Notes under the pieces: generated by a model
The model's input: only the letters and a program-made list of their open reading frames with translations
What the model was told of the DNA's origin: nothing
The model's database searches: none
Made by a program: the position numbers and the translations under genes
Source of the DNA: Desulfosudaceae bacterium
Lineage (GTDB): Bacteria > Desulfobacterota > Desulfobacteria > Desulfobacterales > Desulfosudaceae
Reading direction: 5' to 3'
Length of the DNA stretch: 64,000 nucleotides
Assembly: GCA_963674745.2 (NCBI GenBank)
Contig: CAXXDV010000002.1
Coordinates: forward strand, 32,001 to 96,000
Shown here: piece by piece, positions 1-64,000 of the stretch
How positions within the stretch are numbered: the first letter of the stretch is position 1
Layout: each line of letters begins with the position of its first letter

Positions 1-3000
1 GGATGCTGCCCTTTCCCGTCTGGTGCTCAAGCTGCTGGCCAAACATCCGGTCGATCGTTATCAGAGCGTGGCCGGACTATTGCGCGATCTGACAGATCTG
101 ATCGATCGGTTTAAAACCGACAATCAGGCACCTGATTTCGTACCGGGTCGTAAGGATGCCTCCCCGGTATTTACCGTGCCTGACAAGATTTATGGCCGGG
201 AGCCGGAGATATCTTTTCTGAGGGCCTGTTTTAACCGGGTGCGCGCGGGAGAAACCTGTGTGGTGATGATTACCGGGGATACCGGGGTGGGGAAAACCGA
301 AGTGGTTCGACAATTGGGCGCATATGTCCGTGAGTCAGGCGGTATTTTTTTGACCGGCAAATATGAGCAGCATCAACAATCCGTTCCCCTTGGCGCGCCC
401 AAGACGGCAATGAACAGTGCCGCCAAATGGTTGTTGAGCCAGAGCCCGGAAAATATCGAAAAATGGCGTCAGAGAATCATGTCGTCCGTTTCTCCCAACG
501 GGCAGGTCCTGGTGGATATGATCCCGGAAATGGAACTGGTCATCGGAAAACAACCGCCTCTTTCCGACCTGCCGCCTATGGAAGCCAGTTTGCGGGTGGC
601 CATGGTCATGGAAAAATTCGGCTCTTTTTTTCTGGAAAAGGAACATCCGGTCGTTTTTTTTATGGATGATATGCAATGGGCCGATAAAGGCAGCCTGTCC
701 CATGGTCTTGCCTTTATGCTGGCCCGTAAACGTCGTTATAACCTGGTCCTGGGAACGTATCGTGATAACGAGATCGACGACGCCCACCCTTTGGCCCGGT
801 TTCTTAAGAAGCTTCGAGCTGCCGGTATACCTGTAGAGACAAGACGGTTGTCTCCCCTTGATATAGACCAGACAACGGCCATGGTCGCGGGTGTGCTCTG
901 TCAGACGGAAAGGCTGGTTGCCCCTCTGGCGAATGTCGTTTTTGAGAAAACCGGCGGCAACCCCTTTTTCATTCGCCAGTTTCTGAGTTCACTACATGCC
1001 GATGAATTGATCCATTATGACATGCATCAGGGGGACTGGACCTGGGATGTGGACCGCATTGCAGTGGCCGACATCACAGACAACGTGGCCCGCCTGGTTT
1101 CCGCGACGATCGACAAACTGCCGACGGCAACCTTGGCGGTCCTGCAGGCGGCCGCCTGCGCGGGCAACCTGATCGATTTGGGTTTATTGGCCCGGGTGTT
1201 ATGCCGGGAGCGGTCCGACATCGAAGCCCATCTGCAGGCAGCTGTGGAGGCCGGCATGTTGCGCCCTTTTAGTGACGCGTCGCCGGTCCGGAAGGTGGAT
1301 GGGAAAGACGTCATTCACATCTGGGAGTTTGCCCATGATCATATCCTTCAGGCGGTTTACCAGACCATTTCCGGGAACCAGGCCCGGGGGCTTCACTGGT
1401 CTATTGGAAAGGCATTGCTGGCAGATGAATTGTCCGGGGCGACCGACAAAAAGATTTTTGATATTGTCCACCAGCTTCAGCGCGGCATGCCGCCGGATCT
1501 GCCATTGGATGAAAAAAACAAGCTGGCCCGCCTCAACCTGACAGCGGGTCAAATCGCCATGGCGTCGGTCGGCTTTGAAGCCGCGGCCCGATATTTTCGT
1601 CAGGCCTGCAGCCTGTTGCCCGCCGATACCTGGAACAGGCACTATGAACTCAGCGCCGACATTCATGCCGGCCTGGCCAAGTGCGATTTTGTACTCGGTG
1701 ATTTCGATTCCTCGGAGCGTCTGTTTGGATTGTTGCTGCAGAAAGCACCTTCGCTGCTGGATCGGGCGGTGGCCTACAATGCCATGATAGAACTCCACAC
1801 GGCTGCCGGGAATATCGACAAGGCCCTTATGCTGGGACGCCGGGCGCTGGATATGCTGGGGATCACCCTTCCACAACGCACCAGCCGCTTCAAGATTTTA
1901 TTGCTTCTGTTCAAACTGCGTTTTGTGTGGGGCTTTCGAAGACTGTCCTCGATAATGGATGTGCCGGAGAACGAGGACGAACTGCTGAACACGACCGAAA
2001 CACTGTTGGCCAATATCGGCTTGCCCACTTTTTATGTCGATCCCCTGCTGTGCCTCTGGATTCTTGCCACCGGGATTCTGATGGGCATTAAAAATCCAAA
2101 GAAAGGCGTTCCCGTTCAGCACGCGCCATTGGGTTTGATCGTTCTGGGGGCCTTTATGGGGTCCATGTTCGGTTTTATCGGCATGGGCAGGCTTTACGCC
2201 AAAGTCGGGATGCGGATGCTTGAACGTCAATCACCGGGCACGCACCGGGCCATTGCTTATTTTGTATCTGCCTATTTCAACCGGCATTGGTACCAGCCGG
2301 CGCGAAAAAATATCGATTCCTTCAAGCGGGCTTATCGTCAGGCCTTAAGGTCCGGCAATGTCAGCTATGCCGGCCTTAGTGTCAACGGGATGCTTATGGT
2401 CCGTCTCTTCCTGGGTGATAATCTGGACGATATCTACACCCATCACAAACGCTATGGAACGTTTATTCGAAATTCCCGTTCTCCTTTTGTCGTGGCCACC
2501 TACACAGTCATTCAACAATTCTATCGAAGTCTCAAAGGATATACGTTTTCTCCTGTCAGCCTGAACGAACCGGGGGTATGACATGGAATCTGAATTCTCG
2601 GCAGCCGTGGACGACGGGAACCTGCTGCTCCAGTTTTTTTTTCCTGCTGTTTCAACTCAAACTTTTTGTGTTTTATCGTCAATGGGATAATGCCGTGGCC
2701 GTGGCTGAAAGAATTCGGACCAAAGGCTACCAGCCGACCGGCACGCTGATTCTGACGGAGTATTATTTTTTTACTTTTTTAAGTGCCATCGCCCTGGTCT
2801 CAGCCGGAACCCCCCTGGAGCAGTCTCTGCGATGCCGACAGCAGGCCGCCTTGTCTATGAAAAAAATGAAGCACTGGCGCCGGTTGCGGCCGGATAATTT
2901 TGAACCCATGTTGCGTTTGATGGAGGCCGAACAGGCCAGAACGGACAGCCGTCCTTCCAAAGTTCTGCAGCGTTACCGGCAGGCGGTGGCCTCGGCCACG

Positions 3001-4476
3001 GCCGGCGGTTACACCCATCTGGTTGCCATGGCCTGTGAATCCGCCGGTAACTTTCTGTCGGCTCATGGGGACAAAATCGCGGCCCGGGCATACCTGGTTG
3101 AGGCCAAAAAAGCCTATGAAGTATGGGGCGCTACGGCAAAAGCCAGGGATATGGAAAAACAGTATGCCGCTGTTTTCTCCGCTGTTCCGGAACGAGCACC
3201 TTCTGTTCTGGAAAGAATGGATCACAATGCCCGTGGTCGATGCCCTGCAGGCGGTTTCTCAGGAGATTGTGGTAAGAAACCTGCTGACCCGTTTGATGGA
3301 GATCACCATGGAAGCCACCGGTGCCAATCGGGCCGTGTTCATCTCCAACAAAAACAATCAGCTTTTTATGGAAGTTGAGCGCCGGAGCGACGAAACCGGT
3401 CAAACACGGCTGAAAGCCGAGCCGTTGCCGCACCAGAAAAAAGAACTGATGCCGTCGGTGGTATATTACGTCAAGCAGACGCAGCAACTGGTTGTCATCA
3501 ATGATGTTAACCGGGCGCCCGTGCCTTTTCATCAAATGGAAGACCGGGTCAATTCACCCCGTTCCCTGGTGTGCATGCCCATGTCCCGGAACAAACGGTT
3601 GGTCGGCATTCTTTATCTTGAGAATACCTTGACCAGCGATGTGTTTACGGATGATCGGATGGAGCTGCTCAAGCTGATTGCTTCCCAGGCGGCAATATCA
3701 TTTGAAAACGCCACCCTTTATGAACATGTGGCGAAAAATGAACAGGAACTCAAACAGCTGTCTGAAAAGTTGCGAAACCTCTACTCAGAACTCATGTTGA
3801 CCGAGGAACGGGAACGCCGCCGCATTGCCACTGAACTCCATGACCGCATCGGCCATTCCCTGGCCGGGGCGAAAATCGGTCTGGGGGTTATGGCCCAGGA
3901 CGCTGACGCCGATCAACGTCAACGACTGGCCGACATCATTGGGATGATCGATCAGTCCATTACCGATACCCGCACCCTGACGTTCGAGCTCAGCCCGCCG
4001 ATTCTCTATCATCTGGGCCTGGGCGCGGCTTTAGACTGGCTTTGTGAAGAAACGCAGAAAAAACATGGCATGAAAGTGATTTTTACCGATACCTTAGAAG
4101 ATGCGCTTATTGATCTAAAAATTGAAGTTCTTTGCTTCCAAATCCTTCGGGAATTAATGTTCAATGCCGTCAAACATTCCCGGGCGCGTCTGATCCGTTT
4201 GACTTTGCGTTCGGGAAAAGAACCGGTTGCACCTGACCATTCAGGACGACGGCATCGGTTTTTGATCTTTCCCGACATGGATCCGGTGATTATATGCCCG
4301 GCAGCGGGTTCGGGCTGTTCAGCATCAATGAGCGCTTAAGGTTGGTGGAAGGGAAAATGAAAATTGATACCGGTGAAAACAAGGGAACATTGATCGAAAT
4401 TGTTTTGCCCCTGAAATCAGCTGATGAAAATCCGTCTGAAGTGGATTTAAATGGCAGGGATCGCCGCCTAGGATAG
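1..4476 (+). CDS. Ser/Thr kinase - AAA ATPase - TPR - GAF - histidine kinase (HisKA_3) hybrid sensor; 5'-truncated by the window; 5 apparent +1 frameshifts
   Basis: Frame open from base 2 (kinase C-terminal motif LLAKHPVDRYQS), Walker A GDTGVGKT, FMDDMQWAD, TGGNPFF, GAF (SLVCMPM...GILYLEN), H-box ERERRRIATELHD, N-box ELMFNAVKHS, and G-boxes QDDGIGF / GSGFGL recovered across frameshifts. Joins ORFs 23..2581, 2578..3378, 3023..4339 and 4294..4476. Confidence 0.85.
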
Positions 4477-4506
4477 TAACCGGTAGGTTAAATTAAAGGA
4501 GGGATC

Positions 4507-5157
4507 ATGATTTCAGTCCTTGTCGCAGATGACCACGCCATCATTCGTGACGGTGTCTGCAGCCTGCTGGAAGATATTCCCGGTTTGAGAGTGGTCGGGC
4601 AGGCCGAAAACGGCCGTAAAGCCCTGGATCTTGCCGTCGAACTAAAGCCGGATATCATCATTATGGATATCAGCATGCCCGAATTAAACGGCTTTGAAGC
4701 CGCCCGTCAGATTCGGGAGGAGGTGCCCGGGACAAAGATTATCGCACTCTCCATGTACGCTGAAAAACGTTATGTGCTGGGGATGTTGAAGGCCGGTGTG
4801 TCCGGTTATCTGATCAAGGATTGCGCCTTTCAGGAGTTGGCCGAAGCCATTAGCGTTGTGCACCGCGGGGAAACCTATCTGAGTCCCAAGATAGCCGATA
4901 CCGTTCGCAAGGCCCTGCTGGACAGTATTGAAAAAACCCCGGTGACGTTGTCCGAGGAACTGACTGAAAGGGAACGGCAGGTGTTGCAGCTCATGGCCGA
5001 AGGCGTGAAGACCCGCGATATTGCCGAAGAACTTCATATCAGCGTTAAGACAGTGGAAACTTATCGCGGCAGTATTATGAGGAAACTGAATCTGTACAGC
5101 GTTGCCGAACTAACCAAATTTGCCGTTCGCGAGGGTTTGACGCCGCTTGAGAAATAA
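4507..5157 (+). CDS. NarL/FixJ-family response regulator (REC + LuxR HTH)
   Basis: VLVADDH, IIMDISMP, LTERERQVLQLMAEG...ISVKTVETYR; directly follows a HisKA_3 kinase; AGGAGG RBS. Confidence 0.93.
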   Translation: MISVLVADDHAIIRDGVCSLLEDIPGLRVVGQAENGRKALDLAVELKPDIIIMDISMPELNGFEAARQIREEVPGTKIIALSMYAEKRYVLGMLKAGVSGYLIKDCAFQELAEAISVVHRGETYLSPKIADTVRKALLDSIEKTPVTLSEELTERERQVLQLMAEGVKTRDIAEELHISVKTVETYRGSIMRKLNLYSVAELTKFAVREGLTPLEK

Positions 5158-5189
5158 TCAAAACTTGGACGGACTTTTTTACGAAACCA

Positions 5190-6047
5190 TCATTTTCTGG
5201 CGTGATCCTCGATCCAGTCGGCCACCAGGTGAAGTACCGGCTCCCGTTTTTCCGGGGGCTCGTTCATGGTTTCGTGGCGCAACCCCTCAAAAATTTTCAT
5301 CGTTTTGTCCGGACTGGCCGCCTGTTCGAAAAACCGTCGACTTCCCTCGGCTGAGACAATGACATCGTTGGCGCCGTGAAACACCAGCAGGGGCAGGGTG
5401 ATGTCCGGTGCCCGATCCAGGCATTGGCCGGTGGCGGTAAGGAATTCAGTGAGCCATTGAAATGTGATCTTGTCGTGTACCAGAGGGTCCTGTAAGTAGG
5501 CCATCACCGTTTCCTGGTCTGAGGACAAGTTGTCAGGATTGAGGTTGTTGCTCCGGGAGGCCCGGGGCATGAACCTGACCAGCATATTTGCGATCAGTCG
5601 TTGAATGAAAGATACCGGTATGGTGGGTTCAAAACCCGGAGAAGAGAGTATCAGGGCGTCGATATCGCCTGGAAAAGTCAATGCGTGAAAGGCCGCAATC
5701 ACCCCCCCCATGCTGTGCCCCAGCAGGATTAGCGGCAGATCCGGAAATTCGGGCCGGATCAGGGTGGTGATATACTGGTTGATGTCCTGGCAGTATTCGG
5801 AAAACCGCTCTGTGTGGCCCCGTTTCCCGCCTGATTTTCCATGGCCTTTATGATCCAGGGCAAAAAATGAGATTTGCCGGTCCCGCATCTCATTGATAAG
5901 ATGTTTATATCGCCCTGAATGCTCACCCAGTCCGTGACATAAAAAGACAAGTCCCCGGGGTGCTTCCACGGCCCAGCTTCTGTAAAAGATCCGGATGTTA
6001 TCCTTGTTCAGAAATACCCCCATGCTGTGCTGGTAGCCTTTCTGCAT
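5190..6047 (-). CDS. alpha/beta hydrolase, lysophospholipase/monoacylglycerol lipase family
   Basis: HGLGEHSGRY, DHKGHGKS, nucleophile GHSMGG, HGANDVIV, GLRHE. Confidence 0.9.
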   Translation of the reverse strand: MQKGYQHSMGVFLNKDNIRIFYRSWAVEAPRGLVFLCHGLGEHSGRYKHLINEMRDRQISFFALDHKGHGKSGGKRGHTERFSEYCQDINQYITTLIRPEFPDLPLILLGHSMGGVIAAFHALTFPGDIDALILSSPGFEPTIPVSFIQRLIANMLVRFMPRASRSNNLNPDNLSSDQETVMAYLQDPLVHDKITFQWLTEFLTATGQCLDRAPDITLPLLVFHGANDVIVSAEGSRRFFEQAASPDKTMKIFEGLRHETMNEPPEKREPVLHLVADWIEDHARK

Positions 6048-6304
6048 CGTGCTATTCTCCTTTGTATGTTTTTATGTTTATTATAAAGGATGTCCTTGAC
6101 GATACAAAAGAAATTTTATAAACAAAAGATATTCCGACGTTTAAAGGAGACAAACGCACCGGTTAACGTGAATTCCCCAAGGTATTTTCCACAATAACAG
6201 TTGAATACGGCGTCCCGGGTCGGCTATAAAAATAATGATGCCTTAAGGGCTTTTTTATAACGATTTATTATTATATAATATTTAAGTTGTGATGGGGGGG
6301 GCGT

Positions 6305-6867
6305 ATGGCGATTACGGTCAAGGGAACGGTGTTAACCGATCTGGTCAAGATTGTCCGTAAGGAACGGCAACTGGGCTGGGACGATTACCTGCAGCCGGAG
6401 GACTGGGATATCATCAACGGAGATATCCTGGCCACCCAGTGGTATCCGGGTGATTTTTTTACCGGCTTTCTTATGCCGTGTACAAGGTGGTCGGCCATTC
6501 TGATCTGAACATCTGTTTTGCATTCGGAAAGATTGCCGTCCATAACATGATCGAAATATACAAGAACATACTTGTCCCCGGGGATCCGGCCGTCAGTATG
6601 GAACGCTTTATCACCCGCCGAAAATCTTTTTTCAGGGGGGATTACTCCAGCGCTGAAACCGGTGAACTCAAAAACGGTCAAGGCTGGCTGACGTTTCTTT
6701 ATACCAATGCCGAACCGAGCGTAAAAGGGGGGGAAGTCGCCGGGGTGATTGCCCATTCAGTCGCCGGCGCACTGGCTGAACTGGCCGATCTGACCGGCGG
6801 CCGGAATGTCTTTTCCAACGTGGTTCAGAAGGGCGAGTATTTCGAGATCAAGATCAAGTGGGATTAG
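6305..6867 (+). CDS. Hypothetical protein (possibly DUF2378/V4R-like) split by a -1 frameshift
   Basis: ORFs 6305..6508 and 6478..6867 join if the T7 run at 6454-6460 is T8 (...WYPGDFFYRLSYAVYKVVG...). Confidence 0.55.
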
Positions 6868-6961
6868 CCCGAATATTACCAACTCGTGGGATGTCCGGGG
6901 AAGGCTTGGCCCGAACGGGTTTGGGATACCGCCGGCATTTGACTTAACGCCATTTAAGGTA

Positions 6962-8377
6962 CTATTTTTTGCCCGATTGCCGTCTGAAGGCATCCGCCCG
7001 AATATTATAACGCCGCATAATCTGCTGCAACGCCTGGCGTTCCAGACCGCATTCTCTGGCCGCCTGGGTGACGTTTCCGCCAGTTTTTTCCAGAAGATGA
7101 CCGATATAATCATTGTTGAACATTACCAGGGCTGATTCCTTGGCACCCTTGTAGGGAAGGCCCTGGAAAGAGCCCGGACCGGACGAAGGCGCTGCCGGCG
7201 CCTGTTTGTTTTTTAATTCAATGTCTTTCGATGTTATCTGATCTGTTTTCGAGAACATGATACCTTGAACAATAACGTTTTCCAGCTCGCGGATATTTCC
7301 CGGCCAGGAATAATCCATGAATAAACGGCGCAGTTCAGTAGAAATCTGTTTCTGCGGCTTATTAAGTTTGGCGCAGTGCTTTTCCAGCAGGTGGCTGATC
7401 AGCAGCGAAATATCCCCCTGTCTTTCTCTTAGTGGCGGCAGGTGAACGGGCAGGACATTGAGTCGGAAGAAAAAGTCTTCACGGAATTCACCTTTGCTGA
7501 TTTTTTCTTTCAGGTCCTGATTGGTGGAGGCGATGATACGGACATCCACCTTGATGGTAGCTGTATCGCCCAGGGGCTTGATCTCTTTCTCCTGTAAAAC
7601 GCGCAACAGTTTCGTCTGGATGGTGGGGCTGATATCACCGATTTCATCCAGGAAGATGGATCCTTTATGCGCTTCCTGGAACATGCCCCGCTTATTACCT
7701 GTGGCATGGGTAAAGGCGCCTTTTTTGTATCCGAAAAGTTCACTTTCCAGGATCTGCTCCGGTACGGTGGGGCAGTTTACCGGAACAAAGGGGGCTTTTG
7801 AGCGGTTGCTGAGGGCGTGGATGGCTTTTGCCGTCAGGTCTTTACCGGTTCCGGATTCCCCGGTAATCAATACCGTCAGGTCGGTATTGGCCACCATGTG
7901 GATGGTTTCGAAAACCCGTTGCATGGGCGGACTTTGCCCGACGATATTCTGAAAGACATGAACGTTTTCACATACTTTTTTCAGCCGCGTGTTTTCCCTG
8001 ATCAAAGAGCTGCGTTCCAGCGCTTTCTCCAGCCTGACAAGCAGTGAGTCATGGTCAAAGGGCTTGGTGATAAAATCATAAGCCCCCATTTTGATCGCTT
8101 CCACGGCTGTGTCAATAGAACCGTGGGCCGTCATCATCACCACCGTCAGGTCGGGCATATTTTCTTTTATTCTGTGGAGCAGGGCCAATCCGTCCATTCC
8201 CGGCATTTTGATGTCGGCCAGAACCAGGTCAAAATGGTCCTCATCAATTTTTTCCAATGCGGCCTTACCCGAGGAAGCTGTTTCCACCCGGCAGTTTAAA
8301 TCCGGCTCCAGGGCGCGTTTTAACAGGTGCAGCATATCGGTTTCGTCATCAACAATCAGTATGGATTTAAGACTCAT
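6962..8377 (-). CDS. NtrC-family sigma54-dependent response regulator
   Basis: REC domain, GESGTGKD, ELFGYKKGAFTHA, LDEIGD, WPGNIREL, C-terminal Fis HTH. Confidence 0.95.
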   Translation of the reverse strand: MSLKSILIVDDETDMLHLLKRALEPDLNCRVETASSGKAALEKIDEDHFDLVLADIKMPGMDGLALLHRIKENMPDLTVVMMTAHGSIDTAVEAIKMGAYDFITKPFDHDSLLVRLEKALERSSLIRENTRLKKVCENVHVFQNIVGQSPPMQRVFETIHMVANTDLTVLITGESGTGKDLTAKAIHALSNRSKAPFVPVNCPTVPEQILESELFGYKKGAFTHATGNKRGMFQEAHKGSIFLDEIGDISPTIQTKLLRVLQEKEIKPLGDTATIKVDVRIIASTNQDLKEKISKGEFREDFFFRLNVLPVHLPPLRERQGDISLLISHLLEKHCAKLNKPQKQISTELRRLFMDYSWPGNIRELENVIVQGIMFSKTDQITSKDIELKNKQAPAAPSSGPGSFQGLPYKGAKESALVMFNNDYIGHLLEKTGGNVTQAARECGLERQALQQIMRRYNIRADAFRRQSGKK

Positions 8378-9531
8378 TCCGGCTCCTCGTCTCCGGTTAA
8401 CATCGGCAGGGTAATGATAAATTCCGTGCCATGTTCCGGTTCGCTTGAGACTTCAATCTGTCCGCCATGGCTTTGAATGATACCATAGCTGACCGCCAGG
8501 CCAAGTCCGGTACCTTCTCCGGTTGGCTTGGTGGTAAAAAAAGGGTCGAAAATCCGGCTTAAGTTTTCTTTTTCAATACCGTATCCGTCATCCCTGATAC
8601 GGATTTGTACCTGACAGTTGTCGGCGTCGTAGACGGTGCCGATGACAATGGTGCCCCTGTTGCCGGTGGCATGCTGAGCGTTCATCAGCAGGTTCATCAG
8701 TACCTGTTTTATTTTTTCACCATCCAGGATTACCGCCGGTGTGTTCTGGTCATATTCTTTTATAATCGAAACTGCGTCCTGTTTTGACCGTCGCTGGATA
8801 AAGGCCAGTACATCATCGATCAGGTCGTTCAACCGGACGCGGCTCTGTTCCGGTTTTGAACTCCTGGCAAAGTTTAACAGGTCTTCAACAATCGCTTTAC
8901 AGGCTTTGACATGTTTTTCGATGACTTTCAGGTCCTCGTGTTTCTGAGAACCCGGTTCTTCGTTACGCGAGAGCAGCTGCGTATATCCCAGAATAATGCC
9001 CAGTGGATTATTGATTTCATGGGCGATACCCGATGAAAGCTGGCCGATGGAGGCCAGTTTGTCCGCTTGGGCGATCTGCTTTTCAGAACGGGCCAGGGCC
9101 CTGGTTCGCTCGACAACTCTTTTTTCAAGCGTTTCATTCAGATCAAGGACCCGGTCATGGGCCTGGATCAGGGCGGCCTGGTCATCTGAAATCTGATGGT
9201 AGATCTGCCACACCCTTTCGAAAAACAGGGTAATCGCCGCTACGATGATCAGCAGGAATGTGTTGACGCCGCCGCTGTATGGGCTGATCATGGCCCAGGC
9301 TTCCGGATTGCCCGACATGATCAGCAGCTGTTTGAGAATATGGCCGGCTGATCGTGAAACGGCGAATCCGCAAAGACAGTAGGAAACCCATGACAGGTAA
9401 GTCCAGATAACGTTTTCAGGGGCATTGCGGCTTAACTGGCGGACATGCAATATGCATAAAAAAGAGAGTACAATCATGCAGACGGCCCCTGCCGTATCCA
9501 CAAACCATATGGGTAGTGAGCTGATTGTCAT
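8374..9531 (-). CDS. Membrane sensor histidine kinase (NtrB-like)
   Basis: N-terminal TM helices, IAHEINNPL, NLLMNA, DDGYGI, FDPFFTTKPTGEGTGLGL; start placed at ATG 9531, which overlaps the upstream stop (ATGA). Confidence 0.92.
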   Translation of the reverse strand: MTISSLPIWFVDTAGAVCMIVLSFLCILHVRQLSRNAPENVIWTYLSWVSYCLCGFAVSRSAGHILKQLLIMSGNPEAWAMISPYSGGVNTFLLIIVAAITLFFERVWQIYHQISDDQAALIQAHDRVLDLNETLEKRVVERTRALARSEKQIAQADKLASIGQLSSGIAHEINNPLGIILGYTQLLSRNEEPGSQKHEDLKVIEKHVKACKAIVEDLLNFARSSKPEQSRVRLNDLIDDVLAFIQRRSKQDAVSIIKEYDQNTPAVILDGEKIKQVLMNLLMNAQHATGNRGTIVIGTVYDADNCQVQIRIRDDGYGIEKENLSRIFDPFFTTKPTGEGTGLGLAVSYGIIQSHGGQIEVSSEPEHGTEFIITLPMLTGDEEPE

Positions 9532-10013
9532 TCTTTGTTTTCCCCGTGGTCCTGTAGAGAATGTGGGGCGGCTTTGGCGGTTGCGTTCAGGCGCCTTAAC
9601 CCCAGGTACATGCACAGCAATGCCGGCACACACCAGAGATGATCCATTTTGGCCAGGTAGTAGATCAGGGCGGCAAACAGGCTCTTTGCTTGAATATGCA
9701 CCTGCCAGGGCCCGGTTTGCGTCATATGGACCCAGTGATAATGCTCATCCATCAAGTGGGTTGCAAAGGCGTCTATTGTCCATATCATGAACAGGGCCGC
9801 AGCATACTGGATATATCGCCAGCCGATTTCTCGGTCCAACCTGCGGCCCCTGATCCAGTAGATCAGCAATCCCATGGAAAGAAGAAAAAAAACATGGGAA
9901 AACTGATGTACAATCAGCCCTTCAGGATCGCCGTGGGTCTGCGTCGCGCCGGCCGGCACGGCGACCATCAGCAGGGCCGGTAACATGATGGCCAGTATTA
10001 ATTTGCGTTTCAC
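9528..10013 (-). CDS. His-containing membrane protein, hypothetical
   Basis: Signal-like N-terminus plus about 3 TM segments; translationally coupled to the kinase. Confidence 0.7.
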   Translation of the reverse strand: MKRKLILAIMLPALLMVAVPAGATQTHGDPEGLIVHQFSHVFFLLSMGLLIYWIRGRRLDREIGWRYIQYAAALFMIWTIDAFATHLMDEHYHWVHMTQTGPWQVHIQAKSLFAALIYYLAKMDHLWCVPALLCMYLGLRRLNATAKAAPHSLQDHGENKE

Positions 10014-10027
10014 GGATTTTTTTCCGG

Positions 10028-10597
10028 TTACCGGTTCTTATCGACGCTTTCCGGTATCAGGTCGGCCAGCGTCATCATTTTTTCCACAGGTTTGCCTTCA
10101 TTCCGGCCGGCGGATTCCGGAACCGGGATCTGCCGTTTGATGGATGAAAAAAGCATATTGGCCAGGATATAAAGCGGTATAAAGGTTGCCAGGTATCCGA
10201 CCGAATAGCCGGTTGTCGAAAATGGGAACACGACCTCGGAAAATCGCAAGTCCAGCCAGGCCAGTGCAAACGGCACCGGCCAGAGGGTAGACATGCCCAT
10301 GGCGATTTGTCCGAAAAAGTACTTTCCGAAGGCATCATTGGCTTCTTTGTTGCAGGCCTTGTAGGCGGCCTTGTTTTTGAAAGAAAGCGCTTTTAAGGAA
10401 AGGTTGTGCATATGGACCATTTCCCGTTGGTTGGCGTAAATCCATTTTCGGTTCCACCCGGCCAGCAGGCCGTGAGTCATCCGGCCGATCAGGACACAGA
10501 ACAGGGATAGACAGAACGTGCCGAAGAGATATCCGAAGATCGGCGTCTCGAACACCCGGTAGAAAGAGATTAAAAACATATCAATATAATAGATCAT
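10028..10597 (-). CDS. Hypothetical membrane protein
   Basis: 189-aa ORF with about 3 hydrophobic segments, inside the operon. Confidence 0.7.
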   Translation of the reverse strand: MIYYIDMFLISFYRVFETPIFGYLFGTFCLSLFCVLIGRMTHGLLAGWNRKWIYANQREMVHMHNLSLKALSFKNKAAYKACNKEANDAFGKYFFGQIAMGMSTLWPVPFALAWLDLRFSEVVFPFSTTGYSVGYLATFIPLYILANMLFSSIKRQIPVPESAGRNEGKPVEKMMTLADLIPESVDKNR

Positions 10598-10664
10598 GGT
10601 TTGGCCTGATTATGATATCGTCAAAATAGCGTTAAATGGTTAAAAAATCAACATTTGCCCTCTT

Positions 10665-11828
10665 TTAGAACGGGGGAACCACGCTGAATCCCAAAAATCC
10701 TTTGGTGGTGTATCGTAGGCCGACATATAGGGCGAGCACGACAAAAAGCCGTTTCAACCAGATATCGGGAATATATTTAGATGTACGGGGGCCGATCATG
10801 GAACCGACAAAAACACCCACCAGTTCGATCCCGATCAGGGGCCAGAAAACCGGTACGCCTTTCATCACCATGTAAGTGAAAATACTGGTGACCATGCCCA
10901 CCAGAACCGCCAGTGAAGATGTCCCGGCCACCAGAAACATGGGCAGGCCGGCAATGCTGGTCAAAAACGGAACAAACAGGAAGCCGCCGCCCACACCAAG
11001 AAAAGAAGCGATGGCGGCAATGATAAACCCCCCGATGACCGGGATGATCGGTTTGAAGCTGAACTCCACACCGTAGAATGAAAACCGAACTTTTTTCAGA
11101 GACCACTCGATGACCTTGACGCCGCTGTCTTCCGGGTTTACCGAGGCGCTTTTTTTAATGTGAGCGTTTTCAAACGCTTCAGCCGCCGCCTTGGCTTCTT
11201 TTTTCCGCCCCTGGCCTCTCGGTGTGGTTTCATAGAACAGGAACCCTCCGAGGACAAAAACAATGATGCCGAAATAGCCGAGATAGGCTTTTAAGGAAAT
11301 TTTGCCGGCGGTAATAATGGGGATCAGGTAGCTGCCGGTGACAGAGCCGATGGCCAGGGCAATCCCTAAAGGAAGGACCAGTCGGCCCATCCGGTAATAA
11401 TTGAGGCTGCCGACCAGGGCGCTTAATCCTCCCATCCACTGGTTGGACACCCGGATGCTGTCGGTGATCATTTTGTTGAGCACGGGCGATGTTTCTTGAA
11501 ACGTTTTGCCGTAATCGGCCAGCCCGAAAACCGTAATATGCCCCACGCCTGACATAATACCGCCGAATGCGCCAACGGTAGAAAAAATCCAGCCCACCCA
11601 GACGGCCCACAAAAAGGCGATCACAAGGCCGGGATCCGGCGCGCCGGGAATACCCAGAAATCCTGTCGGTGCGGTGGTGTCGATTTCACCGGCACCGGTA
11701 CCTGTCGGGGTTGCCGCGATGGCCGCCTCTAGTGATTCGGCCTGTGTGGTGGCCGGTAAAACAAGTGGTGTGATGATCATCATCAATAATATGCCCATAA
11801 AAATCATTTTGTTTTGGCTTTTACTCAC
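10665..11828 (-). CDS. TauE/SafE-family (sulfite exporter, TSUP) membrane protein
   Basis: Multiple TM helices with the repeated motifs VGAFGGIM and FLGVGGGFLFVPFL...VAGTS; GGAGG RBS. Confidence 0.85.
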   Translation of the reverse strand: MSKSQNKMIFMGILLMMIITPLVLPATTQAESLEAAIAATPTGTGAGEIDTTAPTGFLGIPGAPDPGLVIAFLWAVWVGWIFSTVGAFGGIMSGVGHITVFGLADYGKTFQETSPVLNKMITDSIRVSNQWMGGLSALVGSLNYYRMGRLVLPLGIALAIGSVTGSYLIPIITAGKISLKAYLGYFGIIVFVLGGFLFYETTPRGQGRKKEAKAAAEAFENAHIKKSASVNPEDSGVKVIEWSLKKVRFSFYGVEFSFKPIIPVIGGFIIAAIASFLGVGGGFLFVPFLTSIAGLPMFLVAGTSSLAVLVGMVTSIFTYMVMKGVPVFWPLIGIELVGVFVGSMIGPRTSKYIPDIWLKRLFVVLALYVGLRYTTKGFLGFSVVPPF

Positions 11829-11890
11829 GGATAGCCTCCTTCAATTAATGGAAAATTATTTGCCAAAAATACTTTTGCTTAAAATGGAGA

Positions 11891-11905
11891 GCAAGTGGTG
11901 TGCCA
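11891..11905 (-). promoter_or_regulatory. sigma54 -24/-12 promoter of the tauE operon
   Basis: Minus strand reads TGGCACACCACTTGC (GG-N10-GC), about 60 nt upstream of the start. Confidence 0.8.
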
Positions 11906-12257
11906 TTTGGGGCGATGCGGGGTCTAAAATAAAAATGTCCTTTTAAAAAAGACCGTTAGAAATAACCAGGGGCGCCGGGTGCAAAAAAAAAAATTAAAAA
12001 AAAGGGTTGCTGATAAAAATTTTTGGAACTATTGTCCTATTTTTATTGCACTTTTTTATATTTATTTGAAATATAACGGGTTTTTGTGGCAATATAATTA
12101 TTTCACTGAATTCTTTTTGTTGCATTAAAAGCGGTTCACATTCTTTTAAGCCTGTGACCCGATGCCGAGACTCATATTCTTATTCTTGAAATTATTAGTT
12201 ATTATACTTTTAATAGCCCGCCGTTTTTTTATTTCAGCCATTGTCGGCCTTTTTTCT

Positions 12258-12272
12258 TGGTATGGATATTGC
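12258..12272 (+). promoter_or_regulatory. sigma54 -24/-12 promoter of the molybdoenzyme operon
   Basis: TGGTATGGATATTGC (GG-N10-GC), about 65 nt upstream of ATG 12337. Confidence 0.7.
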
Positions 12273-12336
12273 GAATTAAATTTTTCCAAGTCTGATCGAT
12301 AAACGCAAAACAGAAAGATATACGGAGGTTTAAAAA

Positions 12337-14463
12337 ATGGCGCATCAGACGGTTTTCAGCGTATGCGGCATGTGCACAGTCCGCTGTCCCATCATAGCGG
12401 ATGTAAAAGACGGCCGGCTTCTTTGCCTGCGGGGGAATCCCCATGCACCGGGTATGAGCAGGGGCATTTGCGCCCGGGGGGCTGCGGGAATTGCCCTGGT
12501 GGAGGATAATGAACGACCCCGGACCCCGCTGATTAGAAAGGGAAACCGGGGGGAAGGCAAATGGCGGAAGGCCTCCTGGGATGAGGCCTTTGATTATGTG
12601 ACCGAGAAGCTGACCGGGATTTTTGATGAACACGGCCCCCGCAGCCTTTTGTTGACCGATCGGGGCGGGCCTTTTCGGGACATGCACCGGGCCTTTTTAC
12701 GCGGGCTGGGGACGCCCAACTATTGCAATCATGACGGTTCCTGCGCCCGCAACGTTCAGCACGCGGCCCTGTCGGTTTTTGGCTCCGGGCGCAAAGATGT
12801 GGTTTATGATTTAAAAAACGCCCGCCATGTGGTGTTGCAGACCCGTAACCTGTTTGAAGCCATTAACGTGCGCGAAGTCAATGAACTTACCGCCGCGCTG
12901 GAGGCCGGCTGCCGGCTGTCCGTGATTGACATCCGCAGCACCGTATCGGCCACCCGGGCTCACAATTTTTTCCAGGTCCGGCCGGGTACGGACTATGCCT
13001 TCAACCTGGCCGTGATTCATGAACTCATCGACAAAAAACTGTACGATGTCGGCTTCGTGGAAAAGTATGTGGCGGATTTTGACCGGCTGGAAGATTTTGT
13101 CCGGTTATGTACGCCGGAATGGGCTGAAAAAGAGACGGGTGTTTCCGCACTTCGGCTTCGTGCGTTTGTAAAGGAACTGGCCGAAGCCGCTCCGGCTGTT
13201 CTGTGGCATCCGGGCTGGATGACGGCCCGTTACCGCAACTCTTTTTATGTTTCCCGCAGCATCTATATTATTAACGCCCTGCTGGGTTCTGTGGGCGCTA
13301 AAGGCGGATTGCCGATTACCAACAAGCCGGCGGATTACAATCGTTCAGGGCTTTCGAAGTTTATGGACCTTTATGAAAAGCCCTCGGAAAAACGAGCTGA
13401 CGGGGCAGGATGGAAGTATCCCCATTTTGAACCAGGCCCCGGTGTCACCCATCTGGCATACAAGGCCATTGAAACCCAGGACCCTTATCCCGTAAAAGCC
13501 TATATCGCCTGGCGGCATGATCCGCTCATGGGGTGCGCCGATCCCGACCACATGATGAAAGTGTTTTCCAATCTGGATCTTCTGGTCTCGGTCACCTTCT
13601 CCTGGTCGGACACGGCCTGGTTTTCCGACGTGGTACTGCCCCTGTCACCCTATCCGGAGCGGGAAAGTATCCTGGCCTGTAAAAACGACCTGGTGCCGTA
13701 CCTGTTCATGCGTAAGCGGGCGGTGGAACCCCGGTATGACACCAAAGCCGACTGGGAGATTGTCTCCGGTTTGGCCCGACGCCTGGGGCTAAAAGAGCTG
13801 GTCTATGATTCAGTAGAAGATATATGGAATTTTCAGCTTCAGGGAACCGGTATCGATTTAAGCGATTTTGATGAGCAGGGAGTGGTGCTGCTGGGAGAAA
13901 AGATTCTGTATCGGGATCGGGGAAACATGACCTTTAAAACACCTTCCGGAAAAATTGAAATCATCAGCCAGCGGCTGGAGGAACAGGGGCTTTCTTCTCT
14001 GGCGCCATATGAATCCCCCATCCGGCCGCCCAGGGGGGCTTTCCGTTTAACTTTCGGGAGATGCGGTGTTCACACCCAGGGACATACGGTCAATAACCCG
14101 CTGCTGTTTGAGCAGATGCCGGAAAATGTGCTCTGGATTAATGATAAGGCAGCCGAAAAGCTGGGTATTGCCGATGATGATCTGGTGGAAGTGGGCAATG
14201 CCGACGGATATACCGAGACGATTCGGGCCAGGGTCACCGATCAGATTCATCCTGATGCGGTTTTTACCGTCCACGGCTTCGGCCATCGTCTGCCGGTTGA
14301 AAGCAGGGCCAGGGGCCGGGGGCTGGCGGATAACCGGTTCATGCCGCGAGGCAATGATATCTGGGACAAGGCCGGGGGTGCCGTGGCGTTTCAGGAACAT
14401 TTCGTAACCGTGAAAAAAGCATCTGAAGACACCTTGCCTGAGGATAAAAGGAGCGTAAAATGA
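12337..14463 (+). CDS. Molybdopterin oxidoreductase catalytic subunit, Psr/Phs (polysulfide/thiosulfate reductase)-like, no Tat signal
   Basis: N-terminal CGMCTVRC...C [4Fe-4S], WDEA, TPNYCNHDGSC Mo-ligand region, SDVVLP, FKTPSGKIE, HGFGH. Confidence 0.85.
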   Translation: MAHQTVFSVCGMCTVRCPIIADVKDGRLLCLRGNPHAPGMSRGICARGAAGIALVEDNERPRTPLIRKGNRGEGKWRKASWDEAFDYVTEKLTGIFDEHGPRSLLLTDRGGPFRDMHRAFLRGLGTPNYCNHDGSCARNVQHAALSVFGSGRKDVVYDLKNARHVVLQTRNLFEAINVREVNELTAALEAGCRLSVIDIRSTVSATRAHNFFQVRPGTDYAFNLAVIHELIDKKLYDVGFVEKYVADFDRLEDFVRLCTPEWAEKETGVSALRLRAFVKELAEAAPAVLWHPGWMTARYRNSFYVSRSIYIINALLGSVGAKGGLPITNKPADYNRSGLSKFMDLYEKPSEKRADGAGWKYPHFEPGPGVTHLAYKAIETQDPYPVKAYIAWRHDPLMGCADPDHMMKVFSNLDLLVSVTFSWSDTAWFSDVVLPLSPYPERESILACKNDLVPYLFMRKRAVEPRYDTKADWEIVSGLARRLGLKELVYDSVEDIWNFQLQGTGIDLSDFDEQGVVLLGEKILYRDRGNMTFKTPSGKIEIISQRLEEQGLSSLAPYESPIRPPRGAFRLTFGRCGVHTQGHTVNNPLLFEQMPENVLWINDKAAEKLGIADDDLVEVGNADGYTETIRARVTDQIHPDAVFTVHGFGHRLPVESRARGRGLADNRFMPRGNDIWDKAGGAVAFQEHFVTVKKASEDTLPEDKRSVK

Positions 14464-14966
14464 GTCAGTATTCCCTGATACAGGACAGCGTTAAATGCGT
14501 TCGGTGTCATGCCTGTGAAGTACAGTGTAAAGTCAACAAGGGGCTTCCGCAAGGTCCACGGCTCTGCCAGGTGGTTGAAGTGGGGCCGAAACTGGTGGGC
14601 GACCGCCCCCGGGCCTCTTATGTCTATATGTCCTGCTTTCACTGCGAAAAGCCATGGTGTCTGGCGGCCTGCCCCACCGGGGCCATGCAGAAACGGGATG
14701 ATGGCATCGTTTTTATCGATCACGATGAGTGCGTGGGGTGTAAAGCCTGTATACGGGCCTGTCCCTGGGGCGCGCCCCAGTGGGACCCGGAAAGAAAATT
14801 GGTAGTAAAATGTGATTTTTGTATGGACCGGATTGACCATGGCCTGGACCCGGCCTGCGTGGAAGCCTGTATTACCGGATGCCTGAGTTTCGGTAAGGCC
14901 AATGAATTGCCGCAGACCCGCCGGGAACGACATGCCCGGATCGTGTCTGAAGGTGATTTCGAATAG
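14460..14966 (+). CDS. 4x[4Fe-4S] electron-transfer subunit (PsrB/DmsB-like)
   Basis: CVRCHACEVQC, CFHCEKPWCLAACP, CVGCKACIRACP, KCDFC...PACVEAC. Confidence 0.92.
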   Translation: MSQYSLIQDSVKCVRCHACEVQCKVNKGLPQGPRLCQVVEVGPKLVGDRPRASYVYMSCFHCEKPWCLAACPTGAMQKRDDGIVFIDHDECVGCKACIRACPWGAPQWDPERKLVVKCDFCMDRIDHGLDPACVEACITGCLSFGKANELPQTRRERHARIVSEGDFE

Positions 14967-14977
14967 AGGAGAAACGT

Positions 14978-17143
14978 ATGGCAAATAACGGCTGCCCTGT
15001 CCATAATACGCTCTCCTTCCTGAGAGATGCCATTGAAGGCGGGGCTTTCAAGATTCCCAAAACCAGGCGTATTGCCTTGGAAGTCATGGAACTGGTAGAG
15101 GATCTGGCCAGGGGCCGTGGCGGGCCCGAACATGTGCCGGCCCTGGAATCCTGTGTAGATGAACTTGTGGCCAATGCCTCGGACGGGGAAGCCGGCCAGG
15201 CGGCCCAAAAAGTGCAGATCAGCCTGCTGCAGTTTCGAGAGGTCTTTGAGAGCCATGCCGAGACCCATACCTGCGCCGGCGGTGATTGTGTCCGCCTGAC
15301 ACCGGCGCCCTGCCAGTTGGCCTGTCCGGCGGGAATTGATATTCCCTCTTACCTGACCCTGGTGGGCCAGGGGCGGTATGCCGAAGCGGTTAAGGTGATT
15401 CGTGAAGACAACCCATTCCCCTGGGTGTGCGGGCTGGTCTGTACCCACCCTTGCGAGTTCATGTGCGTTCGGGCCCGGATGGATTCTTCTGTGGCTATCA
15501 TGGATTTAAAGGGCGTGGCCGCGGAAAAGGCCATGTCGGCCCGGCAATACCGTAACCCGGAACCCGCCCCGGATAACGGCCACAAGGTTTGTGTTATCGG
15601 TGCCGGTCCGGGTGGACTGACAGCGGCATATTATCTGGCGCTCAAGGGGTACCGGGTAACCATCATCGAAGCCCTGCCGGTTTCCGGCGGCATGATGATG
15701 GTGGGAATTCCCCGTTACCGGCTGCCGCGGGAGGTGATCGATCGGGAAGTGTCCATGATCGAGGCGCTCGGCGTGGAATTTCGTTATAACACGTGCCTGG
15801 GAAAAGATATTACACTTGAAGATCTGCGTGGAGAAGGCTTTGAGGCTTATCTACTGGCTATTGGTGCGCATGGTTCGTATAAATTGATGATCCCCGGAGA
15901 GGAAGATTACCTTCAGGTCTTTCCGGCTGTGGATTTCTTGCGCCGGGTATCTCTGGGCGATCACCGGCCGCCGGGCCGTCGGGTGGCGGTTATCGGCGGC
16001 GGCAATGTCGCCATTGATGCGGCCCGGACTTGTCTGCGCCTGGGCAGTGAGGAAGTAACCATTCTTTACCGGCGGACACATGATCAGATGCCGGCCCATC
16101 ATGAGGAAGTGGTCGAGGCCGAGGAAGAAGGAATTCATTTCTCGTTTCTGACGATCCCCAAAAAAATCGTCGGGGAAAACGGCAGTGTTAAAGCGATTGT
16201 GTGCGTTCGGGCCGCATTAAGCCCGCCGGACGAAGCCGGGCGGCAGCGCCCCGTCCCTCTGGAGGGGAGCGAATATGAAATGGCCGTGGATACGGTTATT
16301 CCGGCCATCGGTCAGGAAATAGACGGCCGGGGGCTGGAAGGATTTCAAAGTATGCAGTGGACCCGGCGAAACACCATTCATGTCAATACCATCAGTATGG
16401 AAACGGATCAGGAAGGCGTGTTTGCCGTGGGTGACGCGGTAACCGGACCGGCCACGGTGGTTGAGGCTATTGCCGGCGGTAAGAAAGCGGCCATTGCCAT
16501 TCATCGCTATTTTGAAAAACTGCCCCAGCCGCAATTCCCGCCCGCGCCCACGCGGCGGCGGCGCATGAATTTTTTCCAGGTCCCGGCGGGCCTGAAGAAC
16601 GATTTAAAACGGGTGCAGATGCCGTTTTTGAATAATGACCGGCGGCGGATCACCTTTCAGCAGGTGCGATTGGGATTGGATGATACCCAGGCTGCCAATG
16701 AAGCCAGGCGATGTTTAAGGTGTGACGTATGTATCCGGTGCGGCCGGTGTGTTGAAATCTGCCGGGACAAGATGGGGATCGGCGCGCTGGAACTCGGCTA
16801 CATGAATTTTGATCATCCCGGTCTCACGGATTTCAAAATCACGGCCGAGCGCTGCATCGCCTGCGGGGCCTGCGCCGCCAACTGCCCCACCGGTGCCATG
16901 CAGATGACGGACCAGGAGGGGTTCCGGGTGCTTTCCCTGTGTGGAACGGAACTGAACCGTCTGGAACTTGAATATTGCCGGACCTGCGGGGCGGTTATCG
17001 GCCCCGCCCGTTATCATGATTATGTCACGCAACGGATAAGGGAAATCAGTCCCCAGCTGGATGACGCCCGGATGTGCCTGGACTGCGCCCGAAAATCAAC
17101 CGGCCGGGTTCAGGCGGAAATCGAGCCGCCGGAAAATATCTGA
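14978..17143 (+). CDS. GltD/NfnB/SudA-like FAD/NAD(P)-dependent Fe-S oxidoreductase
   Basis: PCQLACPAGIDIP, CGLVCTHPCE, GAGPGG, GGGNVAID, YRR, GDAVTGP, C-terminal ferredoxin motifs. Confidence 0.88.
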   Translation: MANNGCPVHNTLSFLRDAIEGGAFKIPKTRRIALEVMELVEDLARGRGGPEHVPALESCVDELVANASDGEAGQAAQKVQISLLQFREVFESHAETHTCAGGDCVRLTPAPCQLACPAGIDIPSYLTLVGQGRYAEAVKVIREDNPFPWVCGLVCTHPCEFMCVRARMDSSVAIMDLKGVAAEKAMSARQYRNPEPAPDNGHKVCVIGAGPGGLTAAYYLALKGYRVTIIEALPVSGGMMMVGIPRYRLPREVIDREVSMIEALGVEFRYNTCLGKDITLEDLRGEGFEAYLLAIGAHGSYKLMIPGEEDYLQVFPAVDFLRRVSLGDHRPPGRRVAVIGGGNVAIDAARTCLRLGSEEVTILYRRTHDQMPAHHEEVVEAEEEGIHFSFLTIPKKIVGENGSVKAIVCVRAALSPPDEAGRQRPVPLEGSEYEMAVDTVIPAIGQEIDGRGLEGFQSMQWTRRNTIHVNTISMETDQEGVFAVGDAVTGPATVVEAIAGGKKAAIAIHRYFEKLPQPQFPPAPTRRRRMNFFQVPAGLKNDLKRVQMPFLNNDRRRITFQQVRLGLDDTQAANEARRCLRCDVCIRCGRCVEICRDKMGIGALELGYMNFDHPGLTDFKITAERCIACGACAANCPTGAMQMTDQEGFRVLSLCGTELNRLELEYCRTCGAVIGPARYHDYVTQRIREISPQLDDARMCLDCARKSTGRVQAEIEPPENI

Positions 17144-17183
17144 CGCTGCAGGCGCAATCAATTTTTTTGAGAGGTTGAAGACT

Positions 17184-17393
17184 ATGGTTTTTAGAAATGG
17201 CCAGAAAGTGGAAATTGTCAGACGGTCGGCGGATGAAAGCTGGGAGCCTTATATGGATGCCTTTATCGGACTTCACGGTATTATTACCGATCCGGACGCA
17301 GCCAAAAATGATCCGGATGCCCTGGTGGAAGTCAGCCTGGACGAAAAGGGAACCCACCGCTTTCCCCAGGATTGTCTGCGGGTTCTACCTTGA
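17184..17393 (+). CDS. Small hypothetical protein (SH3-like pattern)
   Basis: GAGG RBS then ATG 17184; 69 aa MVFRNGQKVEIV...RFPQDCLRVLP. Confidence 0.65.
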   Translation: MVFRNGQKVEIVRRSADESWEPYMDAFIGLHGIITDPDAAKNDPDALVEVSLDEKGTHRFPQDCLRVLP

Positions 17394-17468
17394 CCCCTTT
17401 CAGGAGCCGTCAACTGTAATGAAAAATTTATAATGGGTTTACGATAACCGATCGTATCGGAGGCATGC

Positions 17469-18971
17469 ATGCGGCTAAACCAGCGGTTTTTATTGTTAAC
17501 GGCCTTTTTCGGCCTGATGATTGGCCTGGCTGTGTCCGTGGGTGCGGCTGATAGTCCTAAAAGAACCATCAGGGGAAACATGACGGAGAACTACAAGATC
17601 CTCCCCGGCGAAGCGGACAGCATTTTCGATATGTTTTCACAGGGTGTTTTCTACGGTCGGATTCGCATTAATACGTTCCGGTGGGAGTGGGAAGAGGAGA
17701 CCACCAAAAGTAAGGACAACTGGGCGGTCGGCGTCGGCGGCAGCCTGATCTTTAAATCCGCCTATCTGCACGGCCTTGGAATGACGGCTGGTCTTTACAC
17801 ATCCCAGAATCCCTGGCGTATGGATGAATATGATGTGGGCTTTATCAAGTCCGGTAAGGATGTCCTTTCACGGCACAAGGTCGCCACGCACAATGAGTTC
17901 GGCATGACGGCGCTGGCCCAGGCCTTTGTCGAATACAAATACAATAAATCGGGCATCAGGGTGGGGCGCCAGATTTTTGAGAGCCTGCTGACGAAATCCA
18001 ACGATACCAAAATGATCCCCAATACCTTTAACGGGATTTCTCTGACCAGCCAATTGGTGCCTGATACGTCGTTTAAGGCGGCCTATTTTACAAAGCAGAA
18101 ACTGAGGGACCACACCTCTTTTCATCATGTCCTGGCCTATGGTGATCAGGCGGATGACGACGTTGCCAAATGGAACGAAAATGATGATTCGGCCATGCAC
18201 AAAGGGATCACGACCTCCAGGCTGGAGGCGAAAAATATTCATGACCGCCTCGTTATTGTTGAAGCGACAAACAAAACCCTCCCCAACCTTTCGGTAATGG
18301 TAAACTACACTGCGGTACCTGACCTGATATGGACCGCTACCGGAGAACTGAACTACGCCATTAAATTCGACAACGGGATACAAGTTGTGCCGGGGTTCAG
18401 GTACCTGCAGCAGTTTGACAGAAATGCCGGGACCATCGGCGGTGCTTCGTTGAAGGCCAAAATTTCCCAAACAGACAGCCGGGGATATGAACATCCTTTT
18501 GATATGGACGGTAAGCTCTATACTCTCCGGGTGAATGTAAAAAAAGGCGCTGGGAGTGTTCTGTTCGGGTATTCAAAAGTGGCCAATGAAGCGGACCTGC
18601 TGACGCCCTGGCGAGGTTTTCCCACCGGCGGGTATACCCGGGCCATGGCCCAGTATAACTGGTATGCCAAAACGGCAACCTTCATGGCCCAGTTTAAATA
18701 TGATTTTGACAAGGCCGAACTTGTTCCGGGCTTAAGCGCCATGATCCGGTATGCTAGCCAGGACTTTGACGACAATAAGCCGGATGTTCAGGCCGATACC
18801 GATGTTTATACCCTGGACCTGATACAGAATATATGGGCTGTTCCCGGCCTTATGCTTAAATGCCGGATTGCGGTTGTCAGGGGGGATGACGATACGGTCG
18901 ACATGAACGGGCAGGAGAAGTCGGATCCGTCATATAACGAGTATCGTTTTGGGATAAACTATCTGTTTTGA
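17469..18971 (+). CDS. Outer-membrane porin, OprD-like
   Basis: Signal peptide, amphipathic beta strands, GIRVGRQ, C-terminal EYRFGINYLF. Confidence 0.8.
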   Translation: MRLNQRFLLLTAFFGLMIGLAVSVGAADSPKRTIRGNMTENYKILPGEADSIFDMFSQGVFYGRIRINTFRWEWEEETTKSKDNWAVGVGGSLIFKSAYLHGLGMTAGLYTSQNPWRMDEYDVGFIKSGKDVLSRHKVATHNEFGMTALAQAFVEYKYNKSGIRVGRQIFESLLTKSNDTKMIPNTFNGISLTSQLVPDTSFKAAYFTKQKLRDHTSFHHVLAYGDQADDDVAKWNENDDSAMHKGITTSRLEAKNIHDRLVIVEATNKTLPNLSVMVNYTAVPDLIWTATGELNYAIKFDNGIQVVPGFRYLQQFDRNAGTIGGASLKAKISQTDSRGYEHPFDMDGKLYTLRVNVKKGAGSVLFGYSKVANEADLLTPWRGFPTGGYTRAMAQYNWYAKTATFMAQFKYDFDKAELVPGLSAMIRYASQDFDDNKPDVQADTDVYTLDLIQNIWAVPGLMLKCRIAVVRGDDDTVDMNGQEKSDPSYNEYRFGINYLF

Positions 18972-20639
18972 TTATTGAAAATTGGAGTGGTAAATCTCTT
19001 CCTGCTCGTCCAGGATATCGATTAAGATCGCCATGTCCGTCATGGGGTTCATGATGACACAGCGCAGTACCACGATGCCTTTTTCATCATGCTTGCGCAT
19101 CAACGTGGTCCGTGAGACAAAGCTTTTTCCCGCTTCCCGCTGTACCCGCTGGACCGTCCGGTTGATCTCGTTCAGTTCGGCTGTGGCCCGGCCCCGTTCT
19201 TCTTCACCGCCCTGTATCATGACCTTTTTGAGGTGCGGCGGGCAGACCCGGTAGGTCAGGATGTTGAGCTGGGGATGTGTGACCACTTCAAACAGTCGCC
19301 TTTTGTCAATCTCCCGGGCGAAATTCCGGGCGGTAATCAGGCCGTGGTCGATCAGCAGGGCGTATCCGTTTTTGCCCATGATTTTAAGGGCGCTGTCTAA
19401 GACCAGTGAGTTGGCTTCCCGGGATCCGGCCAGTGACTTGATGCCGAGGTCGACCGAACCGCGCCGGTTGACGTAGTTGGCGTGATAGGACACCTGGTCC
19501 ATCATGTAAGGGTCTTTGAAGTAGACCATGCCGCAGCTCATGGGCATGTAGAACTGCTTGTGACCGTCAATGGTCACCGAATCGGCCAGTTCGATGCCGT
19601 CCAGCAGGTGCTTGTGCTTTTCCGACATGAGGGTCGGTCCTCCCCAGGCCGCATCCACATGATAGAAAATGTTTTCCCTGGCGCAGATTTCGCCTATTTC
19701 CCGTAAAGGATCAATGGCGCCGGTTTCGGTGGCGCCGGCAATTCCCACCACGGCAATGATTTTGGTCGCGGCGTCCTTTTTGATGTCCTCGATGGTATTG
19801 GTCAGACAATTGATGTCGAGTCGATGCTCATTGTCGACATCAACCGGAACAATATTCCGGTTGCCGATGCCGAGAACCCCGCCGGCTTTTCTCAGGGAAT
19901 AGTGTCCCCGCCGGGAAACCAGGATAACGCTTTTTTTGACTCCGTAATGGCGGTATGCCGCCATAAGTCCTTCGTCTTCGATGCCTTCGAAGGCGGCGCT
20001 CTCCTGCCGGGGAAAAGCCATGTTCCTGGCCACCCACAGGGCCGTCAGATTGGCCGTTGTGCCGCCTTCGACAAAACAACCCAGGGTTGTATGAATATTC
20101 TGGACATGCAGATCGTAAAACGCTTCCGGCAGCTGAAATATCAGACGATGGATTTTGGCCAGTACCTGTTTTTCAAGAACGGAAAATACTTTTGAGGTTT
20201 CCAGTTTGACCACATTCTGGTTTAAGGCGGCGGCGATGGTTTTTAAGTGAACCATGAAAAACGGAATGGCGGATGTCATATGACCGACAAAATAGGGGGA
20301 GGCCACGTTCACGCCGTGGGGAGAGATGTCTTTGATCAACTCCCGGATGACGTCAGCCAGCTTTTTTTCCGGATTTTCATTGATGCGGGTTTCCTTGAAA
20401 CAGTCGGCCAACTCTTTTAAGCTGATGGCTTCGGTGATGCCGACATGTTTTTTGAGAAAATCGTGAAGTCCGAAAAGGATCTGCTCCATATATTTAACCA
20501 GCGTCGCCCGGCAGGCCTCGTCTTCAGGCCGGATAAAGGCCCGCATCAAAGCATCCCAGTCGGCTATTAATGTGGTCGGAGGGGTAGGCGTGGTCTGGTC
20601 AGGCGGTATTTCCACAGTCGGGGTTTTAATGTTCCGCAT
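18972..20639 (-). CDS. panP: Group II PLP-dependent decarboxylase, PanP-like aspartate 1-decarboxylase
   Basis: FVGHMTSAIPFF, LNQNVVKLETSK, GGTTANLTALWVARN, HVDAAWGG, DSVTIDGHK (PLP lysine). Confidence 0.75.
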   Translation of the reverse strand: MRNIKTPTVEIPPDQTTPTPPTTLIADWDALMRAFIRPEDEACRATLVKYMEQILFGLHDFLKKHVGITEAISLKELADCFKETRINENPEKKLADVIRELIKDISPHGVNVASPYFVGHMTSAIPFFMVHLKTIAAALNQNVVKLETSKVFSVLEKQVLAKIHRLIFQLPEAFYDLHVQNIHTTLGCFVEGGTTANLTALWVARNMAFPRQESAAFEGIEDEGLMAAYRHYGVKKSVILVSRRGHYSLRKAGGVLGIGNRNIVPVDVDNEHRLDINCLTNTIEDIKKDAATKIIAVVGIAGATETGAIDPLREIGEICARENIFYHVDAAWGGPTLMSEKHKHLLDGIELADSVTIDGHKQFYMPMSCGMVYFKDPYMMDQVSYHANYVNRRGSVDLGIKSLAGSREANSLVLDSALKIMGKNGYALLIDHGLITARNFAREIDKRRLFEVVTHPQLNILTYRVCPPHLKKVMIQGGEEERGRATAELNEINRTVQRVQREAGKSFVSRTTLMRKHDEKGIVVLRCVIMNPMTDMAILIDILDEQEEIYHSNFQ

Positions 20640-20933
20640 TGTATTTATTTACCTGTTTTAACAGCAAAAATAAGGACTCATGTCCAAAATTTATTTATAT
20701 TACCATCAGTGCGACCGGATTTCAAAATAAAATTGATGTTATTCAAAGGGGTTTTGTTTTTCAAACAGAATTATCAAAAAGTTGGAATCGTCCATGATTT
20801 GCTGCCGACAACAGTTGACATGCCATTAAACTTTATATAAAAGTATAGAGCGGCTTTTTATAGCAGCCGATAATATTGAAAATACAGTATAGATTAAGGT
20901 TTATTAAGCGGTTCCGGGAGGACAGGTTGTAAA

Positions 20934-23699
20934 ATGAGCAATAAAATTAATATTAACGGGAATGAGTTGGAATTTGATCCGGGTGAAACGATTCTTGATG
21001 TCGCCGGAAGAAACCGTATTGATATTCCCACCCTTTGTCACTTGAACGGCACGACGCCGACGGGGAAATGCCGGGTCTGTGTGGTCGAGGTGTCCGGCAG
21101 GGATGAACTGGTCACGGCCTGCTCCACGGCCGCGGAAGATAACATGACGGTAAAAACGGAATCACCGAGGGTGGTCGCCTCCCGGCGCGAGACGATTGCG
21201 GCCATGCTGGCCTCGGGAAATCATAATTGTACCATCAGCGGAACATCGGGAAAAAACTGGACCCAGTTTCAGCTTGGGGTTCACCAGGCGGATGGGGCGG
21301 CCGAGTTGTGCCCTGCCTGGGGGGATTGCCGGCTTCAGGATTTGGCCTACCGATATCAGGTGAAAGGCAACACTCCCGGCCACGACGGTGCTCCCTGGCC
21401 CATGGAGACGGTTAATCCCTTTATTATTCGAGATTTTTCAAGATGCATCGGCTGTGGCCGTTGCGTTAAGGCCTGCCGGGAAGTCCAGGTCAATAATGCC
21501 ATTGAATTCAAGGAAGCCGCGGACGGGGCCATTGAAAAAGTGATTACCAGAGGCGATAAGCCGCTGGCGGATTCCGATTGCGTGTTCTGTGGTGAATGTG
21601 TCCAGGCCTGTCCGGTGGGGGCACTGGTTTTCAAAAGCACCCGTTTTGAGGCCCGGCCCTGGGAAACCCGAAAGGTGAAAACCACCTGTTCCTACTGCGG
21701 TGTGGGTTGCCAGTTGTATCTGCACGTCAAGGACAACACCGTCAGAAAAGTGACCGGAGTTGAAGATAGTGCGCCCAATTACGGCAGCCTGTGCGTTAAA
21801 GGTCGCTTCGGATATGACTTTATCTCCTCTGAAGAACGGCTGATCAAGCCGTTGATCAAAAAAGACGGTAAGTTTGCGGAAGTCGAATGGGATGAGGCCA
21901 TTAAATACGTGGCTGACCGACTGTCGGAAATCAAAGCGCAATCCGGCCCGGACAGCATCGGTGTTTTCACTTCGGCGCGGGTTACCAATGAAGAGAATTT
22001 TCTGGCCCACAAGTTTGCCCGGGCGGTGTTGAAAACAAATAACATAGACCATTGCGCCCGTCTCTGACATTCCTCAACTGTGGCCGGTCTGGCCGCGGCA
22101 TTCGGCAGTGGCGCCATGACAAATCCGATTGCGGATATTGAGCAGGCGGAAGTGATTCTGGCGACGGGTACCAACACCACCGAGAATCATCCGGTTATTT
22201 CAACCTATGTAAAACGGGCTGTGGAAAAGAAAAAGGCCCGGTTGATCGTCGTGGATCCCCGGCGCATCAAGCTGGTGGATTTTGCCGACAAATGGGTTCG
22301 GCCCAATACCGGCTCGGATGTGGCCTGGATCAACGGGTTGATGCATGTCATCATCAAGGAAGATCTTTACGACAAGACGTTTGTCGAGTCCCGGACAGAG
22401 GGCTTTCAGGATCTGAAAAACATGGTGGAAAAATTCACCCCGGAATTTGTGGAAAGCATCACCGGCATTTCGGCCAATGATATTATCGAATTGGCCCGGA
22501 CCTATGCCGCGGCAAAACCGGGCACGATTCTTTATTGCATGGGGATTACCCAGCATACCACCGGAACCGATAACGTCAAGTCCCTGGCCAACCTGGCCAT
22601 GCTGTGCGGTAACCTGGGCGTGGTCGGCGGCGGCGTCAATCCCCTGCGGGGGCAGAACAACGTCCAGGGCGCCTGCGACATGGGCGGTTTGCCCAATGTG
22701 CTCTCCGGGTATCAGCCGGTTACCAATGACGACGCCAGAGCCAAGCTGGAGCAGGCCTGGGGTGTGACGGACCTTCCGGCTAATCCCGGCCTGACGGTGA
22801 CCCAGATGGTTCCCAAGGCCCATGAGGGTGAGATCAAGGCCCTGTATATTATCGGTGAGAACCCCCTGGTTTCGGATCCTGATTTGAATCATGCCCGGGA
22901 CTGCTTTGCTCATCTTGATTTTCTGGTGGTGCAGGACATTTTCCTGACCGAGACAGCACAGATGGCCGACGTGGTCCTGCCGTCCACCTGTTTTGCCGAA
23001 AAGGAAGGAACCTTCTCCAATACCGAACGCCGGGTGCAGCGGGTACGTAAAGCGGTTGAACCACCCGGTGAGGCCCGTGAAGACTGGAAAATTATCGCCG
23101 ATATCGCCACGGCTATGGGCGTTCCCATGTCCTATCGTAATGCCGAAGAAATCATGGCCGAGATCGCCCAATTAACCCCGTCTTACGGCGGTATCAGCTA
23201 TGACCGGATCGAAAAGGCGGGGCTGCACTGGCCCTGTCCCACCGCAGATCATCCCGGTACACCGGTCCTGCACGTCGGTCAGTTCCCCTGTGGGCGTGGA
23301 AATTTTCACGCCATTGATTATCTGCCGCCGGCCGAACAGGTGGACGAAGAATACCCGGTCTGCCTGACAACCGGTCGGATTATCTATCACTATCATACCG
23401 GCACCATGACGCGGAAAAGTGAAGGTTTGAACGAACGGGCGCCCGAAAATTTCGTGGAAATGGCTGCTGAAGATGCCAGGCGGTTCGGCGTCGACGATGG
23501 CAGCCTGATCAATATCGTCTCACGCCGGGGAAAAATTTCCGCCAGGGCGAATGTTTCCGAAAAAGGTGTGGCGGGAACGGTTTTTATACCATTTCATTTT
23601 GCGGAATCAGCAGTTAACCTGCTGACGAACGCGGCTCTGGATCCGATTGCAAAGATACCCGAATACAAGGTTTGTGCTGTCAGGATCGAAAAAGCCTGA
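20934..23699 (+). CDS. fdhF: Selenocysteine-containing formate dehydrogenase alpha subunit (cytoplasmic, NuoG-like N-terminal Fe-S domains), 921 aa
   Basis: ORFs 20934..22067 and 22080..23699 are in frame across TGA 22065-22067 in [18 protein letters not shown]; also [25 protein letters not shown] and KIPEYK. Confidence 0.93.
22079..22097 (+). promoter_or_regulatory. Bacterial SECIS hairpin
   Basis: TGTGGCC-GGTCT-GGCCGCG stem-loop beginning 11 nt after the UGA, with an fdhF-like GGUCU loop. Confidence 0.85.
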
Positions 23700-23831
23700 T
23701 CAGAACCAGACCGGTACGGGCGCTGAAAGGCGGACGGTTTTTACGTTCACGCCGCCGGTGGGTTATATCGGGCATACGCCGGTTGAAGGGTAGTCTTATT
23801 CAAACCCAGTAGTTCTAGGAGGTACTATACG

Positions 23832-24026
23832 ATGCTGGTCCTGACACGTAAGTTGAACGAAAAAGTTCGGGTGGGTGATAATATTGTCGTCACCATTATC
23901 CAGATTGATAAAGGCAGCGTCAAGATAGGCTTTGAAGCGCCTGAAGATGTCGCCATATACAGAGACGAGGTTTACGAAAAGATTCAAAACGAAGATCGCG
24001 GTGCCCGAAGCGGCGCTGATGATTAA
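23832..24026 (+). CDS. csrA: Carbon storage regulator CsrA
   Basis: MLVLTRKLNEKVRVGDNI...VKIGFEAPEDVAIYRDEVYEKIQ; AGGAGG RBS. Confidence 0.95.
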   Translation: MLVLTRKLNEKVRVGDNIVVTIIQIDKGSVKIGFEAPEDVAIYRDEVYEKIQNEDRGARSGADD

Positions 24027-24043
24027 TGCCGGGTGACGTTGCC

Positions 24044-24913
24044 ATGCATTATGAAGGAAATATGATCCGTCCGCCAAGTGAGGCATACAGTATTCTGCTG
24101 CAGGCCACGGTGGGCTGTTCTCATAACAAGTGTACGTTCTGCGGTGCCTATAAGGGCGTTCGTTTCAAAATAAAACCGGATGACATTATTTTTGAAGACA
24201 TCGCCTTTGCGGCCCGGCACTGCCGCCGGCAGAATCGCCTTTTTATCTGTGACGGAGACGCCCTGATTATTCCCCAGAAGCGGCTGCTGGCCATATTAAA
24301 GGAAATCGAGCGCCAGTTACCCTGGGTGGAACGGGTGGGGGTGTATGCCAATACCAAGGGACTGAAAATGAAGTCCGATGAAGAATTGCGCGAGTTGCGG
24401 CAGCACGGGCTCAAAATCGCTTACATGGGCCTGGAAAGTGGTGATGATGAAACCCTGCGCCATGTGAACAAGGGTGCAACGGCGGATACCATGATCGCCA
24501 TGGGCCAAAAAGCGCGGCAGGCCGGAATTAAATTGTCGATAACCGTTCTTCTGGGCCTGGCCGGCCGGGAACGGTCGGAGATCCATGCCGAGAAAACGGG
24601 TCAGGTCCTTTCGGCCATAGACCCCGAATATGTGGGGGCTTTGAGCCTGATGCTGATCCCCGGCACGGCACTTTATGATGAATACGCGGCCGGACATTTT
24701 CCGATTCTGACACCGGAAGAAACCCTGCGTGAACTAAGAACCATGATCGCTCATACCGATCTGTCCGGCGGGCTGTTCCATGCCAACCATGCTTCTAATT
24801 ATCTGCCCATCAAAGCCCGGCTGCCGGAAGAAAAAACAGCCACCTTAAGGCTCATCAACAGAGCCCTGGACGGGCAGATCCAACTTAAACCGGAACATTT
24901 AAGAGCTTTGTAA
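24044..24913 (+). CDS. Radical SAM protein
   Basis: IRPPSEA, CSHNKCTFC, YMGLESGDD, HANHASNYL; start at 24044 or 24026. Confidence 0.88.
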   Translation: MHYEGNMIRPPSEAYSILLQATVGCSHNKCTFCGAYKGVRFKIKPDDIIFEDIAFAARHCRRQNRLFICDGDALIIPQKRLLAILKEIERQLPWVERVGVYANTKGLKMKSDEELRELRQHGLKIAYMGLESGDDETLRHVNKGATADTMIAMGQKARQAGIKLSITVLLGLAGRERSEIHAEKTGQVLSAIDPEYVGALSLMLIPGTALYDEYAAGHFPILTPEETLRELRTMIAHTDLSGGLFHANHASNYLPIKARLPEEKTATLRLINRALDGQIQLKPEHLRAL

Positions 24914-24948
24914 CCTTTTAACCCCAAGGCACTTTCAGGAGGAAACAT

Positions 24949-26967
24949 ATGGGTGCTGCTGTTTCTAATAACCGTTCGACATTAGACGATTTGTGCATCA
25001 ACACGATCCGTTGCCTGGCCATTGACGCCATTCAGAAAGCCAATTCCGGTCATCCCGGGGCACCCATGGGGCTGGCCGCCGCCGGTTATGTCCTCTGGAC
25101 CCGGGTGTTGAAACATCATCCCGGCAGCCCGGACTGGGCCGACCGCGACCGTTTCGTCCTTTCCGGCGGTCACGCCTCCATGCTTCTTTACAGCCTGCTG
25201 CACCTGACCGGTTATCCGCTTTCCCTTGAGGACATTAAACAGTTCCGGCAGCTGGGCAGCAAAACACCCGGCCATCCGGAATACGGTCATACCCCGGGTG
25301 TGGAGACCACCACCGGCCCCCTGGGGCAGGGTTTTGCCAATGCCGTGGGCATGGCCATGGCCGAACAGCACCTGGCCCAGACGTTCAATCGCGATCAATT
25401 CGATATCATCAATCATTTTACCTATGTCATGTGCGGTGATGGTGACCTGATGGAAGGGCTCAGCTACGAGGCCGCCTCTCTGGCCGGTCACCTGGGTTTA
25501 GGCAAGCTGATCTGCCTCTATGACGACAATGAAATTTCTATTGAAGGCAGTACGGACATCACCTTTACCGAAGACGTGGCCGCCCGATTCAAGGCCTGTG
25601 GATGGCAGGTGCTACCTGTTGATGACGGTAACAATACCGAAGAAATTTATCGGGCTTTGAGGACGGCGCAGAACGAAACCGCCAAGCCCTCGCTGATTAT
25701 TTTAAAAACCCATATCGCTTTCGGCAGCCCCAACAAACAGGATACGGCCGATGCCCATGGTGCGCCCCTGGGCGAAGAAGAGGTCGCTTTAACCAAACAG
25801 AAACTGGGGTTTCCGGCGGAAAAATCTTTTTATATACCCGACGAAGCCCTGGCGGAATTCAGAAAATGCCTGGATTCGGGAGCGGCCGATGAAAAGGCCT
25901 GGCTGGAAAAATACAGGGCTTATGCCGATGCCCATCCGGACCTGGCCGACCAATGGGTCAGTGCCGTGACCAATTTTCTGCCGGCCGAGTGGGACAATGA
26001 TCTGCCGGAATTTACGCCTGAAGACGGGCCCATCGCCACCCGGGCGGCTTCCGGCAAGGTGTTGAACAAAGCGGCCGAGATTATTCCCACCCTGATCGGC
26101 GGCTCAGCCGACCTGGCACCGTCCAACAAAACGTTTCTGCAGTGCTGTGGTGAGTTCCAGAAAGGATGCTGTACAGAACGCAATATTCGTTTCGGTGTCC
26201 GGGAACATGCCATGGCGTCCGTCATGTCCGGCATGTATCTTCACGGCGGGCTGAGGCCTTATGGCGGGACCTTTCTGGTTTTTGCCGATTACATGCGCCC
26301 GGCCATACGCGTGGCCAGCCTCATGAAACTGTCCCTGATTTACGTTTTCACCCATGACAGCGTGGCCGTGGGTGAGGACGGTCCCACCCATCAACCCGTT
26401 GAGCACCTGGCCTCTCTGAGGAGCATGCCCGGGCTGACGGTCATCCGGCCGGCCGATGCCAATGAAACGGCAGACGCCTGGCGCCAGGCGATCCGGGCCA
26501 CTTCCGGCCCCGTGGCCCTGGTTTTAAGCCGCCAGAAACTGCCGGTACTCGATCCCGAACGGACAAAAGACAAACTGGCCACCGGGGCATATATACTGGA
26601 CGATTGTGACGGCAAACCGGATATTATCCTGATCGCTACCGGCGCCGAGGTCCACGTGACCCTGGAAGCGAAAAAGCTGCTAACCGATAAAGGCATCGCC
26701 GTCCGGGTGGTCAGCATGCCGAGCTGGGAGTTGTTTGACGGGAACCACAGCGATTACAGAAAGATGGTTCTCATTCCCGGTGTCCCCTGCCTGTCGGTTG
26801 AAGCCGGTTCACCTTTTGGATGGGAGCGGTATACCGGCAGCAGTGAAGCCATTGTGGGAATCGATCGTTTCGGCACCTCGGCACCGGGCGGAACGGTTTT
26901 AAAGGAACTCGGGTTTACAGCGGAGAATATTGCCGAAAAAGCGACAGCGTTACTGGACGGCGAATAA
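24949..26967 (+). CDS. tkt: Transketolase
   Basis: [40 protein letters not shown]. Confidence 0.97.
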
Positions 26968-26973
26968 GGGGAA

Positions 26974-27909
26974 ATGACGGCAAATATTGTAGGCAACAGC
27001 AGTGAACTGCTGAATGTGCTGAAAAAAGCCGAAGCCTTCGCGCCTGTGCCACGACCACTTCTTATTCGTGGGGAGCGGGGGACCGGCAAGGAAATGCTTG
27101 CCCGGTTTATCCACAGTAAAAGCACCTATGCCGATGGTCCTTTTATTGCCGTGAACTGCGCGGTCTTTAATGATGAACTTCTATCCAGCGAATTGTTCGG
27201 TCATGAAAAAGGCGCTTTTACCGGTTCCGTAGCCCGCCATCGGGGATGTTTGGAGAATGCCTTTGGCGGCACCCTGTTTTTCGATGAAGTGGGCAATATG
27301 TCGCCCCGCTTCCAGGAAAGCCTGTTGCGGGTTTTTGAAACCAGGCAGTTCCGGCGCTTGGGTGGCCGGGAAACAATTAGTGTTGATGTCCGATTTGTTT
27401 TTGCCACCAACGCGGATCTTGAGGCCATGATGGCCCAGGGCGAATTCCGCAATGATTTTTATGATCGCATCGCTTTTGAAACCCTCACACTCCCGCCGTT
27501 GCGTCAACGCCGGCAAGATATCCCCTTACTAATCAGGCATTTTACTCTTATGCTGGCCGGTGAAATTCCCAATTTTGAACCCAAACAGTTTTCCGGTCAG
27601 GCAGTCCGCCGCATGGTTGATTATTATTGGCCGGGCAATATCCGGGAACTCAAAAACGTGGTGGAGAGGCTTCAACTCCAGCCGGGTGATGAGATCGTTC
27701 AGATGTCCGATCTGCCCCTGGAAATTACTGCCGCCGCACCGGCCGGCAATACGTTTAATGAAAAGGTGGAGGCGTTCAAGAAACACCTTATTTTAAGCGC
27801 CTGGCTGGACTCCGGTAAGAATCAGAAAAAGGCCGCTGACAGACTTGGTATAAGTTATGATCAGTTTCGCCATTATTACAGGAAGTATGGACTGAACGAT
27901 ATGTTTTGA
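26974..27909 (+). CDS. pspF: PspF-like sigma54 activator without a receiver domain
   Basis: GERGTGKE, ELFGHEKGAFTG, WPGNIRELKNVVER, NQKKAADRLGISYDQFR; adjacent to pspA. Confidence 0.88.
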   Translation: MTANIVGNSSELLNVLKKAEAFAPVPRPLLIRGERGTGKEMLARFIHSKSTYADGPFIAVNCAVFNDELLSSELFGHEKGAFTGSVARHRGCLENAFGGTLFFDEVGNMSPRFQESLLRVFETRQFRRLGGRETISVDVRFVFATNADLEAMMAQGEFRNDFYDRIAFETLTLPPLRQRRQDIPLLIRHFTLMLAGEIPNFEPKQFSGQAVRRMVDYYWPGNIRELKNVVERLQLQPGDEIVQMSDLPLEITAAAPAGNTFNEKVEAFKKHLILSAWLDSGKNQKKAADRLGISYDQFRHYYRKYGLNDMF

Positions 27910-27922
27910 ACTAGATCTGTTC

Positions 27923-27957
27923 TGGTGTTTTTCACCTTTTTTTGGTGGAAAACACCA
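27923..27957 (+). promoter_or_regulatory. Tandem GGTG-N5-CACC palindromes, putative PspF enhancer (UAS)
   Basis: TGGTGTTTTTCACC-T7-GGTGGAAAACACCA, about 90-120 nt upstream of the sigma54 site. Confidence 0.6.
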
Positions 27958-28044
27958 TTGGAATTTGATATTGTTTAAATGTTTTCTGTGGTGGGCGGGC
28001 TTGAAAGCCTTTTTTTTCAGCCAGTTAAGCATCCCCTCTTTTTT

Positions 28045-28059
28045 TGGCACAGGATTTGA
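28045..28059 (+). promoter_or_regulatory. sigma54 promoter of pspA (variant -12)
   Basis: TGGCACAGGATTTGA: perfect -24 element, GA in place of GC at -12. Confidence 0.65.
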
Positions 28060-28111
28060 ATTGTTATCGTTAAACAATGACCAAACCAGAAGCAAAAAAG
28101 GGGGCATCATT

Positions 28112-28816
28112 ATGGCGATTATATCCAGAATTAAACGAATCATTTCGGCAAACATCAACAGCCTTATTGAAAAGGCTGAGAATCCCGAATCATTGCTCAA
28201 GGAACTCATTCGGGAAATGGATGAAAATATCATCAAGTTGCGAAACGAGATCATTAAAGCCATCGCAGCGGAAAAACGACTTGCCCGTCAGGTAGATACT
28301 ACTCGTAAAAACATTAATACCTGGAAGGAAAACAGTGAAAAAGCGGTGCGGGACGAAAACGACGATCTGGCCAGAAAAGCCATTGCTCGCAAGATTCAGG
28401 AAGAAAACAAGCTTCCCGAACTGGTGGAACAGCTTAATCGGGCCGTTCAGTCCGGCGGAACATTAAAAGAGCAGCTTCGTCTGCTTGAGGACAAGGTCCA
28501 GGACGCCCGTCGCCGTCAAGAAATACTGGTCGCCCGCAAGCGAAGCGCCCAGGCCCATCAGTCCATGCTGAACGCGACCAGGAATTTCGCCGACGCCGCC
28601 AGAAAGAGTGACGCCCTGTTGGCGGAGGCCCAGCTTATGACGCCTGGTACGGTCGCGTCTCTGGAAGACGAAGTGTTGCGTATGGAGACCGAAGCCGAGG
28701 CCATGCAGGAAGTATTAATTCGGGAACCGTCGCTGGAAGAGGTGTTTGAGAAAACCTGCCGCGATGATGCCATAGAACATCAGCTTCGGGAATTAAAGAA
28801 AAAATTGAATAGCTGA
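28112..28816 (+). CDS. pspA: PspA/IM30 family protein
   Basis: MAIISRIKRIISANINSLIEKAENPE..., coiled coil, DDLARKAI; ATG 28112 follows an AGGGGG RBS. Confidence 0.92.
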   Translation: MAIISRIKRIISANINSLIEKAENPESLLKELIREMDENIIKLRNEIIKAIAAEKRLARQVDTTRKNINTWKENSEKAVRDENDDLARKAIARKIQEENKLPELVEQLNRAVQSGGTLKEQLRLLEDKVQDARRRQEILVARKRSAQAHQSMLNATRNFADAARKSDALLAEAQLMTPGTVASLEDEVLRMETEAEAMQEVLIREPSLEEVFEKTCRDDAIEHQLRELKKKLNS

Positions 28817-28861
28817 AGGTTCGGACCGGAATGGAATTGATAAATTACAGGAGCGAAATTT

Positions 28862-29437
28862 ATGGAAGCCTACTACAGCAGTCTGAGTGCCGTGCAGAAA
28901 GTCTTTCTCTTTTGCGCTCTGCTGGGAGGAGTCGTCTTTATTCTCCGGATGATCATGATGATGGCCGGGTTCGGGGATCATGATATACATGACGGTCATG
29001 TCGACTTTTCTGATTCGCATGGGGATGCCGATGCCAGTTTTAAGCTTTTTTCTCTGCACGGCCTGACAGGGTTTTTTATGATGTTCGGCCTGGTGGGGCT
29101 GGGGTTGTCAAGGCAGTTCTGGGTACCTGATATCGTTGCCGGCGGGGTGGGGGTGATCGCCGGCCTGTCAACGGTATGGATTTTAGGTAAATTGTCCACA
29201 GGGATGATCAAACTCCAGTCGGACGGCACGTTGCGGCTGAGTGACGCCATTGGCTCCCAGGGCAAAGTCTACCTGACGATACCCGAAGGCGGCACCGGTC
29301 AGGTCCAGGTGGCGTTTCAGGGACGCACCATGATTTATGATGGCGTTGCCGCCAACAAGGAATCCATCAAAACCGGCCAACCGATCGTGGTTATTGACAT
29401 TACCGGCGGCAATACATTGGTTGTGGAAAAGGCATGA
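28862..29437 (+). CDS. NfeD-like membrane protein (flotillin partner)
   Basis: 3 TM helices, His-rich loop, C-terminal OB-like GKVYLTIPEGGTGQVQV. Confidence 0.8.
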   Translation: MEAYYSSLSAVQKVFLFCALLGGVVFILRMIMMMAGFGDHDIHDGHVDFSDSHGDADASFKLFSLHGLTGFFMMFGLVGLGLSRQFWVPDIVAGGVGVIAGLSTVWILGKLSTGMIKLQSDGTLRLSDAIGSQGKVYLTIPEGGTGQVQVAFQGRTMIYDGVAANKESIKTGQPIVVIDITGGNTLVVEKA

Positions 29438-29479
29438 GCAGGTAGCCTTTATTCAATATCTTAAGGGGAGGTAAAGATT

Positions 29480-31090
29480 ATGGAATATTTTGTGCTGGCC
29501 ATTGGGGCGTTTGTCTTTATTTTCATTGCGACCGTTTTAATCCTGTCATCACGTTATAAACGATGCCCGTCCGATCAGATACTGGTTATATACGGAAAAG
29601 TGGCACAGGGCCGGTCCAGCCGGTGTTTGCACGGCGGGGGCGTGTTTGTGATTCCGCTGATTCAGGATTATGCCTATTTGAGCCTTACGCCGATCACCAT
29701 TAATATCCCGCTGCAGAACGCTTTATCGTTTCAAAACATTCGCATCAACGTTCCCAGTACATTTACCGTCGGCATCAGCACGGATCCCAATATCATGACC
29801 AATGCCGCCGAAAGGCTGCTGGGTATTCCATCCAAAGAAATCGAGGATATGGCCAAGGAAATTATTTTCGGCCAGTTGCGTCTCACCGTGGCATCCCTCA
29901 CCATCGAGCAGATCAACCAGGACCGTGAGAGCTTTCTGGAATCCATCCGAAAGAACGTTGAGCCGGAACTAAACAAGATCGGGCTTTACCTCATTAACGT
30001 CAATATTACAGACATCACCGATGAGTCTGATTACATCGAAAGTATCGGTAAAAAGGCCGCGTCCGAAGCGTTAAACAAAGCCAAGGTGGATGTGGCCGAA
30101 CAGGTCAAGTTAGGCGCCATTGGTGAAGCTGAGGCCAATCGGGTCAAGGAGATCCGGGTAGCGGAGAATGTAGCGGAATCGGAAAAAGGGAAAAAGAAAG
30201 CCGAGGCCGACCAGCGGATTTTTGTGCATGGGCAGGAAGCCGAGGCGGTTGCCGGTGAAAACCGGGCTAAAGCCGAAATCGCCAATGCTGAAGCCACCCT
30301 GGAGATCAGGGAGGCTGAAGCCGTAGCGGAATCGGTTAAAGGGAAAAAGAAAGCTCAGGCCGAGCAGCGGATATTTGTCCAGGAGCAGGAAGCTTCGGCG
30401 GTTGACGGTGAGAACCGGGCCAAGGCCAATATTGCCGATTATGAAGCGGAACTGGCCGTTAAACAGGCATCCGCCCAACAACGGGGTGAGGTCGCCAAAC
30501 GCAAAGCCCAGGTTGAAATTCAGAAGGCCCAGTATCTCGCCGAGCTGGAGCGTTTGAACGCTGAAGAGATTGTTATCAAGGAAATTGAAAAACGCAAGAT
30601 TGAAATCGCCGCCGATGCCGAAGCCGAACGCATCCGTCGTGAAGCCAAGGGTGAGGCCGATGGCGTACTGTTGAAATATGAAGCCGAAGCCGCAGGCATT
30701 CAGAAATTGTTGGATGGTAAAGCCTCCGGTTATCAGTCCTTGGTCACCAGTTGCGGCGGGGATGCCAAGGCTGCCGGCACCCTGCTGATGATTGAAAAGA
30801 TTGAAGAAATCGTCAAACACCAGGTGGACGCTATCAGGAACCTGAAGATTGATAAAATTACGGTATGGGACTCTGCCTCCGGTGATGGCCGGGGATCTTC
30901 CACAGCCAATTTCGCTTCCAGCCTTATCAAGAGCGTGCCGCCCCTGCAGGAAATTGCCGCCATGGCAGGCGTGGAGCTGCCATCATATCTGGGCAAGATG
31001 ATTGATAGCAAGGAGCCTATGGAACTTGTGGACGAAGTAAAGAAATCGGCGGCCGCCAAACCCGCTCCCAAGACAAAGGATGCGGAATAG
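29480..31090 (+). CDS. SPFH/flotillin family protein
   Basis: N-terminal TM, RYKRCPSDQILVIYG, NAAERLL, GQLRL, INVNITDITD, AEA-rich coiled coil, KIDKITVWD. Confidence 0.92.
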   Translation: MEYFVLAIGAFVFIFIATVLILSSRYKRCPSDQILVIYGKVAQGRSSRCLHGGGVFVIPLIQDYAYLSLTPITINIPLQNALSFQNIRINVPSTFTVGISTDPNIMTNAAERLLGIPSKEIEDMAKEIIFGQLRLTVASLTIEQINQDRESFLESIRKNVEPELNKIGLYLINVNITDITDESDYIESIGKKAASEALNKAKVDVAEQVKLGAIGEAEANRVKEIRVAENVAESEKGKKKAEADQRIFVHGQEAEAVAGENRAKAEIANAEATLEIREAEAVAESVKGKKKAQAEQRIFVQEQEASAVDGENRAKANIADYEAELAVKQASAQQRGEVAKRKAQVEIQKAQYLAELERLNAEEIVIKEIEKRKIEIAADAEAERIRREAKGEADGVLLKYEAEAAGIQKLLDGKASGYQSLVTSCGGDAKAAGTLLMIEKIEEIVKHQVDAIRNLKIDKITVWDSASGDGRGSSTANFASSLIKSVPPLQEIAAMAGVELPSYLGKMIDSKEPMELVDEVKKSAAAKPAPKTKDAE

Positions 31091-31137
31091 GGGGGGAGTT
31101 GTTAGATTACGGTGGCAAAAAATATTTTTAATTATAG

Positions 31138-31196
31138 CGGGGCGCGTTACGTCATGTCCGTTTGAAAGGATGACGTGATCGGGCCCCGGCTTTTTT
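31138..31196 (+). terminator. Probable intrinsic terminator between convergent operons
   Basis: GGGGCGCG-TTACGTCAT...ATGACGTGA-TCGGGCCCC long stem followed by a T tract. Confidence 0.55.
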
Positions 31197-31213
31197 GAAA
31201 CAGTTTTCTGTCG

Positions 31214-31999
31214 CTAGAGTTTACGTTTTGCTAACGTGTTGACCTGGGTGGCATCCATGGACAGGGTGTCATCGTCATCTGATGCCGTCGTTTTTCCGTT
31301 GGTTGAGATCAGAATGATCGAGATGTTGTCCTTGCCTTCATGATCTTTGGCGGCCTGAATCAATTCGGTGACACAATCCTTGTCCGGCAGGTCGCGTTCC
31401 ATGATGGCGGCGATTTCCTCGTCTTCCAGTTCACCGGTCAGACCGTCCGAACAAAGCAAAATCTTCTGGCCGTTGGACAAACTTCCGGAAACTGTTCCCA
31501 CCTTCATGTCCGGCAGGGTCTCCGCGCCCAGCGCCTGTGTCAGAATGTTGCGCTTGGGGTGGGAACGGGCTTGTGTTTCAGTCAATACGCCCGTATCCAT
31601 CATTCTTTGTACAAAGGAGTGATCCCTGGTGAGCCTTTTCAGGCTTCCGTCCCATAGATAGGCCCGGCTGTCGCCCACCCAGGCTACCTGATAATTTCTG
31701 TCGAATATTTGCACCGCCACGGCCGTGGCGCCCATACCCGGCCGGCCGATACCGTTTTGAACCGCCTTGAGTACATTAAGATGGGCGGTATTTAAGGCCT
31801 CATCCAGGGGCATGCCCCTGGCCACATCCTGACGCACGGAACGGACAACAATGGCGCTGGCCACTTCCCCGCCTTCGTGCCCGCCCATGCCGTCGGCGAT
31901 GATAAACAATCCTTTTTCAGGATCCGCACTGTAACAGTCTTCATTATGGTCGCGAACACGGCCGGTGTCGGTCGCGTGGGCGCAGCTTACTTGATTCAA
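31214..31999 (-). CDS. PP2C-family Ser/Thr phosphatase (Stp1/PppA-like)
   Basis: TDTGRVRDHNED, IADGMGGH, VGDSRAY, LCSDGL, GKDNIS. Confidence 0.93.
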   Translation of the reverse strand: MNQVSCAHATDTGRVRDHNEDCYSADPEKGLFIIADGMGGHEGGEVASAIVVRSVRQDVARGMPLDEALNTAHLNVLKAVQNGIGRPGMGATAVAVQIFDRNYQVAWVGDSRAYLWDGSLKRLTRDHSFVQRMMDTGVLTETQARSHPKRNILTQALGAETLPDMKVGTVSGSLSNGQKILLCSDGLTGELEDEEIAAIMERDLPDKDCVTELIQAAKDHEGKDNISIILISTNGKTTASDDDDTLSMDATQVNTLAKRKL

Positions 32000-32011
32000 T
32001 ACTTACTCCTT

Positions 32012-33256
32012 TTATATATGTCTTAATGCTACCACCGGTTCCATTTCGGCGGCTTTAACCGCCGGATAAAGACCTGAGATAAGGCCTACCGCAATGGACA
32101 TGAACAGGGCCGACAGTACCGGCCAGACGGTGATGGTCGCCCGCCATTGAATAAACAGATTGACCCCCAGAGCCGCAAAGGCCCCGAGAACGATACCCAG
32201 AACGCCGCCCATCAGGGTTAACAGGATCGATTCACCCAGAAAGTGGATGATAATGTGCTGCCTGCTGGCGCCGATGGCCCGGCGGATGCCGATTTCACGG
32301 GTTCTTTCCGAGACATTGGCCAGCATGATATTCATGATGCCGATACCGCCCACCAGAAGGGATATGCCGGCAATGCTTCCCAGGACGATATTGAACAGGC
32401 GCTGGGTTTTTTGGGCCTGTAAAAGCAGTTCTTTGGGGACAATGATCTCAAAATTTTCAACCCCGTTCCGGTGCCGGAGCAGGGCGTGCCGGACCGCCCC
32501 GGTCACGGCGTTGATGGTCTGGCTGTCGGATATTTTTAATATCATTTCCGACAGGCCAGAATCGGCCACAACGGCTTCGCCGGCGCCGTGTAACGGGATA
32601 AAGGCGGTGTTGTCAAAATCGTGAAGGGCCACCGGCAGGACGTCGTTGTCAATTCTGCCGCGAGGCCGAAGAACACCCACCACGCGAAAAGGGTCCCCGT
32701 CAAAATGAACGGTTGATCCCGGTGCCGCACCCGACCTGATCCTTCTGGCCAGTTTCGCACCCAGGACGCACACCTGGTGGTTGTTACGCACGTCAATATC
32801 TGAAATAAAACGGCCGCCGGACAGTTTCAAGCCACGTACAGAGGCGTAATCCTGGTCGACGGCCAGGGTCTTGATGACATCCGATTCTCCCAGTTCGGCC
32901 AGAAATGAATTGGTCTGCCTGACAACGGTGATGTCTTCAACACCCGGGATCTGTCGCATGGCACCTAAATCCCTGTATCCCAGTTCGTCAGGCGCGGACG
33001 CCGGCGGCCCGTCCGGTTCCACATTATTCACCTCTGCATGACGGATGATAATGGTGTCAATTCCCAAACGGCCGATCTGCTCAATGGCCTCTTTTTTGGC
33101 TCCTTCGGCAATGGCCAGCATGGTAACCACGGCGGCTACGGCAAAGACAATGCCCAGAACGCTCAAAAAGCTCCTCAGCCGATGCAGGGCCAGGGCCTTC
33201 CATGCCTGTTTGACAATGTCGCGGCTACGGCCGGTTATGATGCTGAAGCTACTCAT
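32012..33256 (-). CDS. MacB/FtsX-like ABC permease
   Basis: RLRSFLSVLGI, ISLLVGGIGIMNIML, ERTREIGIRRAIGA, GLYPA. Confidence 0.93.
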   Translation of the reverse strand: MSSFSIITGRSRDIVKQAWKALALHRLRSFLSVLGIVFAVAAVVTMLAIAEGAKKEAIEQIGRLGIDTIIIRHAEVNNVEPDGPPASAPDELGYRDLGAMRQIPGVEDITVVRQTNSFLAELGESDVIKTLAVDQDYASVRGLKLSGGRFISDIDVRNNHQVCVLGAKLARRIRSGAAPGSTVHFDGDPFRVVGVLRPRGRIDNDVLPVALHDFDNTAFIPLHGAGEAVVADSGLSEMILKISDSQTINAVTGAVRHALLRHRNGVENFEIIVPKELLLQAQKTQRLFNIVLGSIAGISLLVGGIGIMNIMLANVSERTREIGIRRAIGASRQHIIIHFLGESILLTLMGGVLGIVLGAFAALGVNLFIQWRATITVWPVLSALFMSIAVGLISGLYPAVKAAEMEPVVALRHI

Positions 33257-33935
33257 TAATTAAGCCGTTATGAATATGCAGCACCGTGTCCGCCTGCCGT
33301 GCGACCTCATCTTCATGGGTCACCACGATCAGGGAGGTGCCTTTTTCATTAATCTGTCTGAAAATTTTTAAAATCTCCCGGGTATTGTCCGAATCCAGGT
33401 TTCCGGTAGGCTCATCGGCCAGCATGATCAAGGGATCAATAACCAGGGCCCGGGCAATGGCTGCCCGTTGCAATTCCCCGCCGGAAAGCTGGCTGGGAAG
33501 GTGGGTGATCCGTTTGGACAGGCCTACCCGGTCCAGGGCCGCAGTCGTCCGTTCCTGAATATTGTCCGGCGGGTCGTTATGGTACATAAACGGCATGGCA
33601 ATATTTTCCATCATCGTACATTGGGCGATGAGGTTATAAGCCTGGAAAACAAATCCGATCCGACTGGCCCTGATCAAAGACAACGCCTGGTCGTCAAGGC
33701 CGGCTGTATCCTGGCCGTTTAAGAGGTATCGGCCCTCGTCCGGCCGGTCCAGGCAACCCAGAATGTGCATCAGGGTCGATTTCCCGGAACCGGACGGTCC
33801 CATGATCGCCATAAACTGACCCGGATATAACGTAATATCCACCCCGCGTAAAGGATAAACGCGGTCATCGCCCGAGGGGTAGCTTTTGCGTAACCCCCGG
33901 GCCTGGATGATGGGCTCGGCGCCGGTCATGGTCAT
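33249..33935 (-). CDS. MacB/LolD-like ABC ATP-binding protein
   Basis: GPSGSGKST, LSGGELQR, LADEPTGNLD, VTHE. Confidence 0.95.
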   Translation of the reverse strand: MTMTGAEPIIQARGLRKSYPSGDDRVYPLRGVDITLYPGQFMAIMGPSGSGKSTLMHILGCLDRPDEGRYLLNGQDTAGLDDQALSLIRASRIGFVFQAYNLIAQCTMMENIAMPFMYHNDPPDNIQERTTAALDRVGLSKRITHLPSQLSGGELQRAAIARALVIDPLIMLADEPTGNLDSDNTREILKIFRQINEKGTSLIVVTHEDEVARQADTVLHIHNGLINE

Positions 33936-33990
33936 TTCCCCTTTTTAATAAAATATTTGTTTTTATTCCGCTTTTCTTTGACTTAGTTAT

Positions 33991-34290
33991 CTTCTTTTCT
34001 TTGGTGCAAAGAAAAGAAGCAAAAGAAACATCGCCCGGCAGCTTGGCCTTCGGCTTCCCTCGTTCAGGCAATGGCCACGGAACGGAAAGGAACTCGCTGG
34101 ATCTTCGTCATTAAAGTATATTTTACGATTCTGTATGATGCTGTCATTTTAACCGTATTTCAGAAGTCCGCCGCTAAAACAGCCTTTCCGTTTCTCTCCG
34201 TGCCCATCACCTTCACTCGGCGGCGCTGCAACGGGCAGGGCAAACTGTCCTTAATTCACGAAAAACCAGGATTTAAACACCGCAAGGAAG
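33991..34290 (+). repeat. Structured repeat element, copy 1 (full length)
   Basis: 13-bp hairpin CTTCTTTTCTTTG-GTG-CAAAGAAAAGAAG, CAAAAGAAAC, then a long imperfect stem with AACTCGCT (34091) / CGCTAAAACA (34172), ending TGCAACGGGCAGGGC. Confidence 0.8.
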
Positions 34291-34301
34291 GGGGTGTGTT
34301 T

Positions 34302-34544
34302 TTATTGATCGGAACGTTCCCATTCAATTTCAATCCCGTCCCTGGAACCCAGTTCATTCCTCAAAAGTGTGAGCAATTCCTGGTCGATACCTCTTTCTTC
34401 AAACACATCAAGGGTATCTGCATTGATGTAATAATCTTTGTCCTCACTGGATTCTTCTTCGAGCTGATCGATTAAAAACTGTAACTGTTCTTCGCTGATG
34501 GTCCCAATGATCTGGTTCGTTTCCTGGTTGCGAAGTTTAATCAT
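34302..34544 (-). CDS. Small acidic hypothetical protein (80 aa)
   Basis: GGAGGAG RBS; MIKLRNQETNQIIGTISEEQLQFLIDQLEEES... Confidence 0.8.
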   Translation of the reverse strand: MIKLRNQETNQIIGTISEEQLQFLIDQLEEESSEDKDYYINADTLDVFEERGIDQELLTLLRNELGSRDGIEIEWERSDQ

Positions 34545-34600
34545 TTTCTCCTCCTTTTGTCGTATGTGTTTTTAATCTAGTTCTCTTTGACGCTTTATCT

Positions 34601-34726
34601 CTTCTTTTCTTTGGTGCAGAGAAAAGAAGCAAAAGAAACACCGCCTCCGCCTGGCTGGTTTGCAACGGGCAGGGCAATTGTCCTTTATTCACCTTATATT
34701 CAGGGATTAAATATAGCAAGGATGGG
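34601..34726 (+). repeat. Structured repeat element, copy 2 (internally deleted)
   Basis: Same terminal hairpin and CAAAAGAAAC, then TGCAACGGGCAGGGCAA.TGTCCTT.ATTCAC shared with copy 1; the central stem is absent. Confidence 0.8.
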
Positions 34727-34786
34727 GCAAAATCAGTGCCATTCATCGTTATTCAAGAGGCTCGCCTTCGCTGGCGGAGTCGTTAT

Positions 34787-35578
34787 TTATAATCCCCACC
34801 TGTAATAATTCCGGGTTGTTTTAACGCCAAAGATCGGAAAAAATTTAATAAATACAAATAGAAGCGGATGATTTTGCTTCATAATTTTTAAAGCATACCC
34901 GTCTGCTTCTTTTTCCTTATCAGGATCGGTTCCGAATTTGTGTCTGTGTTTATGATGGCCTATTTCATGATAAAGCACTTTTTCAGTCAACAATGCGTGG
35001 AATCTAAAAGCGAGTGAGTTGTCCTTGAAGCGGTTTTCCCATAACAGGGCAATGGAATATATTATCGGTGTGTACGTTCCGGCGGCATTAATTTTTTCCC
35101 CGGTGATGACATACAGGCGGCTGATATTTTTTAAATCCTTTTCCGGAACGGTTTTCAGCCATTTTTCTAAGTGAAAACGGATTTCACATTTTGAATGAAT
35201 CTGCTTGTGCTCGAAAACCTCAATGCCCATTATCGGGTATCTTTTGTAGTTATCAACCGAGAATTGGTTAACTGAGTCCAGAATCGCCTTGACGTGTCTG
35301 GGACAACCGTTTGACAGGACTCTATCGCGAACATTTGTCGCTTCAGTTTCATCAAGATCATGAAGTAGTGAGTAAAGGCCGGAGACATAAGCGGACAACT
35401 CTTTGTATCTTGACTTAGACCAATCAAGTTCGAGAATTTTTTCTTTAAGCAGGGGAATTACAGGCCGACCGATTTCATAAAGATTTTTATGGGCTTCGAA
35501 AGCAACCGGATATGATGGCTGCATCAAACCACGGCATAGCTGTTTGAAATTATCTTGAATGGATTTGTCGATGTTCAT
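34787..35578 (-). CDS. AT-rich hypothetical protein with HExxH (zincin-like) motif
   Basis: 263 aa, VLYHEIGHH...EKEADGYA; visibly lower GC than the flanking genes. Confidence 0.7.
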   Translation of the reverse strand: MNIDKSIQDNFKQLCRGLMQPSYPVAFEAHKNLYEIGRPVIPLLKEKILELDWSKSRYKELSAYVSGLYSLLHDLDETEATNVRDRVLSNGCPRHVKAILDSVNQFSVDNYKRYPIMGIEVFEHKQIHSKCEIRFHLEKWLKTVPEKDLKNISRLYVITGEKINAAGTYTPIIYSIALLWENRFKDNSLAFRFHALLTEKVLYHEIGHHKHRHKFGTDPDKEKEADGYALKIMKQNHPLLFVFIKFFPIFGVKTTRNYYRWGL

Positions 35579-35705
35579 ATTTATCGAACTGTTCGGCTAT
35601 GTTATCTTTTGTGTTTTGTACACCGGCAGACAAGTAGCCTGTGCTGCCCTGATGTAACTGGATCGGAATAAGGGTAAAACCTTTCCAATAATGTTTAGGC
35701 CTCCG

Positions 35706-35953
35706 GCCCGTTGCAGCGCAGCCCCGTTTGTGGGCGGAATTTTTCGGCAACAGTGGGCAGACTGTTTGAGCGCCGGCTGCCTTCTGAATAGCAATAATGA
35801 GAAAAAAAAGGCGTACCTGCAAACAGCCTTTGAGTGTGTCCATCAAGCGAGTTTCTGCCCACGCCGGAAAATCCGGCTGCAAACGGGATCAGCTGCGGTG
35901 CCGGGCCATGTTTCTTTTGCTTCTTTTCTTTGCGCCAAAGAAAAGAAGAGATA
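35706..35953 (-). repeat. Structured repeat element, copy 3 (inverted)
   Basis: Minus strand: CTTCTTTTCTTTG-GCG-CAAAGAAAAGAAG CAAAAGAAAC...AACTCGCT...TTCAGAAG...CGCTCAAACA...TGCAACGGGC. Confidence 0.8.
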
Positions 35954-36019
35954 AAAACAAAATAAAAATAAGATATATATCTCACAAAAAAAGAGGGCCT
36001 CGTAATTCAAGGTTAAAAA

Positions 36020-37486
36020 TTACAAATTTTTAACCTTGAACTGCGGCGGCCGGCTCAAGGCAATCTCATCCCCTTCTTCCACCCCTTTTTGAATCTCTAC
36101 CAGCTCTTCATTCTGAGCGCCCGTGATAACGATTCGTTTTTTAAATCCCCATGCCCCCTTGATAAATACAATATTTTCTTCGCCTTCCATAAATACGGCA
36201 AAGGCGGGTACCGCCAGAACATCAGCGGCCCGGCTGCAGATGATGTTGACCCTGGCGGTCATTCCCGGCCTGAGGCGGGGGGTGGAATGCGCCAGGCTGA
36301 TGGTGACACTGAAGTGACGGCCGGTTTTGCGGTTTTCACGACCGCTGTCCGCCAGCACACCGATGGACGTCACCCGGCCTTTGAGCACCAGGTCAGGATA
36401 AGCGTCTACGGTGGCGAGTACGGGTTTGCCGACGTCAATCTTGTGAAGGTCCACTTCTCTCACCCGGGACTTGATGATCATTTTCGAGATATCCGGCAGA
36501 TAGACCAATGGCTGATTCTGCCAGACCTGGTCACCGATCCGCGGTGTTCGAAAAACATTGCCCCGGTTCTGTTTGGCCAGCACGACCATGCCCGGACTGG
36601 GGGCCTTGATGACGGCAGCTTCGAGTTCCTGCTCAGCTCTTTCCAGGTTCTGTTTGGCCGCCGCCAGCTCCTGCTCGGCGTTGGCCAAAGCCGCCATGGC
36701 CTGGCCGATTTTATGACCGCCGCCCTTTTTCGTTTGTTCCAGGGATACTTCGGCCGCTTCTATGGATGCCCGGGCTTTTTCGATCTGTACCGGCAGGAGG
36801 TGGTCCCGGTAACTTGAAAGCTGCATGTTGACCATGCGGTAAGCCTGTTCGGCTTCTTTGATCTGGTTTTTGATCTGTTCCTGCTCGGTGGGGTTGGCAA
36901 AACCTTTTTGGACCAGTTTTTCTAAAGAGGACCGGTAATGTTTCTTTTTTTCATAATCTTCCCGGGCTTTTGCGGCTTCGATTTCCAGGCGCGCCAGCTC
37001 CCTTGGGCCTTCACCTTTTTCAAGGCGGCGAAGTTCCAGGCGGGCAATTTGCAGGTCGCTCCGGGCTCTGTTGATTTCCCGTGCCGCCTGGTTTTTTTCC
37101 CATTCCAGCAGCTCTTCTTTGGCCTTGACCAGTGTGTCCAGTTCAATCACTTTCGAACGAAGCCTTAAAACCTCTTCCTGGAAAGCTGTGGGGTCCAGGC
37201 GAACCAGGACCTCTCCGGCTTCAACCTGCTTTCCGTCTTCCACCAGTTCAATGATCTTGCCCCGGTCACCCCGAACCGATGAGCTCAGGATAACCGATTG
37301 GGCCGCATCCAGTTCACCAACCGTGCGCACTTCGACCACCATGTCGGTGCGGATGACCTCGGCGGTTAAAATGTCTTCGGCCTTATCCGTGTCGGCCCCC
37401 CAATACCGGTGAACAAAAAAGATCAGCAGGATCACCGCGGCGATTAACAAAAAGATCGTTTTTTTATTTTTCTCTATTGGCATCAA
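36020..37486 (-). CDS. Periplasmic adaptor / membrane fusion protein (MacA/HlyD-like)
   Basis: N-terminal TM, VEDGKQVEAGEVLVRLD, long coiled coil, IKAPSPGMV, LRPGMTA. Confidence 0.9.
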   Translation of the reverse strand: MMPIEKNKKTIFLLIAAVILLIFFVHRYWGADTDKAEDILTAEVIRTDMVVEVRTVGELDAAQSVILSSSVRGDRGKIIELVEDGKQVEAGEVLVRLDPTAFQEEVLRLRSKVIELDTLVKAKEELLEWEKNQAAREINRARSDLQIARLELRRLEKGEGPRELARLEIEAAKAREDYEKKKHYRSSLEKLVQKGFANPTEQEQIKNQIKEAEQAYRMVNMQLSSYRDHLLPVQIEKARASIEAAEVSLEQTKKGGGHKIGQAMAALANAEQELAAAKQNLERAEQELEAAVIKAPSPGMVVLAKQNRGNVFRTPRIGDQVWQNQPLVYLPDISKMIIKSRVREVDLHKIDVGKPVLATVDAYPDLVLKGRVTSIGVLADSGRENRKTGRHFSVTISLAHSTPRLRPGMTARVNIICSRAADVLAVPAFAVFMEGEENIVFIKGAWGFKKRIVITGAQNEELVEIQKGVEEGDEIALSRPPQFKVKNL

Positions 37487-37493
37487 TCAACCT

Positions 37494-38963
37494 TCAATCC
37501 GCCGGCAAAACCGATTCGGCTGGATGTTTTGCAGGCCGTGAGGGCCCGGCATCGGCCTGATTGATCAGCGTGCCGATGGCCTTGCGCAACCGGTACTGGC
37601 CGACAATATACTCGATGACCGCCGAAACCAGCTGGGTTTCCGAACGGCGCAGCGCGGTCTCGGCATCAATCAGATCAATGTTGTCGGTCAAACCGTGTTC
37701 GAATTTTACCCTGGCCAGCTCAAGCTGTCCCCGGGCCTGTTGAATCTGATCTTCCTGGGTGGTAATGGCCTTGTCCTGTCGTTCCATATTGCGCAGTTCA
37801 CGTTTTACGCCGGCAACAATTTCGTCTTTTAAGATGCGCTGCCGCCGAACCGTTTGCTGCACACTGATCATGCTTTCCTCAAAGGCGGCTTTCTCCGTTG
37901 TCCGCCACAAATCGGTCGATGACCCCAGGCTGAACCCCCAGGTCGTTTCATCCGGTTTCGAGTCGGAAAAATGCTCAGCCGGGTCCCCGGTAAAATTGAC
38001 TGACAGGCCGATGTCCAGTTCCGGAAGCGTATTCTTTCTGGCGTTGTCGGCCAGGCGTCGGGCTTCGGCCAGTTCATCCCGCACCTGTTCCAGTTCCACC
38101 CGGTTGTCCAGGGCGGTTTGAATCATTTCCTGTTCATCCGGATAGATACGGTCAAAATCCAGGGGCAGGGATATCTTCATATCCTCTTTTAAGGGCAGGG
38201 CCAGAAATATTTTAATGGTATCCAGGGCGTCAACATAGCTCTGCCGGCTCTGGTTGAGTTCTTCTTCAGCCTGATTGCGCTGGATGCGGACCCGGTAAAG
38301 GTCCATGGTGGAGACCAGTCCCATTTGTTTTTTGATGGCGGTTGCCTCTTCCAGATCTTTCAGCCGCTGGTATGACTCTTCCCGCAGGCGGAGGGTTTCC
38401 CGCTGGCGGATGACTTCATAGGCATAGCGCACGGCATTGATAACCGTGTCGACCGCTTTTAAGTAACTGGATCGCAGGGCCGTTCGTTCACTGAAACGGG
38501 CACTGTATACGCCGGACAGATTATAGGCCCTGCCGGCGCCGCGCAACAGCGGCTGGACAATATCGAGACGAATCCGGTTCTGGTATGAATCTTCGGTTTT
38601 AAAAACAGACGGTGTCAGATCGACCCGGGTGCCGAACGGGATCTTTTTTTCCAGGCTTACGGACAGGCCGTAGTCTTTTTCGGTATCCTGTTCGTCTCCT
38701 CCGGAAAAATTGACGCTGGCACCGGGATATATCTTGAGTTCAAACTCGGATCTCGCGGTTGCCAGCCGGAGCCCGGCCCGCCGCACCTCATCCAGGGCGT
38801 CGATCATGCCCCAGCTGGCTTCCAGGGACCGGTTGATGATGCTTTCCAGATCCCAGGCATCGTTACCTGTAGCCCGTCCCGATGGCGGCAGGAGCAAGAT
38901 GACAAATACCACAACAAACAGCGGTGTTATCTTTCTGTTAGATTGGAGTGCCGGTGCCGTCAT
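37494..38963 (-). CDS. TolC-family outer-membrane channel
   Basis: Signal peptide, IVQPLLRGAG, ALDNRVEL, FEHGLTDNIDLIDAE; start set at ATG 38963 because GTG 39032 lies within a hairpin. Confidence 0.85.
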   Translation of the reverse strand: MTAPALQSNRKITPLFVVVFVILLLPPSGRATGNDAWDLESIINRSLEASWGMIDALDEVRRAGLRLATARSEFELKIYPGASVNFSGGDEQDTEKDYGLSVSLEKKIPFGTRVDLTPSVFKTEDSYQNRIRLDIVQPLLRGAGRAYNLSGVYSARFSERTALRSSYLKAVDTVINAVRYAYEVIRQRETLRLREESYQRLKDLEEATAIKKQMGLVSTMDLYRVRIQRNQAEEELNQSRQSYVDALDTIKIFLALPLKEDMKISLPLDFDRIYPDEQEMIQTALDNRVELEQVRDELAEARRLADNARKNTLPELDIGLSVNFTGDPAEHFSDSKPDETTWGFSLGSSTDLWRTTEKAAFEESMISVQQTVRRQRILKDEIVAGVKRELRNMERQDKAITTQEDQIQQARGQLELARVKFEHGLTDNIDLIDAETALRRSETQLVSAVIEYIVGQYRLRKAIGTLINQADAGPSRPAKHPAESVLPAD

Positions 38964-39017
38964 CCTGTTTCTATCATAACGGTTTGGATGTTGATGGTTT
39001 TTTGCCGGTATCTCTAA

Positions 39018-39055
39018 TAGCACAGCTCCCACGCAAAGGCTTGGGAGCTGTGTTA
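39018..39055. terminator. Stem-loop between the paralog pair and tolC
   Basis: TAGCACAGCTCCCA-N10-TGGGAGCTGTGTTA. Confidence 0.55.
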
Positions 39056-39106
39056 ATGGTAAATACCGATTTTTATTGCAGGCGACTCAAAGATCGTAAG
39101 GCTGCG

Positions 39107-40198
39107 TCATCGCTTAAAGTTTAATGTCCAGCCGTTGTTAGTCGAATCCAGAACAAAGCTTTTTGAATCTCCGCTGGCATATCCTTCGTAAATCGCCCCG
39201 GCGTCAAAATTCATTGTCAGATAGGTGCCGGAAAGCGACCAGTTACCACCACCCGCTTCTGTTGAAGGGGATGTGTCACCGAGATGGAGCGTGGAAAGAT
39301 TATATGAAAAGGAACCATTTTCATTATAGGTTATCTTTCCCGAAGTGGTCGATCCAGCCGGGTGGCTCCCGGTTACGCTCCATGTACCCACAATGGTATC
39401 TTCCGTCAGTTCCTTCCCACCTGAACTGCTACCCCCACCACCGCCGCCGATGGCCGCTGCAGCACCACCCAGGGCGGCAGCGCCGAGAACACCCGCGCCA
39501 ACCAGAAAGGCCGTGCTGAATCCGGCGGTCGTGGCAGTGACGGTGCCGGCCGACGTGGATGAGGCGGCTTGGCCGCTGGTATGAGATTTTTTGTCTTTGG
39601 TCAGGTAATACAGTCCGCCGGCGACAACACCGAAACGCAGCCCGGATTCGACCTTGTTCATGACAATATTATCCGTGAACCCGGGAAGTTCGTGCGGCAC
39701 CTTATCCAGTTCCATGCTGACCTGGATTTCACTTTTGTCAGGCGCATACTGCCAGGCCGGGGTATCCTCCGACAAGTCCCTTTCTATGGTAAACGGCTGT
39801 GTTTTGACGATCTGGTTATTATTGTTGACCGTCAGAAACAGGTATTCAATTTTTGCCGTGGCTGTTGACGGGGCAGGCAGACGGGCGGAAAAAAATGCGC
39901 CATCGCTGCCGCCGCCGGTCTGGGTCGCGGGCACAAACACAAAGTCGGCCTGGCCGGACCCTTTAAAATAACACCGGACCAGTTTGGTGCCGGCCGGATC
40001 TTTGACAGCGACATCCAGCTGGATGCGGTGTTTGGGCACAAAATAGTCCGGCGGATTATGCTTTATGGCTGTTTCGACTGTGGCGGCTGTGGCTGCCACC
40101 GGCATGAAGGTGGTAAATACAAAGGTAAAGCAGGTGATCATCAGGATCAGGACTTTACCCGGGCCGTTCTGTTTTAACATTTTCCGCATTCCAAACAT
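39107..40198 (-). CDS. Exported protein, paralog B (beta-rich N-domain, Gly/Ala hydrophobic segment, poly-Gly, beta-rich C-domain)
   Basis: Signal peptide; N-terminal about 250 aa clearly homologous to 40229..41416. Confidence 0.8.
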   Translation of the reverse strand: MFGMRKMLKQNGPGKVLILMITCFTFVFTTFMPVAATAATVETAIKHNPPDYFVPKHRIQLDVAVKDPAGTKLVRCYFKGSGQADFVFVPATQTGGGSDGAFFSARLPAPSTATAKIEYLFLTVNNNNQIVKTQPFTIERDLSEDTPAWQYAPDKSEIQVSMELDKVPHELPGFTDNIVMNKVESGLRFGVVAGGLYYLTKDKKSHTSGQAASSTSAGTVTATTAGFSTAFLVGAGVLGAAALGGAAAAIGGGGGGSSSGGKELTEDTIVGTWSVTGSHPAGSTTSGKITYNENGSFSYNLSTLHLGDTSPSTEAGGGNWSLSGTYLTMNFDAGAIYEGYASGDSKSFVLDSTNNGWTLNFKR

Positions 40199-40228
40199 TT
40201 ATTGCTCCTTTTACTTTTCAGAAGTTCA

Positions 40229-41416
40229 TTATCGAGAAAAGTTGTATACCCCATGACCGGAGCCACCGGTGGTGTCCAGTACAAATGCCTGATCATCCCC
40301 GGTGGCCGATCCGATCCAGGGAGAAATGCTGATAAAATAAAGGGACAGGCTGTTCCCGGACAAAAACCAGGAACCGGTACCGGCTTCGTTCCCATAACCG
40401 TCTCCGTTTACGACCATGTAACTCATTGTCCCGCCTGAAGAGAACGTCATCGTTCCACTCCGTGAAACAAGGTCATACCGATAGCCGGAAAAGTTCCAGT
40501 CACCCAATATCGTGGTTTCGTCAAGGGGGTTCGCTGTCGGCGTCGGCGTCGGTGTCGGCGGCGGTGTCGGTGTCGGGGTCGGGGTCGGTGTCGGGGAAGG
40601 CGGTGGCGTCGGTGACGGTGTGGGCGGGTCCTTCTTGTCACTGCTGCCGCCACCGCCACCGCCGCCGGATAAAGCAATCGCACCGCCCACCACGGCCGCG
40701 CCCAGGACGCCGGCCCCGACCAGGAATTTGGTGCTGTAACCGGCCGCCTTGGCGGTGATTTCACCGGCATAGTTGGATGAGGCCGCCCTGCCGGTGGTGT
40801 GGGATTTTTTGTCTTTGGTCAGGTAATATAACCCGCCGGCCACCAGGCCGAACCGGGCGCCTGACTCGATTTTGTTTATGGCAATATTATCTGTAAAACC
40901 ACGCAGTTCGGACGGGACCTTGTCCAGTTCCATGCTGACCTGGATCTGGTCCTTGCCGGCCCCATGCTGCCAGGCCGGGGCCTTGTCCTTATTCTCCCCG
41001 ATAATGGTAAAAGTTTGCGTTTTGATGACATTATTGTTGTTGTTGACCACCAGGAAAAGGTATTTGACCTGTTTTGTGCCCGGAGTAGGCGCGGGGAGAA
41101 CACCGGAATAAAGAACGCCTTTACTGGTACCCCCGGTTCTGGTCATGGGAACGAAAACATAGTCCGCCTCACCGGCCGCCTTAAAATAGCAGCGAACCAC
41201 ACTGACGCCGGCCGGGTCACTGACCGTGGCATCCAGCTGGAGCCGGTATCCCGGCACGAAATACGCCGGCGGGCCGTGGACCACACCGGTCTGAACACCG
41301 GCGGGGGCGGCTGTGATCGGCATGATGGTGGTAAATACCAGGGTGAGACTGGTCAGCATGATGACCATCACTTTTCCCGGGCCATTTCGTTTTAGCATTT
41401 TACGTATTCCAAACAT
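40229..41416 (-). CDS. Exported protein, paralog A, with Pro-Thr linker
   Basis: AGGAGGA RBS before ATG 41416; same architecture as paralog B plus a (PT)n tract at about 40536-40627. Confidence 0.8.
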   Translation of the reverse strand: MFGIRKMLKRNGPGKVMVIMLTSLTLVFTTIMPITAAPAGVQTGVVHGPPAYFVPGYRLQLDATVSDPAGVSVVRCYFKAAGEADYVFVPMTRTGGTSKGVLYSGVLPAPTPGTKQVKYLFLVVNNNNNVIKTQTFTIIGENKDKAPAWQHGAGKDQIQVSMELDKVPSELRGFTDNIAINKIESGARFGLVAGGLYYLTKDKKSHTTGRAASSNYAGEITAKAAGYSTKFLVGAGVLGAAVVGGAIALSGGGGGGGSSDKKDPPTPSPTPPPSPTPTPTPTPTPPPTPTPTPTANPLDETTILGDWNFSGYRYDLVSRSGTMTFSSGGTMSYMVVNGDGYGNEAGTGSWFLSGNSLSLYFISISPWIGSATGDDQAFVLDTTGGSGHGVYNFSR

Positions 41417-41472
41417 GAAATCCTCCTGCATTTTCGTGTTGTTGGCTTGATAACTAAAAGTTGCTTGTCTAT

Positions 41473-42165
41473 TTACTGGGCGGTTGAGTTGATCTCAACG
41501 GCCTGGTTCAACAGGTTGTCGGTTTCAATCCTGACCTTTCCCATGGGAAGGGTTCTCAGCATTTCCTGAACCAGCCATGCGATTCTGTCCGACCGGGATG
41601 ATGATGAATGGGCCATGACATTGATCAGGGCGTTAAAGGGATCCATCTGCCATTGCCGGTGGGCCGTCCGCCACTGTTCACTGCGCCAGAGCAACTCGCC
41701 GCTTTTACAGTCGATCAGCTTGAGCGAGCAGGAAACCACCACGGCGTCAAAGGTGACCTTGTGGATCGAGGCCGCCTGGTCCACCTGCCCCAGCAGAACG
41801 GCGTCGGTGTTGAGTATGTCGCCCAGCCTTTTTAAGCTGATTCCCTGAAGCTGTCCCGGTGTCTGGACACCGAGGTCCTTCATGACCTTTTTGACTTTTC
41901 CGACCGATACCCGCCGGTATCCTTTCGCTTGAAGCTGCTCGTAGGCAGCATTGTAGAGGACCTCTTCCAGTTCCGGTTCAAGGGAAAAATTATCCATGGG
42001 CAGGACCGCCACCACGCCGGGCTTGAACTGGTCAAACCGGGGGTTGACTTCCCAGAATTCCTGGTCCTGTTTTGAAGCGGCGCTTAAGTCCGTCAGGCCG
42101 GACACCAAAAGTGCGCCAAGAATGATAACCGTATACAGGGCAGATGCTTTTAGGGATTTAAACAT
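41473..42165 (-). CDS. DUF799/GNA1162 (PelC-like fold) exported protein
   Basis: Signal, PGVVAVLPMDN, LQAKGY, DAVLLGQV, LIDCKSGELLW. Confidence 0.7.
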   Translation of the reverse strand: MFKSLKASALYTVIILGALLVSGLTDLSAASKQDQEFWEVNPRFDQFKPGVVAVLPMDNFSLEPELEEVLYNAAYEQLQAKGYRRVSVGKVKKVMKDLGVQTPGQLQGISLKRLGDILNTDAVLLGQVDQAASIHKVTFDAVVVSCSLKLIDCKSGELLWRSEQWRTAHRQWQMDPFNALINVMAHSSSSRSDRIAWLVQEMLRTLPMGKVRIETDNLLNQAVEINSTAQ

Positions 42166-42173
42166 AATTCTAC

Positions 42174-42929
42174 CTACCTGAGCCTGACACCGCTTGCCCC
42201 CGGCCGGGTACGTGCGCCGGAAGAAGCGCCGGTGGTGCCGTTAAACGTAGAAATCAGGGAGACCAAGGCCTTGCCGATGGCATTGTCCAGCGCTTCATCG
42301 CCGGCACTGCTGTCCCAGGAACCGACCTGCCCGCCGGACAGGCCGCCTTCAAAGGTCTGCCTGACGGTATGTTCGCCCCGTCCGGTGGCCATGTATTCCC
42401 CGGTCTGGGCGTTCTGCAGCAGAAGATCGACCCTGACCGTGGTGTCAATGGTTCTGGCCTTGGAGGTGGAGCTGACCTGCGAATGGGTGTGGACGTTAAA
42501 CCGGGAAATCGAGCCGGAAATAAAATATTCGCACAGCAGGATGCGCCTGGCCTTCTGCATGTTTTCCGGACTTTTGACGATATCCGCCTGGCTCAAGGTG
42601 TCCCAGTCAAAGAGCCGTTTCATTTCTTCCCATTCCACCACCCGAAAGTAACCGGCCCGAAGCAGGTGGGTGGCCAGAAATTGGCCGGAGGTGTCCCACA
42701 GCCGGTCGGCTGAGTAGGTACTTTTGTTTTCAAACCCGGCAATGGCCACCAGTTCTTTTTTCGCCGGCGGCGGCGGCAGACGGGTCCAGTCCACCGGGTT
42801 CCCCTCGGGGCCGATGGGCGCTGCCGGCCTTGTGTATTTGGCGTTCTGGGCGCAGGCGGTCAATCCGACCAGCAACAGGCAAGCTAACAGCAACTTGAAC
42901 GTGTTGGTGTAAATCCCCTTTGTGTTCAT
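42174..42929 (-). CDS. CsgG/HfaB-family lipoprotein
   Basis: Lipobox LTAC, VAIAGFEN, GYFRVVE, YFISGSISRF, VRVDLLLQNAQTGE. Confidence 0.75.
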   Translation of the reverse strand: MNTKGIYTNTFKLLLACLLLVGLTACAQNAKYTRPAAPIGPEGNPVDWTRLPPPPAKKELVAIAGFENKSTYSADRLWDTSGQFLATHLLRAGYFRVVEWEEMKRLFDWDTLSQADIVKSPENMQKARRILLCEYFISGSISRFNVHTHSQVSSTSKARTIDTTVRVDLLLQNAQTGEYMATGRGEHTVRQTFEGGLSGGQVGSWDSSAGDEALDNAIGKALVSLISTFNGTTGASSGARTRPGASGVRLR

Positions 42930-42955
42930 AAAAAATCCTTCAATCTTTATTATGG

Positions 42956-45022
42956 TTAATTTATTTTGATCAACGGCAGGTCGGTCCCCTGCATGCGAAA
43001 ATAGGGGTGCTGCTGGCCGTTGGTCAGCCGCGGGACCTGTCGGGCCACAAACTGAAACACCTCATTTAAAGAGACATAAGCATCTTTGTCATAATCGGCC
43101 TCCCCCCGCATGGCGGAAACCAGCGCGTAAGTAAAGGCGCCGTGACCGGTGGAACCGGGATCCAGCTTGAATTCATTGGATTCCAGGGACGCTTCACCAG
43201 CCTTGGAGGCGGACAGGATGTACGTACCGCTGGCTGCGTTGATGGTGTTGGCCAGGTCTTCGCCGCTGCCCGCTCCGCGCATGCCTACTTTCAACGCACC
43301 GGAATGACAGGTATCCATGGCGACGATGATCTTATCTACGTTTTTGGAAAGGATTTTGACCGATTCTTCAAAATCAGACATGCGCAGGCCCGTGGACAGA
43401 AGGTTGTCGAAATCGGCATCCGAGGGCATGAAATAGTACGAACCGGACTGGCGATGCTGGGTGCCGTGGCCGGCCACAAAAATAAAGATGACATCATTGG
43501 GTGCCGCCTGCCCCAGGTGGTGGGTAATGGCTTCGATGATACTGTTGCGGGTGACATCCCTGTTGACCAGGGTTTTAAAATGGACTTCGGAAAAGGACTT
43601 GCCCACCTGGGTCTTGAAGAACTTTTCAAGTTTCAAGGCATCCTGATCAGCGTATTTCAGGTTGATGGAAGAACTGCTGTAATTGGAAACCCCGATGGCC
43701 AGGCCCCATAAAACCGGCTTGCCGGCCGGGCCGGCAGGTTTGGCTGCCGAAGAAAGCGACCAGCCGCCGTTTCCCCGGGCGATTCGGAGGGACTTTCTGT
43801 TGATGTTGCCGTGGACATCGGCCGCTTCAATGGAGATGTTGCTGGTTGAATCATCCAGGGCCAGGTTATGCGTAAAATGGCCGCTCGCCGAAAGCTTAAT
43901 ATCCTGGTCGTTCACGCGGACAAACAGGATATCACTGGTGTCCTTGACGATTCCTTCGATCATGGTGTTTTTTTCTTTGGCCGGCAGGGATACTTCAAAG
44001 CCCCTGGTCACATCCGGGCGGAGCAGCACCAGTTCAGGTGCCTCTTTGTCCTGTTGCCGGTCCAGTGATAAATTTTTGGAAGCCATTTTGCCGGCGGTGT
44101 TGATCGCCATGATCAAGATATGATCCTGGTTTTTCCCCAGGTTGAGCCGATGCATAAACTTGCCTTCCGAGTCGTGAGCCACTTTTTCACCGTTGATCCG
44201 TACCTCGCTGATACCGGCCGGATCAATGGCCATACCTTCGATGTTCAGTTCCTTTTTGGTCATCACTGGAATAAAACCCCGCGTGGCCGGCGGGTTTAAG
44301 ATAACGATTTCAGGCCCTTCTGAAGCAGGGGGGGCGGGCTTGGCCTGAGGCTGCACAGGTGCCTGGGCAACCGTCATCGGCGCGGCAGGCGTTGCCGGTG
44401 CCGTCGCGGCGACCGGAGCCGGTTTTGCGGTCAATGAGGCCTTGTAGCCGGACAATTCTTCGGCCCTTTTCGCCGGGAGTTGGTTCGGCAGCTTGCCGGC
44501 TATGAGGCGTGTCATTTCGTCCGACATTTTTCGGAAGGTGGACGCGGACGCCTCGCCTTCGGAGCGGCCGGAACTGGAAAACGAAACACTGCCCAGGTCA
44601 ATGGTGCCGCCGTCGGAGGTCCTGACGATCCGCCAGGCCACGGACGTCACTGCCTTGCTCATGGTCATGTTCAGCACCTCCTGCTGGCTGACCCGGGTGG
44701 CGGCCTTGGCGCTGACAATATAAGCGGCGCTATTAAAACCCGCTGCCTTGCGAAGCTCGGGCAGACTGCCCGAACGGGCGATATCCACATCTTCTCTGCT
44801 AAAGCCGTTTCGGGCGGAAAAATCATCCGAGGTCATGACCTCGTATTTTTTATTCAGCAGGCCCCTGGCAATCATCATTTCCGTTTCTTTAATCAGGGCG
44901 GCGCTGTCTGCCCCTCCCTGTTCCTGGACAACATTGATCAGCACCTTGGTGGTTGCGGCCGGGGCACTTGCGGCGGAAACACCAAGCAGTAAGAGTGTAA
45001 TAAAAACAACATATTTTTTCAT
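42956..45022 (-). CDS. Exported caspase-family (peptidase C14) protein with N-terminal CsgG/FlgT-like domain and two Ig-like domains
   Basis: Signal peptide, LAIGVSNY, LKYADQDA, catalytic FVAGHG and MDTCHSG, HGAFTYAL, QQHP. Confidence 0.88.
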   Translation of the reverse strand: MKKYVVFITLLLLGVSAASAPAATTKVLINVVQEQGGADSAALIKETEMMIARGLLNKKYEVMTSDDFSARNGFSREDVDIARSGSLPELRKAAGFNSAAYIVSAKAATRVSQQEVLNMTMSKAVTSVAWRIVRTSDGGTIDLGSVSFSSSGRSEGEASASTFRKMSDEMTRLIAGKLPNQLPAKRAEELSGYKASLTAKPAPVAATAPATPAAPMTVAQAPVQPQAKPAPPASEGPEIVILNPPATRGFIPVMTKKELNIEGMAIDPAGISEVRINGEKVAHDSEGKFMHRLNLGKNQDHILIMAINTAGKMASKNLSLDRQQDKEAPELVLLRPDVTRGFEVSLPAKEKNTMIEGIVKDTSDILFVRVNDQDIKLSASGHFTHNLALDDSTSNISIEAADVHGNINRKSLRIARGNGGWSLSSAAKPAGPAGKPVLWGLAIGVSNYSSSSINLKYADQDALKLEKFFKTQVGKSFSEVHFKTLVNRDVTRNSIIEAITHHLGQAAPNDVIFIFVAGHGTQHRQSGSYYFMPSDADFDNLLSTGLRMSDFEESVKILSKNVDKIIVAMDTCHSGALKVGMRGAGSGEDLANTINAASGTYILSASKAGEASLESNEFKLDPGSTGHGAFTYALVSAMRGEADYDKDAYVSLNEVFQFVARQVPRLTNGQQHPYFRMQGTDLPLIKIN

Positions 45023-45091
45023 CTGGTACCTCCTTGGCTGCTCCGGATCGGGGTTGAGAAAACGACCGGGACAGTATATGGCCGATTTTGT

Positions 45092-46819
45092 TTAGTAAAT
45101 AGAGTAGGTTATTGATTTATTGGTAATGCCTTCTTCCTGCAGGGCGTCAATTTTTTTAGCGACTGAAGATATTCTAAAAGAATCTTTGGTATTCAGCAAT
45201 AAAAAAGGGTTGTTTTCGTTAAATGAGGACCCCAACAGATCAAAAGGTTTGTCCGAGACCAGGGCGACAACGGTGTCCGTACCGGCCGGGCCGGTCACAT
45301 TTAGGTCAAAGCCCATGTTTTCACTGGGTATTTCGTATTTCCGGCCGGGCTGGATAAACTGGCTGGACTGATAATAGTTGGGAAACACCTGGATCAGTTC
45401 CTGTCCGGTGGTATACGTAAGAATCAAAGCATAACAGGGCTTTTCGGTTTCAAAAGCAAAACGCATGGGCTGGCCGATACGATAACTGGCGGCGTCCGTC
45501 CAGATATTAAACATATCTGCCGCTTTCCCGTTGCCGACGGCCAGAAGCCGGTCAACCAGACCTTCCGATGTATCGGGTCGGGCGGATATCGCGGGGGGCG
45601 GGCTACCCGGAACAGCCGCGGGAGCAACAACATCGGGCAAAGCCGTTGGGGTGGCAGGCGGTGCTTCCGGCGAGGTAACCGTTGCCGTGGTTGGGGCCTG
45701 TCCGGTCGGTTTTTTGGATGATTTACCCGGCAGCAATATCACCACCAGAAAAAGCACCACCACCAGGCCGATGCCCAGGGCGAGTCTTTTTTTGTTGGCC
45801 TCTATGAAAGCCATGGCTTTGGACGGCTTTTCGGGCTTCGGCTCTATGACCGTAGCGGTCGATGTCTGGCCGGCCGGGGCCGCCCCCGGAAAAGTAACGT
45901 CGCCGATCATGGTGGCGTCATCATCTACCGGTTCCGGGGCGTTGACGATGGTGGCATCATCGACCATATCAACGACGGTTGCTTTACCGCTTTGATAGTC
46001 ACGGAGGCTTTTGAGCAGTTCCCCTCCGTCGGCAAAACGGTTGTCCGGTATTTTTTCCAGCAGGCGCATGATAATCCCGGCCAGGGGGCCGGGAATATCG
46101 GCCACAAAGGTTTCCGGTCTGGCGGGAATTTCGTGGGCCTGGGCATAATAGATGGCGGTGGTGTCTTTGCCGTGAAAGGGGTGCTTACCGGCGATCATTT
46201 CATAAAACACCAGGCCGAGGCTGTAAAGATCACTCCGGGCATCAACCGGTTCCCCCTTGATCTGTTCCGGACTCATATACCGGGGTGAGCCGAGAATGGT
46301 ATTGGGTGCGGTCAGGTCACTGTCACCGATTTCCTTGGAAATACCGAAATCCGCAATGATCACCCGGCCCTGATGGTCGAGCATGATGTTGGACGGTTTG
46401 ATATCACGATGATAGACGTTGTGTTGGTGCGCATAATGAAGGGCCTCGGCAATTTTAATCATCAGTTCCACGGCTTCGGAAATTTCAAAAGGGCCATCCC
46501 GTTTAATCCGTTGCTGAAAGGTCTCGCCGTCAATAAAGGGCATGATAATGTAATCAAAATCGTCATTGCTGCCGAAATCGTAGATATCGATAATACCCGG
46601 GTGATCGAGGCTGGCGGCCAGCTTGGCTTCACGATAGAAGCGCTGCTTGAACTCGTCGTTTTTGACCAGTTCCCGGTGGACAATTTTGATGGCCACTTTT
46701 TTCCCTAGTGCTTTGTGAATACCCAGGAATATCTTGCCCATACCCCCGGCCTGCATCAAATCCTTGATCTCATATTTGTCGCCCAGCGCATTGGTGATCA
46801 GGGTCTGGCTTTCGTCCAT
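45092..46819 (-). CDS. Hanks-type Ser/Thr kinase with TM helix and C-terminal DUF4384-like domain
   Basis: GGMGKIF, VAIK, HRDIKPSN, DFG, YMSPEQ, DLYSLG; TM; YRIGQPMRF...QVFPN...TGPAGTDTV. Confidence 0.93.
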   Translation of the reverse strand: MDESQTLITNALGDKYEIKDLMQAGGMGKIFLGIHKALGKKVAIKIVHRELVKNDEFKQRFYREAKLAASLDHPGIIDIYDFGSNDDFDYIIMPFIDGETFQQRIKRDGPFEISEAVELMIKIAEALHYAHQHNVYHRDIKPSNIMLDHQGRVIIADFGISKEIGDSDLTAPNTILGSPRYMSPEQIKGEPVDARSDLYSLGLVFYEMIAGKHPFHGKDTTAIYYAQAHEIPARPETFVADIPGPLAGIIMRLLEKIPDNRFADGGELLKSLRDYQSGKATVVDMVDDATIVNAPEPVDDDATMIGDVTFPGAAPAGQTSTATVIEPKPEKPSKAMAFIEANKKRLALGIGLVVVLFLVVILLPGKSSKKPTGQAPTTATVTSPEAPPATPTALPDVVAPAAVPGSPPPAISARPDTSEGLVDRLLAVGNGKAADMFNIWTDAASYRIGQPMRFAFETEKPCYALILTYTTGQELIQVFPNYYQSSQFIQPGRKYEIPSENMGFDLNVTGPAGTDTVVALVSDKPFDLLGSSFNENNPFLLLNTKDSFRISSVAKKIDALQEEGITNKSITYSIY

Positions 46820-46836
46820 GGTTTTCCTCTTATCTG

Positions 46837-48339
46837 TTACTGCAGTTTTTGCGACGCCTGCTGATAATATTTGTTGTCCTTAAGGGGCATGATTTTTAAA
46901 ACGGCGCGGAATTTTTCAGCGGCCTTTTGTTGCTGCCCGAGGCCTTCATAGACCAGGCCTTCCTGGTATACCCGCCTGGCCTCGGCTTCTACTTTTTCCA
47001 GGGCCTCGGTCATCATGCGTTGCGTATCCTTGTAATCCGGTGACACCTCGATTACTTTTTGAAGAGCGACCAGGGCGCGGGCCATATCTCCGGATTTATA
47101 TATTTTGGCCGCTTTGTCATAGTCGTCTTTTATGTCCGTCTCCATGATCTGCCGCAGATGTTCGATGGCATAACGGGTATGGGCGGTTTCCGGGCACTCG
47201 ATTTTCAAGGCAAGGAGAGCTTCCCACTCGATCAGGGCCTCCCGGTATTTGCTTTGATCATAATATTGCTGTCCCCGTTCAAAATGCTGCTTTACGAGCG
47301 CCATTTTTTCCTGTTTTTCCTGCGCTCGCTGTTCTCTGGTTTTCTCCCGGTCGGCAATGGCGTTTTCAATGTCCGTGCTGAGCTTGGCGACATCCGGGTT
47401 GTCCGGTGCCAGAAAAACCCCTTCAGCGATGATGTCCCGGGCTTTGAGCAGGTCGTCTCCGGCCATGGCCTGTCTGGCCCGGGCGGTGATGTTGCTCACC
47501 CGCTCCATCCGCTGTTTCTCTTCTTCCTGGGCCCGGCGGCGTTCCTCTTCAGCGTCGACCATTTTCAGCCGGGCTTCTTCAAGATAAGAGCGGGCCGTTT
47601 CGTTCTGCGGGTCGATCTCGAGGACCGCCTGAAAACGGACCAGCGCCTGGCTGTAGTTACCGGATTCCAGTTGCGCCCGACCGCTGTGCAGGTAGGAATC
47701 AATCCTGCCCTGAGTCTCCAGGTCCTGAACCGTGTCCGTCTTTTCCTGCTCAGCTGTGACGGAAGTTTTTTCGTCATCAGGTCCGGTTTTTTCCGGGGAC
47801 GGCAATATGATGAGCAGCAGGATAAACAATACCACTACGCCCCCCAGGCCGCAGGCGAGCTTGTGTGATTTTACAAATGATGTGATCTTATCAACCGTAC
47901 TGTCACCACCGGCATCCATAACGGTGGACATGGGCCGGACAACCGTTCGGTCGTCGTCGTCTGTGTCGGTGATGACCACTGTCCGGTCGTCATCCTCGAT
48001 GGCGACCGGTTGTTCGGCGGAAACCGGTTTCCATTCGACTTCTATCCGGTAGTCACCGATCTGCAGAACATCACCGTCTTTCAGTTTTTCATTGGTCACC
48101 TTGACGCCGTTGACAACGGTACCGTTCTGGCTGCCTAAATCCTCGATATACCAGTGTTCATCCTGAAAATAGAGCCGGCAATGCTTTTTCGAGGTTCTTC
48201 GACTGGCCAGGACCAGGTCGCATTGATCGTTACGACCGATAATGGTTTCACCTATCGGCGGGTATTGCTGTTCAAAAAAAGATTCAGCGGTTTCGAAAAT
48301 TTTTAATTTCAGCAGGGATTTATTTGTTTCCAAGCTCAT
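46837..48339 (-). CDS. FHA - TM - TPR protein
   Basis: IIGRNDQCD, SKKHC, DLGSQNGT; TM; TPR repeats. Confidence 0.88.
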   Translation of the reverse strand: MSLETNKSLLKLKIFETAESFFEQQYPPIGETIIGRNDQCDLVLASRRTSKKHCRLYFQDEHWYIEDLGSQNGTVVNGVKVTNEKLKDGDVLQIGDYRIEVEWKPVSAEQPVAIEDDDRTVVITDTDDDDRTVVRPMSTVMDAGGDSTVDKITSFVKSHKLACGLGGVVVLFILLLIILPSPEKTGPDDEKTSVTAEQEKTDTVQDLETQGRIDSYLHSGRAQLESGNYSQALVRFQAVLEIDPQNETARSYLEEARLKMVDAEEERRRAQEEEKQRMERVSNITARARQAMAGDDLLKARDIIAEGVFLAPDNPDVAKLSTDIENAIADREKTREQRAQEKQEKMALVKQHFERGQQYYDQSKYREALIEWEALLALKIECPETAHTRYAIEHLRQIMETDIKDDYDKAAKIYKSGDMARALVALQKVIEVSPDYKDTQRMMTEALEKVEAEARRVYQEGLVYEGLGQQQKAAEKFRAVLKIMPLKDNKYYQQASQKLQ

Positions 48340-49219
48340 CTAAATACCTCAACGCGTTTATGTATTGATCACTGTTTTTATCCCTGGAAAGCTCGATTAC
48401 CAATTTAAATTCATAGGTCGCCTGATCGTAGCGCATGTAGCGGTAATGAACCATGGCGTTCTGATAATGTTCTTTAACGGTTCCCGCCAATTCTTTTTCG
48501 GCTTTCAAAAACCAGAGCCTGGCGTCGGCGTGATCCGGGTTAAGGCTCAAGGCGCGTTCCCATTCGTCGACGGCCCTTAACATATTGCCGGTATCATAAA
48601 AAAACAGGCCCTGGCGGAAGTGTTCATCAGCGATCTGTTTGTCCTTTTCGGATATGTTCAATCCGGAAATGTCCGGCAGGGAAGACGGCCTGTCGGCAAC
48701 AGGAGCGCTTGACGTCAAGTCGGAATATCCCGGCTGAGACGGCCTGGTGAGGGACGCGGGTTGTTGACCGGCGTCTTTGTCTTTGGAAAACATGACGACC
48801 AGTATCGACAGGCAGAGGCATATCAACCCGGCCAGCAAGCCCAGCTTAATGACGGTGCCGGACGATGAGGCTGTGTCCCCGCCGGCCGGTGCTTTGAGGA
48901 CGAAAACAGTTCCCCCGACCTGGAATTTGTCTTTGGGTTTTAAAACGGTTTTGGAAACCGGCTTCCCTTTCATCTGGGCCGGATTGGTCTGGCTCAGGTT
49001 TTCCAGGCTGACATTGCTGGTCCCGGGTTTGGTCTTAATCAGGACGTGTTTGCGGGAAACCATTTTATCCGAGGGGTCGATACGGATACTACATTCATCG
49101 GATCTCCCGATGAGATATTCCCGGTTCGTTTCCAGGTCAAATGATTTGCCCGTGTCCGGCCCCTTGACAACCAGCAGGCTGATCGGGCCGGCAGGGGCTG
49201 ATCCGGATTTTTCGGTCAT
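48320..49219 (-). CDS. FHA - TM - TPR protein
   Basis: LIGRSDEC, VSRKH, SQTN; TM; TPR (ADEHFRQGL...LNPDH). Confidence 0.85.
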   Translation of the reverse strand: MTEKSGSAPAGPISLLVVKGPDTGKSFDLETNREYLIGRSDECSIRIDPSDKMVSRKHVLIKTKPGTSNVSLENLSQTNPAQMKGKPVSKTVLKPKDKFQVGGTVFVLKAPAGGDTASSSGTVIKLGLLAGLICLCLSILVVMFSKDKDAGQQPASLTRPSQPGYSDLTSSAPVADRPSSLPDISGLNISEKDKQIADEHFRQGLFFYDTGNMLRAVDEWERALSLNPDHADARLWFLKAEKELAGTVKEHYQNAMVHYRYMRYDQATYEFKLVIELSRDKNSDQYINALRYLDELGNK

Positions 49220-50670
49220 GATCCTGCTTCCTCAAAAACAATTAATACAGTTGGTTTATCCGTGTTCTGAATGGTTCCGGAGACCCGGTAGGCTTTTCCG
49301 CCGGTCTCTGTTTCGATTGCCTGACCGTTCGGGTTTTCAATAATCTGTGTCACGATGACAATGATATCGCCGTCAAAAGCTTCAATGATATGCATGCCTG
49401 TGCTGCATGCTTTTAATCCCAGGTCCCGGGCGAAGGTATCCGAAAAACCGGCCAGGGTGTAGTTCTCCGGATCAACCAGGCACCATGGCCCGTCAATGGC
49501 GGCTTCCGGTTCGGTAATCACCGGAGGTGATTCTTTTTGTTCATCAGGCGGGAGCGGCGGCGGCATTTTATGGTCCGGCAGTTCAACGTCAGGTTCAGCC
49601 GGCACCGTCCTGCCCGCATCGGGCGGACTCGTGTCGGGTGCCCTCCGGAGCAGCAGGCGATTAACGATGCGTTTCAGATTGTCAAGTTCCGCATAAGGCG
49701 CGGAAAAATCGATGTGGTCCCGGCCTTCCTTGATGGCGATCTCGATGTCTTCATAAAGCTGCCTGAGCGGGGTGAGAAAGTTCTTTGTCAGCACGTAGGA
49801 TATCAAAACGGCCAACACGAAAAGTATCAGCAGCAGGAAAATAGTGCCGCCGCCGAGACCGGACCCGGGCGCGGGCATTCCGTCCAGGTCGGAAAAGCCG
49901 ATGATGGCCGCGCCCAGCACCTGGTTTCTGAACACCACCGGGCTGAAAATAAGGCGTTCACCACCGGGACCGGTGCCAACCATCGACCGGGCGTTTTTCA
50001 ATGCCTGGGGCAGACCGTCCCAGTTGAAAAAATCGCCCTGTTTTTCATGGGGGGCGATAATTTTTCCGTAACCGTCAACCACAAAGGCATATACCACACC
50101 GTCCTCTCCCCGGACCGGCGTTGTCCTGACCCAGGCATGCTCCCCGTTTTCCAGAAAGGTGCGATTGATTTCCGCCAGGTACCGGCTTAAAAGAACCCCT
50201 CTGTTTAAATGTGCCTGGTGAAAAATGTCACTGGCCTTACGTTTCAGGGGCCCATAAACCGTCAACAGGGTGAAAAGCATGGCCAGAACAATTAGGACCG
50301 AAAAGACGATTTTAATGTGCCGGTTGATCAGTGAATCAAGCGAAGCGGCCAGTACGGTTTTTGTTTCCCCTGTTTCCGACTCGGCTGCTGCTGTGCGAAT
50401 CGTAAATGGATTCAGCTCGAACTCAAAAGCGTTTTTAAACGTTTTTTCCGATATTTTTACTCCCCGGCAGAAGACGCCGTTGGCGCTGCCGTTATCCGCC
50501 ACCCGGAATGTGTTTTTTTCAATCGTCAGCGTGGCATGGCTTTTAGATACGGTTTTGCTGTCTAACACAATACCTGCCGATGAATCCCGGCCGATGGTGT
50601 AGGTGCCGTCGCCCAGCTCTCTGGTCTCTTTAACCCGACCGTTTTCCAGTATTTCGATAGTAACCGTCAT
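49216..50670 (-). CDS. FHA - TM - periplasmic (Cache-like) - TM - HAMP-like protein
   Basis: TIGRDSS, VSKSHA, DNGSANG; two TM helices; FLTPLRQL. Confidence 0.8.
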   Translation of the reverse strand: MTVTIEILENGRVKETRELGDGTYTIGRDSSAGIVLDSKTVSKSHATLTIEKNTFRVADNGSANGVFCRGVKISEKTFKNAFEFELNPFTIRTAAAESETGETKTVLAASLDSLINRHIKIVFSVLIVLAMLFTLLTVYGPLKRKASDIFHQAHLNRGVLLSRYLAEINRTFLENGEHAWVRTTPVRGEDGVVYAFVVDGYGKIIAPHEKQGDFFNWDGLPQALKNARSMVGTGPGGERLIFSPVVFRNQVLGAAIIGFSDLDGMPAPGSGLGGGTIFLLLILFVLAVLISYVLTKNFLTPLRQLYEDIEIAIKEGRDHIDFSAPYAELDNLKRIVNRLLLRRAPDTSPPDAGRTVPAEPDVELPDHKMPPPLPPDEQKESPPVITEPEAAIDGPWCLVDPENYTLAGFSDTFARDLGLKACSTGMHIIEAFDGDIIVIVTQIIENPNGQAIETETGGKAYRVSGTIQNTDKPTVLIVFEEAGS

Positions 50671-50696
50671 TTTTGTCCGGATTTAGATGGTTGTCA

Positions 50697-51572
50697 TTAT
50701 TTCATGATCATTTGAATCAGATACGGTCCGAAAATAACAATGAATATAACGGGAAAAATAAGCAACATCATGGGCACCAGAAGTTTTTGAGAAGCCTGGG
50801 CGCCCATCTTTTCCGCTTTCATAAACCGTTCCGAACGCATCCGTTCAGCCTGATACCGCAGTACGGAGGAGATACTCGAGCCCATCTTCTCCGCCTGGAT
50901 CAGGGTCGAGGTAAATGAATCCAGCTCCATCAGATCGACCCGCTTGGCCATTATTTTCAGGGCTTCATTTCTGGAACGGCCGAACTTGATGTTCTGGTCC
51001 ATGAGGTAAAGCTCGACCACAAAAGGGTCTTTGTCCTTGCGATAAATGTCACAGACTTTTTGTACCGCCATGTTGAATGCCAGGCCGGCCTCAACGGACA
51101 AAGAAAGGATGTCTACGACGTCCGGCATGCTCAGCCGAATTTTTTCCTGGCGTTCTTTCTTCTTGCCATAAAGCCAGAGGTACGGGTAGTTCAGCCCGGT
51201 CAGGGCAAAAATAAACAGGACGTAATGGCTGTCAAAAAGTACGATCCCCATGAAAAGAAACAGCAGCATGACCGATATCTGAAAGCCGATCATGTCGTCG
51301 GGGTCGACCTGCTCATCCATGCCGGCGGTGATGATATATTTTTTCATTTTTGCCTTATAGCTTGAAAGCGGCAATTTCCGGATGGCCGGGAGCAATATCT
51401 GGTAAAAAGGTTTAAACATAAGGATGAACCGGGATTCATCTTCGATGACAAATTCATCGTCATCGCGCATTGGGGCACCGGGCATGGTTCTGGGCAGCAT
51501 CTTGTAAATCAGAAAAAAAACGCCTGCGAAAAACAATAAAAAACCGAGCAGTTTGATTATGCCTGTATCCAT
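50697..51572 (-). CDS. tadC: Tad inner-membrane platform protein TadC
   Basis: MPDVVDILSLSVEAGLAF, GRSRNEAL, AEKMGSSI, KLLVPMMLLIFP. Confidence 0.9.
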   Translation of the reverse strand: MDTGIIKLLGFLLFFAGVFFLIYKMLPRTMPGAPMRDDDEFVIEDESRFILMFKPFYQILLPAIRKLPLSSYKAKMKKYIITAGMDEQVDPDDMIGFQISVMLLFLFMGIVLFDSHYVLFIFALTGLNYPYLWLYGKKKERQEKIRLSMPDVVDILSLSVEAGLAFNMAVQKVCDIYRKDKDPFVVELYLMDQNIKFGRSRNEALKIMAKRVDLMELDSFTSTLIQAEKMGSSISSVLRYQAERMRSERFMKAEKMGAQASQKLLVPMMLLIFPVIFIVIFGPYLIQMIMK

Positions 51573-51585
51573 ATCTGTCCTTATT

Positions 51586-53295
51586 TTAACTGTCCATTGT
51601 TACCCTGAAGACCTCTTCGATGGTGGTCTCTCCCGCGGCCAGCTTAGAAAGTGCCGCCTCCCGTAGTGTCACCATGCCATCGGCAACGGCGGCTTCCTTG
51701 ATCACCCCGGCCGGTTCGTTGCGCAGGATCAGGTCGATAATGCGCTCGCTGATCTGCATCAATTCATAAACACCCAGCCGGCCGTTATATCCGGTGCCGG
51801 CACAGTCTTCACAGCCTACCGGCATATAAAAGTCGGCTTTCACTTTATCCAGGCCCATGGCTTTTAAGATATCCATGTCCGGCATGTAAGGCTGCCGGCA
51901 TTTTTCACACAACCGCCGCATCAGGCGCTGGGCGATAACCGTCATCTGCGAAGAGGCCACCAGGTAAGGCGGAATCCCCATGTTGACCAGGCGGCTGACG
52001 GTGGCGGGCGCGTCGTTGGTATGCAACGTGCTGAGCACCAGGTGGCCGGTCATGGCCGCTTTGAGCGCGATATCGGCTGTCTGCAGATCCCGGATTTCAC
52101 CGACCATAATGATGTCAGGATCCTGGCGCATGAAAGATCGAAGGGCCTCATCAAAGGTCAGCCCCACTTCAGAGTCGCAATTGACCTGGGTGATGCCGTC
52201 CATATTGTATTCAACCGGATCTTCGGCCGTGACGATGTTCACATGTTCGGTATTCAAGGCGTTCAGAACCGCGTACAGGGTGGTAGACTTGCCGCTTCCC
52301 GTGGGGCCGGTGACCAGGATCAGGCCGGTAGGGTTTTCTATGGCTTTTTCCAGAAGCCCGGCCTCTCTGTCTTCCATGCCCAGGTCCTTGAGGGTCAACT
52401 GTTTTTTATCTCTTTCCAGAATACGCATGACAATGGTTTCACCATACAATGACGGCAGGCTGGAAACGCGAATGTCCACTGCGCGGTTTTTGATCAGGCC
52501 GAAGCGGATGCTGCCGTCCTGGGGCATATCGGCTTTGGCGGTCTCCATTCCGGCCAGCATTTTCAGCCGGGTCGATATACCTTCTTTAAAAATTGAGGGC
52601 AGATTCCAGGCGGTCTGCATGACCCCGTCCTTGCGGTAACGGATTCGAAAATTGTTTTCTCCGGGTTCCATGTGCAGGTCGCTGGCGCCGTTTTTTACCA
52701 GCATGTTGAGCACTAACTGAAACAGGCGGATAAGATGGGCGTCGTTGACCATGTCCATCTTTTCGGCCCGGTTGGTAATCAGGCGGTTGGCTGATTGAAG
52801 TGCCTTTTCAATCAGGGTGTCCGGTTTCTCATCCCAGGGGACAGGAATATCCATTCGTCCGTCGTAGTATTGATCAATGGCGGCCCGAATGGCCGGGCCG
52901 TTGCAGCAATAAGGTTTGATGCGCGAGCCGGTCACGGCCGAAATCCGGTCGATGCATTGCCGGTCCTGGGGCATGGCCATGACCAGGTGGATATAATCCT
53001 TTTCGTGTTTGATCGGAAAAACCGTTTCTTCGCGGGCGATCACACCGGGAAGCAGAAGGGTGATATGATCGAGAAATTTTCCTTCAAAGGAAACGAATGA
53101 AGGATCAAGCGCCTGGGCGCCGGTGACTTCCTCGAGTACGGTGTTGGCCAGGGCTGCGTCAATAACGCCGGTCTCAAGCAGGTGGTCGGAAATCAGCGTC
53201 GTCTCCAGATCCGGAACCGCACCGATCTTGATGCCCCTGGTTTGAAAGGACTTGAACAGCTTTTTGTTGAACGCGACAAAGGTTTCGTTTTTCAA
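51586..53295 (-). CDS. PilB/GspE-family secretion ATPase
   Basis: ASDLHMEP, RYRKDG, PQDG, GPTGSGKSTT, EDPVE, RQDPDIIMVGEIRD, TGHLVLSTLHTND, Zn motif CEKC...CEDC. Confidence 0.92.
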   Translation of the reverse strand: MKNETFVAFNKKLFKSFQTRGIKIGAVPDLETTLISDHLLETGVIDAALANTVLEEVTGAQALDPSFVSFEGKFLDHITLLLPGVIAREETVFPIKHEKDYIHLVMAMPQDRQCIDRISAVTGSRIKPYCCNGPAIRAAIDQYYDGRMDIPVPWDEKPDTLIEKALQSANRLITNRAEKMDMVNDAHLIRLFQLVLNMLVKNGASDLHMEPGENNFRIRYRKDGVMQTAWNLPSIFKEGISTRLKMLAGMETAKADMPQDGSIRFGLIKNRAVDIRVSSLPSLYGETIVMRILERDKKQLTLKDLGMEDREAGLLEKAIENPTGLILVTGPTGSGKSTTLYAVLNALNTEHVNIVTAEDPVEYNMDGITQVNCDSEVGLTFDEALRSFMRQDPDIIMVGEIRDLQTADIALKAAMTGHLVLSTLHTNDAPATVSRLVNMGIPPYLVASSQMTVIAQRLMRRLCEKCRQPYMPDMDILKAMGLDKVKADFYMPVGCEDCAGTGYNGRLGVYELMQISERIIDLILRNEPAGVIKEAAVADGMVTLREAALSKLAAGETTIEEVFRVTMDS

Positions 53296-53311
53296 CGGTT
53301 GTATATCCCGG

Positions 53312-54532
53312 TTATATTTCTACTTTGACCATTTTTAACATTAAAAACAACCCGACCGACTCCATCAGAAAGATCAGGATGATAAGCATCCAGCCCAGCG
53401 GCGTCGTGTACATCAAGCTGAAAACATCGTGGTTCAGAAAATTTAAAATCAGTCCCAGAAAAATGGGCAGGGCGGCCAGAATCCAGGCCTGTGTTTCCCC
53501 TTCGGCGGTCATGGTTTTAATCTTTTGCTGGATCCGTTTTCTCTCCTGGATGGTCGTGGCCAGATTGTCGAACCGTTCCGGGAGATTCCCGCCGGATTCG
53601 AGAAGGATAAGGGTGGCGTTGACCATAATTTTGGTGTCATTGCCGGGTATCCGTTCGGCCAGATGGAGCAGGGCGTCTCCCAGGCTGGATCCGAGTCGAT
53701 GTTCGTTAAGCACGATTTCAAATTCTTCGCTCAAGGGGGGTGCTGCTTCCATGACCACCATTTCAATGGACTGGACCAGGCTGAGACCGGCTCGCAGGCC
53801 GTTGGCAATCATGGCCAGCCCGTCGGCCAGTTGCTCATCGAATTTTTTCCTGCGGCGCATTCTCAGCCAGGCGATACTGGCCCGGGGAAACAGGTAAGCC
53901 CCCAGAGCAAACAGCACGGCCAGAAAAAGCCGCGTGCCCAGCTGGTCGGTCAGGCCGCCCGAAAGGTTATACAACTTGTCGTCGGTCACAATAAAGCTCT
54001 CGGATTCCCTGGCCCTGACCTCGGAAAAAGACGCTTCCGAAAATTTATCCATGGCCATGTAAAGTGCCGCCAGGTTCTGGTGGGCCTTTCCATAATAAGG
54101 CAGGAGCCGGACTGCCTCCAGGAAAGCCTTTTCGGACCGGGTAAAATTATTGAGACCGAAATAAGCCACGCCCAGTTCGTTTTGGACCAGAGGAGATTCC
54201 AGAGACTTTAACGGTTCAAGCCGCAGGATGGCCTCGGCGTAATTTTCCTGGCGGTTATCTTTTAAGGCCCGCTGGATAGAGAGCAGGTTGTCGATCTTCG
54301 AGACACCACCGGGAATAAAAAAACCCAGAAGCGCACCGCCGACGGTTAAAATGATAATCGCTCTGGTGATCTGTCCGGCTGAAACATTAATAAACATATC
54401 GGCCAGTGCGGCTTCAATTTTTTGTGCGTAACCGACAGATCCATCCGCCGATGTTAACCGGGTACGCAGGACAAGGTATGCGGCGGCCCACAATAGAACA
54501 AAAACCATCAATAGAATTAAAATCGTGTCCAT
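53312..54532 (-). CDS. tadB: TadB with an inserted TPR domain
   Basis: FDEQLADGLAMIANGLRAGLSL, ESGGNL, KTMTAEG; TPR (NELGVAYF...AHQNLAALY) between TM helices. Confidence 0.85.
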   Translation of the reverse strand: MDTILILLMVFVLLWAAAYLVLRTRLTSADGSVGYAQKIEAALADMFINVSAGQITRAIIILTVGGALLGFFIPGGVSKIDNLLSIQRALKDNRQENYAEAILRLEPLKSLESPLVQNELGVAYFGLNNFTRSEKAFLEAVRLLPYYGKAHQNLAALYMAMDKFSEASFSEVRARESESFIVTDDKLYNLSGGLTDQLGTRLFLAVLFALGAYLFPRASIAWLRMRRRKKFDEQLADGLAMIANGLRAGLSLVQSIEMVVMEAAPPLSEEFEIVLNEHRLGSSLGDALLHLAERIPGNDTKIMVNATLILLESGGNLPERFDNLATTIQERKRIQQKIKTMTAEGETQAWILAALPIFLGLILNFLNHDVFSLMYTTPLGWMLIILIFLMESVGLFLMLKMVKVEI

Positions 54533-54609
54533 ATGCCGTTATTGTCTTTTTATTTTGGTTCTGTTTTTGTTGACGGCCCGGGTGTCCTATGGTTCTGGCC
54601 CGGCCCGGT

Positions 54610-56676
54610 TCAGTTACTGGTCCAGAAGACTTCTCTGGGAATATTAATGCCTCTTTCCTGGAAACGTTCAATGCAGTGCGGAACATAACCGGTTGAAGAG
54701 AATTCTCCGGTCACTTTTCCGTTTTCTTCACCGGTCTGGCGATAAACAAAAATGTCGCCCAGGGTAATGACGTCACCCTGGATGCCGTCGATCTCCGCGA
54801 TCTGGACGACCTTTCGCGTACCGTCCTTGAACCGGCGGATCTGAACAATCAGGTCAATGGCACCCACGATCTGTTCTTTGATGGCCTTGACGGGAAGTTC
54901 GAACCCGGCATAGAGCACCAGCGTCTCCAGCCGGGAAATGGCTTCGCGGCAGGAGTTTGAATGTATCGTGGTCAGGGACCCGTCGTGGCCGGTGTTCATG
55001 GCCTGGAGCATATCCAGGGCTTCGGCCCCGCGGCATTCACCGACAACGATCCTGTCCGGTCTCATGCGCAGGCTGTTCCTGACCAGATCCCGGATGACGA
55101 CCTCACCTTTCCCTTCGATATTCGGCGGGCGGCTTTCCAGGGTGACCACATGGGGCTGCCGCAGTCTTAATTCGGCGGCGTCCTCGATGGTAACGATCCG
55201 GTCGCTTTCAGGGATAAAACTGGACATGATATTCAGCAGCGTTGTTTTACCCGAGCCGGTGCCGCCCGAGATGAGAATATTGAGGTTGGTCCGGACCGCG
55301 GCTTTTAAAAATTCCACAACCTGCGAGTTGATCGTTCCCAGGGCCAGAAGTTCCGGTATGCCGATCTGTTCTTCGGGAAATTTCCGGATGGTCAGGCAGG
55401 CCCCTCTGACCGCCAGTGGCGGGATAATTGCGTTTACCCTTGACCCGTCCTTCAGCCGGGCATCCACCATGGGCGTGCTGGTATCGATTTTTCGACCCAG
55501 CGGGGCCGTAATGCGGGCGATGATGTTGATCAGGTGCTGTTCGGAGAAGAACTTTTTGTCGATCCGGACCAGGCGCCCCTTTTTTTCCACATAAATATCA
55601 TTCCAGGCGTTGACCATGATTTCAGAAACATCCGGGTCAGCCAGAAGATCTTCAATCACGCCCAGCCCCAGGGCTTCCTGTAAAACGTCCTTGACCAGGT
55701 GTTTGCGTATTTCCCTGTCCCGGATACGGGATTCGCTGTCCAGAATCTCGGAAATCTTTTGTGAGACAAAGGCCTTGAGCTCTTCGGCTTTTTCCTGGTC
55801 CTGATCAATCTCGGTATCCAGTTTTTTAAAATCAATGGATTCAAGCAGCTTTTCGTGAACGGCGCGCTTGAGCTCATCCAGGTTGACTTCCGGTTTTTCA
55901 TCCTGGATCGGGCCGCCTGTTTTTTTCGGTGACTGGCTCCGGGTATCGCGGACCAGCATGTAGGTAAGATTGTCAAAGGCCTTGGTAACCGGATGCTTGG
56001 GGAGTTTTTCCGGGTATGTCCCCTGGGCCAGGTTGGCGGCGGCTTCAGGGTCCTGCGGAATGAGAACTTCCGGTGCTTTGCCGGTCAGGCCGGTCAGAAA
56101 GTCGATGGCCGGCGAACTGGTTTTATCGACCCGGTTGACGATGACTCTGATCAGTTCCCGGGGAAAGTTTTTTCGCTGTAAAAGCTTGAGGTCGTTCTGC
56201 GTTTGCCTGAGCGATAACGTTTCCGGGGTGGCGGGAATCAAAATCATGCTGGACCGGTCGAGAATGGTTTCGATAACAGTGTCCAGCCGGCCGCCCACGT
56301 CGACAATGATGTAGTTATAGATTGACTGCAGGCAGGCCATTATGTTTGAAATCCGGTCGGCGTTAAACATATCTTCCGGCAGCGGCCTGATACCGTCAGT
56401 CAGGTTGAGAACGGAAATACCGGAACCATGAACGGTGGCGAAGCCCTTGAGCATGTTGGCCGAGAGTTTGTCGCCCATGGACAGCAGGTTTTCAATGCGC
56501 TTGATCTCTTTTAAGTTCAAAAGGAAACCGATATCACTGGAAACCGGCCGGGAAAAGTCGATCAGCAGGACTTTTTCCTTGGTGTCCAGGAGCAGGTCTA
56601 CCGCCAGGTTGGCGGCGATAAAGCTTTTCCCGACGCCCCCTTTGGAGCTGTATATGGAGATAATATGTCCGTTCAT
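54610..56676 (-). CDS. tadA: Fused CpaE/TadZ (ParA/MinD-like) - CpaF/TadA ATPase
   Basis: N-terminal SKGGVGKS; C-terminal GGTGSGKTT, TIEDAAEL, LRMRPDRIVVGECRG, MNTGHDGS. Confidence 0.92.
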   Translation of the reverse strand: MNGHIISIYSSKGGVGKSFIAANLAVDLLLDTKEKVLLIDFSRPVSSDIGFLLNLKEIKRIENLLSMGDKLSANMLKGFATVHGSGISVLNLTDGIRPLPEDMFNADRISNIMACLQSIYNYIIVDVGGRLDTVIETILDRSSMILIPATPETLSLRQTQNDLKLLQRKNFPRELIRVIVNRVDKTSSPAIDFLTGLTGKAPEVLIPQDPEAAANLAQGTYPEKLPKHPVTKAFDNLTYMLVRDTRSQSPKKTGGPIQDEKPEVNLDELKRAVHEKLLESIDFKKLDTEIDQDQEKAEELKAFVSQKISEILDSESRIRDREIRKHLVKDVLQEALGLGVIEDLLADPDVSEIMVNAWNDIYVEKKGRLVRIDKKFFSEQHLINIIARITAPLGRKIDTSTPMVDARLKDGSRVNAIIPPLAVRGACLTIRKFPEEQIGIPELLALGTINSQVVEFLKAAVRTNLNILISGGTGSGKTTLLNIMSSFIPESDRIVTIEDAAELRLRQPHVVTLESRPPNIEGKGEVVIRDLVRNSLRMRPDRIVVGECRGAEALDMLQAMNTGHDGSLTTIHSNSCREAISRLETLVLYAGFELPVKAIKEQIVGAIDLIVQIRRFKDGTRKVVQIAEIDGIQGDVITLGDIFVYRQTGEENGKVTGEFSSTGYVPHCIERFQERGINIPREVFWTSN

Positions 56677-56681
56677 ATTAA

Positions 56682-58142
56682 TTATCTGGCCTGATCGCGC
56701 AGTTTTTCCAGTTCCTGTTCCTTAAAACCCTGTTCAACTGATTTTTTCATTTCCGTTGAGCCGACCGCTTCGGTGGAAAGAATCCGGGGAGTGACAAAAA
56801 TGACGACTTCCCGGCTGTCGGTACCTTTTCTGGTGGCTTTATTGGCCTGGAACAGGGCCGAACCACCGCCCGGTGCGGACCCGGAGAGCGCTTCCACGTC
56901 CCTTTGGCCCATCATACCACCCAGGGCGATACTTTGACCGCTGGCGACACTCAGCACCGTATTCAGGTTGGTGGTGCTGATGGTCGGCGCGCCGCCCGGC
57001 CCCTGACCGGTAATACTGCTTGATTCGACGCTGATGCTACTGACGATATTTTTGTAAGCGTCAATGATTGGTTTGAAATCCAGTGTCACGCCGATTTTTT
57101 TATATTCCACGGACATGGTTCCGCCGTCCTGGGCAATCGGGATGGGGACTTCCGAACCGGCGAAAAGATGGGCTGAATCACCGCTTTTCGTCAGCAGGGT
57201 CTGTTGCATCAAAGAACGGCCACGGCCGGTTTCATTGATTTTTCTCATTTTGGGCAACAGATTGGACAGGGTGCCGGTCAGTGAACCCGCCAGGGTCGGG
57301 CCTTGTCCTTTGGCTCCGGAATAGGCGCCGGTACCGCCGACAGAGCCGCCCGGGTTCCAGTGCACGCCGAAATCCCGCAGGGCATTTCGTTCTATTTCCA
57401 TAATGTTGACCGACATTTCAATCAGCACCGGTTTCTCCGGTTGGGGAAAATCCTTTCCGGAAACGGGTGTACGGATGGCAATGGCATTGACGATGTCCGG
57501 AGAGTAGGCCTGGGCGATCTGCTGCGCCCGCTTGGACTCTTCTTCGCTTCTCACATGACCGGTCAGCATGAATTTGTTCTGGGTCACCGCGACATTGACG
57601 TTTTTCATGCCCTGTGACGCCAGGGCTTTGTCAATTTCTTTTTTGACAATTTCCTTCATGACCGGGCTGAGCTCGACCAGGTTGACCACATCGGGCTGGC
57701 CTTCAATGACGGTTTGGATTTTTTTCATATCGTTGTGGGAGAACACTTCCCCCTCAACAAAGACCCGGTTGCCGGTTACCCGGACACGGACACCCTCGAT
57801 ATGTTTAATGACCTCCCGGATTTCACCGGCCATGGTCTCCAGCTTCCGGTTTCGGACAATAACCTGGAATTCAGCCTGTTGGTCCGTTCCCCAGACAAAG
57901 ATGTTGGTCTGACCGGCGCCTTTGGCGTTGAGCAGCATTTCCTGGTCCCTGACTTTGACGCACCCCAGGATTTCCGGATCGCCGACGGCGATTTTTTCAA
58001 TATCGAAATCAGATTTCAATATCCGGCTTTGTCCTGCGTCCATTTCTATTGTTTCTGTTGTTTGCGCCAAAAGCAGGGGCTGATTGGTCAGCAGGCATAA
58101 GCAAAATAACAGGCAGCCGATTTTAATTACAGGCCGTATCAT
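56682..58142 (-). CDS. rcpA: RcpA/CpaC Tad secretin with BON-like domains
   Basis: Signal, IAVGDPEI...GAGQTNIFVW, AGSEVPIP, EYKKIGVTLDFKP, VIFVTPRI. Confidence 0.85.
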   Translation of the reverse strand: MIRPVIKIGCLLFCLCLLTNQPLLLAQTTETIEMDAGQSRILKSDFDIEKIAVGDPEILGCVKVRDQEMLLNAKGAGQTNIFVWGTDQQAEFQVIVRNRKLETMAGEIREVIKHIEGVRVRVTGNRVFVEGEVFSHNDMKKIQTVIEGQPDVVNLVELSPVMKEIVKKEIDKALASQGMKNVNVAVTQNKFMLTGHVRSEEESKRAQQIAQAYSPDIVNAIAIRTPVSGKDFPQPEKPVLIEMSVNIMEIERNALRDFGVHWNPGGSVGGTGAYSGAKGQGPTLAGSLTGTLSNLLPKMRKINETGRGRSLMQQTLLTKSGDSAHLFAGSEVPIPIAQDGGTMSVEYKKIGVTLDFKPIIDAYKNIVSSISVESSSITGQGPGGAPTISTTNLNTVLSVASGQSIALGGMMGQRDVEALSGSAPGGGSALFQANKATRKGTDSREVVIFVTPRILSTEAVGSTEMKKSVEQGFKEQELEKLRDQAR

Positions 58143-58172
58143 GGGTACTCCTCCTGTTTAGGTTGTGCATGA

Positions 58173-59033
58173 TTAATATCGTGAAATGGCTTCCGCCCCT
58201 CTGATTTCAACCCAGGCCGGGTTGGACCTGGGAATGATACTTTTCTTTATGCCCAGAAATTCCTGCGCCGAAAGCGGGGGCAGGTTGACGATATTTCCGT
58301 CATCAAAACTGGACCTGAGGCAGGCCGAGATGGTGCCGATTTCCTGTGACAGATTCAATATCTGTACCTGACGCGGTTCAAGCGCCAGGGTCAATGTTTT
58401 TATCCGGTCTTTCTTGCTGCCGCCCTGGCGGGCGCCGGAAAGAAGGCTGCCTGCCGCCTGCTGATCGACATTGGCCACGTCGCCGGAGCGACGTGAGCTT
58501 GAGGTCTGGTTGACGGCCAGAACCAGGATGTTTTCCAGAACGGTTCGGGTGATGATTTCCTCGCTGACACCCATCCCGTCCTTAAAGGAACCGGCTTCCA
58601 CCGTTACCATCAGGTCAACCATATCGCCTGGCTGAACCAGCTCCCCGACGGCGGTAACATCGGTTACAAAAATACTGAAGGCCCGTTTCCCGGCCGGTAT
58701 TTTGGCGGCGATACCGCCCATATCAGCCACGGCAAACATGGACTCTATGATCTGCGTTCCTTTGAGTACCGGTACATTAATATTCCGGTTGACGATGTGC
58801 TGACTGTCGGCAAAGGAGCCGGGCTGGGCATATTTCACGGGGACCTGAATCTGTTCGATCATATTCGGCTCAATGCGTTGCCCTTCGGGAATGTCCCTGG
58901 CCGCGACCAGCACCGTAACCGGCGAGGCCATCTCCAGCAGCTTTTTCTCTTTGGAACTGATATAAGAAAAAAGCAGGATTATCGCGAATAAGGATATGGC
59001 CAGTGAAATCAATAAAGCTCTCGTGTTCGTCAT
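58173..59033 (-). CDS. cpaB: Flp pilus assembly protein CpaB/RcpC
   Basis: SAF domain VLVAARDIPEG, GKRAFSI, VQPGDMVD, LENILVLAV. Confidence 0.92.
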   Translation of the reverse strand: MTNTRALLISLAISLFAIILLFSYISSKEKKLLEMASPVTVLVAARDIPEGQRIEPNMIEQIQVPVKYAQPGSFADSQHIVNRNINVPVLKGTQIIESMFAVADMGGIAAKIPAGKRAFSIFVTDVTAVGELVQPGDMVDLMVTVEAGSFKDGMGVSEEIITRTVLENILVLAVNQTSSSRRSGDVANVDQQAAGSLLSGARQGGSKKDRIKTLTLALEPRQVQILNLSQEIGTISACLRSSFDDGNIVNLPPLSAQEFLGIKKSIIPRSNPAWVEIRGAEAISRY

Positions 59034-59048
59034 GTCATCACCCTGATT

Positions 59049-59444
59049 CTATAGTTCAATTTTTCTGTATGGTTCTTTTTTTACGTAAAGGCTCTTTCCT
59101 TTGCCCGTATAGGCGCCTTCATAAAATTCGATCCGATGTTGCGCTTCGAGGAACGGCGTCTGGAATATCCGTTTCATTATACCCGGAAGTTCCACCTGGA
59201 CGTTTTTGTCCTTGATGTTTTTTTTGAATGGGCCGTGTGCGTTTTGATACATGGACACCCGCATTTTGTGACGCACCATTTCAGCGGCGGATACATTTTC
59301 AGACAAATACATGGAAATGAATATCATTCCCAGCAGTACCATGCTCAGCAGAAACATCGCCATCAACGACAGCTCGACAATGGCCTGTCCGCTCTGGTTT
59401 CTCAACGGCGATTGTTTTGTCATTAAACGCATATGGTTTTTCAT
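59049..59444 (-). CDS. TadE-like minor pilin
   Basis: Prepilin motif NQSG^QAIVEL followed by a hydrophobic helix; start uncertain (59444, 59432 or 59423). Confidence 0.75.
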   Translation of the reverse strand: MKNHMRLMTKQSPLRNQSGQAIVELSLMAMFLLSMVLLGMIFISMYLSENVSAAEMVRHKMRVSMYQNAHGPFKKNIKDKNVQVELPGIMKRIFQTPFLEAQHRIEFYEGAYTGKGKSLYVKKEPYRKIEL

Positions 59445-59451
59445 TTTAAGT

Positions 59452-60321
59452 TTATTTGAATAAAACGGCCGTGTAATCGGGGTTCCCTTTATACACATGT
59501 CCGCCGGCCGGTTTGGCTGCCGCCTTGGCACTTAAGGCCGGAAAACCGCCGAAAATTTGACCGGCCAGCAGATAATCACCGGCCGGCAAAAAAAGCTCAT
59601 AGTCCACATATGTAGGCGCTGTTTTGGCGACCCGTTCCGGCAGGACGAAAACACCTGGTACCGACGACATCCTGTAGGCAGGCAGGGCGTACTGGCCGTT
59701 TCGGTCGTCTGCGTACCTGGGGGTACCCGGTCTCTTCCAGCGCAATGTCGGTACCGGCGGGCTTTCTTCCGGGTCACTGGGCATGGTGTAGTAGTTAAAA
59801 CGAACGGTTTTCACGATCTCATTTAAATTTGTCAACGGTCCGGTTTTTTTTACCACCAGGCGGCTTTCGGGAAAGTTCTGATCTTTAACATACCGCGCCA
59901 CAACATCCGCCTGGCTGGCGTAATAGGTGTTGCCCTGATCCTGGTAACGCCGGATATAATCAATGACGCCGCTGCCGCCGTTATAAAAGAAGTCGCAGGC
60001 CTTCATGGCCTGACTGCGGTCGCGCCAGGTGCCGCTCTCCAGAATACGTGACAACGTATTGTACTCCCTGACCATTTCACTGTTTAAGTCGGCAATTTCA
60101 TTCAACCCGGCGGCCTGGACAGCGGCTGCTGAAAGGGCACAGGCGTCGACGGTGTTCTGCAGTTTGATTTTAGTGAAAATCAGCTGGTTGATATCGACGA
60201 TCAGCGCCACCATCAAAAGCATGACCGGCAGCAAAAGGGCGATCATCACCGTCATTGATCCTTGTTGAGATGGGGCGCAGAATTCTTTTATTGTTGTGAA
60301 ATCGGAAAGGGCCATGGCCAT
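59452..60321 (-). CDS. TadG-like pseudopilin
   Basis: QQG^SMTVMIALLLPVML...VD...KLQNTVDACALSAA. Confidence 0.8.
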   Translation of the reverse strand: MAMALSDFTTIKEFCAPSQQGSMTVMIALLLPVMLLMVALIVDINQLIFTKIKLQNTVDACALSAAAVQAAGLNEIADLNSEMVREYNTLSRILESGTWRDRSQAMKACDFFYNGGSGVIDYIRRYQDQGNTYYASQADVVARYVKDQNFPESRLVVKKTGPLTNLNEIVKTVRFNYYTMPSDPEESPPVPTLRWKRPGTPRYADDRNGQYALPAYRMSSVPGVFVLPERVAKTAPTYVDYELFLPAGDYLLAGQIFGGFPALSAKAAAKPAGGHVYKGNPDYTAVLFK

Positions 60322-60369
60322 GTTTACATGTTTACTGTTTAGATCAATACCATAAAATGCAAAAACCCG

Positions 60370-60765
60370 TCAGAAAGGATCCGGGTTGTCATCCCTGTAC
60401 GTTGGTTCTTTAAATATAGGTGAGGCGTGTTTGATTTTGAACCTGTCCTCTCCGCCTGTTAAAAAGTCGGCAACAATGTCCGGCATCGGGACGTCTCTAA
60501 CCAACTCAAGCGTTCCATTCAGGGTAATACCCGCTTGGGGCGCTATGCTCGAGGCTGTCTCAATGGCCGGACCGGCGCCCTCGACGGCATACGTCCTGGC
60601 ACCCGCGAACCCCGCGAAGGCGAGGCGCTGTTCGGCGATAAAGAAAACCACGAACTGCATGAAAATACCGAAAAAAACCAGAAGGCCGATCAGGGCAAAA
60701 GCAAACTCTACCGTTGCCGCGCCTTTGTTCTGCTTTAATATCGGTTGCCTGGAGTGATCTGAAAT
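60370..60765 (-). CDS. TadE-like minor pilin, probable non-canonical (ATT) start
   Basis: Frame continues upstream of ATG 60660 as ...QNKG^AATVEFAFALIGLLVFFGIFMQ; no in-frame ATG/GTG/TTG before the motif; AGGGGG precedes ATT ATT. Confidence 0.7.
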   Translation of the reverse strand: MSDHSRQPILKQNKGAATVEFAFALIGLLVFFGIFMQFVVFFIAEQRLAFAGFAGARTYAVEGAGPAIETASSIAPQAGITLNGTLELVRDVPMPDIVADFLTGGEDRFKIKHASPIFKEPTYRDDNPDPF

Positions 60766-60790
60766 AATTCCCCCTAAACGGCTGCAGTGT

Positions 60791-60824
60791 AAAAAAGCCC
60801 GGCCCAGCGGGCCAGGCTTTTTTT
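60791..60824. terminator. Bidirectional intrinsic terminator after the flp genes
   Basis: A6-GCCCGGCCC-AGC-GGGCCAGGC-T7. Confidence 0.8.
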
Positions 60825-60864
60825 CTATCCTGCAAAAGGAAATAATATGCCCTGGTTCCAGGCC

Positions 60865-61104
60865 TTAAATGCCGAAGATCTCACGCACTTTTGCAATGAT
60901 CGCCTTGAAAAACGCTTCCAGGGGTTCTCTCATAACAGCCGCCGCTGCGACGACCATGGTGACAATAACGGCAATAACCAGGGCATATTCGACCGCACCG
61001 GCGCCCCTCTGGTTTTTAATGGTCTGTTTGAGCTCATGTGTGAAATTTTCCTGCCGGAGGTATAATTTCATTATCCAGGTGTTGATTCTTTCAAGCATGA
61101 TCAT
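60865..61104 (-). CDS. flp: Flp family pilin
   Basis: NQRG^AGAVEYALVIAVI; AAGGAG RBS. Confidence 0.88.
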   Translation of the reverse strand: MIMLERINTWIMKLYLRQENFTHELKQTIKNQRGAGAVEYALVIAVIVTMVVAAAAVMREPLEAFFKAIIAKVREIFGI

Positions 61105-61113
61105 CTCCTTGTT

Positions 61114-61317
61114 TTAAGTGTTTGGAAAAGAAACAACATATTGTTTAAATTTGGCAATTATATCAATAGACATATCTTTGAACAGGGCAAAAACGCCAAG
61201 CATAAGGAATGCCGCAATCATCATACTCAGGGCATATTCCACTGCTATGGCACCACGCTCTTTAGGGCGCACCAGATACTGATGAATCCGGATGACGTGT
61301 TTTTTTAAACGGTTCAT
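61114..61317 (-). CDS. flp: Flp family pilin (second copy)
   Basis: KERG^AIAVEYALSMMIAA; start at ATG 61317 or TTG 61344. Confidence 0.8.
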   Translation of the reverse strand: MNRLKKHVIRIHQYLVRPKERGAIAVEYALSMMIAAFLMLGVFALFKDMSIDIIAKFKQYVVSFPNT

Positions 61318-61508
61318 TTTGTTTAACGTGTTATCAGCAAACAAATTGGCAAGAACGGATTACCGTTGCGAAACGTTCAGTAATTTATTCTTGTCCAATA
61401 CCTTTTGGGCAAAATGAAAATTCTTACCATATATTGTATTATTTTTTACGCAAAGTCAATAAATAACGATTTCCAGCCCCGGCGATTGAACACCTCCAGT
61501 CGGCGGTT

Positions 61509-62036
61509 TTAATAGTTGCCCACCTGAAGCTTATACCCGTTTCGAAAAAGATAGGTGTAGTCAGCAGCATATTGGGAACCTTCCAGTTCCAGGGCGTTTT
61601 TCAAAAACCACAACTCCAGATCATCGTTCCAGGCCGACCGGTCCTTGTCTTCAGGCGGTATACCTTTGATACGATCAATCTCGTTGCCGTTTTTATAAAG
61701 AATGACAGTGGGTAGCATCTCCAGACCGAATCGGGCGGGGTCATCGTCAATCCGCCAGTGAAACATGGCGAATTTCGCTTTCCCGCTGTATTTTTTAGCC
61801 AGCCATTCCAGCCGCCATTTCATGTCAAGGGATTGCCAGAACTGGGTGTTATAAAACAAAACAATAGCCGAACCGCCATAACTCAGGATCTCATCGGCAT
61901 ATGTCTGGTGGTTGACAATCGTCAACGGTGAGGTCGGTTCCGGTGAATATGGCCGGATGCTTTGTTGCCCCGCGCAGGCCACCAGTAAAAGCATGGGAAC
62001 GACGGCAAAAAACAGGGTGAAAACGGTTTTTTTCAT
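61509..62036 (-). CDS. Thioredoxin-fold lipoprotein lacking CxxC
   Basis: Lipobox LVAC; AIVLFY..., FGLEMLPTVILYKNGNEIDRIKG. Confidence 0.7.
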   Translation of the reverse strand: MKKTVFTLFFAVVPMLLLVACAGQQSIRPYSPEPTSPLTIVNHQTYADEILSYGGSAIVLFYNTQFWQSLDMKWRLEWLAKKYSGKAKFAMFHWRIDDDPARFGLEMLPTVILYKNGNEIDRIKGIPPEDKDRSAWNDDLELWFLKNALELEGSQYAADYTYLFRNGYKLQVGNY

Positions 62037-62132
62037 GTCATGATCCTTTTCCGCTATTTGTCTCTTCCAAGCGATTTTAACATTATCCTATCAATGTGTT
62101 AAACCACCAGAGCGAAAGCGCTGACAGGCGCT

Positions 62133-64000
62133 TTATTGCCAGGGGTTGTCCATTTTATAGGGATTATCTTGCCTATAGGGATTGTCTTGTCTATAGGGAT
62201 TATCACCTTTATATGTATGGCTATGGTCCGGGGTCTCTGACGGCTGGTCGGTTTTTGTGCCATTCCCGGGTTGCGTGTCGGGGCCCAACGATACGCCCGG
62301 CTGATTATTGCCTTGCCCGGTTGGCGTGTCAGTTCCTAAAATAACGCCCGAGTCTGTCTCCGTAATGGTAACATTAACCCCGTCTGTTCCTGTGCCGTCA
62401 GTGCCGGAACCTGCGGCTGTTCCCGTTCCGGTCACATCAGTGCCGTCAGTGCCGGAACCTGCGGCTGTTCCCGTTCCGGTCACATCAGTACCGTCAGTGC
62501 CGGAACCTGTGGCTGTTCCCGTTCCGGTCACGTCAGTACCGTCAGTGCCGGAACCTGTGGCTGTTCCCGTTCCGGTCACGTCAGTACCGTCAGTGCCGGA
62601 ACCTGCGGCTGTTCCCGTTCCGGTCACATCAGTACCGTCAGTGCCGGAACCTGTGGCTGTTCCCGTTCCGGTCACGTCAGTACCGTCAGTGCCGGAACCT
62701 GTGGCTGTTCCCGTTCCGGTCACGTCAGTGCCGTCAGTGCCGGAACCTGTGGCTGTTCCCGTTCCGGTCACGTCAGTGCCGTCAGTGCCGGAGGCCGACC
62801 CTGTTCCCGCTCCCGTTCCGGTCGAGCCGTCAATGCCCGTGCCCGTCCCCGCCAGGATTACATTGTCAGGTAGTACATCGCCCGTACCGTCACCGTTCCC
62901 CAGCATTCCGATCAGATCCTGGGCCAGTTTACCGCCGTTAAGCACCGGATTCGTGAGGATTTCGGTAATGGTGAGGCCCATGTCGAGGCTGGAGTCCACG
63001 ACTTTCTGAACGTCTTCGGGCAGCATGTCATGCCATTGCTTGAATTTGTCCTTCCAACCCGAAAAGTTGCCCCCAACGGAGAGCCCATCGACCAGAACTT
63101 TTATGGAGCCAATTTTATCCAGCAATAATGGTCCAAGCTTGCCCAGATCGTCCATCCACCCCGTCGGCAGTTTTATTTTGGAAAGGTCATCCAGTGCGTT
63201 TTTCCATTTAGAAAAATCACCTAAATCATCCGGATTCATTCCCATAAAGGTCAAGAGCTTCTGGAATTTTCCCATTTGTGCAAATTTGTCAAGAGAACCG
63301 CCTATGTTTGCAAGTCCACCGCCGATGATTCCGAGTATATCCAGCCGGAAATTCCTGCTGTCCGCTTCCTCTTTGGATATACGGCCATAATCTTTTTCTG
63401 TGTTAACGTAACCCTGGAGCCCGCTTATGTAGCCGCCCAGCGCAAAAGCCGCGCAGGCCCAGCCCCCGGTTACAACACAGCCGGCGGCGCCCAGGCCAAA
63501 AAGACCGGCTTTCCACAAGGAAAAACTGCCATTGTCATAAAAGGTGTTTTCAATGGTGTTGATGGCCCAGACCTGTGCTCTTTCGGGTATGAAGCTGCAG
63601 GCATATGCCCCTGCTTTATTAACCAGATTTTTGGCGCCGTTATAGGTGGCACTGGCGATCTGACCGGTTTTGGTGGCGATCTTTCCGCCCACTTCTACGG
63701 CTTTGGTGATTACGGCCGAGGCTGTATTTTTAACTTTCTGGCCGATGGGTCGGACCCAGTTTTCATTAAACGAACGGGCTTTGGACGAGAGCCAGCTGCC
63801 GAATCCCCCGATATAAGGCGGCTGGGTCAGATAATCCGATCCCAGGGCGGAAGCGGCAAGGTTTATGGCCCGGGGATTGCCGATGCCTTTGACCACCACC
63901 ATCCGTGAGCCGGCGGTAAAGACCACGTCGATACTGTCCGGATTCAGGTGCAGGAACGGTTCATTGCCCAGACGGGCACTTAAGTCGAACAGAAGACGGG
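62133..64000 (-). CDS. C-terminal part of a large protein with Gly/Thr/Asp tandem repeats (5' end probably outside the window)
   Basis: 597-aa ORF whose frame appears to run to the window edge; hydrophobic Gly/Cys segment, 16-aa repeats, DNPY repeats. Confidence 0.75.
   Translation of the reverse strand, partial: RLLFDLSARLGNEPFLHLNPDSIDVVFTAGSRMVVVKGIGNPRAINLAASALGSDYLTQPPYIGGFGSWLSSKARSFNENWVRPIGQKVKNTASAVITKAVEVGGKIATKTGQIASATYNGAKNLVNKAGAYACSFIPERAQVWAINTIENTFYDNGSFSLWKAGLFGLGAAGCVVTGGWACAAFALGGYISGLQGYVNTEKDYGRISKEEADSRNFRLDILGIIGGGLANIGGSLDKFAQMGKFQKLLTFMGMNPDDLGDFSKWKNALDDLSKIKLPTGWMDDLGKLGPLLLDKIGSIKVLVDGLSVGGNFSGWKDKFKQWHDMLPEDVQKVVDSSLDMGLTITEILTNPVLNGGKLAQDLIGMLGNGDGTGDVLPDNVILAGTGTGIDGSTGTGAGTGSASGTDGTDVTGTGTATGSGTDGTDVTGTGTATGSGTDGTDVTGTGTATGSGTDGTDVTGTGTAAGSGTDGTDVTGTGTATGSGTDGTDVTGTGTATGSGTDGTDVTGTGTAAGSGTDGTDVTGTGTAAGSGTDGTGTDGVNVTITETDSGVILGTDTPTGQGNNQPGVSLGPDTQPGNGTKTDQPSETPDHSHTYKGDNPYRQDNPYRQDNPYKMDNPWQ
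62392..62792. repeat. Coding tandem repeat, 48 nt x 8 plus a partial unit
   Basis: Unit gtRccgtcagtgccggaacctgYggctgttcccgttccggtcacRtca, encoding GSGTDGTDVTGTGTA(T/A) on the minus strand. Confidence 0.95.

Follow-up and report, generated by a model that had tools for sequence, protein, structure and literature searches.

The locus analysed here is a composite of two conserved modules, which one clade of Desulfobacterales has kept together. Module A comprises an Flp/Tad pilus with a TadZ-TadA fusion, a thioredoxin-fold lipoprotein, a PilB-type ATPase, TadC, three FHA proteins and a PP2C phosphatase; its Tad (type IVc) pilus machine is of a lineage-specific kind. Module B comprises a Hanks kinase, an orthocaspase, CsgG and GNA1162 proteins, one to three proteins of the p363 family and TolC-MFP-MacB.

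Gene content of the locus

In this genome of sulfate-reducer type the co-directional block spans approximately 37 kb and approximately 31 genes on the minus strand, 29 of them within the window (the whole stretch of 64,000 nucleotides that was analysed). The earlier note had described about 30 consecutive minus-strand genes with mostly short gaps, and this was confirmed by Pfam and the ORF table: from the high to the low coordinate the genes stand in the order given below, and by the ORF table neighbouring genes are -20 to 164 bp apart, except for one 2.1-kb insertion. The order of the genes thus stood, but that listing had omitted the insertion, the genes past the window and the missing start codon of the middle minor pilin gene.

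62133..64000, minus: rep1276, C-terminal 621 aa; no Pfam family; signal peptide
61509..62036, minus: thioredoxin-fold lipoprotein; Thioredoxin 22.8 bits, just below cut-off
61114..61344, minus: Flp-type pilin 1; leader ...RG/AIAVEYAL; homologs in relatives
60865..61104, minus: Flp-type pilin 2; G/AVEYAL; Flp_Fap 29.9 bits, below the cut-off of 32.2
60370..60780 (upper end approximate), minus: TadE-like minor pilin; KG/AATVEFAF leader
59452..60321, minus: TadG/TadE-like minor pilin, 289 aa; Tad 46.3 and TadE 26.8 bits (Pfam)
59049..59531, minus: TadE/F-like minor pilin; G/QAIVEL leader; start uncertain; orthologs in relatives
58173..59033, minus: CpaB/RcpC; RcpC 84.4 bits, SAF; TIGR03177 158.8 bits, above cut-off
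56682..58142, minus: RcpA/CpaC secretin; N-terminal pilus_N domain and BON domain (Pfam)
54610..56676, minus: CpaE(TadZ)-CpaF(TadA) fusion ATPase (Pfam and further profile search)
53312..54532, minus: TadB-like platform protein with TPR insert; T2SSF 64.1 bits, TPR_2
51586..53295, minus: PilB/GspE-type second ATPase; T2SSE 411.7 bits (Pfam)
50697..51572, minus: TadC-like platform protein, single T2SSF (Pfam)
49216..50670, minus: FHA484; FHA, TM, periplasmic alpha/beta, TM and long helix, C-terminal alpha/beta
48320..49219, minus: FHA299; FHA, TM, periplasmic TPR
46837..48339, minus: FHA500; FHA, linker with two D-x-T-[VI]-[VLI] motifs, TM, periplasmic TPR
45092..46819, minus: Hanks-type Ser/Thr kinase; Pkinase 184 bits, DUF4384 75.5 bits
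42956..45022, minus: exported orthocaspase; signal peptide, two Glucodextran_B-like Ig domains, Peptidase_C14 domain
42174..42929, minus: CsgG/HfaB-family lipoprotein; CsgG 35 bits, cut-off 20.8; lipobox Cys invariant
41473..42165, minus: GNA1162-like (formerly DUF799) periplasmic/outer-membrane protein; 58.4 bits
40229..41431, minus: p400, paralog of p363; no Pfam family
39107..40198, minus: p363, same family as p400; no Pfam family
37494..39032, minus: TolC-family outer-membrane factor; OEP 99.8 bits
36020..37486, minus: membrane-fusion adaptor (MFP), HlyD/MacA-like; profile matches
33249..33935, minus: ABC ATPase, LolD/MacB-type; profile matches
32012..33256, minus: permease, MacB_PCD and FtsX; 117.7 and 74.2 bits
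31214..31999, minus: PP2C Ser/Thr phosphatase; Stp1-type 219.3 bits, cut-off 230; metal-binding motifs

The run of same-strand genes continues for approximately 4 kb beyond the window. There it holds the rest of the gene for rep1276, a secreted repeat protein of 1,276 aa, which reaches approximately 65963 in window coordinates, and genes for a transglutaminase-like protein (with the motifs of that enzyme class in a motif check) and a nucleotide cyclase-FHA protein. The insertion (33936-36019, 2,084 bp) lies between the MFP and ABC genes, has a low GC content of 0.43, is bounded by 69-nt inverted repeats and holds two additional small genes.

The middle minor pilin gene lacks an ATG, GTG or TTG start, and its open frame extends upstream past the listed ATG; G003, G041, G042 and G043 have orthologs. 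A terminator-like hairpin lies 3' of Flp pilin 2 (60796-60813), the promoter and terminator matches at the locus being consensus matches only. The CpaE-CpaF fusion, the sole copy in the genome, begins at the ParA/MinD P-loop without a receiver-like N-domain, an architecture widespread in Desulfobacterota. No dedicated prepilin peptidase was found within the locus, and one A24 peptidase is encoded elsewhere (C3:2131095).

The second ATPase, with an MshEN-like N-domain, Walker A and a tetracysteine motif, scored 566 bits with the PilB and 525.6 bits with the GspE model, both below the equivalog cut-offs. In relatives tadC always adjoins pilB, never tadB, and in 13 of 13 the gene immediately upstream of pilB encodes the thioredoxin-fold lipoprotein. 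The lipoprotein has a conserved lipobox and an invariant WQS in place of the absent CxxC (alignment, n=13). Tandem repeats of rep1276 comprise a 48-nt unit (x8.3, 62395-62792) and a DNPYRQ-type repeat (62156-62204), and its C-terminal NPY repeats are common to the variable protein encoded upstream of the lipoprotein in relatives.

In module B the orthocaspase has both catalytic motifs, His (AGHG) and Cys (DTCHSG). p400 consists of a signal peptide, a conserved beta-sandwich, a Gly/Ala-rich hydrophobic stretch, a Pro/Thr linker and a variable C-terminal barrel, and p363 of an N-terminal beta-sandwich (44-140), a disordered region (182-259) and a lipocalin-like barrel (271-362). Across the p363 family the N-domain is conserved, whereas the C-terminal barrel varies.

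Joint inheritance and separability of the two modules

Twelve species-level genomes of Desulfobacterales share approximately 27 families, which recur together there in at least four arrangements, a joint neighbourhood beyond chance. The linkage of Tad, PilB, three FHA proteins, kinase, caspase, CsgG/GNA1162, the paralogs and TolC-MFP-ABC asserted earlier was thereby upheld as a co-inherited block. The same families were syntenic in 11 of 11 loci in one-genome-per-species contigs, and the gene set was complete, after extension, in G041, G042, G043, G044 and G080. Besides the standard order, exchanged positions of the Tad and TGase-rep-Trx blocks (G000), the G003 version, an inverted tail (G043) and a cyclic permutation (G080) were found, the gene set being retained through the rearrangements at 26-58% identity. 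The kinase and caspase genes follow FHA500 in 10 of 10 loci reaching that point (counting L015, where the contig ends within the caspase gene) and also in G000 and G080, a junction invariant in 12 genomes. CsgG and GNA1162 come after the caspase in 9 of these loci, as they do in G044 once its locus (L031) is extended; in G080 the caspase is followed by CsgG only and GNA1162 stands at the block head. All 7 genomes with sequence as far as the block tail contain TolC-MFP-ABC-permease. The position of the PP2C gene varies: it stands at the tail here and at the block head in G041 and G042, and it immediately follows FHA500 where module A occurs alone. By tblastn it was not found on the two G003 contigs or within the 60 kb of G080 that were examined. 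The system is rare: in samples of 401 genomes each, it was found in 5 from the order and 4 from the phylum (G000 and one FHA-only match being included in these numbers), and it was not found in the two genomes of the same genus, G002 (99% complete) and G001 (71% complete).

The earlier view of the locus as one single system is supported in part by this joint inheritance, but the block is not indivisible: each module occurs alone elsewhere, so that the unlinking of modules in relatives, named then as counter-evidence, was partly observed. Module A was found by itself in Desulfovibrionaceae-type genomes, and examples of A without B are G714, L036/L037 and G059; G714 (99% complete) had no matches to p363 (E<=1e-8) or to the caspase (E<=1e-15), and in L036 chemotaxis-type genes lie downstream of PP2C. 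A variant (G499) keeps the Tad and FHA genes and is devoid of Trx and PilB. Module B without A was found in other Desulfobacterales (G286, G278, G049, G150), in which no CpaE-F match reached E<=1e-30 and matches to the FHA484 profile were of FHA-domain length only. In G286 the stand-alone module B includes a kinase and a PP2C of its own together with an FHA-lytic-transglycosylase protein, so the kinase is ancestrally part of B.

This separability, the kinase and phosphatase of G286, the patchy distribution and the Desulfonatronovibrio magnus ATPase, which nests in the Desulfobacterales clade and fits island-like transfer, would all suit two functionally independent systems lying side by side, a Tad pilus with FHA/PP2C and a kinase-controlled envelope export or matrix system, adjacent through island co-transfer and without cross-talk. 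We regard such independence as unlikely, though deserving of serious weight, since both halves stay joined through at least four rearrangements down to the identities given above and the FHA500-STK-caspase junction does not vary. Two further objections to it come from the signalling proteins themselves.

FHA proteins, kinase and the proposed switch

The three FHA proteins are bitopic or polytopic. FHA484 is sensor-like, has no kinase domain and belongs to a narrow family. Its model (pLDDT 73.6) matched FHA domains in structure, with the WalK integrative model on top (TM 0.25), and the predicted fold is an FHA domain plus a two-TM sensor-like module. None of the phosphothreonine-binding residues G27, R28, S42, H45 and N64 varies among 24 FHA484 relatives. 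The kinase has intact catalytic motifs (VAIK, HRDIKPSN, DFG), and its kinase domain is followed by a juxtamembrane segment with tandem DDAT[ILVM] repeats, a TM and the periplasmic DUF4384 domain. DDAT[ILVM][ILV] occurs two to five times in that segment in 12 of 12 aligned orthologs, and 12 of 13 FHA500 orthologs carry two copies of D-x-T-[VI]-[VLI], all but the G059 protein. Together these threonine motifs suggest phosphothreonine-FHA docking.

FHA500 of module A and the kinase of module B thus carry the same acidic-Thr-hydrophobic motif type, which argues against independent systems. So does the single kinase gene, with at most one PP2C gene, in loci having both modules, as against three module-A FHA proteins that need a source of phosphothreonine. 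At module-A-only loci no kinase is encoded in the vicinity, so the FHA proteins there must rely on another kinase or on none.

The best reading, to which we give moderate confidence, is a phospho-gated Tad machine for contact or adhesion, linked to a module for envelope export or display. The Trx-fold lipoprotein, the PilB/GspE-type ATPase and TadC would form a second motor unit, and the three FHA proteins would turn their cytoplasmic FHA domains to the motors and their periplasmic TPR or sensor-like domains to the secretin. An envelope signal would activate the kinase, which would autophosphorylate the DDAT[ILVM] threonines of its own juxtamembrane segment and also phosphorylate the D-x-T-[VI] motifs of FHA500. 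The FHA domains of all three proteins could then dock on these phosphothreonines and, at that site, assemble the Tad/PilB motors or activate them, and PP2C would reset the switch. Module B may export, process or display surface proteins such as the p363 family and the NPY-repeat secreted protein encoded beside the Trx lipoprotein. The output is likely to be regulated attachment or cell-cell contact. Counting against this reading are the separate occurrence of each module, the module-A-only loci with no kinase close by, the PP2C gene not found in G003 and G080, the want of a dedicated prepilin peptidase in the locus and the rarity of the system.

The second ATPase, close to both the PilB and GspE models and bearing the tetracysteine motif, could instead drive with TadC a short minor-pilin pseudopilus that pushes periplasmic cargo through RcpA, in the manner of type II secretion, in place of an adhesive fibre. 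Several exported enzymes are encoded in the locus and a variable secreted protein with the shared NPY-repeat tail always lies just upstream of the Trx-pilB pair, but two Flp-type major pilin genes followed by the hairpin fit fibre production, GspC/L/M-type components were not found by Pfam in the locus, and the G499 variant retains its Tad and FHA genes without Trx and PilB. We hold this use to be improbable; its candidate cargoes would be rep1276 or its substitutes of approximately 420 aa, the transglutaminase-like protein and the orthocaspase.

Comparison with known systems

In the literature that was searched, no paper was found to describe a combination of Tad, FHA/kinase/PP2C, caspase, CsgG and TolC, in agreement with the earlier note, which had not recognised it as a described system. 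The encoded exported proteases and the likenesses set out below would suit a Kil-like machine for contact-dependent killing, like those of Myxococcus and Bdellovibrio, in which the caspase and transglutaminase-like proteins would serve as effectors. This reading is very improbable, because the locus does not match the Kil hallmarks named in the accessible part of PMC8460266. According to that paper, Kil-like systems occur only in Myxococcales, Bdellovibrionales and Bradymonadales; in addition, Pfam and a further profile search of the locus revealed no toxin/immunity pairs, and the named carriers are Desulfobacterales or Desulfovibrionaceae, not known predators.

Against Kil as outlined in that part of the paper, the ATPase of the locus is not fused to FHA, the secretin retains its N-terminal domains, and two ATPases and TadG-like genes are present; like Kil, the locus is FHA-rich and Tad-like. 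The TadZ-TadA fusion is shared with Bdellovibrio, as far as the available text of the preprint goes (10.64898/2026.07.08.737194), and TagQR-PpkA-Fha1 gates T6SS assembly according to the portion available of PMC13713981. All three precedents, in so far as these partial sources describe them, were counted in support of a phospho-gated Tad machine.

Composition and extent of the locus

The locus lies on contig C2 (131,627 bp) of the source genome G000 (5.55 Mb, 99.96 % complete). The gene list of the earlier note, from the repeat protein through PP2C, was matched gene for gene by a Pfam scan of the minus-strand ORFs at 31214-64000, which gave the following products.

Gene products of the locus as assigned by Pfam
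Pilus part, minus strand: repeat protein, Trx-fold lipoprotein, two Flp pilins, three TadE/G-type minor pilins, CpaB, RcpA secretin, CpaE-CpaF fusion, TadB with TPR
Middle part, minus strand: PilB/GspE-type ATPase, TadC-like T2SSF protein, three FHA proteins, Pkinase-DUF4384 protein, Glucodextran_B-Peptidase_C14 protein
Rear part, minus strand: CsgG, GNA1162-like (DUF799) protein, two family-less paralogs, TolC, MFP, ABC ATPase, MacB-type permease, PP2C

Intergenic distances within the locus range from -20 to 164 bp. The locus extends past the window: the repeat protein (rep1276) is 1,276 aa long and is preceded, on the same strand, by genes for a transglutaminase-like protein and a class-III cyclase-FHA protein. 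The ends of contig C2 were inspected for a possible plasmid origin and show no terminal overlap; in the compared genome G042 the block is located on a 1.39-Mb contig.

Absent from the account in the earlier note was a low-GC insertion of 2,084 bp between the MFP and ABC genes. It occupies window positions 33936-36019 and is missing from G003 (a genome of the same family but another genus). Its flanks are 69-nt inverted repeats of 86 % complementarity, and the repeat is present once more in the interior. Two proteins are encoded there, one acidic and of 80 aa, the other of 263 aa and containing a HEIGH motif. Because its repeat recurs at nine further sites, on contigs C1 and C3, the insertion looks REP/MITE-like.

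The sigma-54 promoter pattern gave three matches in comparison to 2.27 expected, one of them within the insertion and none upstream of any gene of the locus. Scans for sigma-70 promoters and terminators returned consensus matches only, among which only the hairpin following flp2 is noted, as a weak sign. In NCBIfam searches at E≤1e-4 there was no match for rep1276, the transglutaminase-like protein, both Flp pilins, two of the three minor pilins, TadB, TadC, CsgG, GNA1162 or p363; the best scores of p400 (21.7 bits), the other family-less paralog, and of the Trx protein (28 bits) were far under the cut-off.

Several features were observed in the window outside the locus.

20934-23699, plus strand: formate-dehydrogenase-type molybdopterin enzyme in two listed ORFs, which join into a single protein of 921 aa provided that TGA at 22065-22067, in frame, encodes selenocysteine (context CARLUHSS)
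26974-31090, plus strand: PspF-like sigma-54 activator, PspA, a 191-aa protein and a flotillin/SPFH protein, adjoining the locus on the opposite strand
28045-28060: sigma-54-like site with one mismatch, near the pspA start

Conservation, gene order and modules

FHA484, one of the three FHA-TM proteins (FHA484, FHA299 and FHA500), was used as the specific marker in the search for related loci. Its relatives at an identity of at least 38 % numbered 25 among 5.8 billion proteins, and its full-length representatives roughly 60-70 among 1.84 billion. A scan of one genome per species gave 11 loci, named Desulfobacterales, Desulfococcaceae, Desulfobacteraceae or Desulfosalsimonadaceae, plus one 'Pseudomonadota' MAG. 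The locus is rare, being present in five of the 401 sampled genomes of the order (survey counts among these 401 include the source genome and one FHA-only match), and neither of the two genomes from the same genus, G002 (99 % complete) and G001 (71 % complete), was found to carry it.

The gene order in relatives was established by tblastn with 33 query proteins. The usual order begins PP2C - flp1 - flp2 - minor pilins - cpaB - rcpA - cpaEF - tadB - variable secreted protein(s) and continues Trx - pilB - tadC - FHA484 - FHA299 - FHA500 - STK - caspase - csgG - GNA1162 - p363 (one to three copies) - tolC - MFP - ABC - permease. Compared with it, the source genome has the Tad block and the TGase-rep1276-Trx block exchanged, PP2C at the tail and the cyclase-FHA gene as an extra. 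The tail is inverted in G043, and G080 carries the same gene set cyclically permuted, at 26-58 % identity. Both halves occur together in 12 species-level genomes, namely the source genome, 10 of the 11 scan loci and G080, the incomplete locus L019 being left out. In G003 the gene set is split over contigs C52 and C57, which share no sequence overlap; TPR ORFs that run past the ends of both contigs only hint that a TPR gene links the two. Upstream of its cyclase-FHA gene, G003 has another caspase-like gene (L012:10549-11616), shorter than the first and with 28 % identity to the caspase domain.

The pilus genes with the Trx lipoprotein, pilB, tadC, the FHA genes and PP2C (module A) are also found on their own. 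More distant FHA484 relatives led to a simpler form in genomes G059 and G714 and in the metagenome loci L036 and L037 (66-69 % GC), ordered flp...cpaEF - tadB - small secreted protein - Trx - pilB - tadC - FHA484 - FHA299 - FHA500 - PP2C. The kinase/caspase/CsgG/TolC block is not adjacent at these loci, and a search of the whole G714 genome (99 % complete) gave no p363 or caspase match. A still simpler form, devoid of Trx and pilB, is present in G499; a metagenome scan with a narrow alignment yielded two loci.

The kinase, caspase, CsgG/GNA1162, p363 and TolC-MFP-MacB genes (module B) were traced with a profile of the p363 N-domain, which matched in 17 of the 401 order genomes. Module B genes stood next to p363 in five of the seven non-carrier loci examined, the third p363 copy of the source genome being examined besides.

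Module B genes next to p363 in non-carrier genomes
G278 and G219: GNA1162, csgG, p363, tolC-MFP-ABC-permease
G049: GNA1162, csgG, p363
G150: p363 and the pump
G286: STK - p363 - Ig/Lcl protein - caspase - csgG - GNA1162 - PP2C - FHA-lytic transglycosylase - tolC

G278 and G049 show a weak partial caspase-like match beside csgG. A CpaE-F match was absent in four of the five module B genomes and a full-length FHA484 relative in all five. In the stand-alone module of G286 one protein joins an FHA domain to an SLT lytic transglycosylase (L043:9889-11376); its gene lies beside those of PP2C and TolC.

Since module A is found without B and module B without A, the two constitute separable units, and the locus is a conserved supercluster of two such modules, kept fused in one clade. 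The earlier proposal of one system stands as far as the supercluster recurs in relatives and does not hold for its unity, as the two parts are separable and each is also found alone.

The CpaE-F tree (IQ-TREE, 19 rows) has a core clade of loci with both modules (support 99/99) that includes a Desulfonatronovibrio magnus protein, and a clade with module A only (100/100) that contains the proteins of Desulfolutivibrio sulfoxidireducens and Solidesulfovibrio; G080 is placed on a long, unresolved branch. The D. magnus fusion ATPase (P0207, 70 % identical) nests in the Desulfobacterales clade beside G000 and G003. The genus Desulfonatronovibrio belongs to another order. The position of its ATPase inside the Desulfobacterales clade hints at transfer between lineages and at D. 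magnus as a cultured carrier.

Proteins of the two modules

The Tad core set is complete, comprising the TadA/CpaF ATPase, TadB, TadC, the RcpA/CpaC secretin, CpaB/RcpC and TadZ/CpaE, with CpaE and CpaF in a single polypeptide. The Flp-type prepilin processing motif G/xxxxEY is present in both pilins (RG/AIAVEYAL and G/AVEYAL), and the second pilin scores 29.9 bits for Flp_Fap, under the Pfam cut-off of 32.2. No Peptidase_A24 domain of a dedicated prepilin peptidase (TadV/CpaA) was found in the locus by Pfam; the sole A24 gene of the source genome, at C3:2131095, is unlinked to it. The RcpA secretin has pilus_N (30-96) and BON (165-223) ahead of the secretin domain. The middle one of the three minor pilins, TadE-like (60370-60780, minus strand), has an open frame and a conserved TadE-type leader with no ATG, GTG or TTG before it, for which either a rare start codon or start-codon loss could account.

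The fusion partner of the CpaF domain is CpaE rather than FHA, and the locus encodes a further ATPase, of PilB type. The Trx-fold lipoprotein has no CxxC active site in any of 13 sequences, WQS standing at that position, and keeps of a redox-active thioredoxin the fold alone. In 13 of 13 relatives its gene immediately precedes pilB, and tadC follows pilB. This constant order suggests that the lipoprotein, the PilB-type ATPase and TadC form a second motor unit, separate from TadZA-TadB. Binding of c-di-GMP by the N-domain of PilB was considered and is not claimed, the first repeat lacking the Arg and Gly of the MshEN motif.

Hydrophobicity and N-termini indicate that the kinase and all three FHA proteins sit in the membrane, with their N-terminal domains in the cytoplasm. 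The FHA484 model (pLDDT 73.6) comprises a confident FHA domain, two TM helices around a periplasmic alpha/beta domain, a long helix and a C-terminal alpha/beta domain. FHA domains aside, its top Foldseek match was a WalK sensor model at a low TM-score, and from this model FHA484 may be read as a sensor-like scaffold with no kinase domain.

In rep1276 a 48-nt unit is repeated 8.3 times at 97 % identity (62395-62792) and an 18-nt DNPYRQ unit 2.7 times (62156-62204), which makes this a candidate length-variable region. Protein-atlas matches of rep1276 were below 0.85. The variable secreted proteins encoded before the Trx lipoprotein (rep1276 or proteins of ~420 aa) end in C-terminal tandem (W/V)xNPY(K/R/A)D-type repeats preceded by QPGV(S/T)LG. 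Apart from this common tail of tandem NPY-containing heptads they share almost nothing.

Variable secreted proteins compared
L016:5418-6716
L018:5564-6817
L015:5232-6506
Also those of loci L019, L021, L024 and L032

Signal peptides or lipoboxes are present in the caspase, CsgG, GNA1162, p400/p363, the Trx-like protein, rep1276 and the transglutaminase-like protein. The catalytic motifs of the kinase (VAIK, HRDIKPSN, DFG) are intact, as are those of PP2C and the transglutaminase-like protein, and the orthocaspase C14 domain (74.6 bits in Pfam) has the His (AGHG) and Cys (DTCHSG) dyad. CsgG scored 35 bits in Pfam, and the same search of the locus found no CsgA/B subunits, CsgE/F or other Csg family. 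The pump is complete, with a MacB periplasmic core and FtsX permease, an ABC ATPase, an MFP adaptor and a TolC duct.

In the p363 proteins a beta-sandwich at the N-terminus is followed by a disordered stretch rich in Gly and Ala and then by a lipocalin-like barrel; among paralogs the N-domain is conserved and the C-domain variable. Foldseek on the p363 model returned just generic lipocalin/ToxS-like barrels and Ig-like sandwiches, giving no functional lead, and the protein atlas gave unnamed clusters at 0.89-0.90. The predicted complex of the p363 N-domain with CsgG and GNA1162 scored 0.28 against a mark of 0.32. A third p363-family paralog (45 % identity) is encoded far from the locus at C3:1590390-1591394 of the source genome, with no other locus family near.

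Proposed phosphothreonine switch and known systems

The locus encodes a Hanks kinase that has a periplasmic domain, together with a PP2C phosphatase and FHA proteins. The juxtamembrane segment of the kinase contains 2-5 tandem DDAT[ILVM][ILV] units in all 12 aligned orthologs, the linker of FHA500 has the unit D-x-T-[VI]-[VLI] twice in 12 of 13 orthologs, and the phosphothreonine-binding residues of FHA484 are invariant. FHA domains prefer pT-x-x-hydrophobic/Asp, and the DDAT and D-x-T motifs resemble what would be expected of docking sites, given the properties of Hanks kinases and FHA domains. By such reasoning from sequence, gating of the locus by phosphorylation and a contact or adhesion function may be proposed. 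The tandem conserved acidic-Thr motifs of an in-locus kinase lead to a concrete hypothesis that phosphothreonine docking controls Tad assembly.

A broader model, which we consider rather unlikely, takes module B for an undescribed envelope apparatus controlled by Ser/Thr phosphorylation that, docked to the FHA-rich Tad machine, makes a contact-sensing organelle. The CsgG-like channel and its GNA1162-like partner would thread or display the polymorphic p363 proteins, each built of a beta-sandwich in the periplasm, a segment rich in Gly and Ala, and a variable barrel at the surface; the exported orthocaspase would process these proteins and the MacAB-TolC pump would serve them. With module B docked, phosphorylated DDAT repeats of the kinase would recruit the three FHA-TM scaffolds, and pilus assembly would be fired at sites of contact between the surface proteins and a partner cell or mineral. 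If true, this would be the first identified kinase behind an FHA-rich Tad-like machine.

The locus can be summarised as a new form of Tad machine that has its own Ser/Thr switch and a second motor and is linked to an envelope module about which little is known. Predatory bacteria are known to have FHA-rich Tad-like machines, and the Kil paper only proposes a cascade (PMC8460266). The present locus unites a Hanks kinase, PP2C and three FHA-membrane proteins with Tad genes in one conserved block, and it places such machinery also outside predators, in sulfate-reducer lineages. The two-motor layout (one motor of the TadZ-TadA fusion and TadB, another of the PilB-type ATPase, TadC and the redox-dead Trx lipoprotein) had no match in the literature searched, and the caspase/CsgG/GNA1162/p363/MacAB-TolC set is a conserved module in its own right. 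Fusion ATPases of the same clades occur in cultured Desulfolutivibrio sulfoxidireducens and Solidesulfovibrio (simple variant) and possibly, with the full variant, in Desulfonatronovibrio magnus. The combination was not described in the literature within reach of the search, which most subscription journals were not.

With canonical Tad/Flp systems (type IVc; Caulobacter Cpa, Aggregatibacter Tad) the locus shares Flp pilins with the G/xxxxEY motif, TadE/G minor pilins, CpaB, RcpA/CpaC, the CpaE and CpaF functions, TadB and TadC. It differs in that CpaE and CpaF are fused, TadC is set apart from TadB and paired with the PilB/GspE-type ATPase and Trx-fold lipoprotein, a kinase, PP2C and three FHA-TM proteins form part of the locus, and the prepilin peptidase is encoded elsewhere; no TadD-type pilotin was recognised in the locus. 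The MacB_PCD/FtsX permease, LolD/MacB-like ATPase, MacA-like adaptor and TolC-family duct are those of MacAB-TolC exporters, but here ATPase and permease are separate polypeptides in the context of a pilus/kinase locus.

For the CsgG/HfaB-GNA1162 'curli-like' three-gene cluster a link with extracellular matrix, pili and biofilm is reported in Acinetobacter, and the same source calls the cluster widespread and uninvestigated (bioRxiv 10.1101/2021.05.19.444899). A CsgG-family lipoprotein adjoins a GNA1162-like protein in both, whereas the pair is embedded here with the orthocaspase, the p363 family, the MacAB-TolC pump and the kinase.

Bdellovibrio bacteriovorus Tad likewise has a TadZA fusion, with a ParA/MinD-like TadZ on TadA and no receiver-like N-domain, and FHA and TPR genes near the tad genes; a general prepilin peptidase processes Flp (bioRxiv 10.64898/2026.07.08.737194). 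Its tad genes, in contrast, are dispersed; the text contains neither 'PilB' nor 'second ATPase', and its passages on the machinery mention no kinase/PP2C/caspase/CsgG block (10.64898/2026.07.08.737194).

Myxococcus xanthus Kil is also Tad-derived, with FHA-domain proteins over-represented and many genes without assigned function, and a signalling cascade upstream of assembly was proposed by its authors (PMC8460266). Kil has just one ATPase, which carries an N-terminal FHA domain; its secretin is short and lacks N0, and TadG is missing. Kil-like machines are reported in predatory orders only, and the word 'kinase' appears nowhere in the main text of the paper (PMC8460266). Against this description, the present locus has two ATPases, neither FHA-fused, a secretin with N-terminal domains, a kinase and phosphatase of its own, and hosts that are not known predators. 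It lacks these hallmarks of Kil while keeping the FHA theme.

The threonine phosphorylation pathway of the Pseudomonas aeruginosa H1-T6SS, TagQRST-PpkA-PppA-Fha1, comprises an outer-membrane lipoprotein, a periplasmic sensor, an ABC transporter that resembles LolCDE/MacB, a Hanks kinase having a domain in the periplasm, PP2C and an FHA scaffold, which set the place and time of assembly of an envelope machine (PMC13713981), a logic shared with the present locus. Here, in contrast, the machine is a Tad pilus, three membrane-anchored FHA proteins replace one soluble Fha1, and the sensor parts are probably not homologous; no T6SS core genes or families were found in the locus. TagR and TagQ are not known to be related to CsgG/GNA1162. 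TagQR-PpkA-Fha1 is the closest analogue of the locus, by analogy of logic only.
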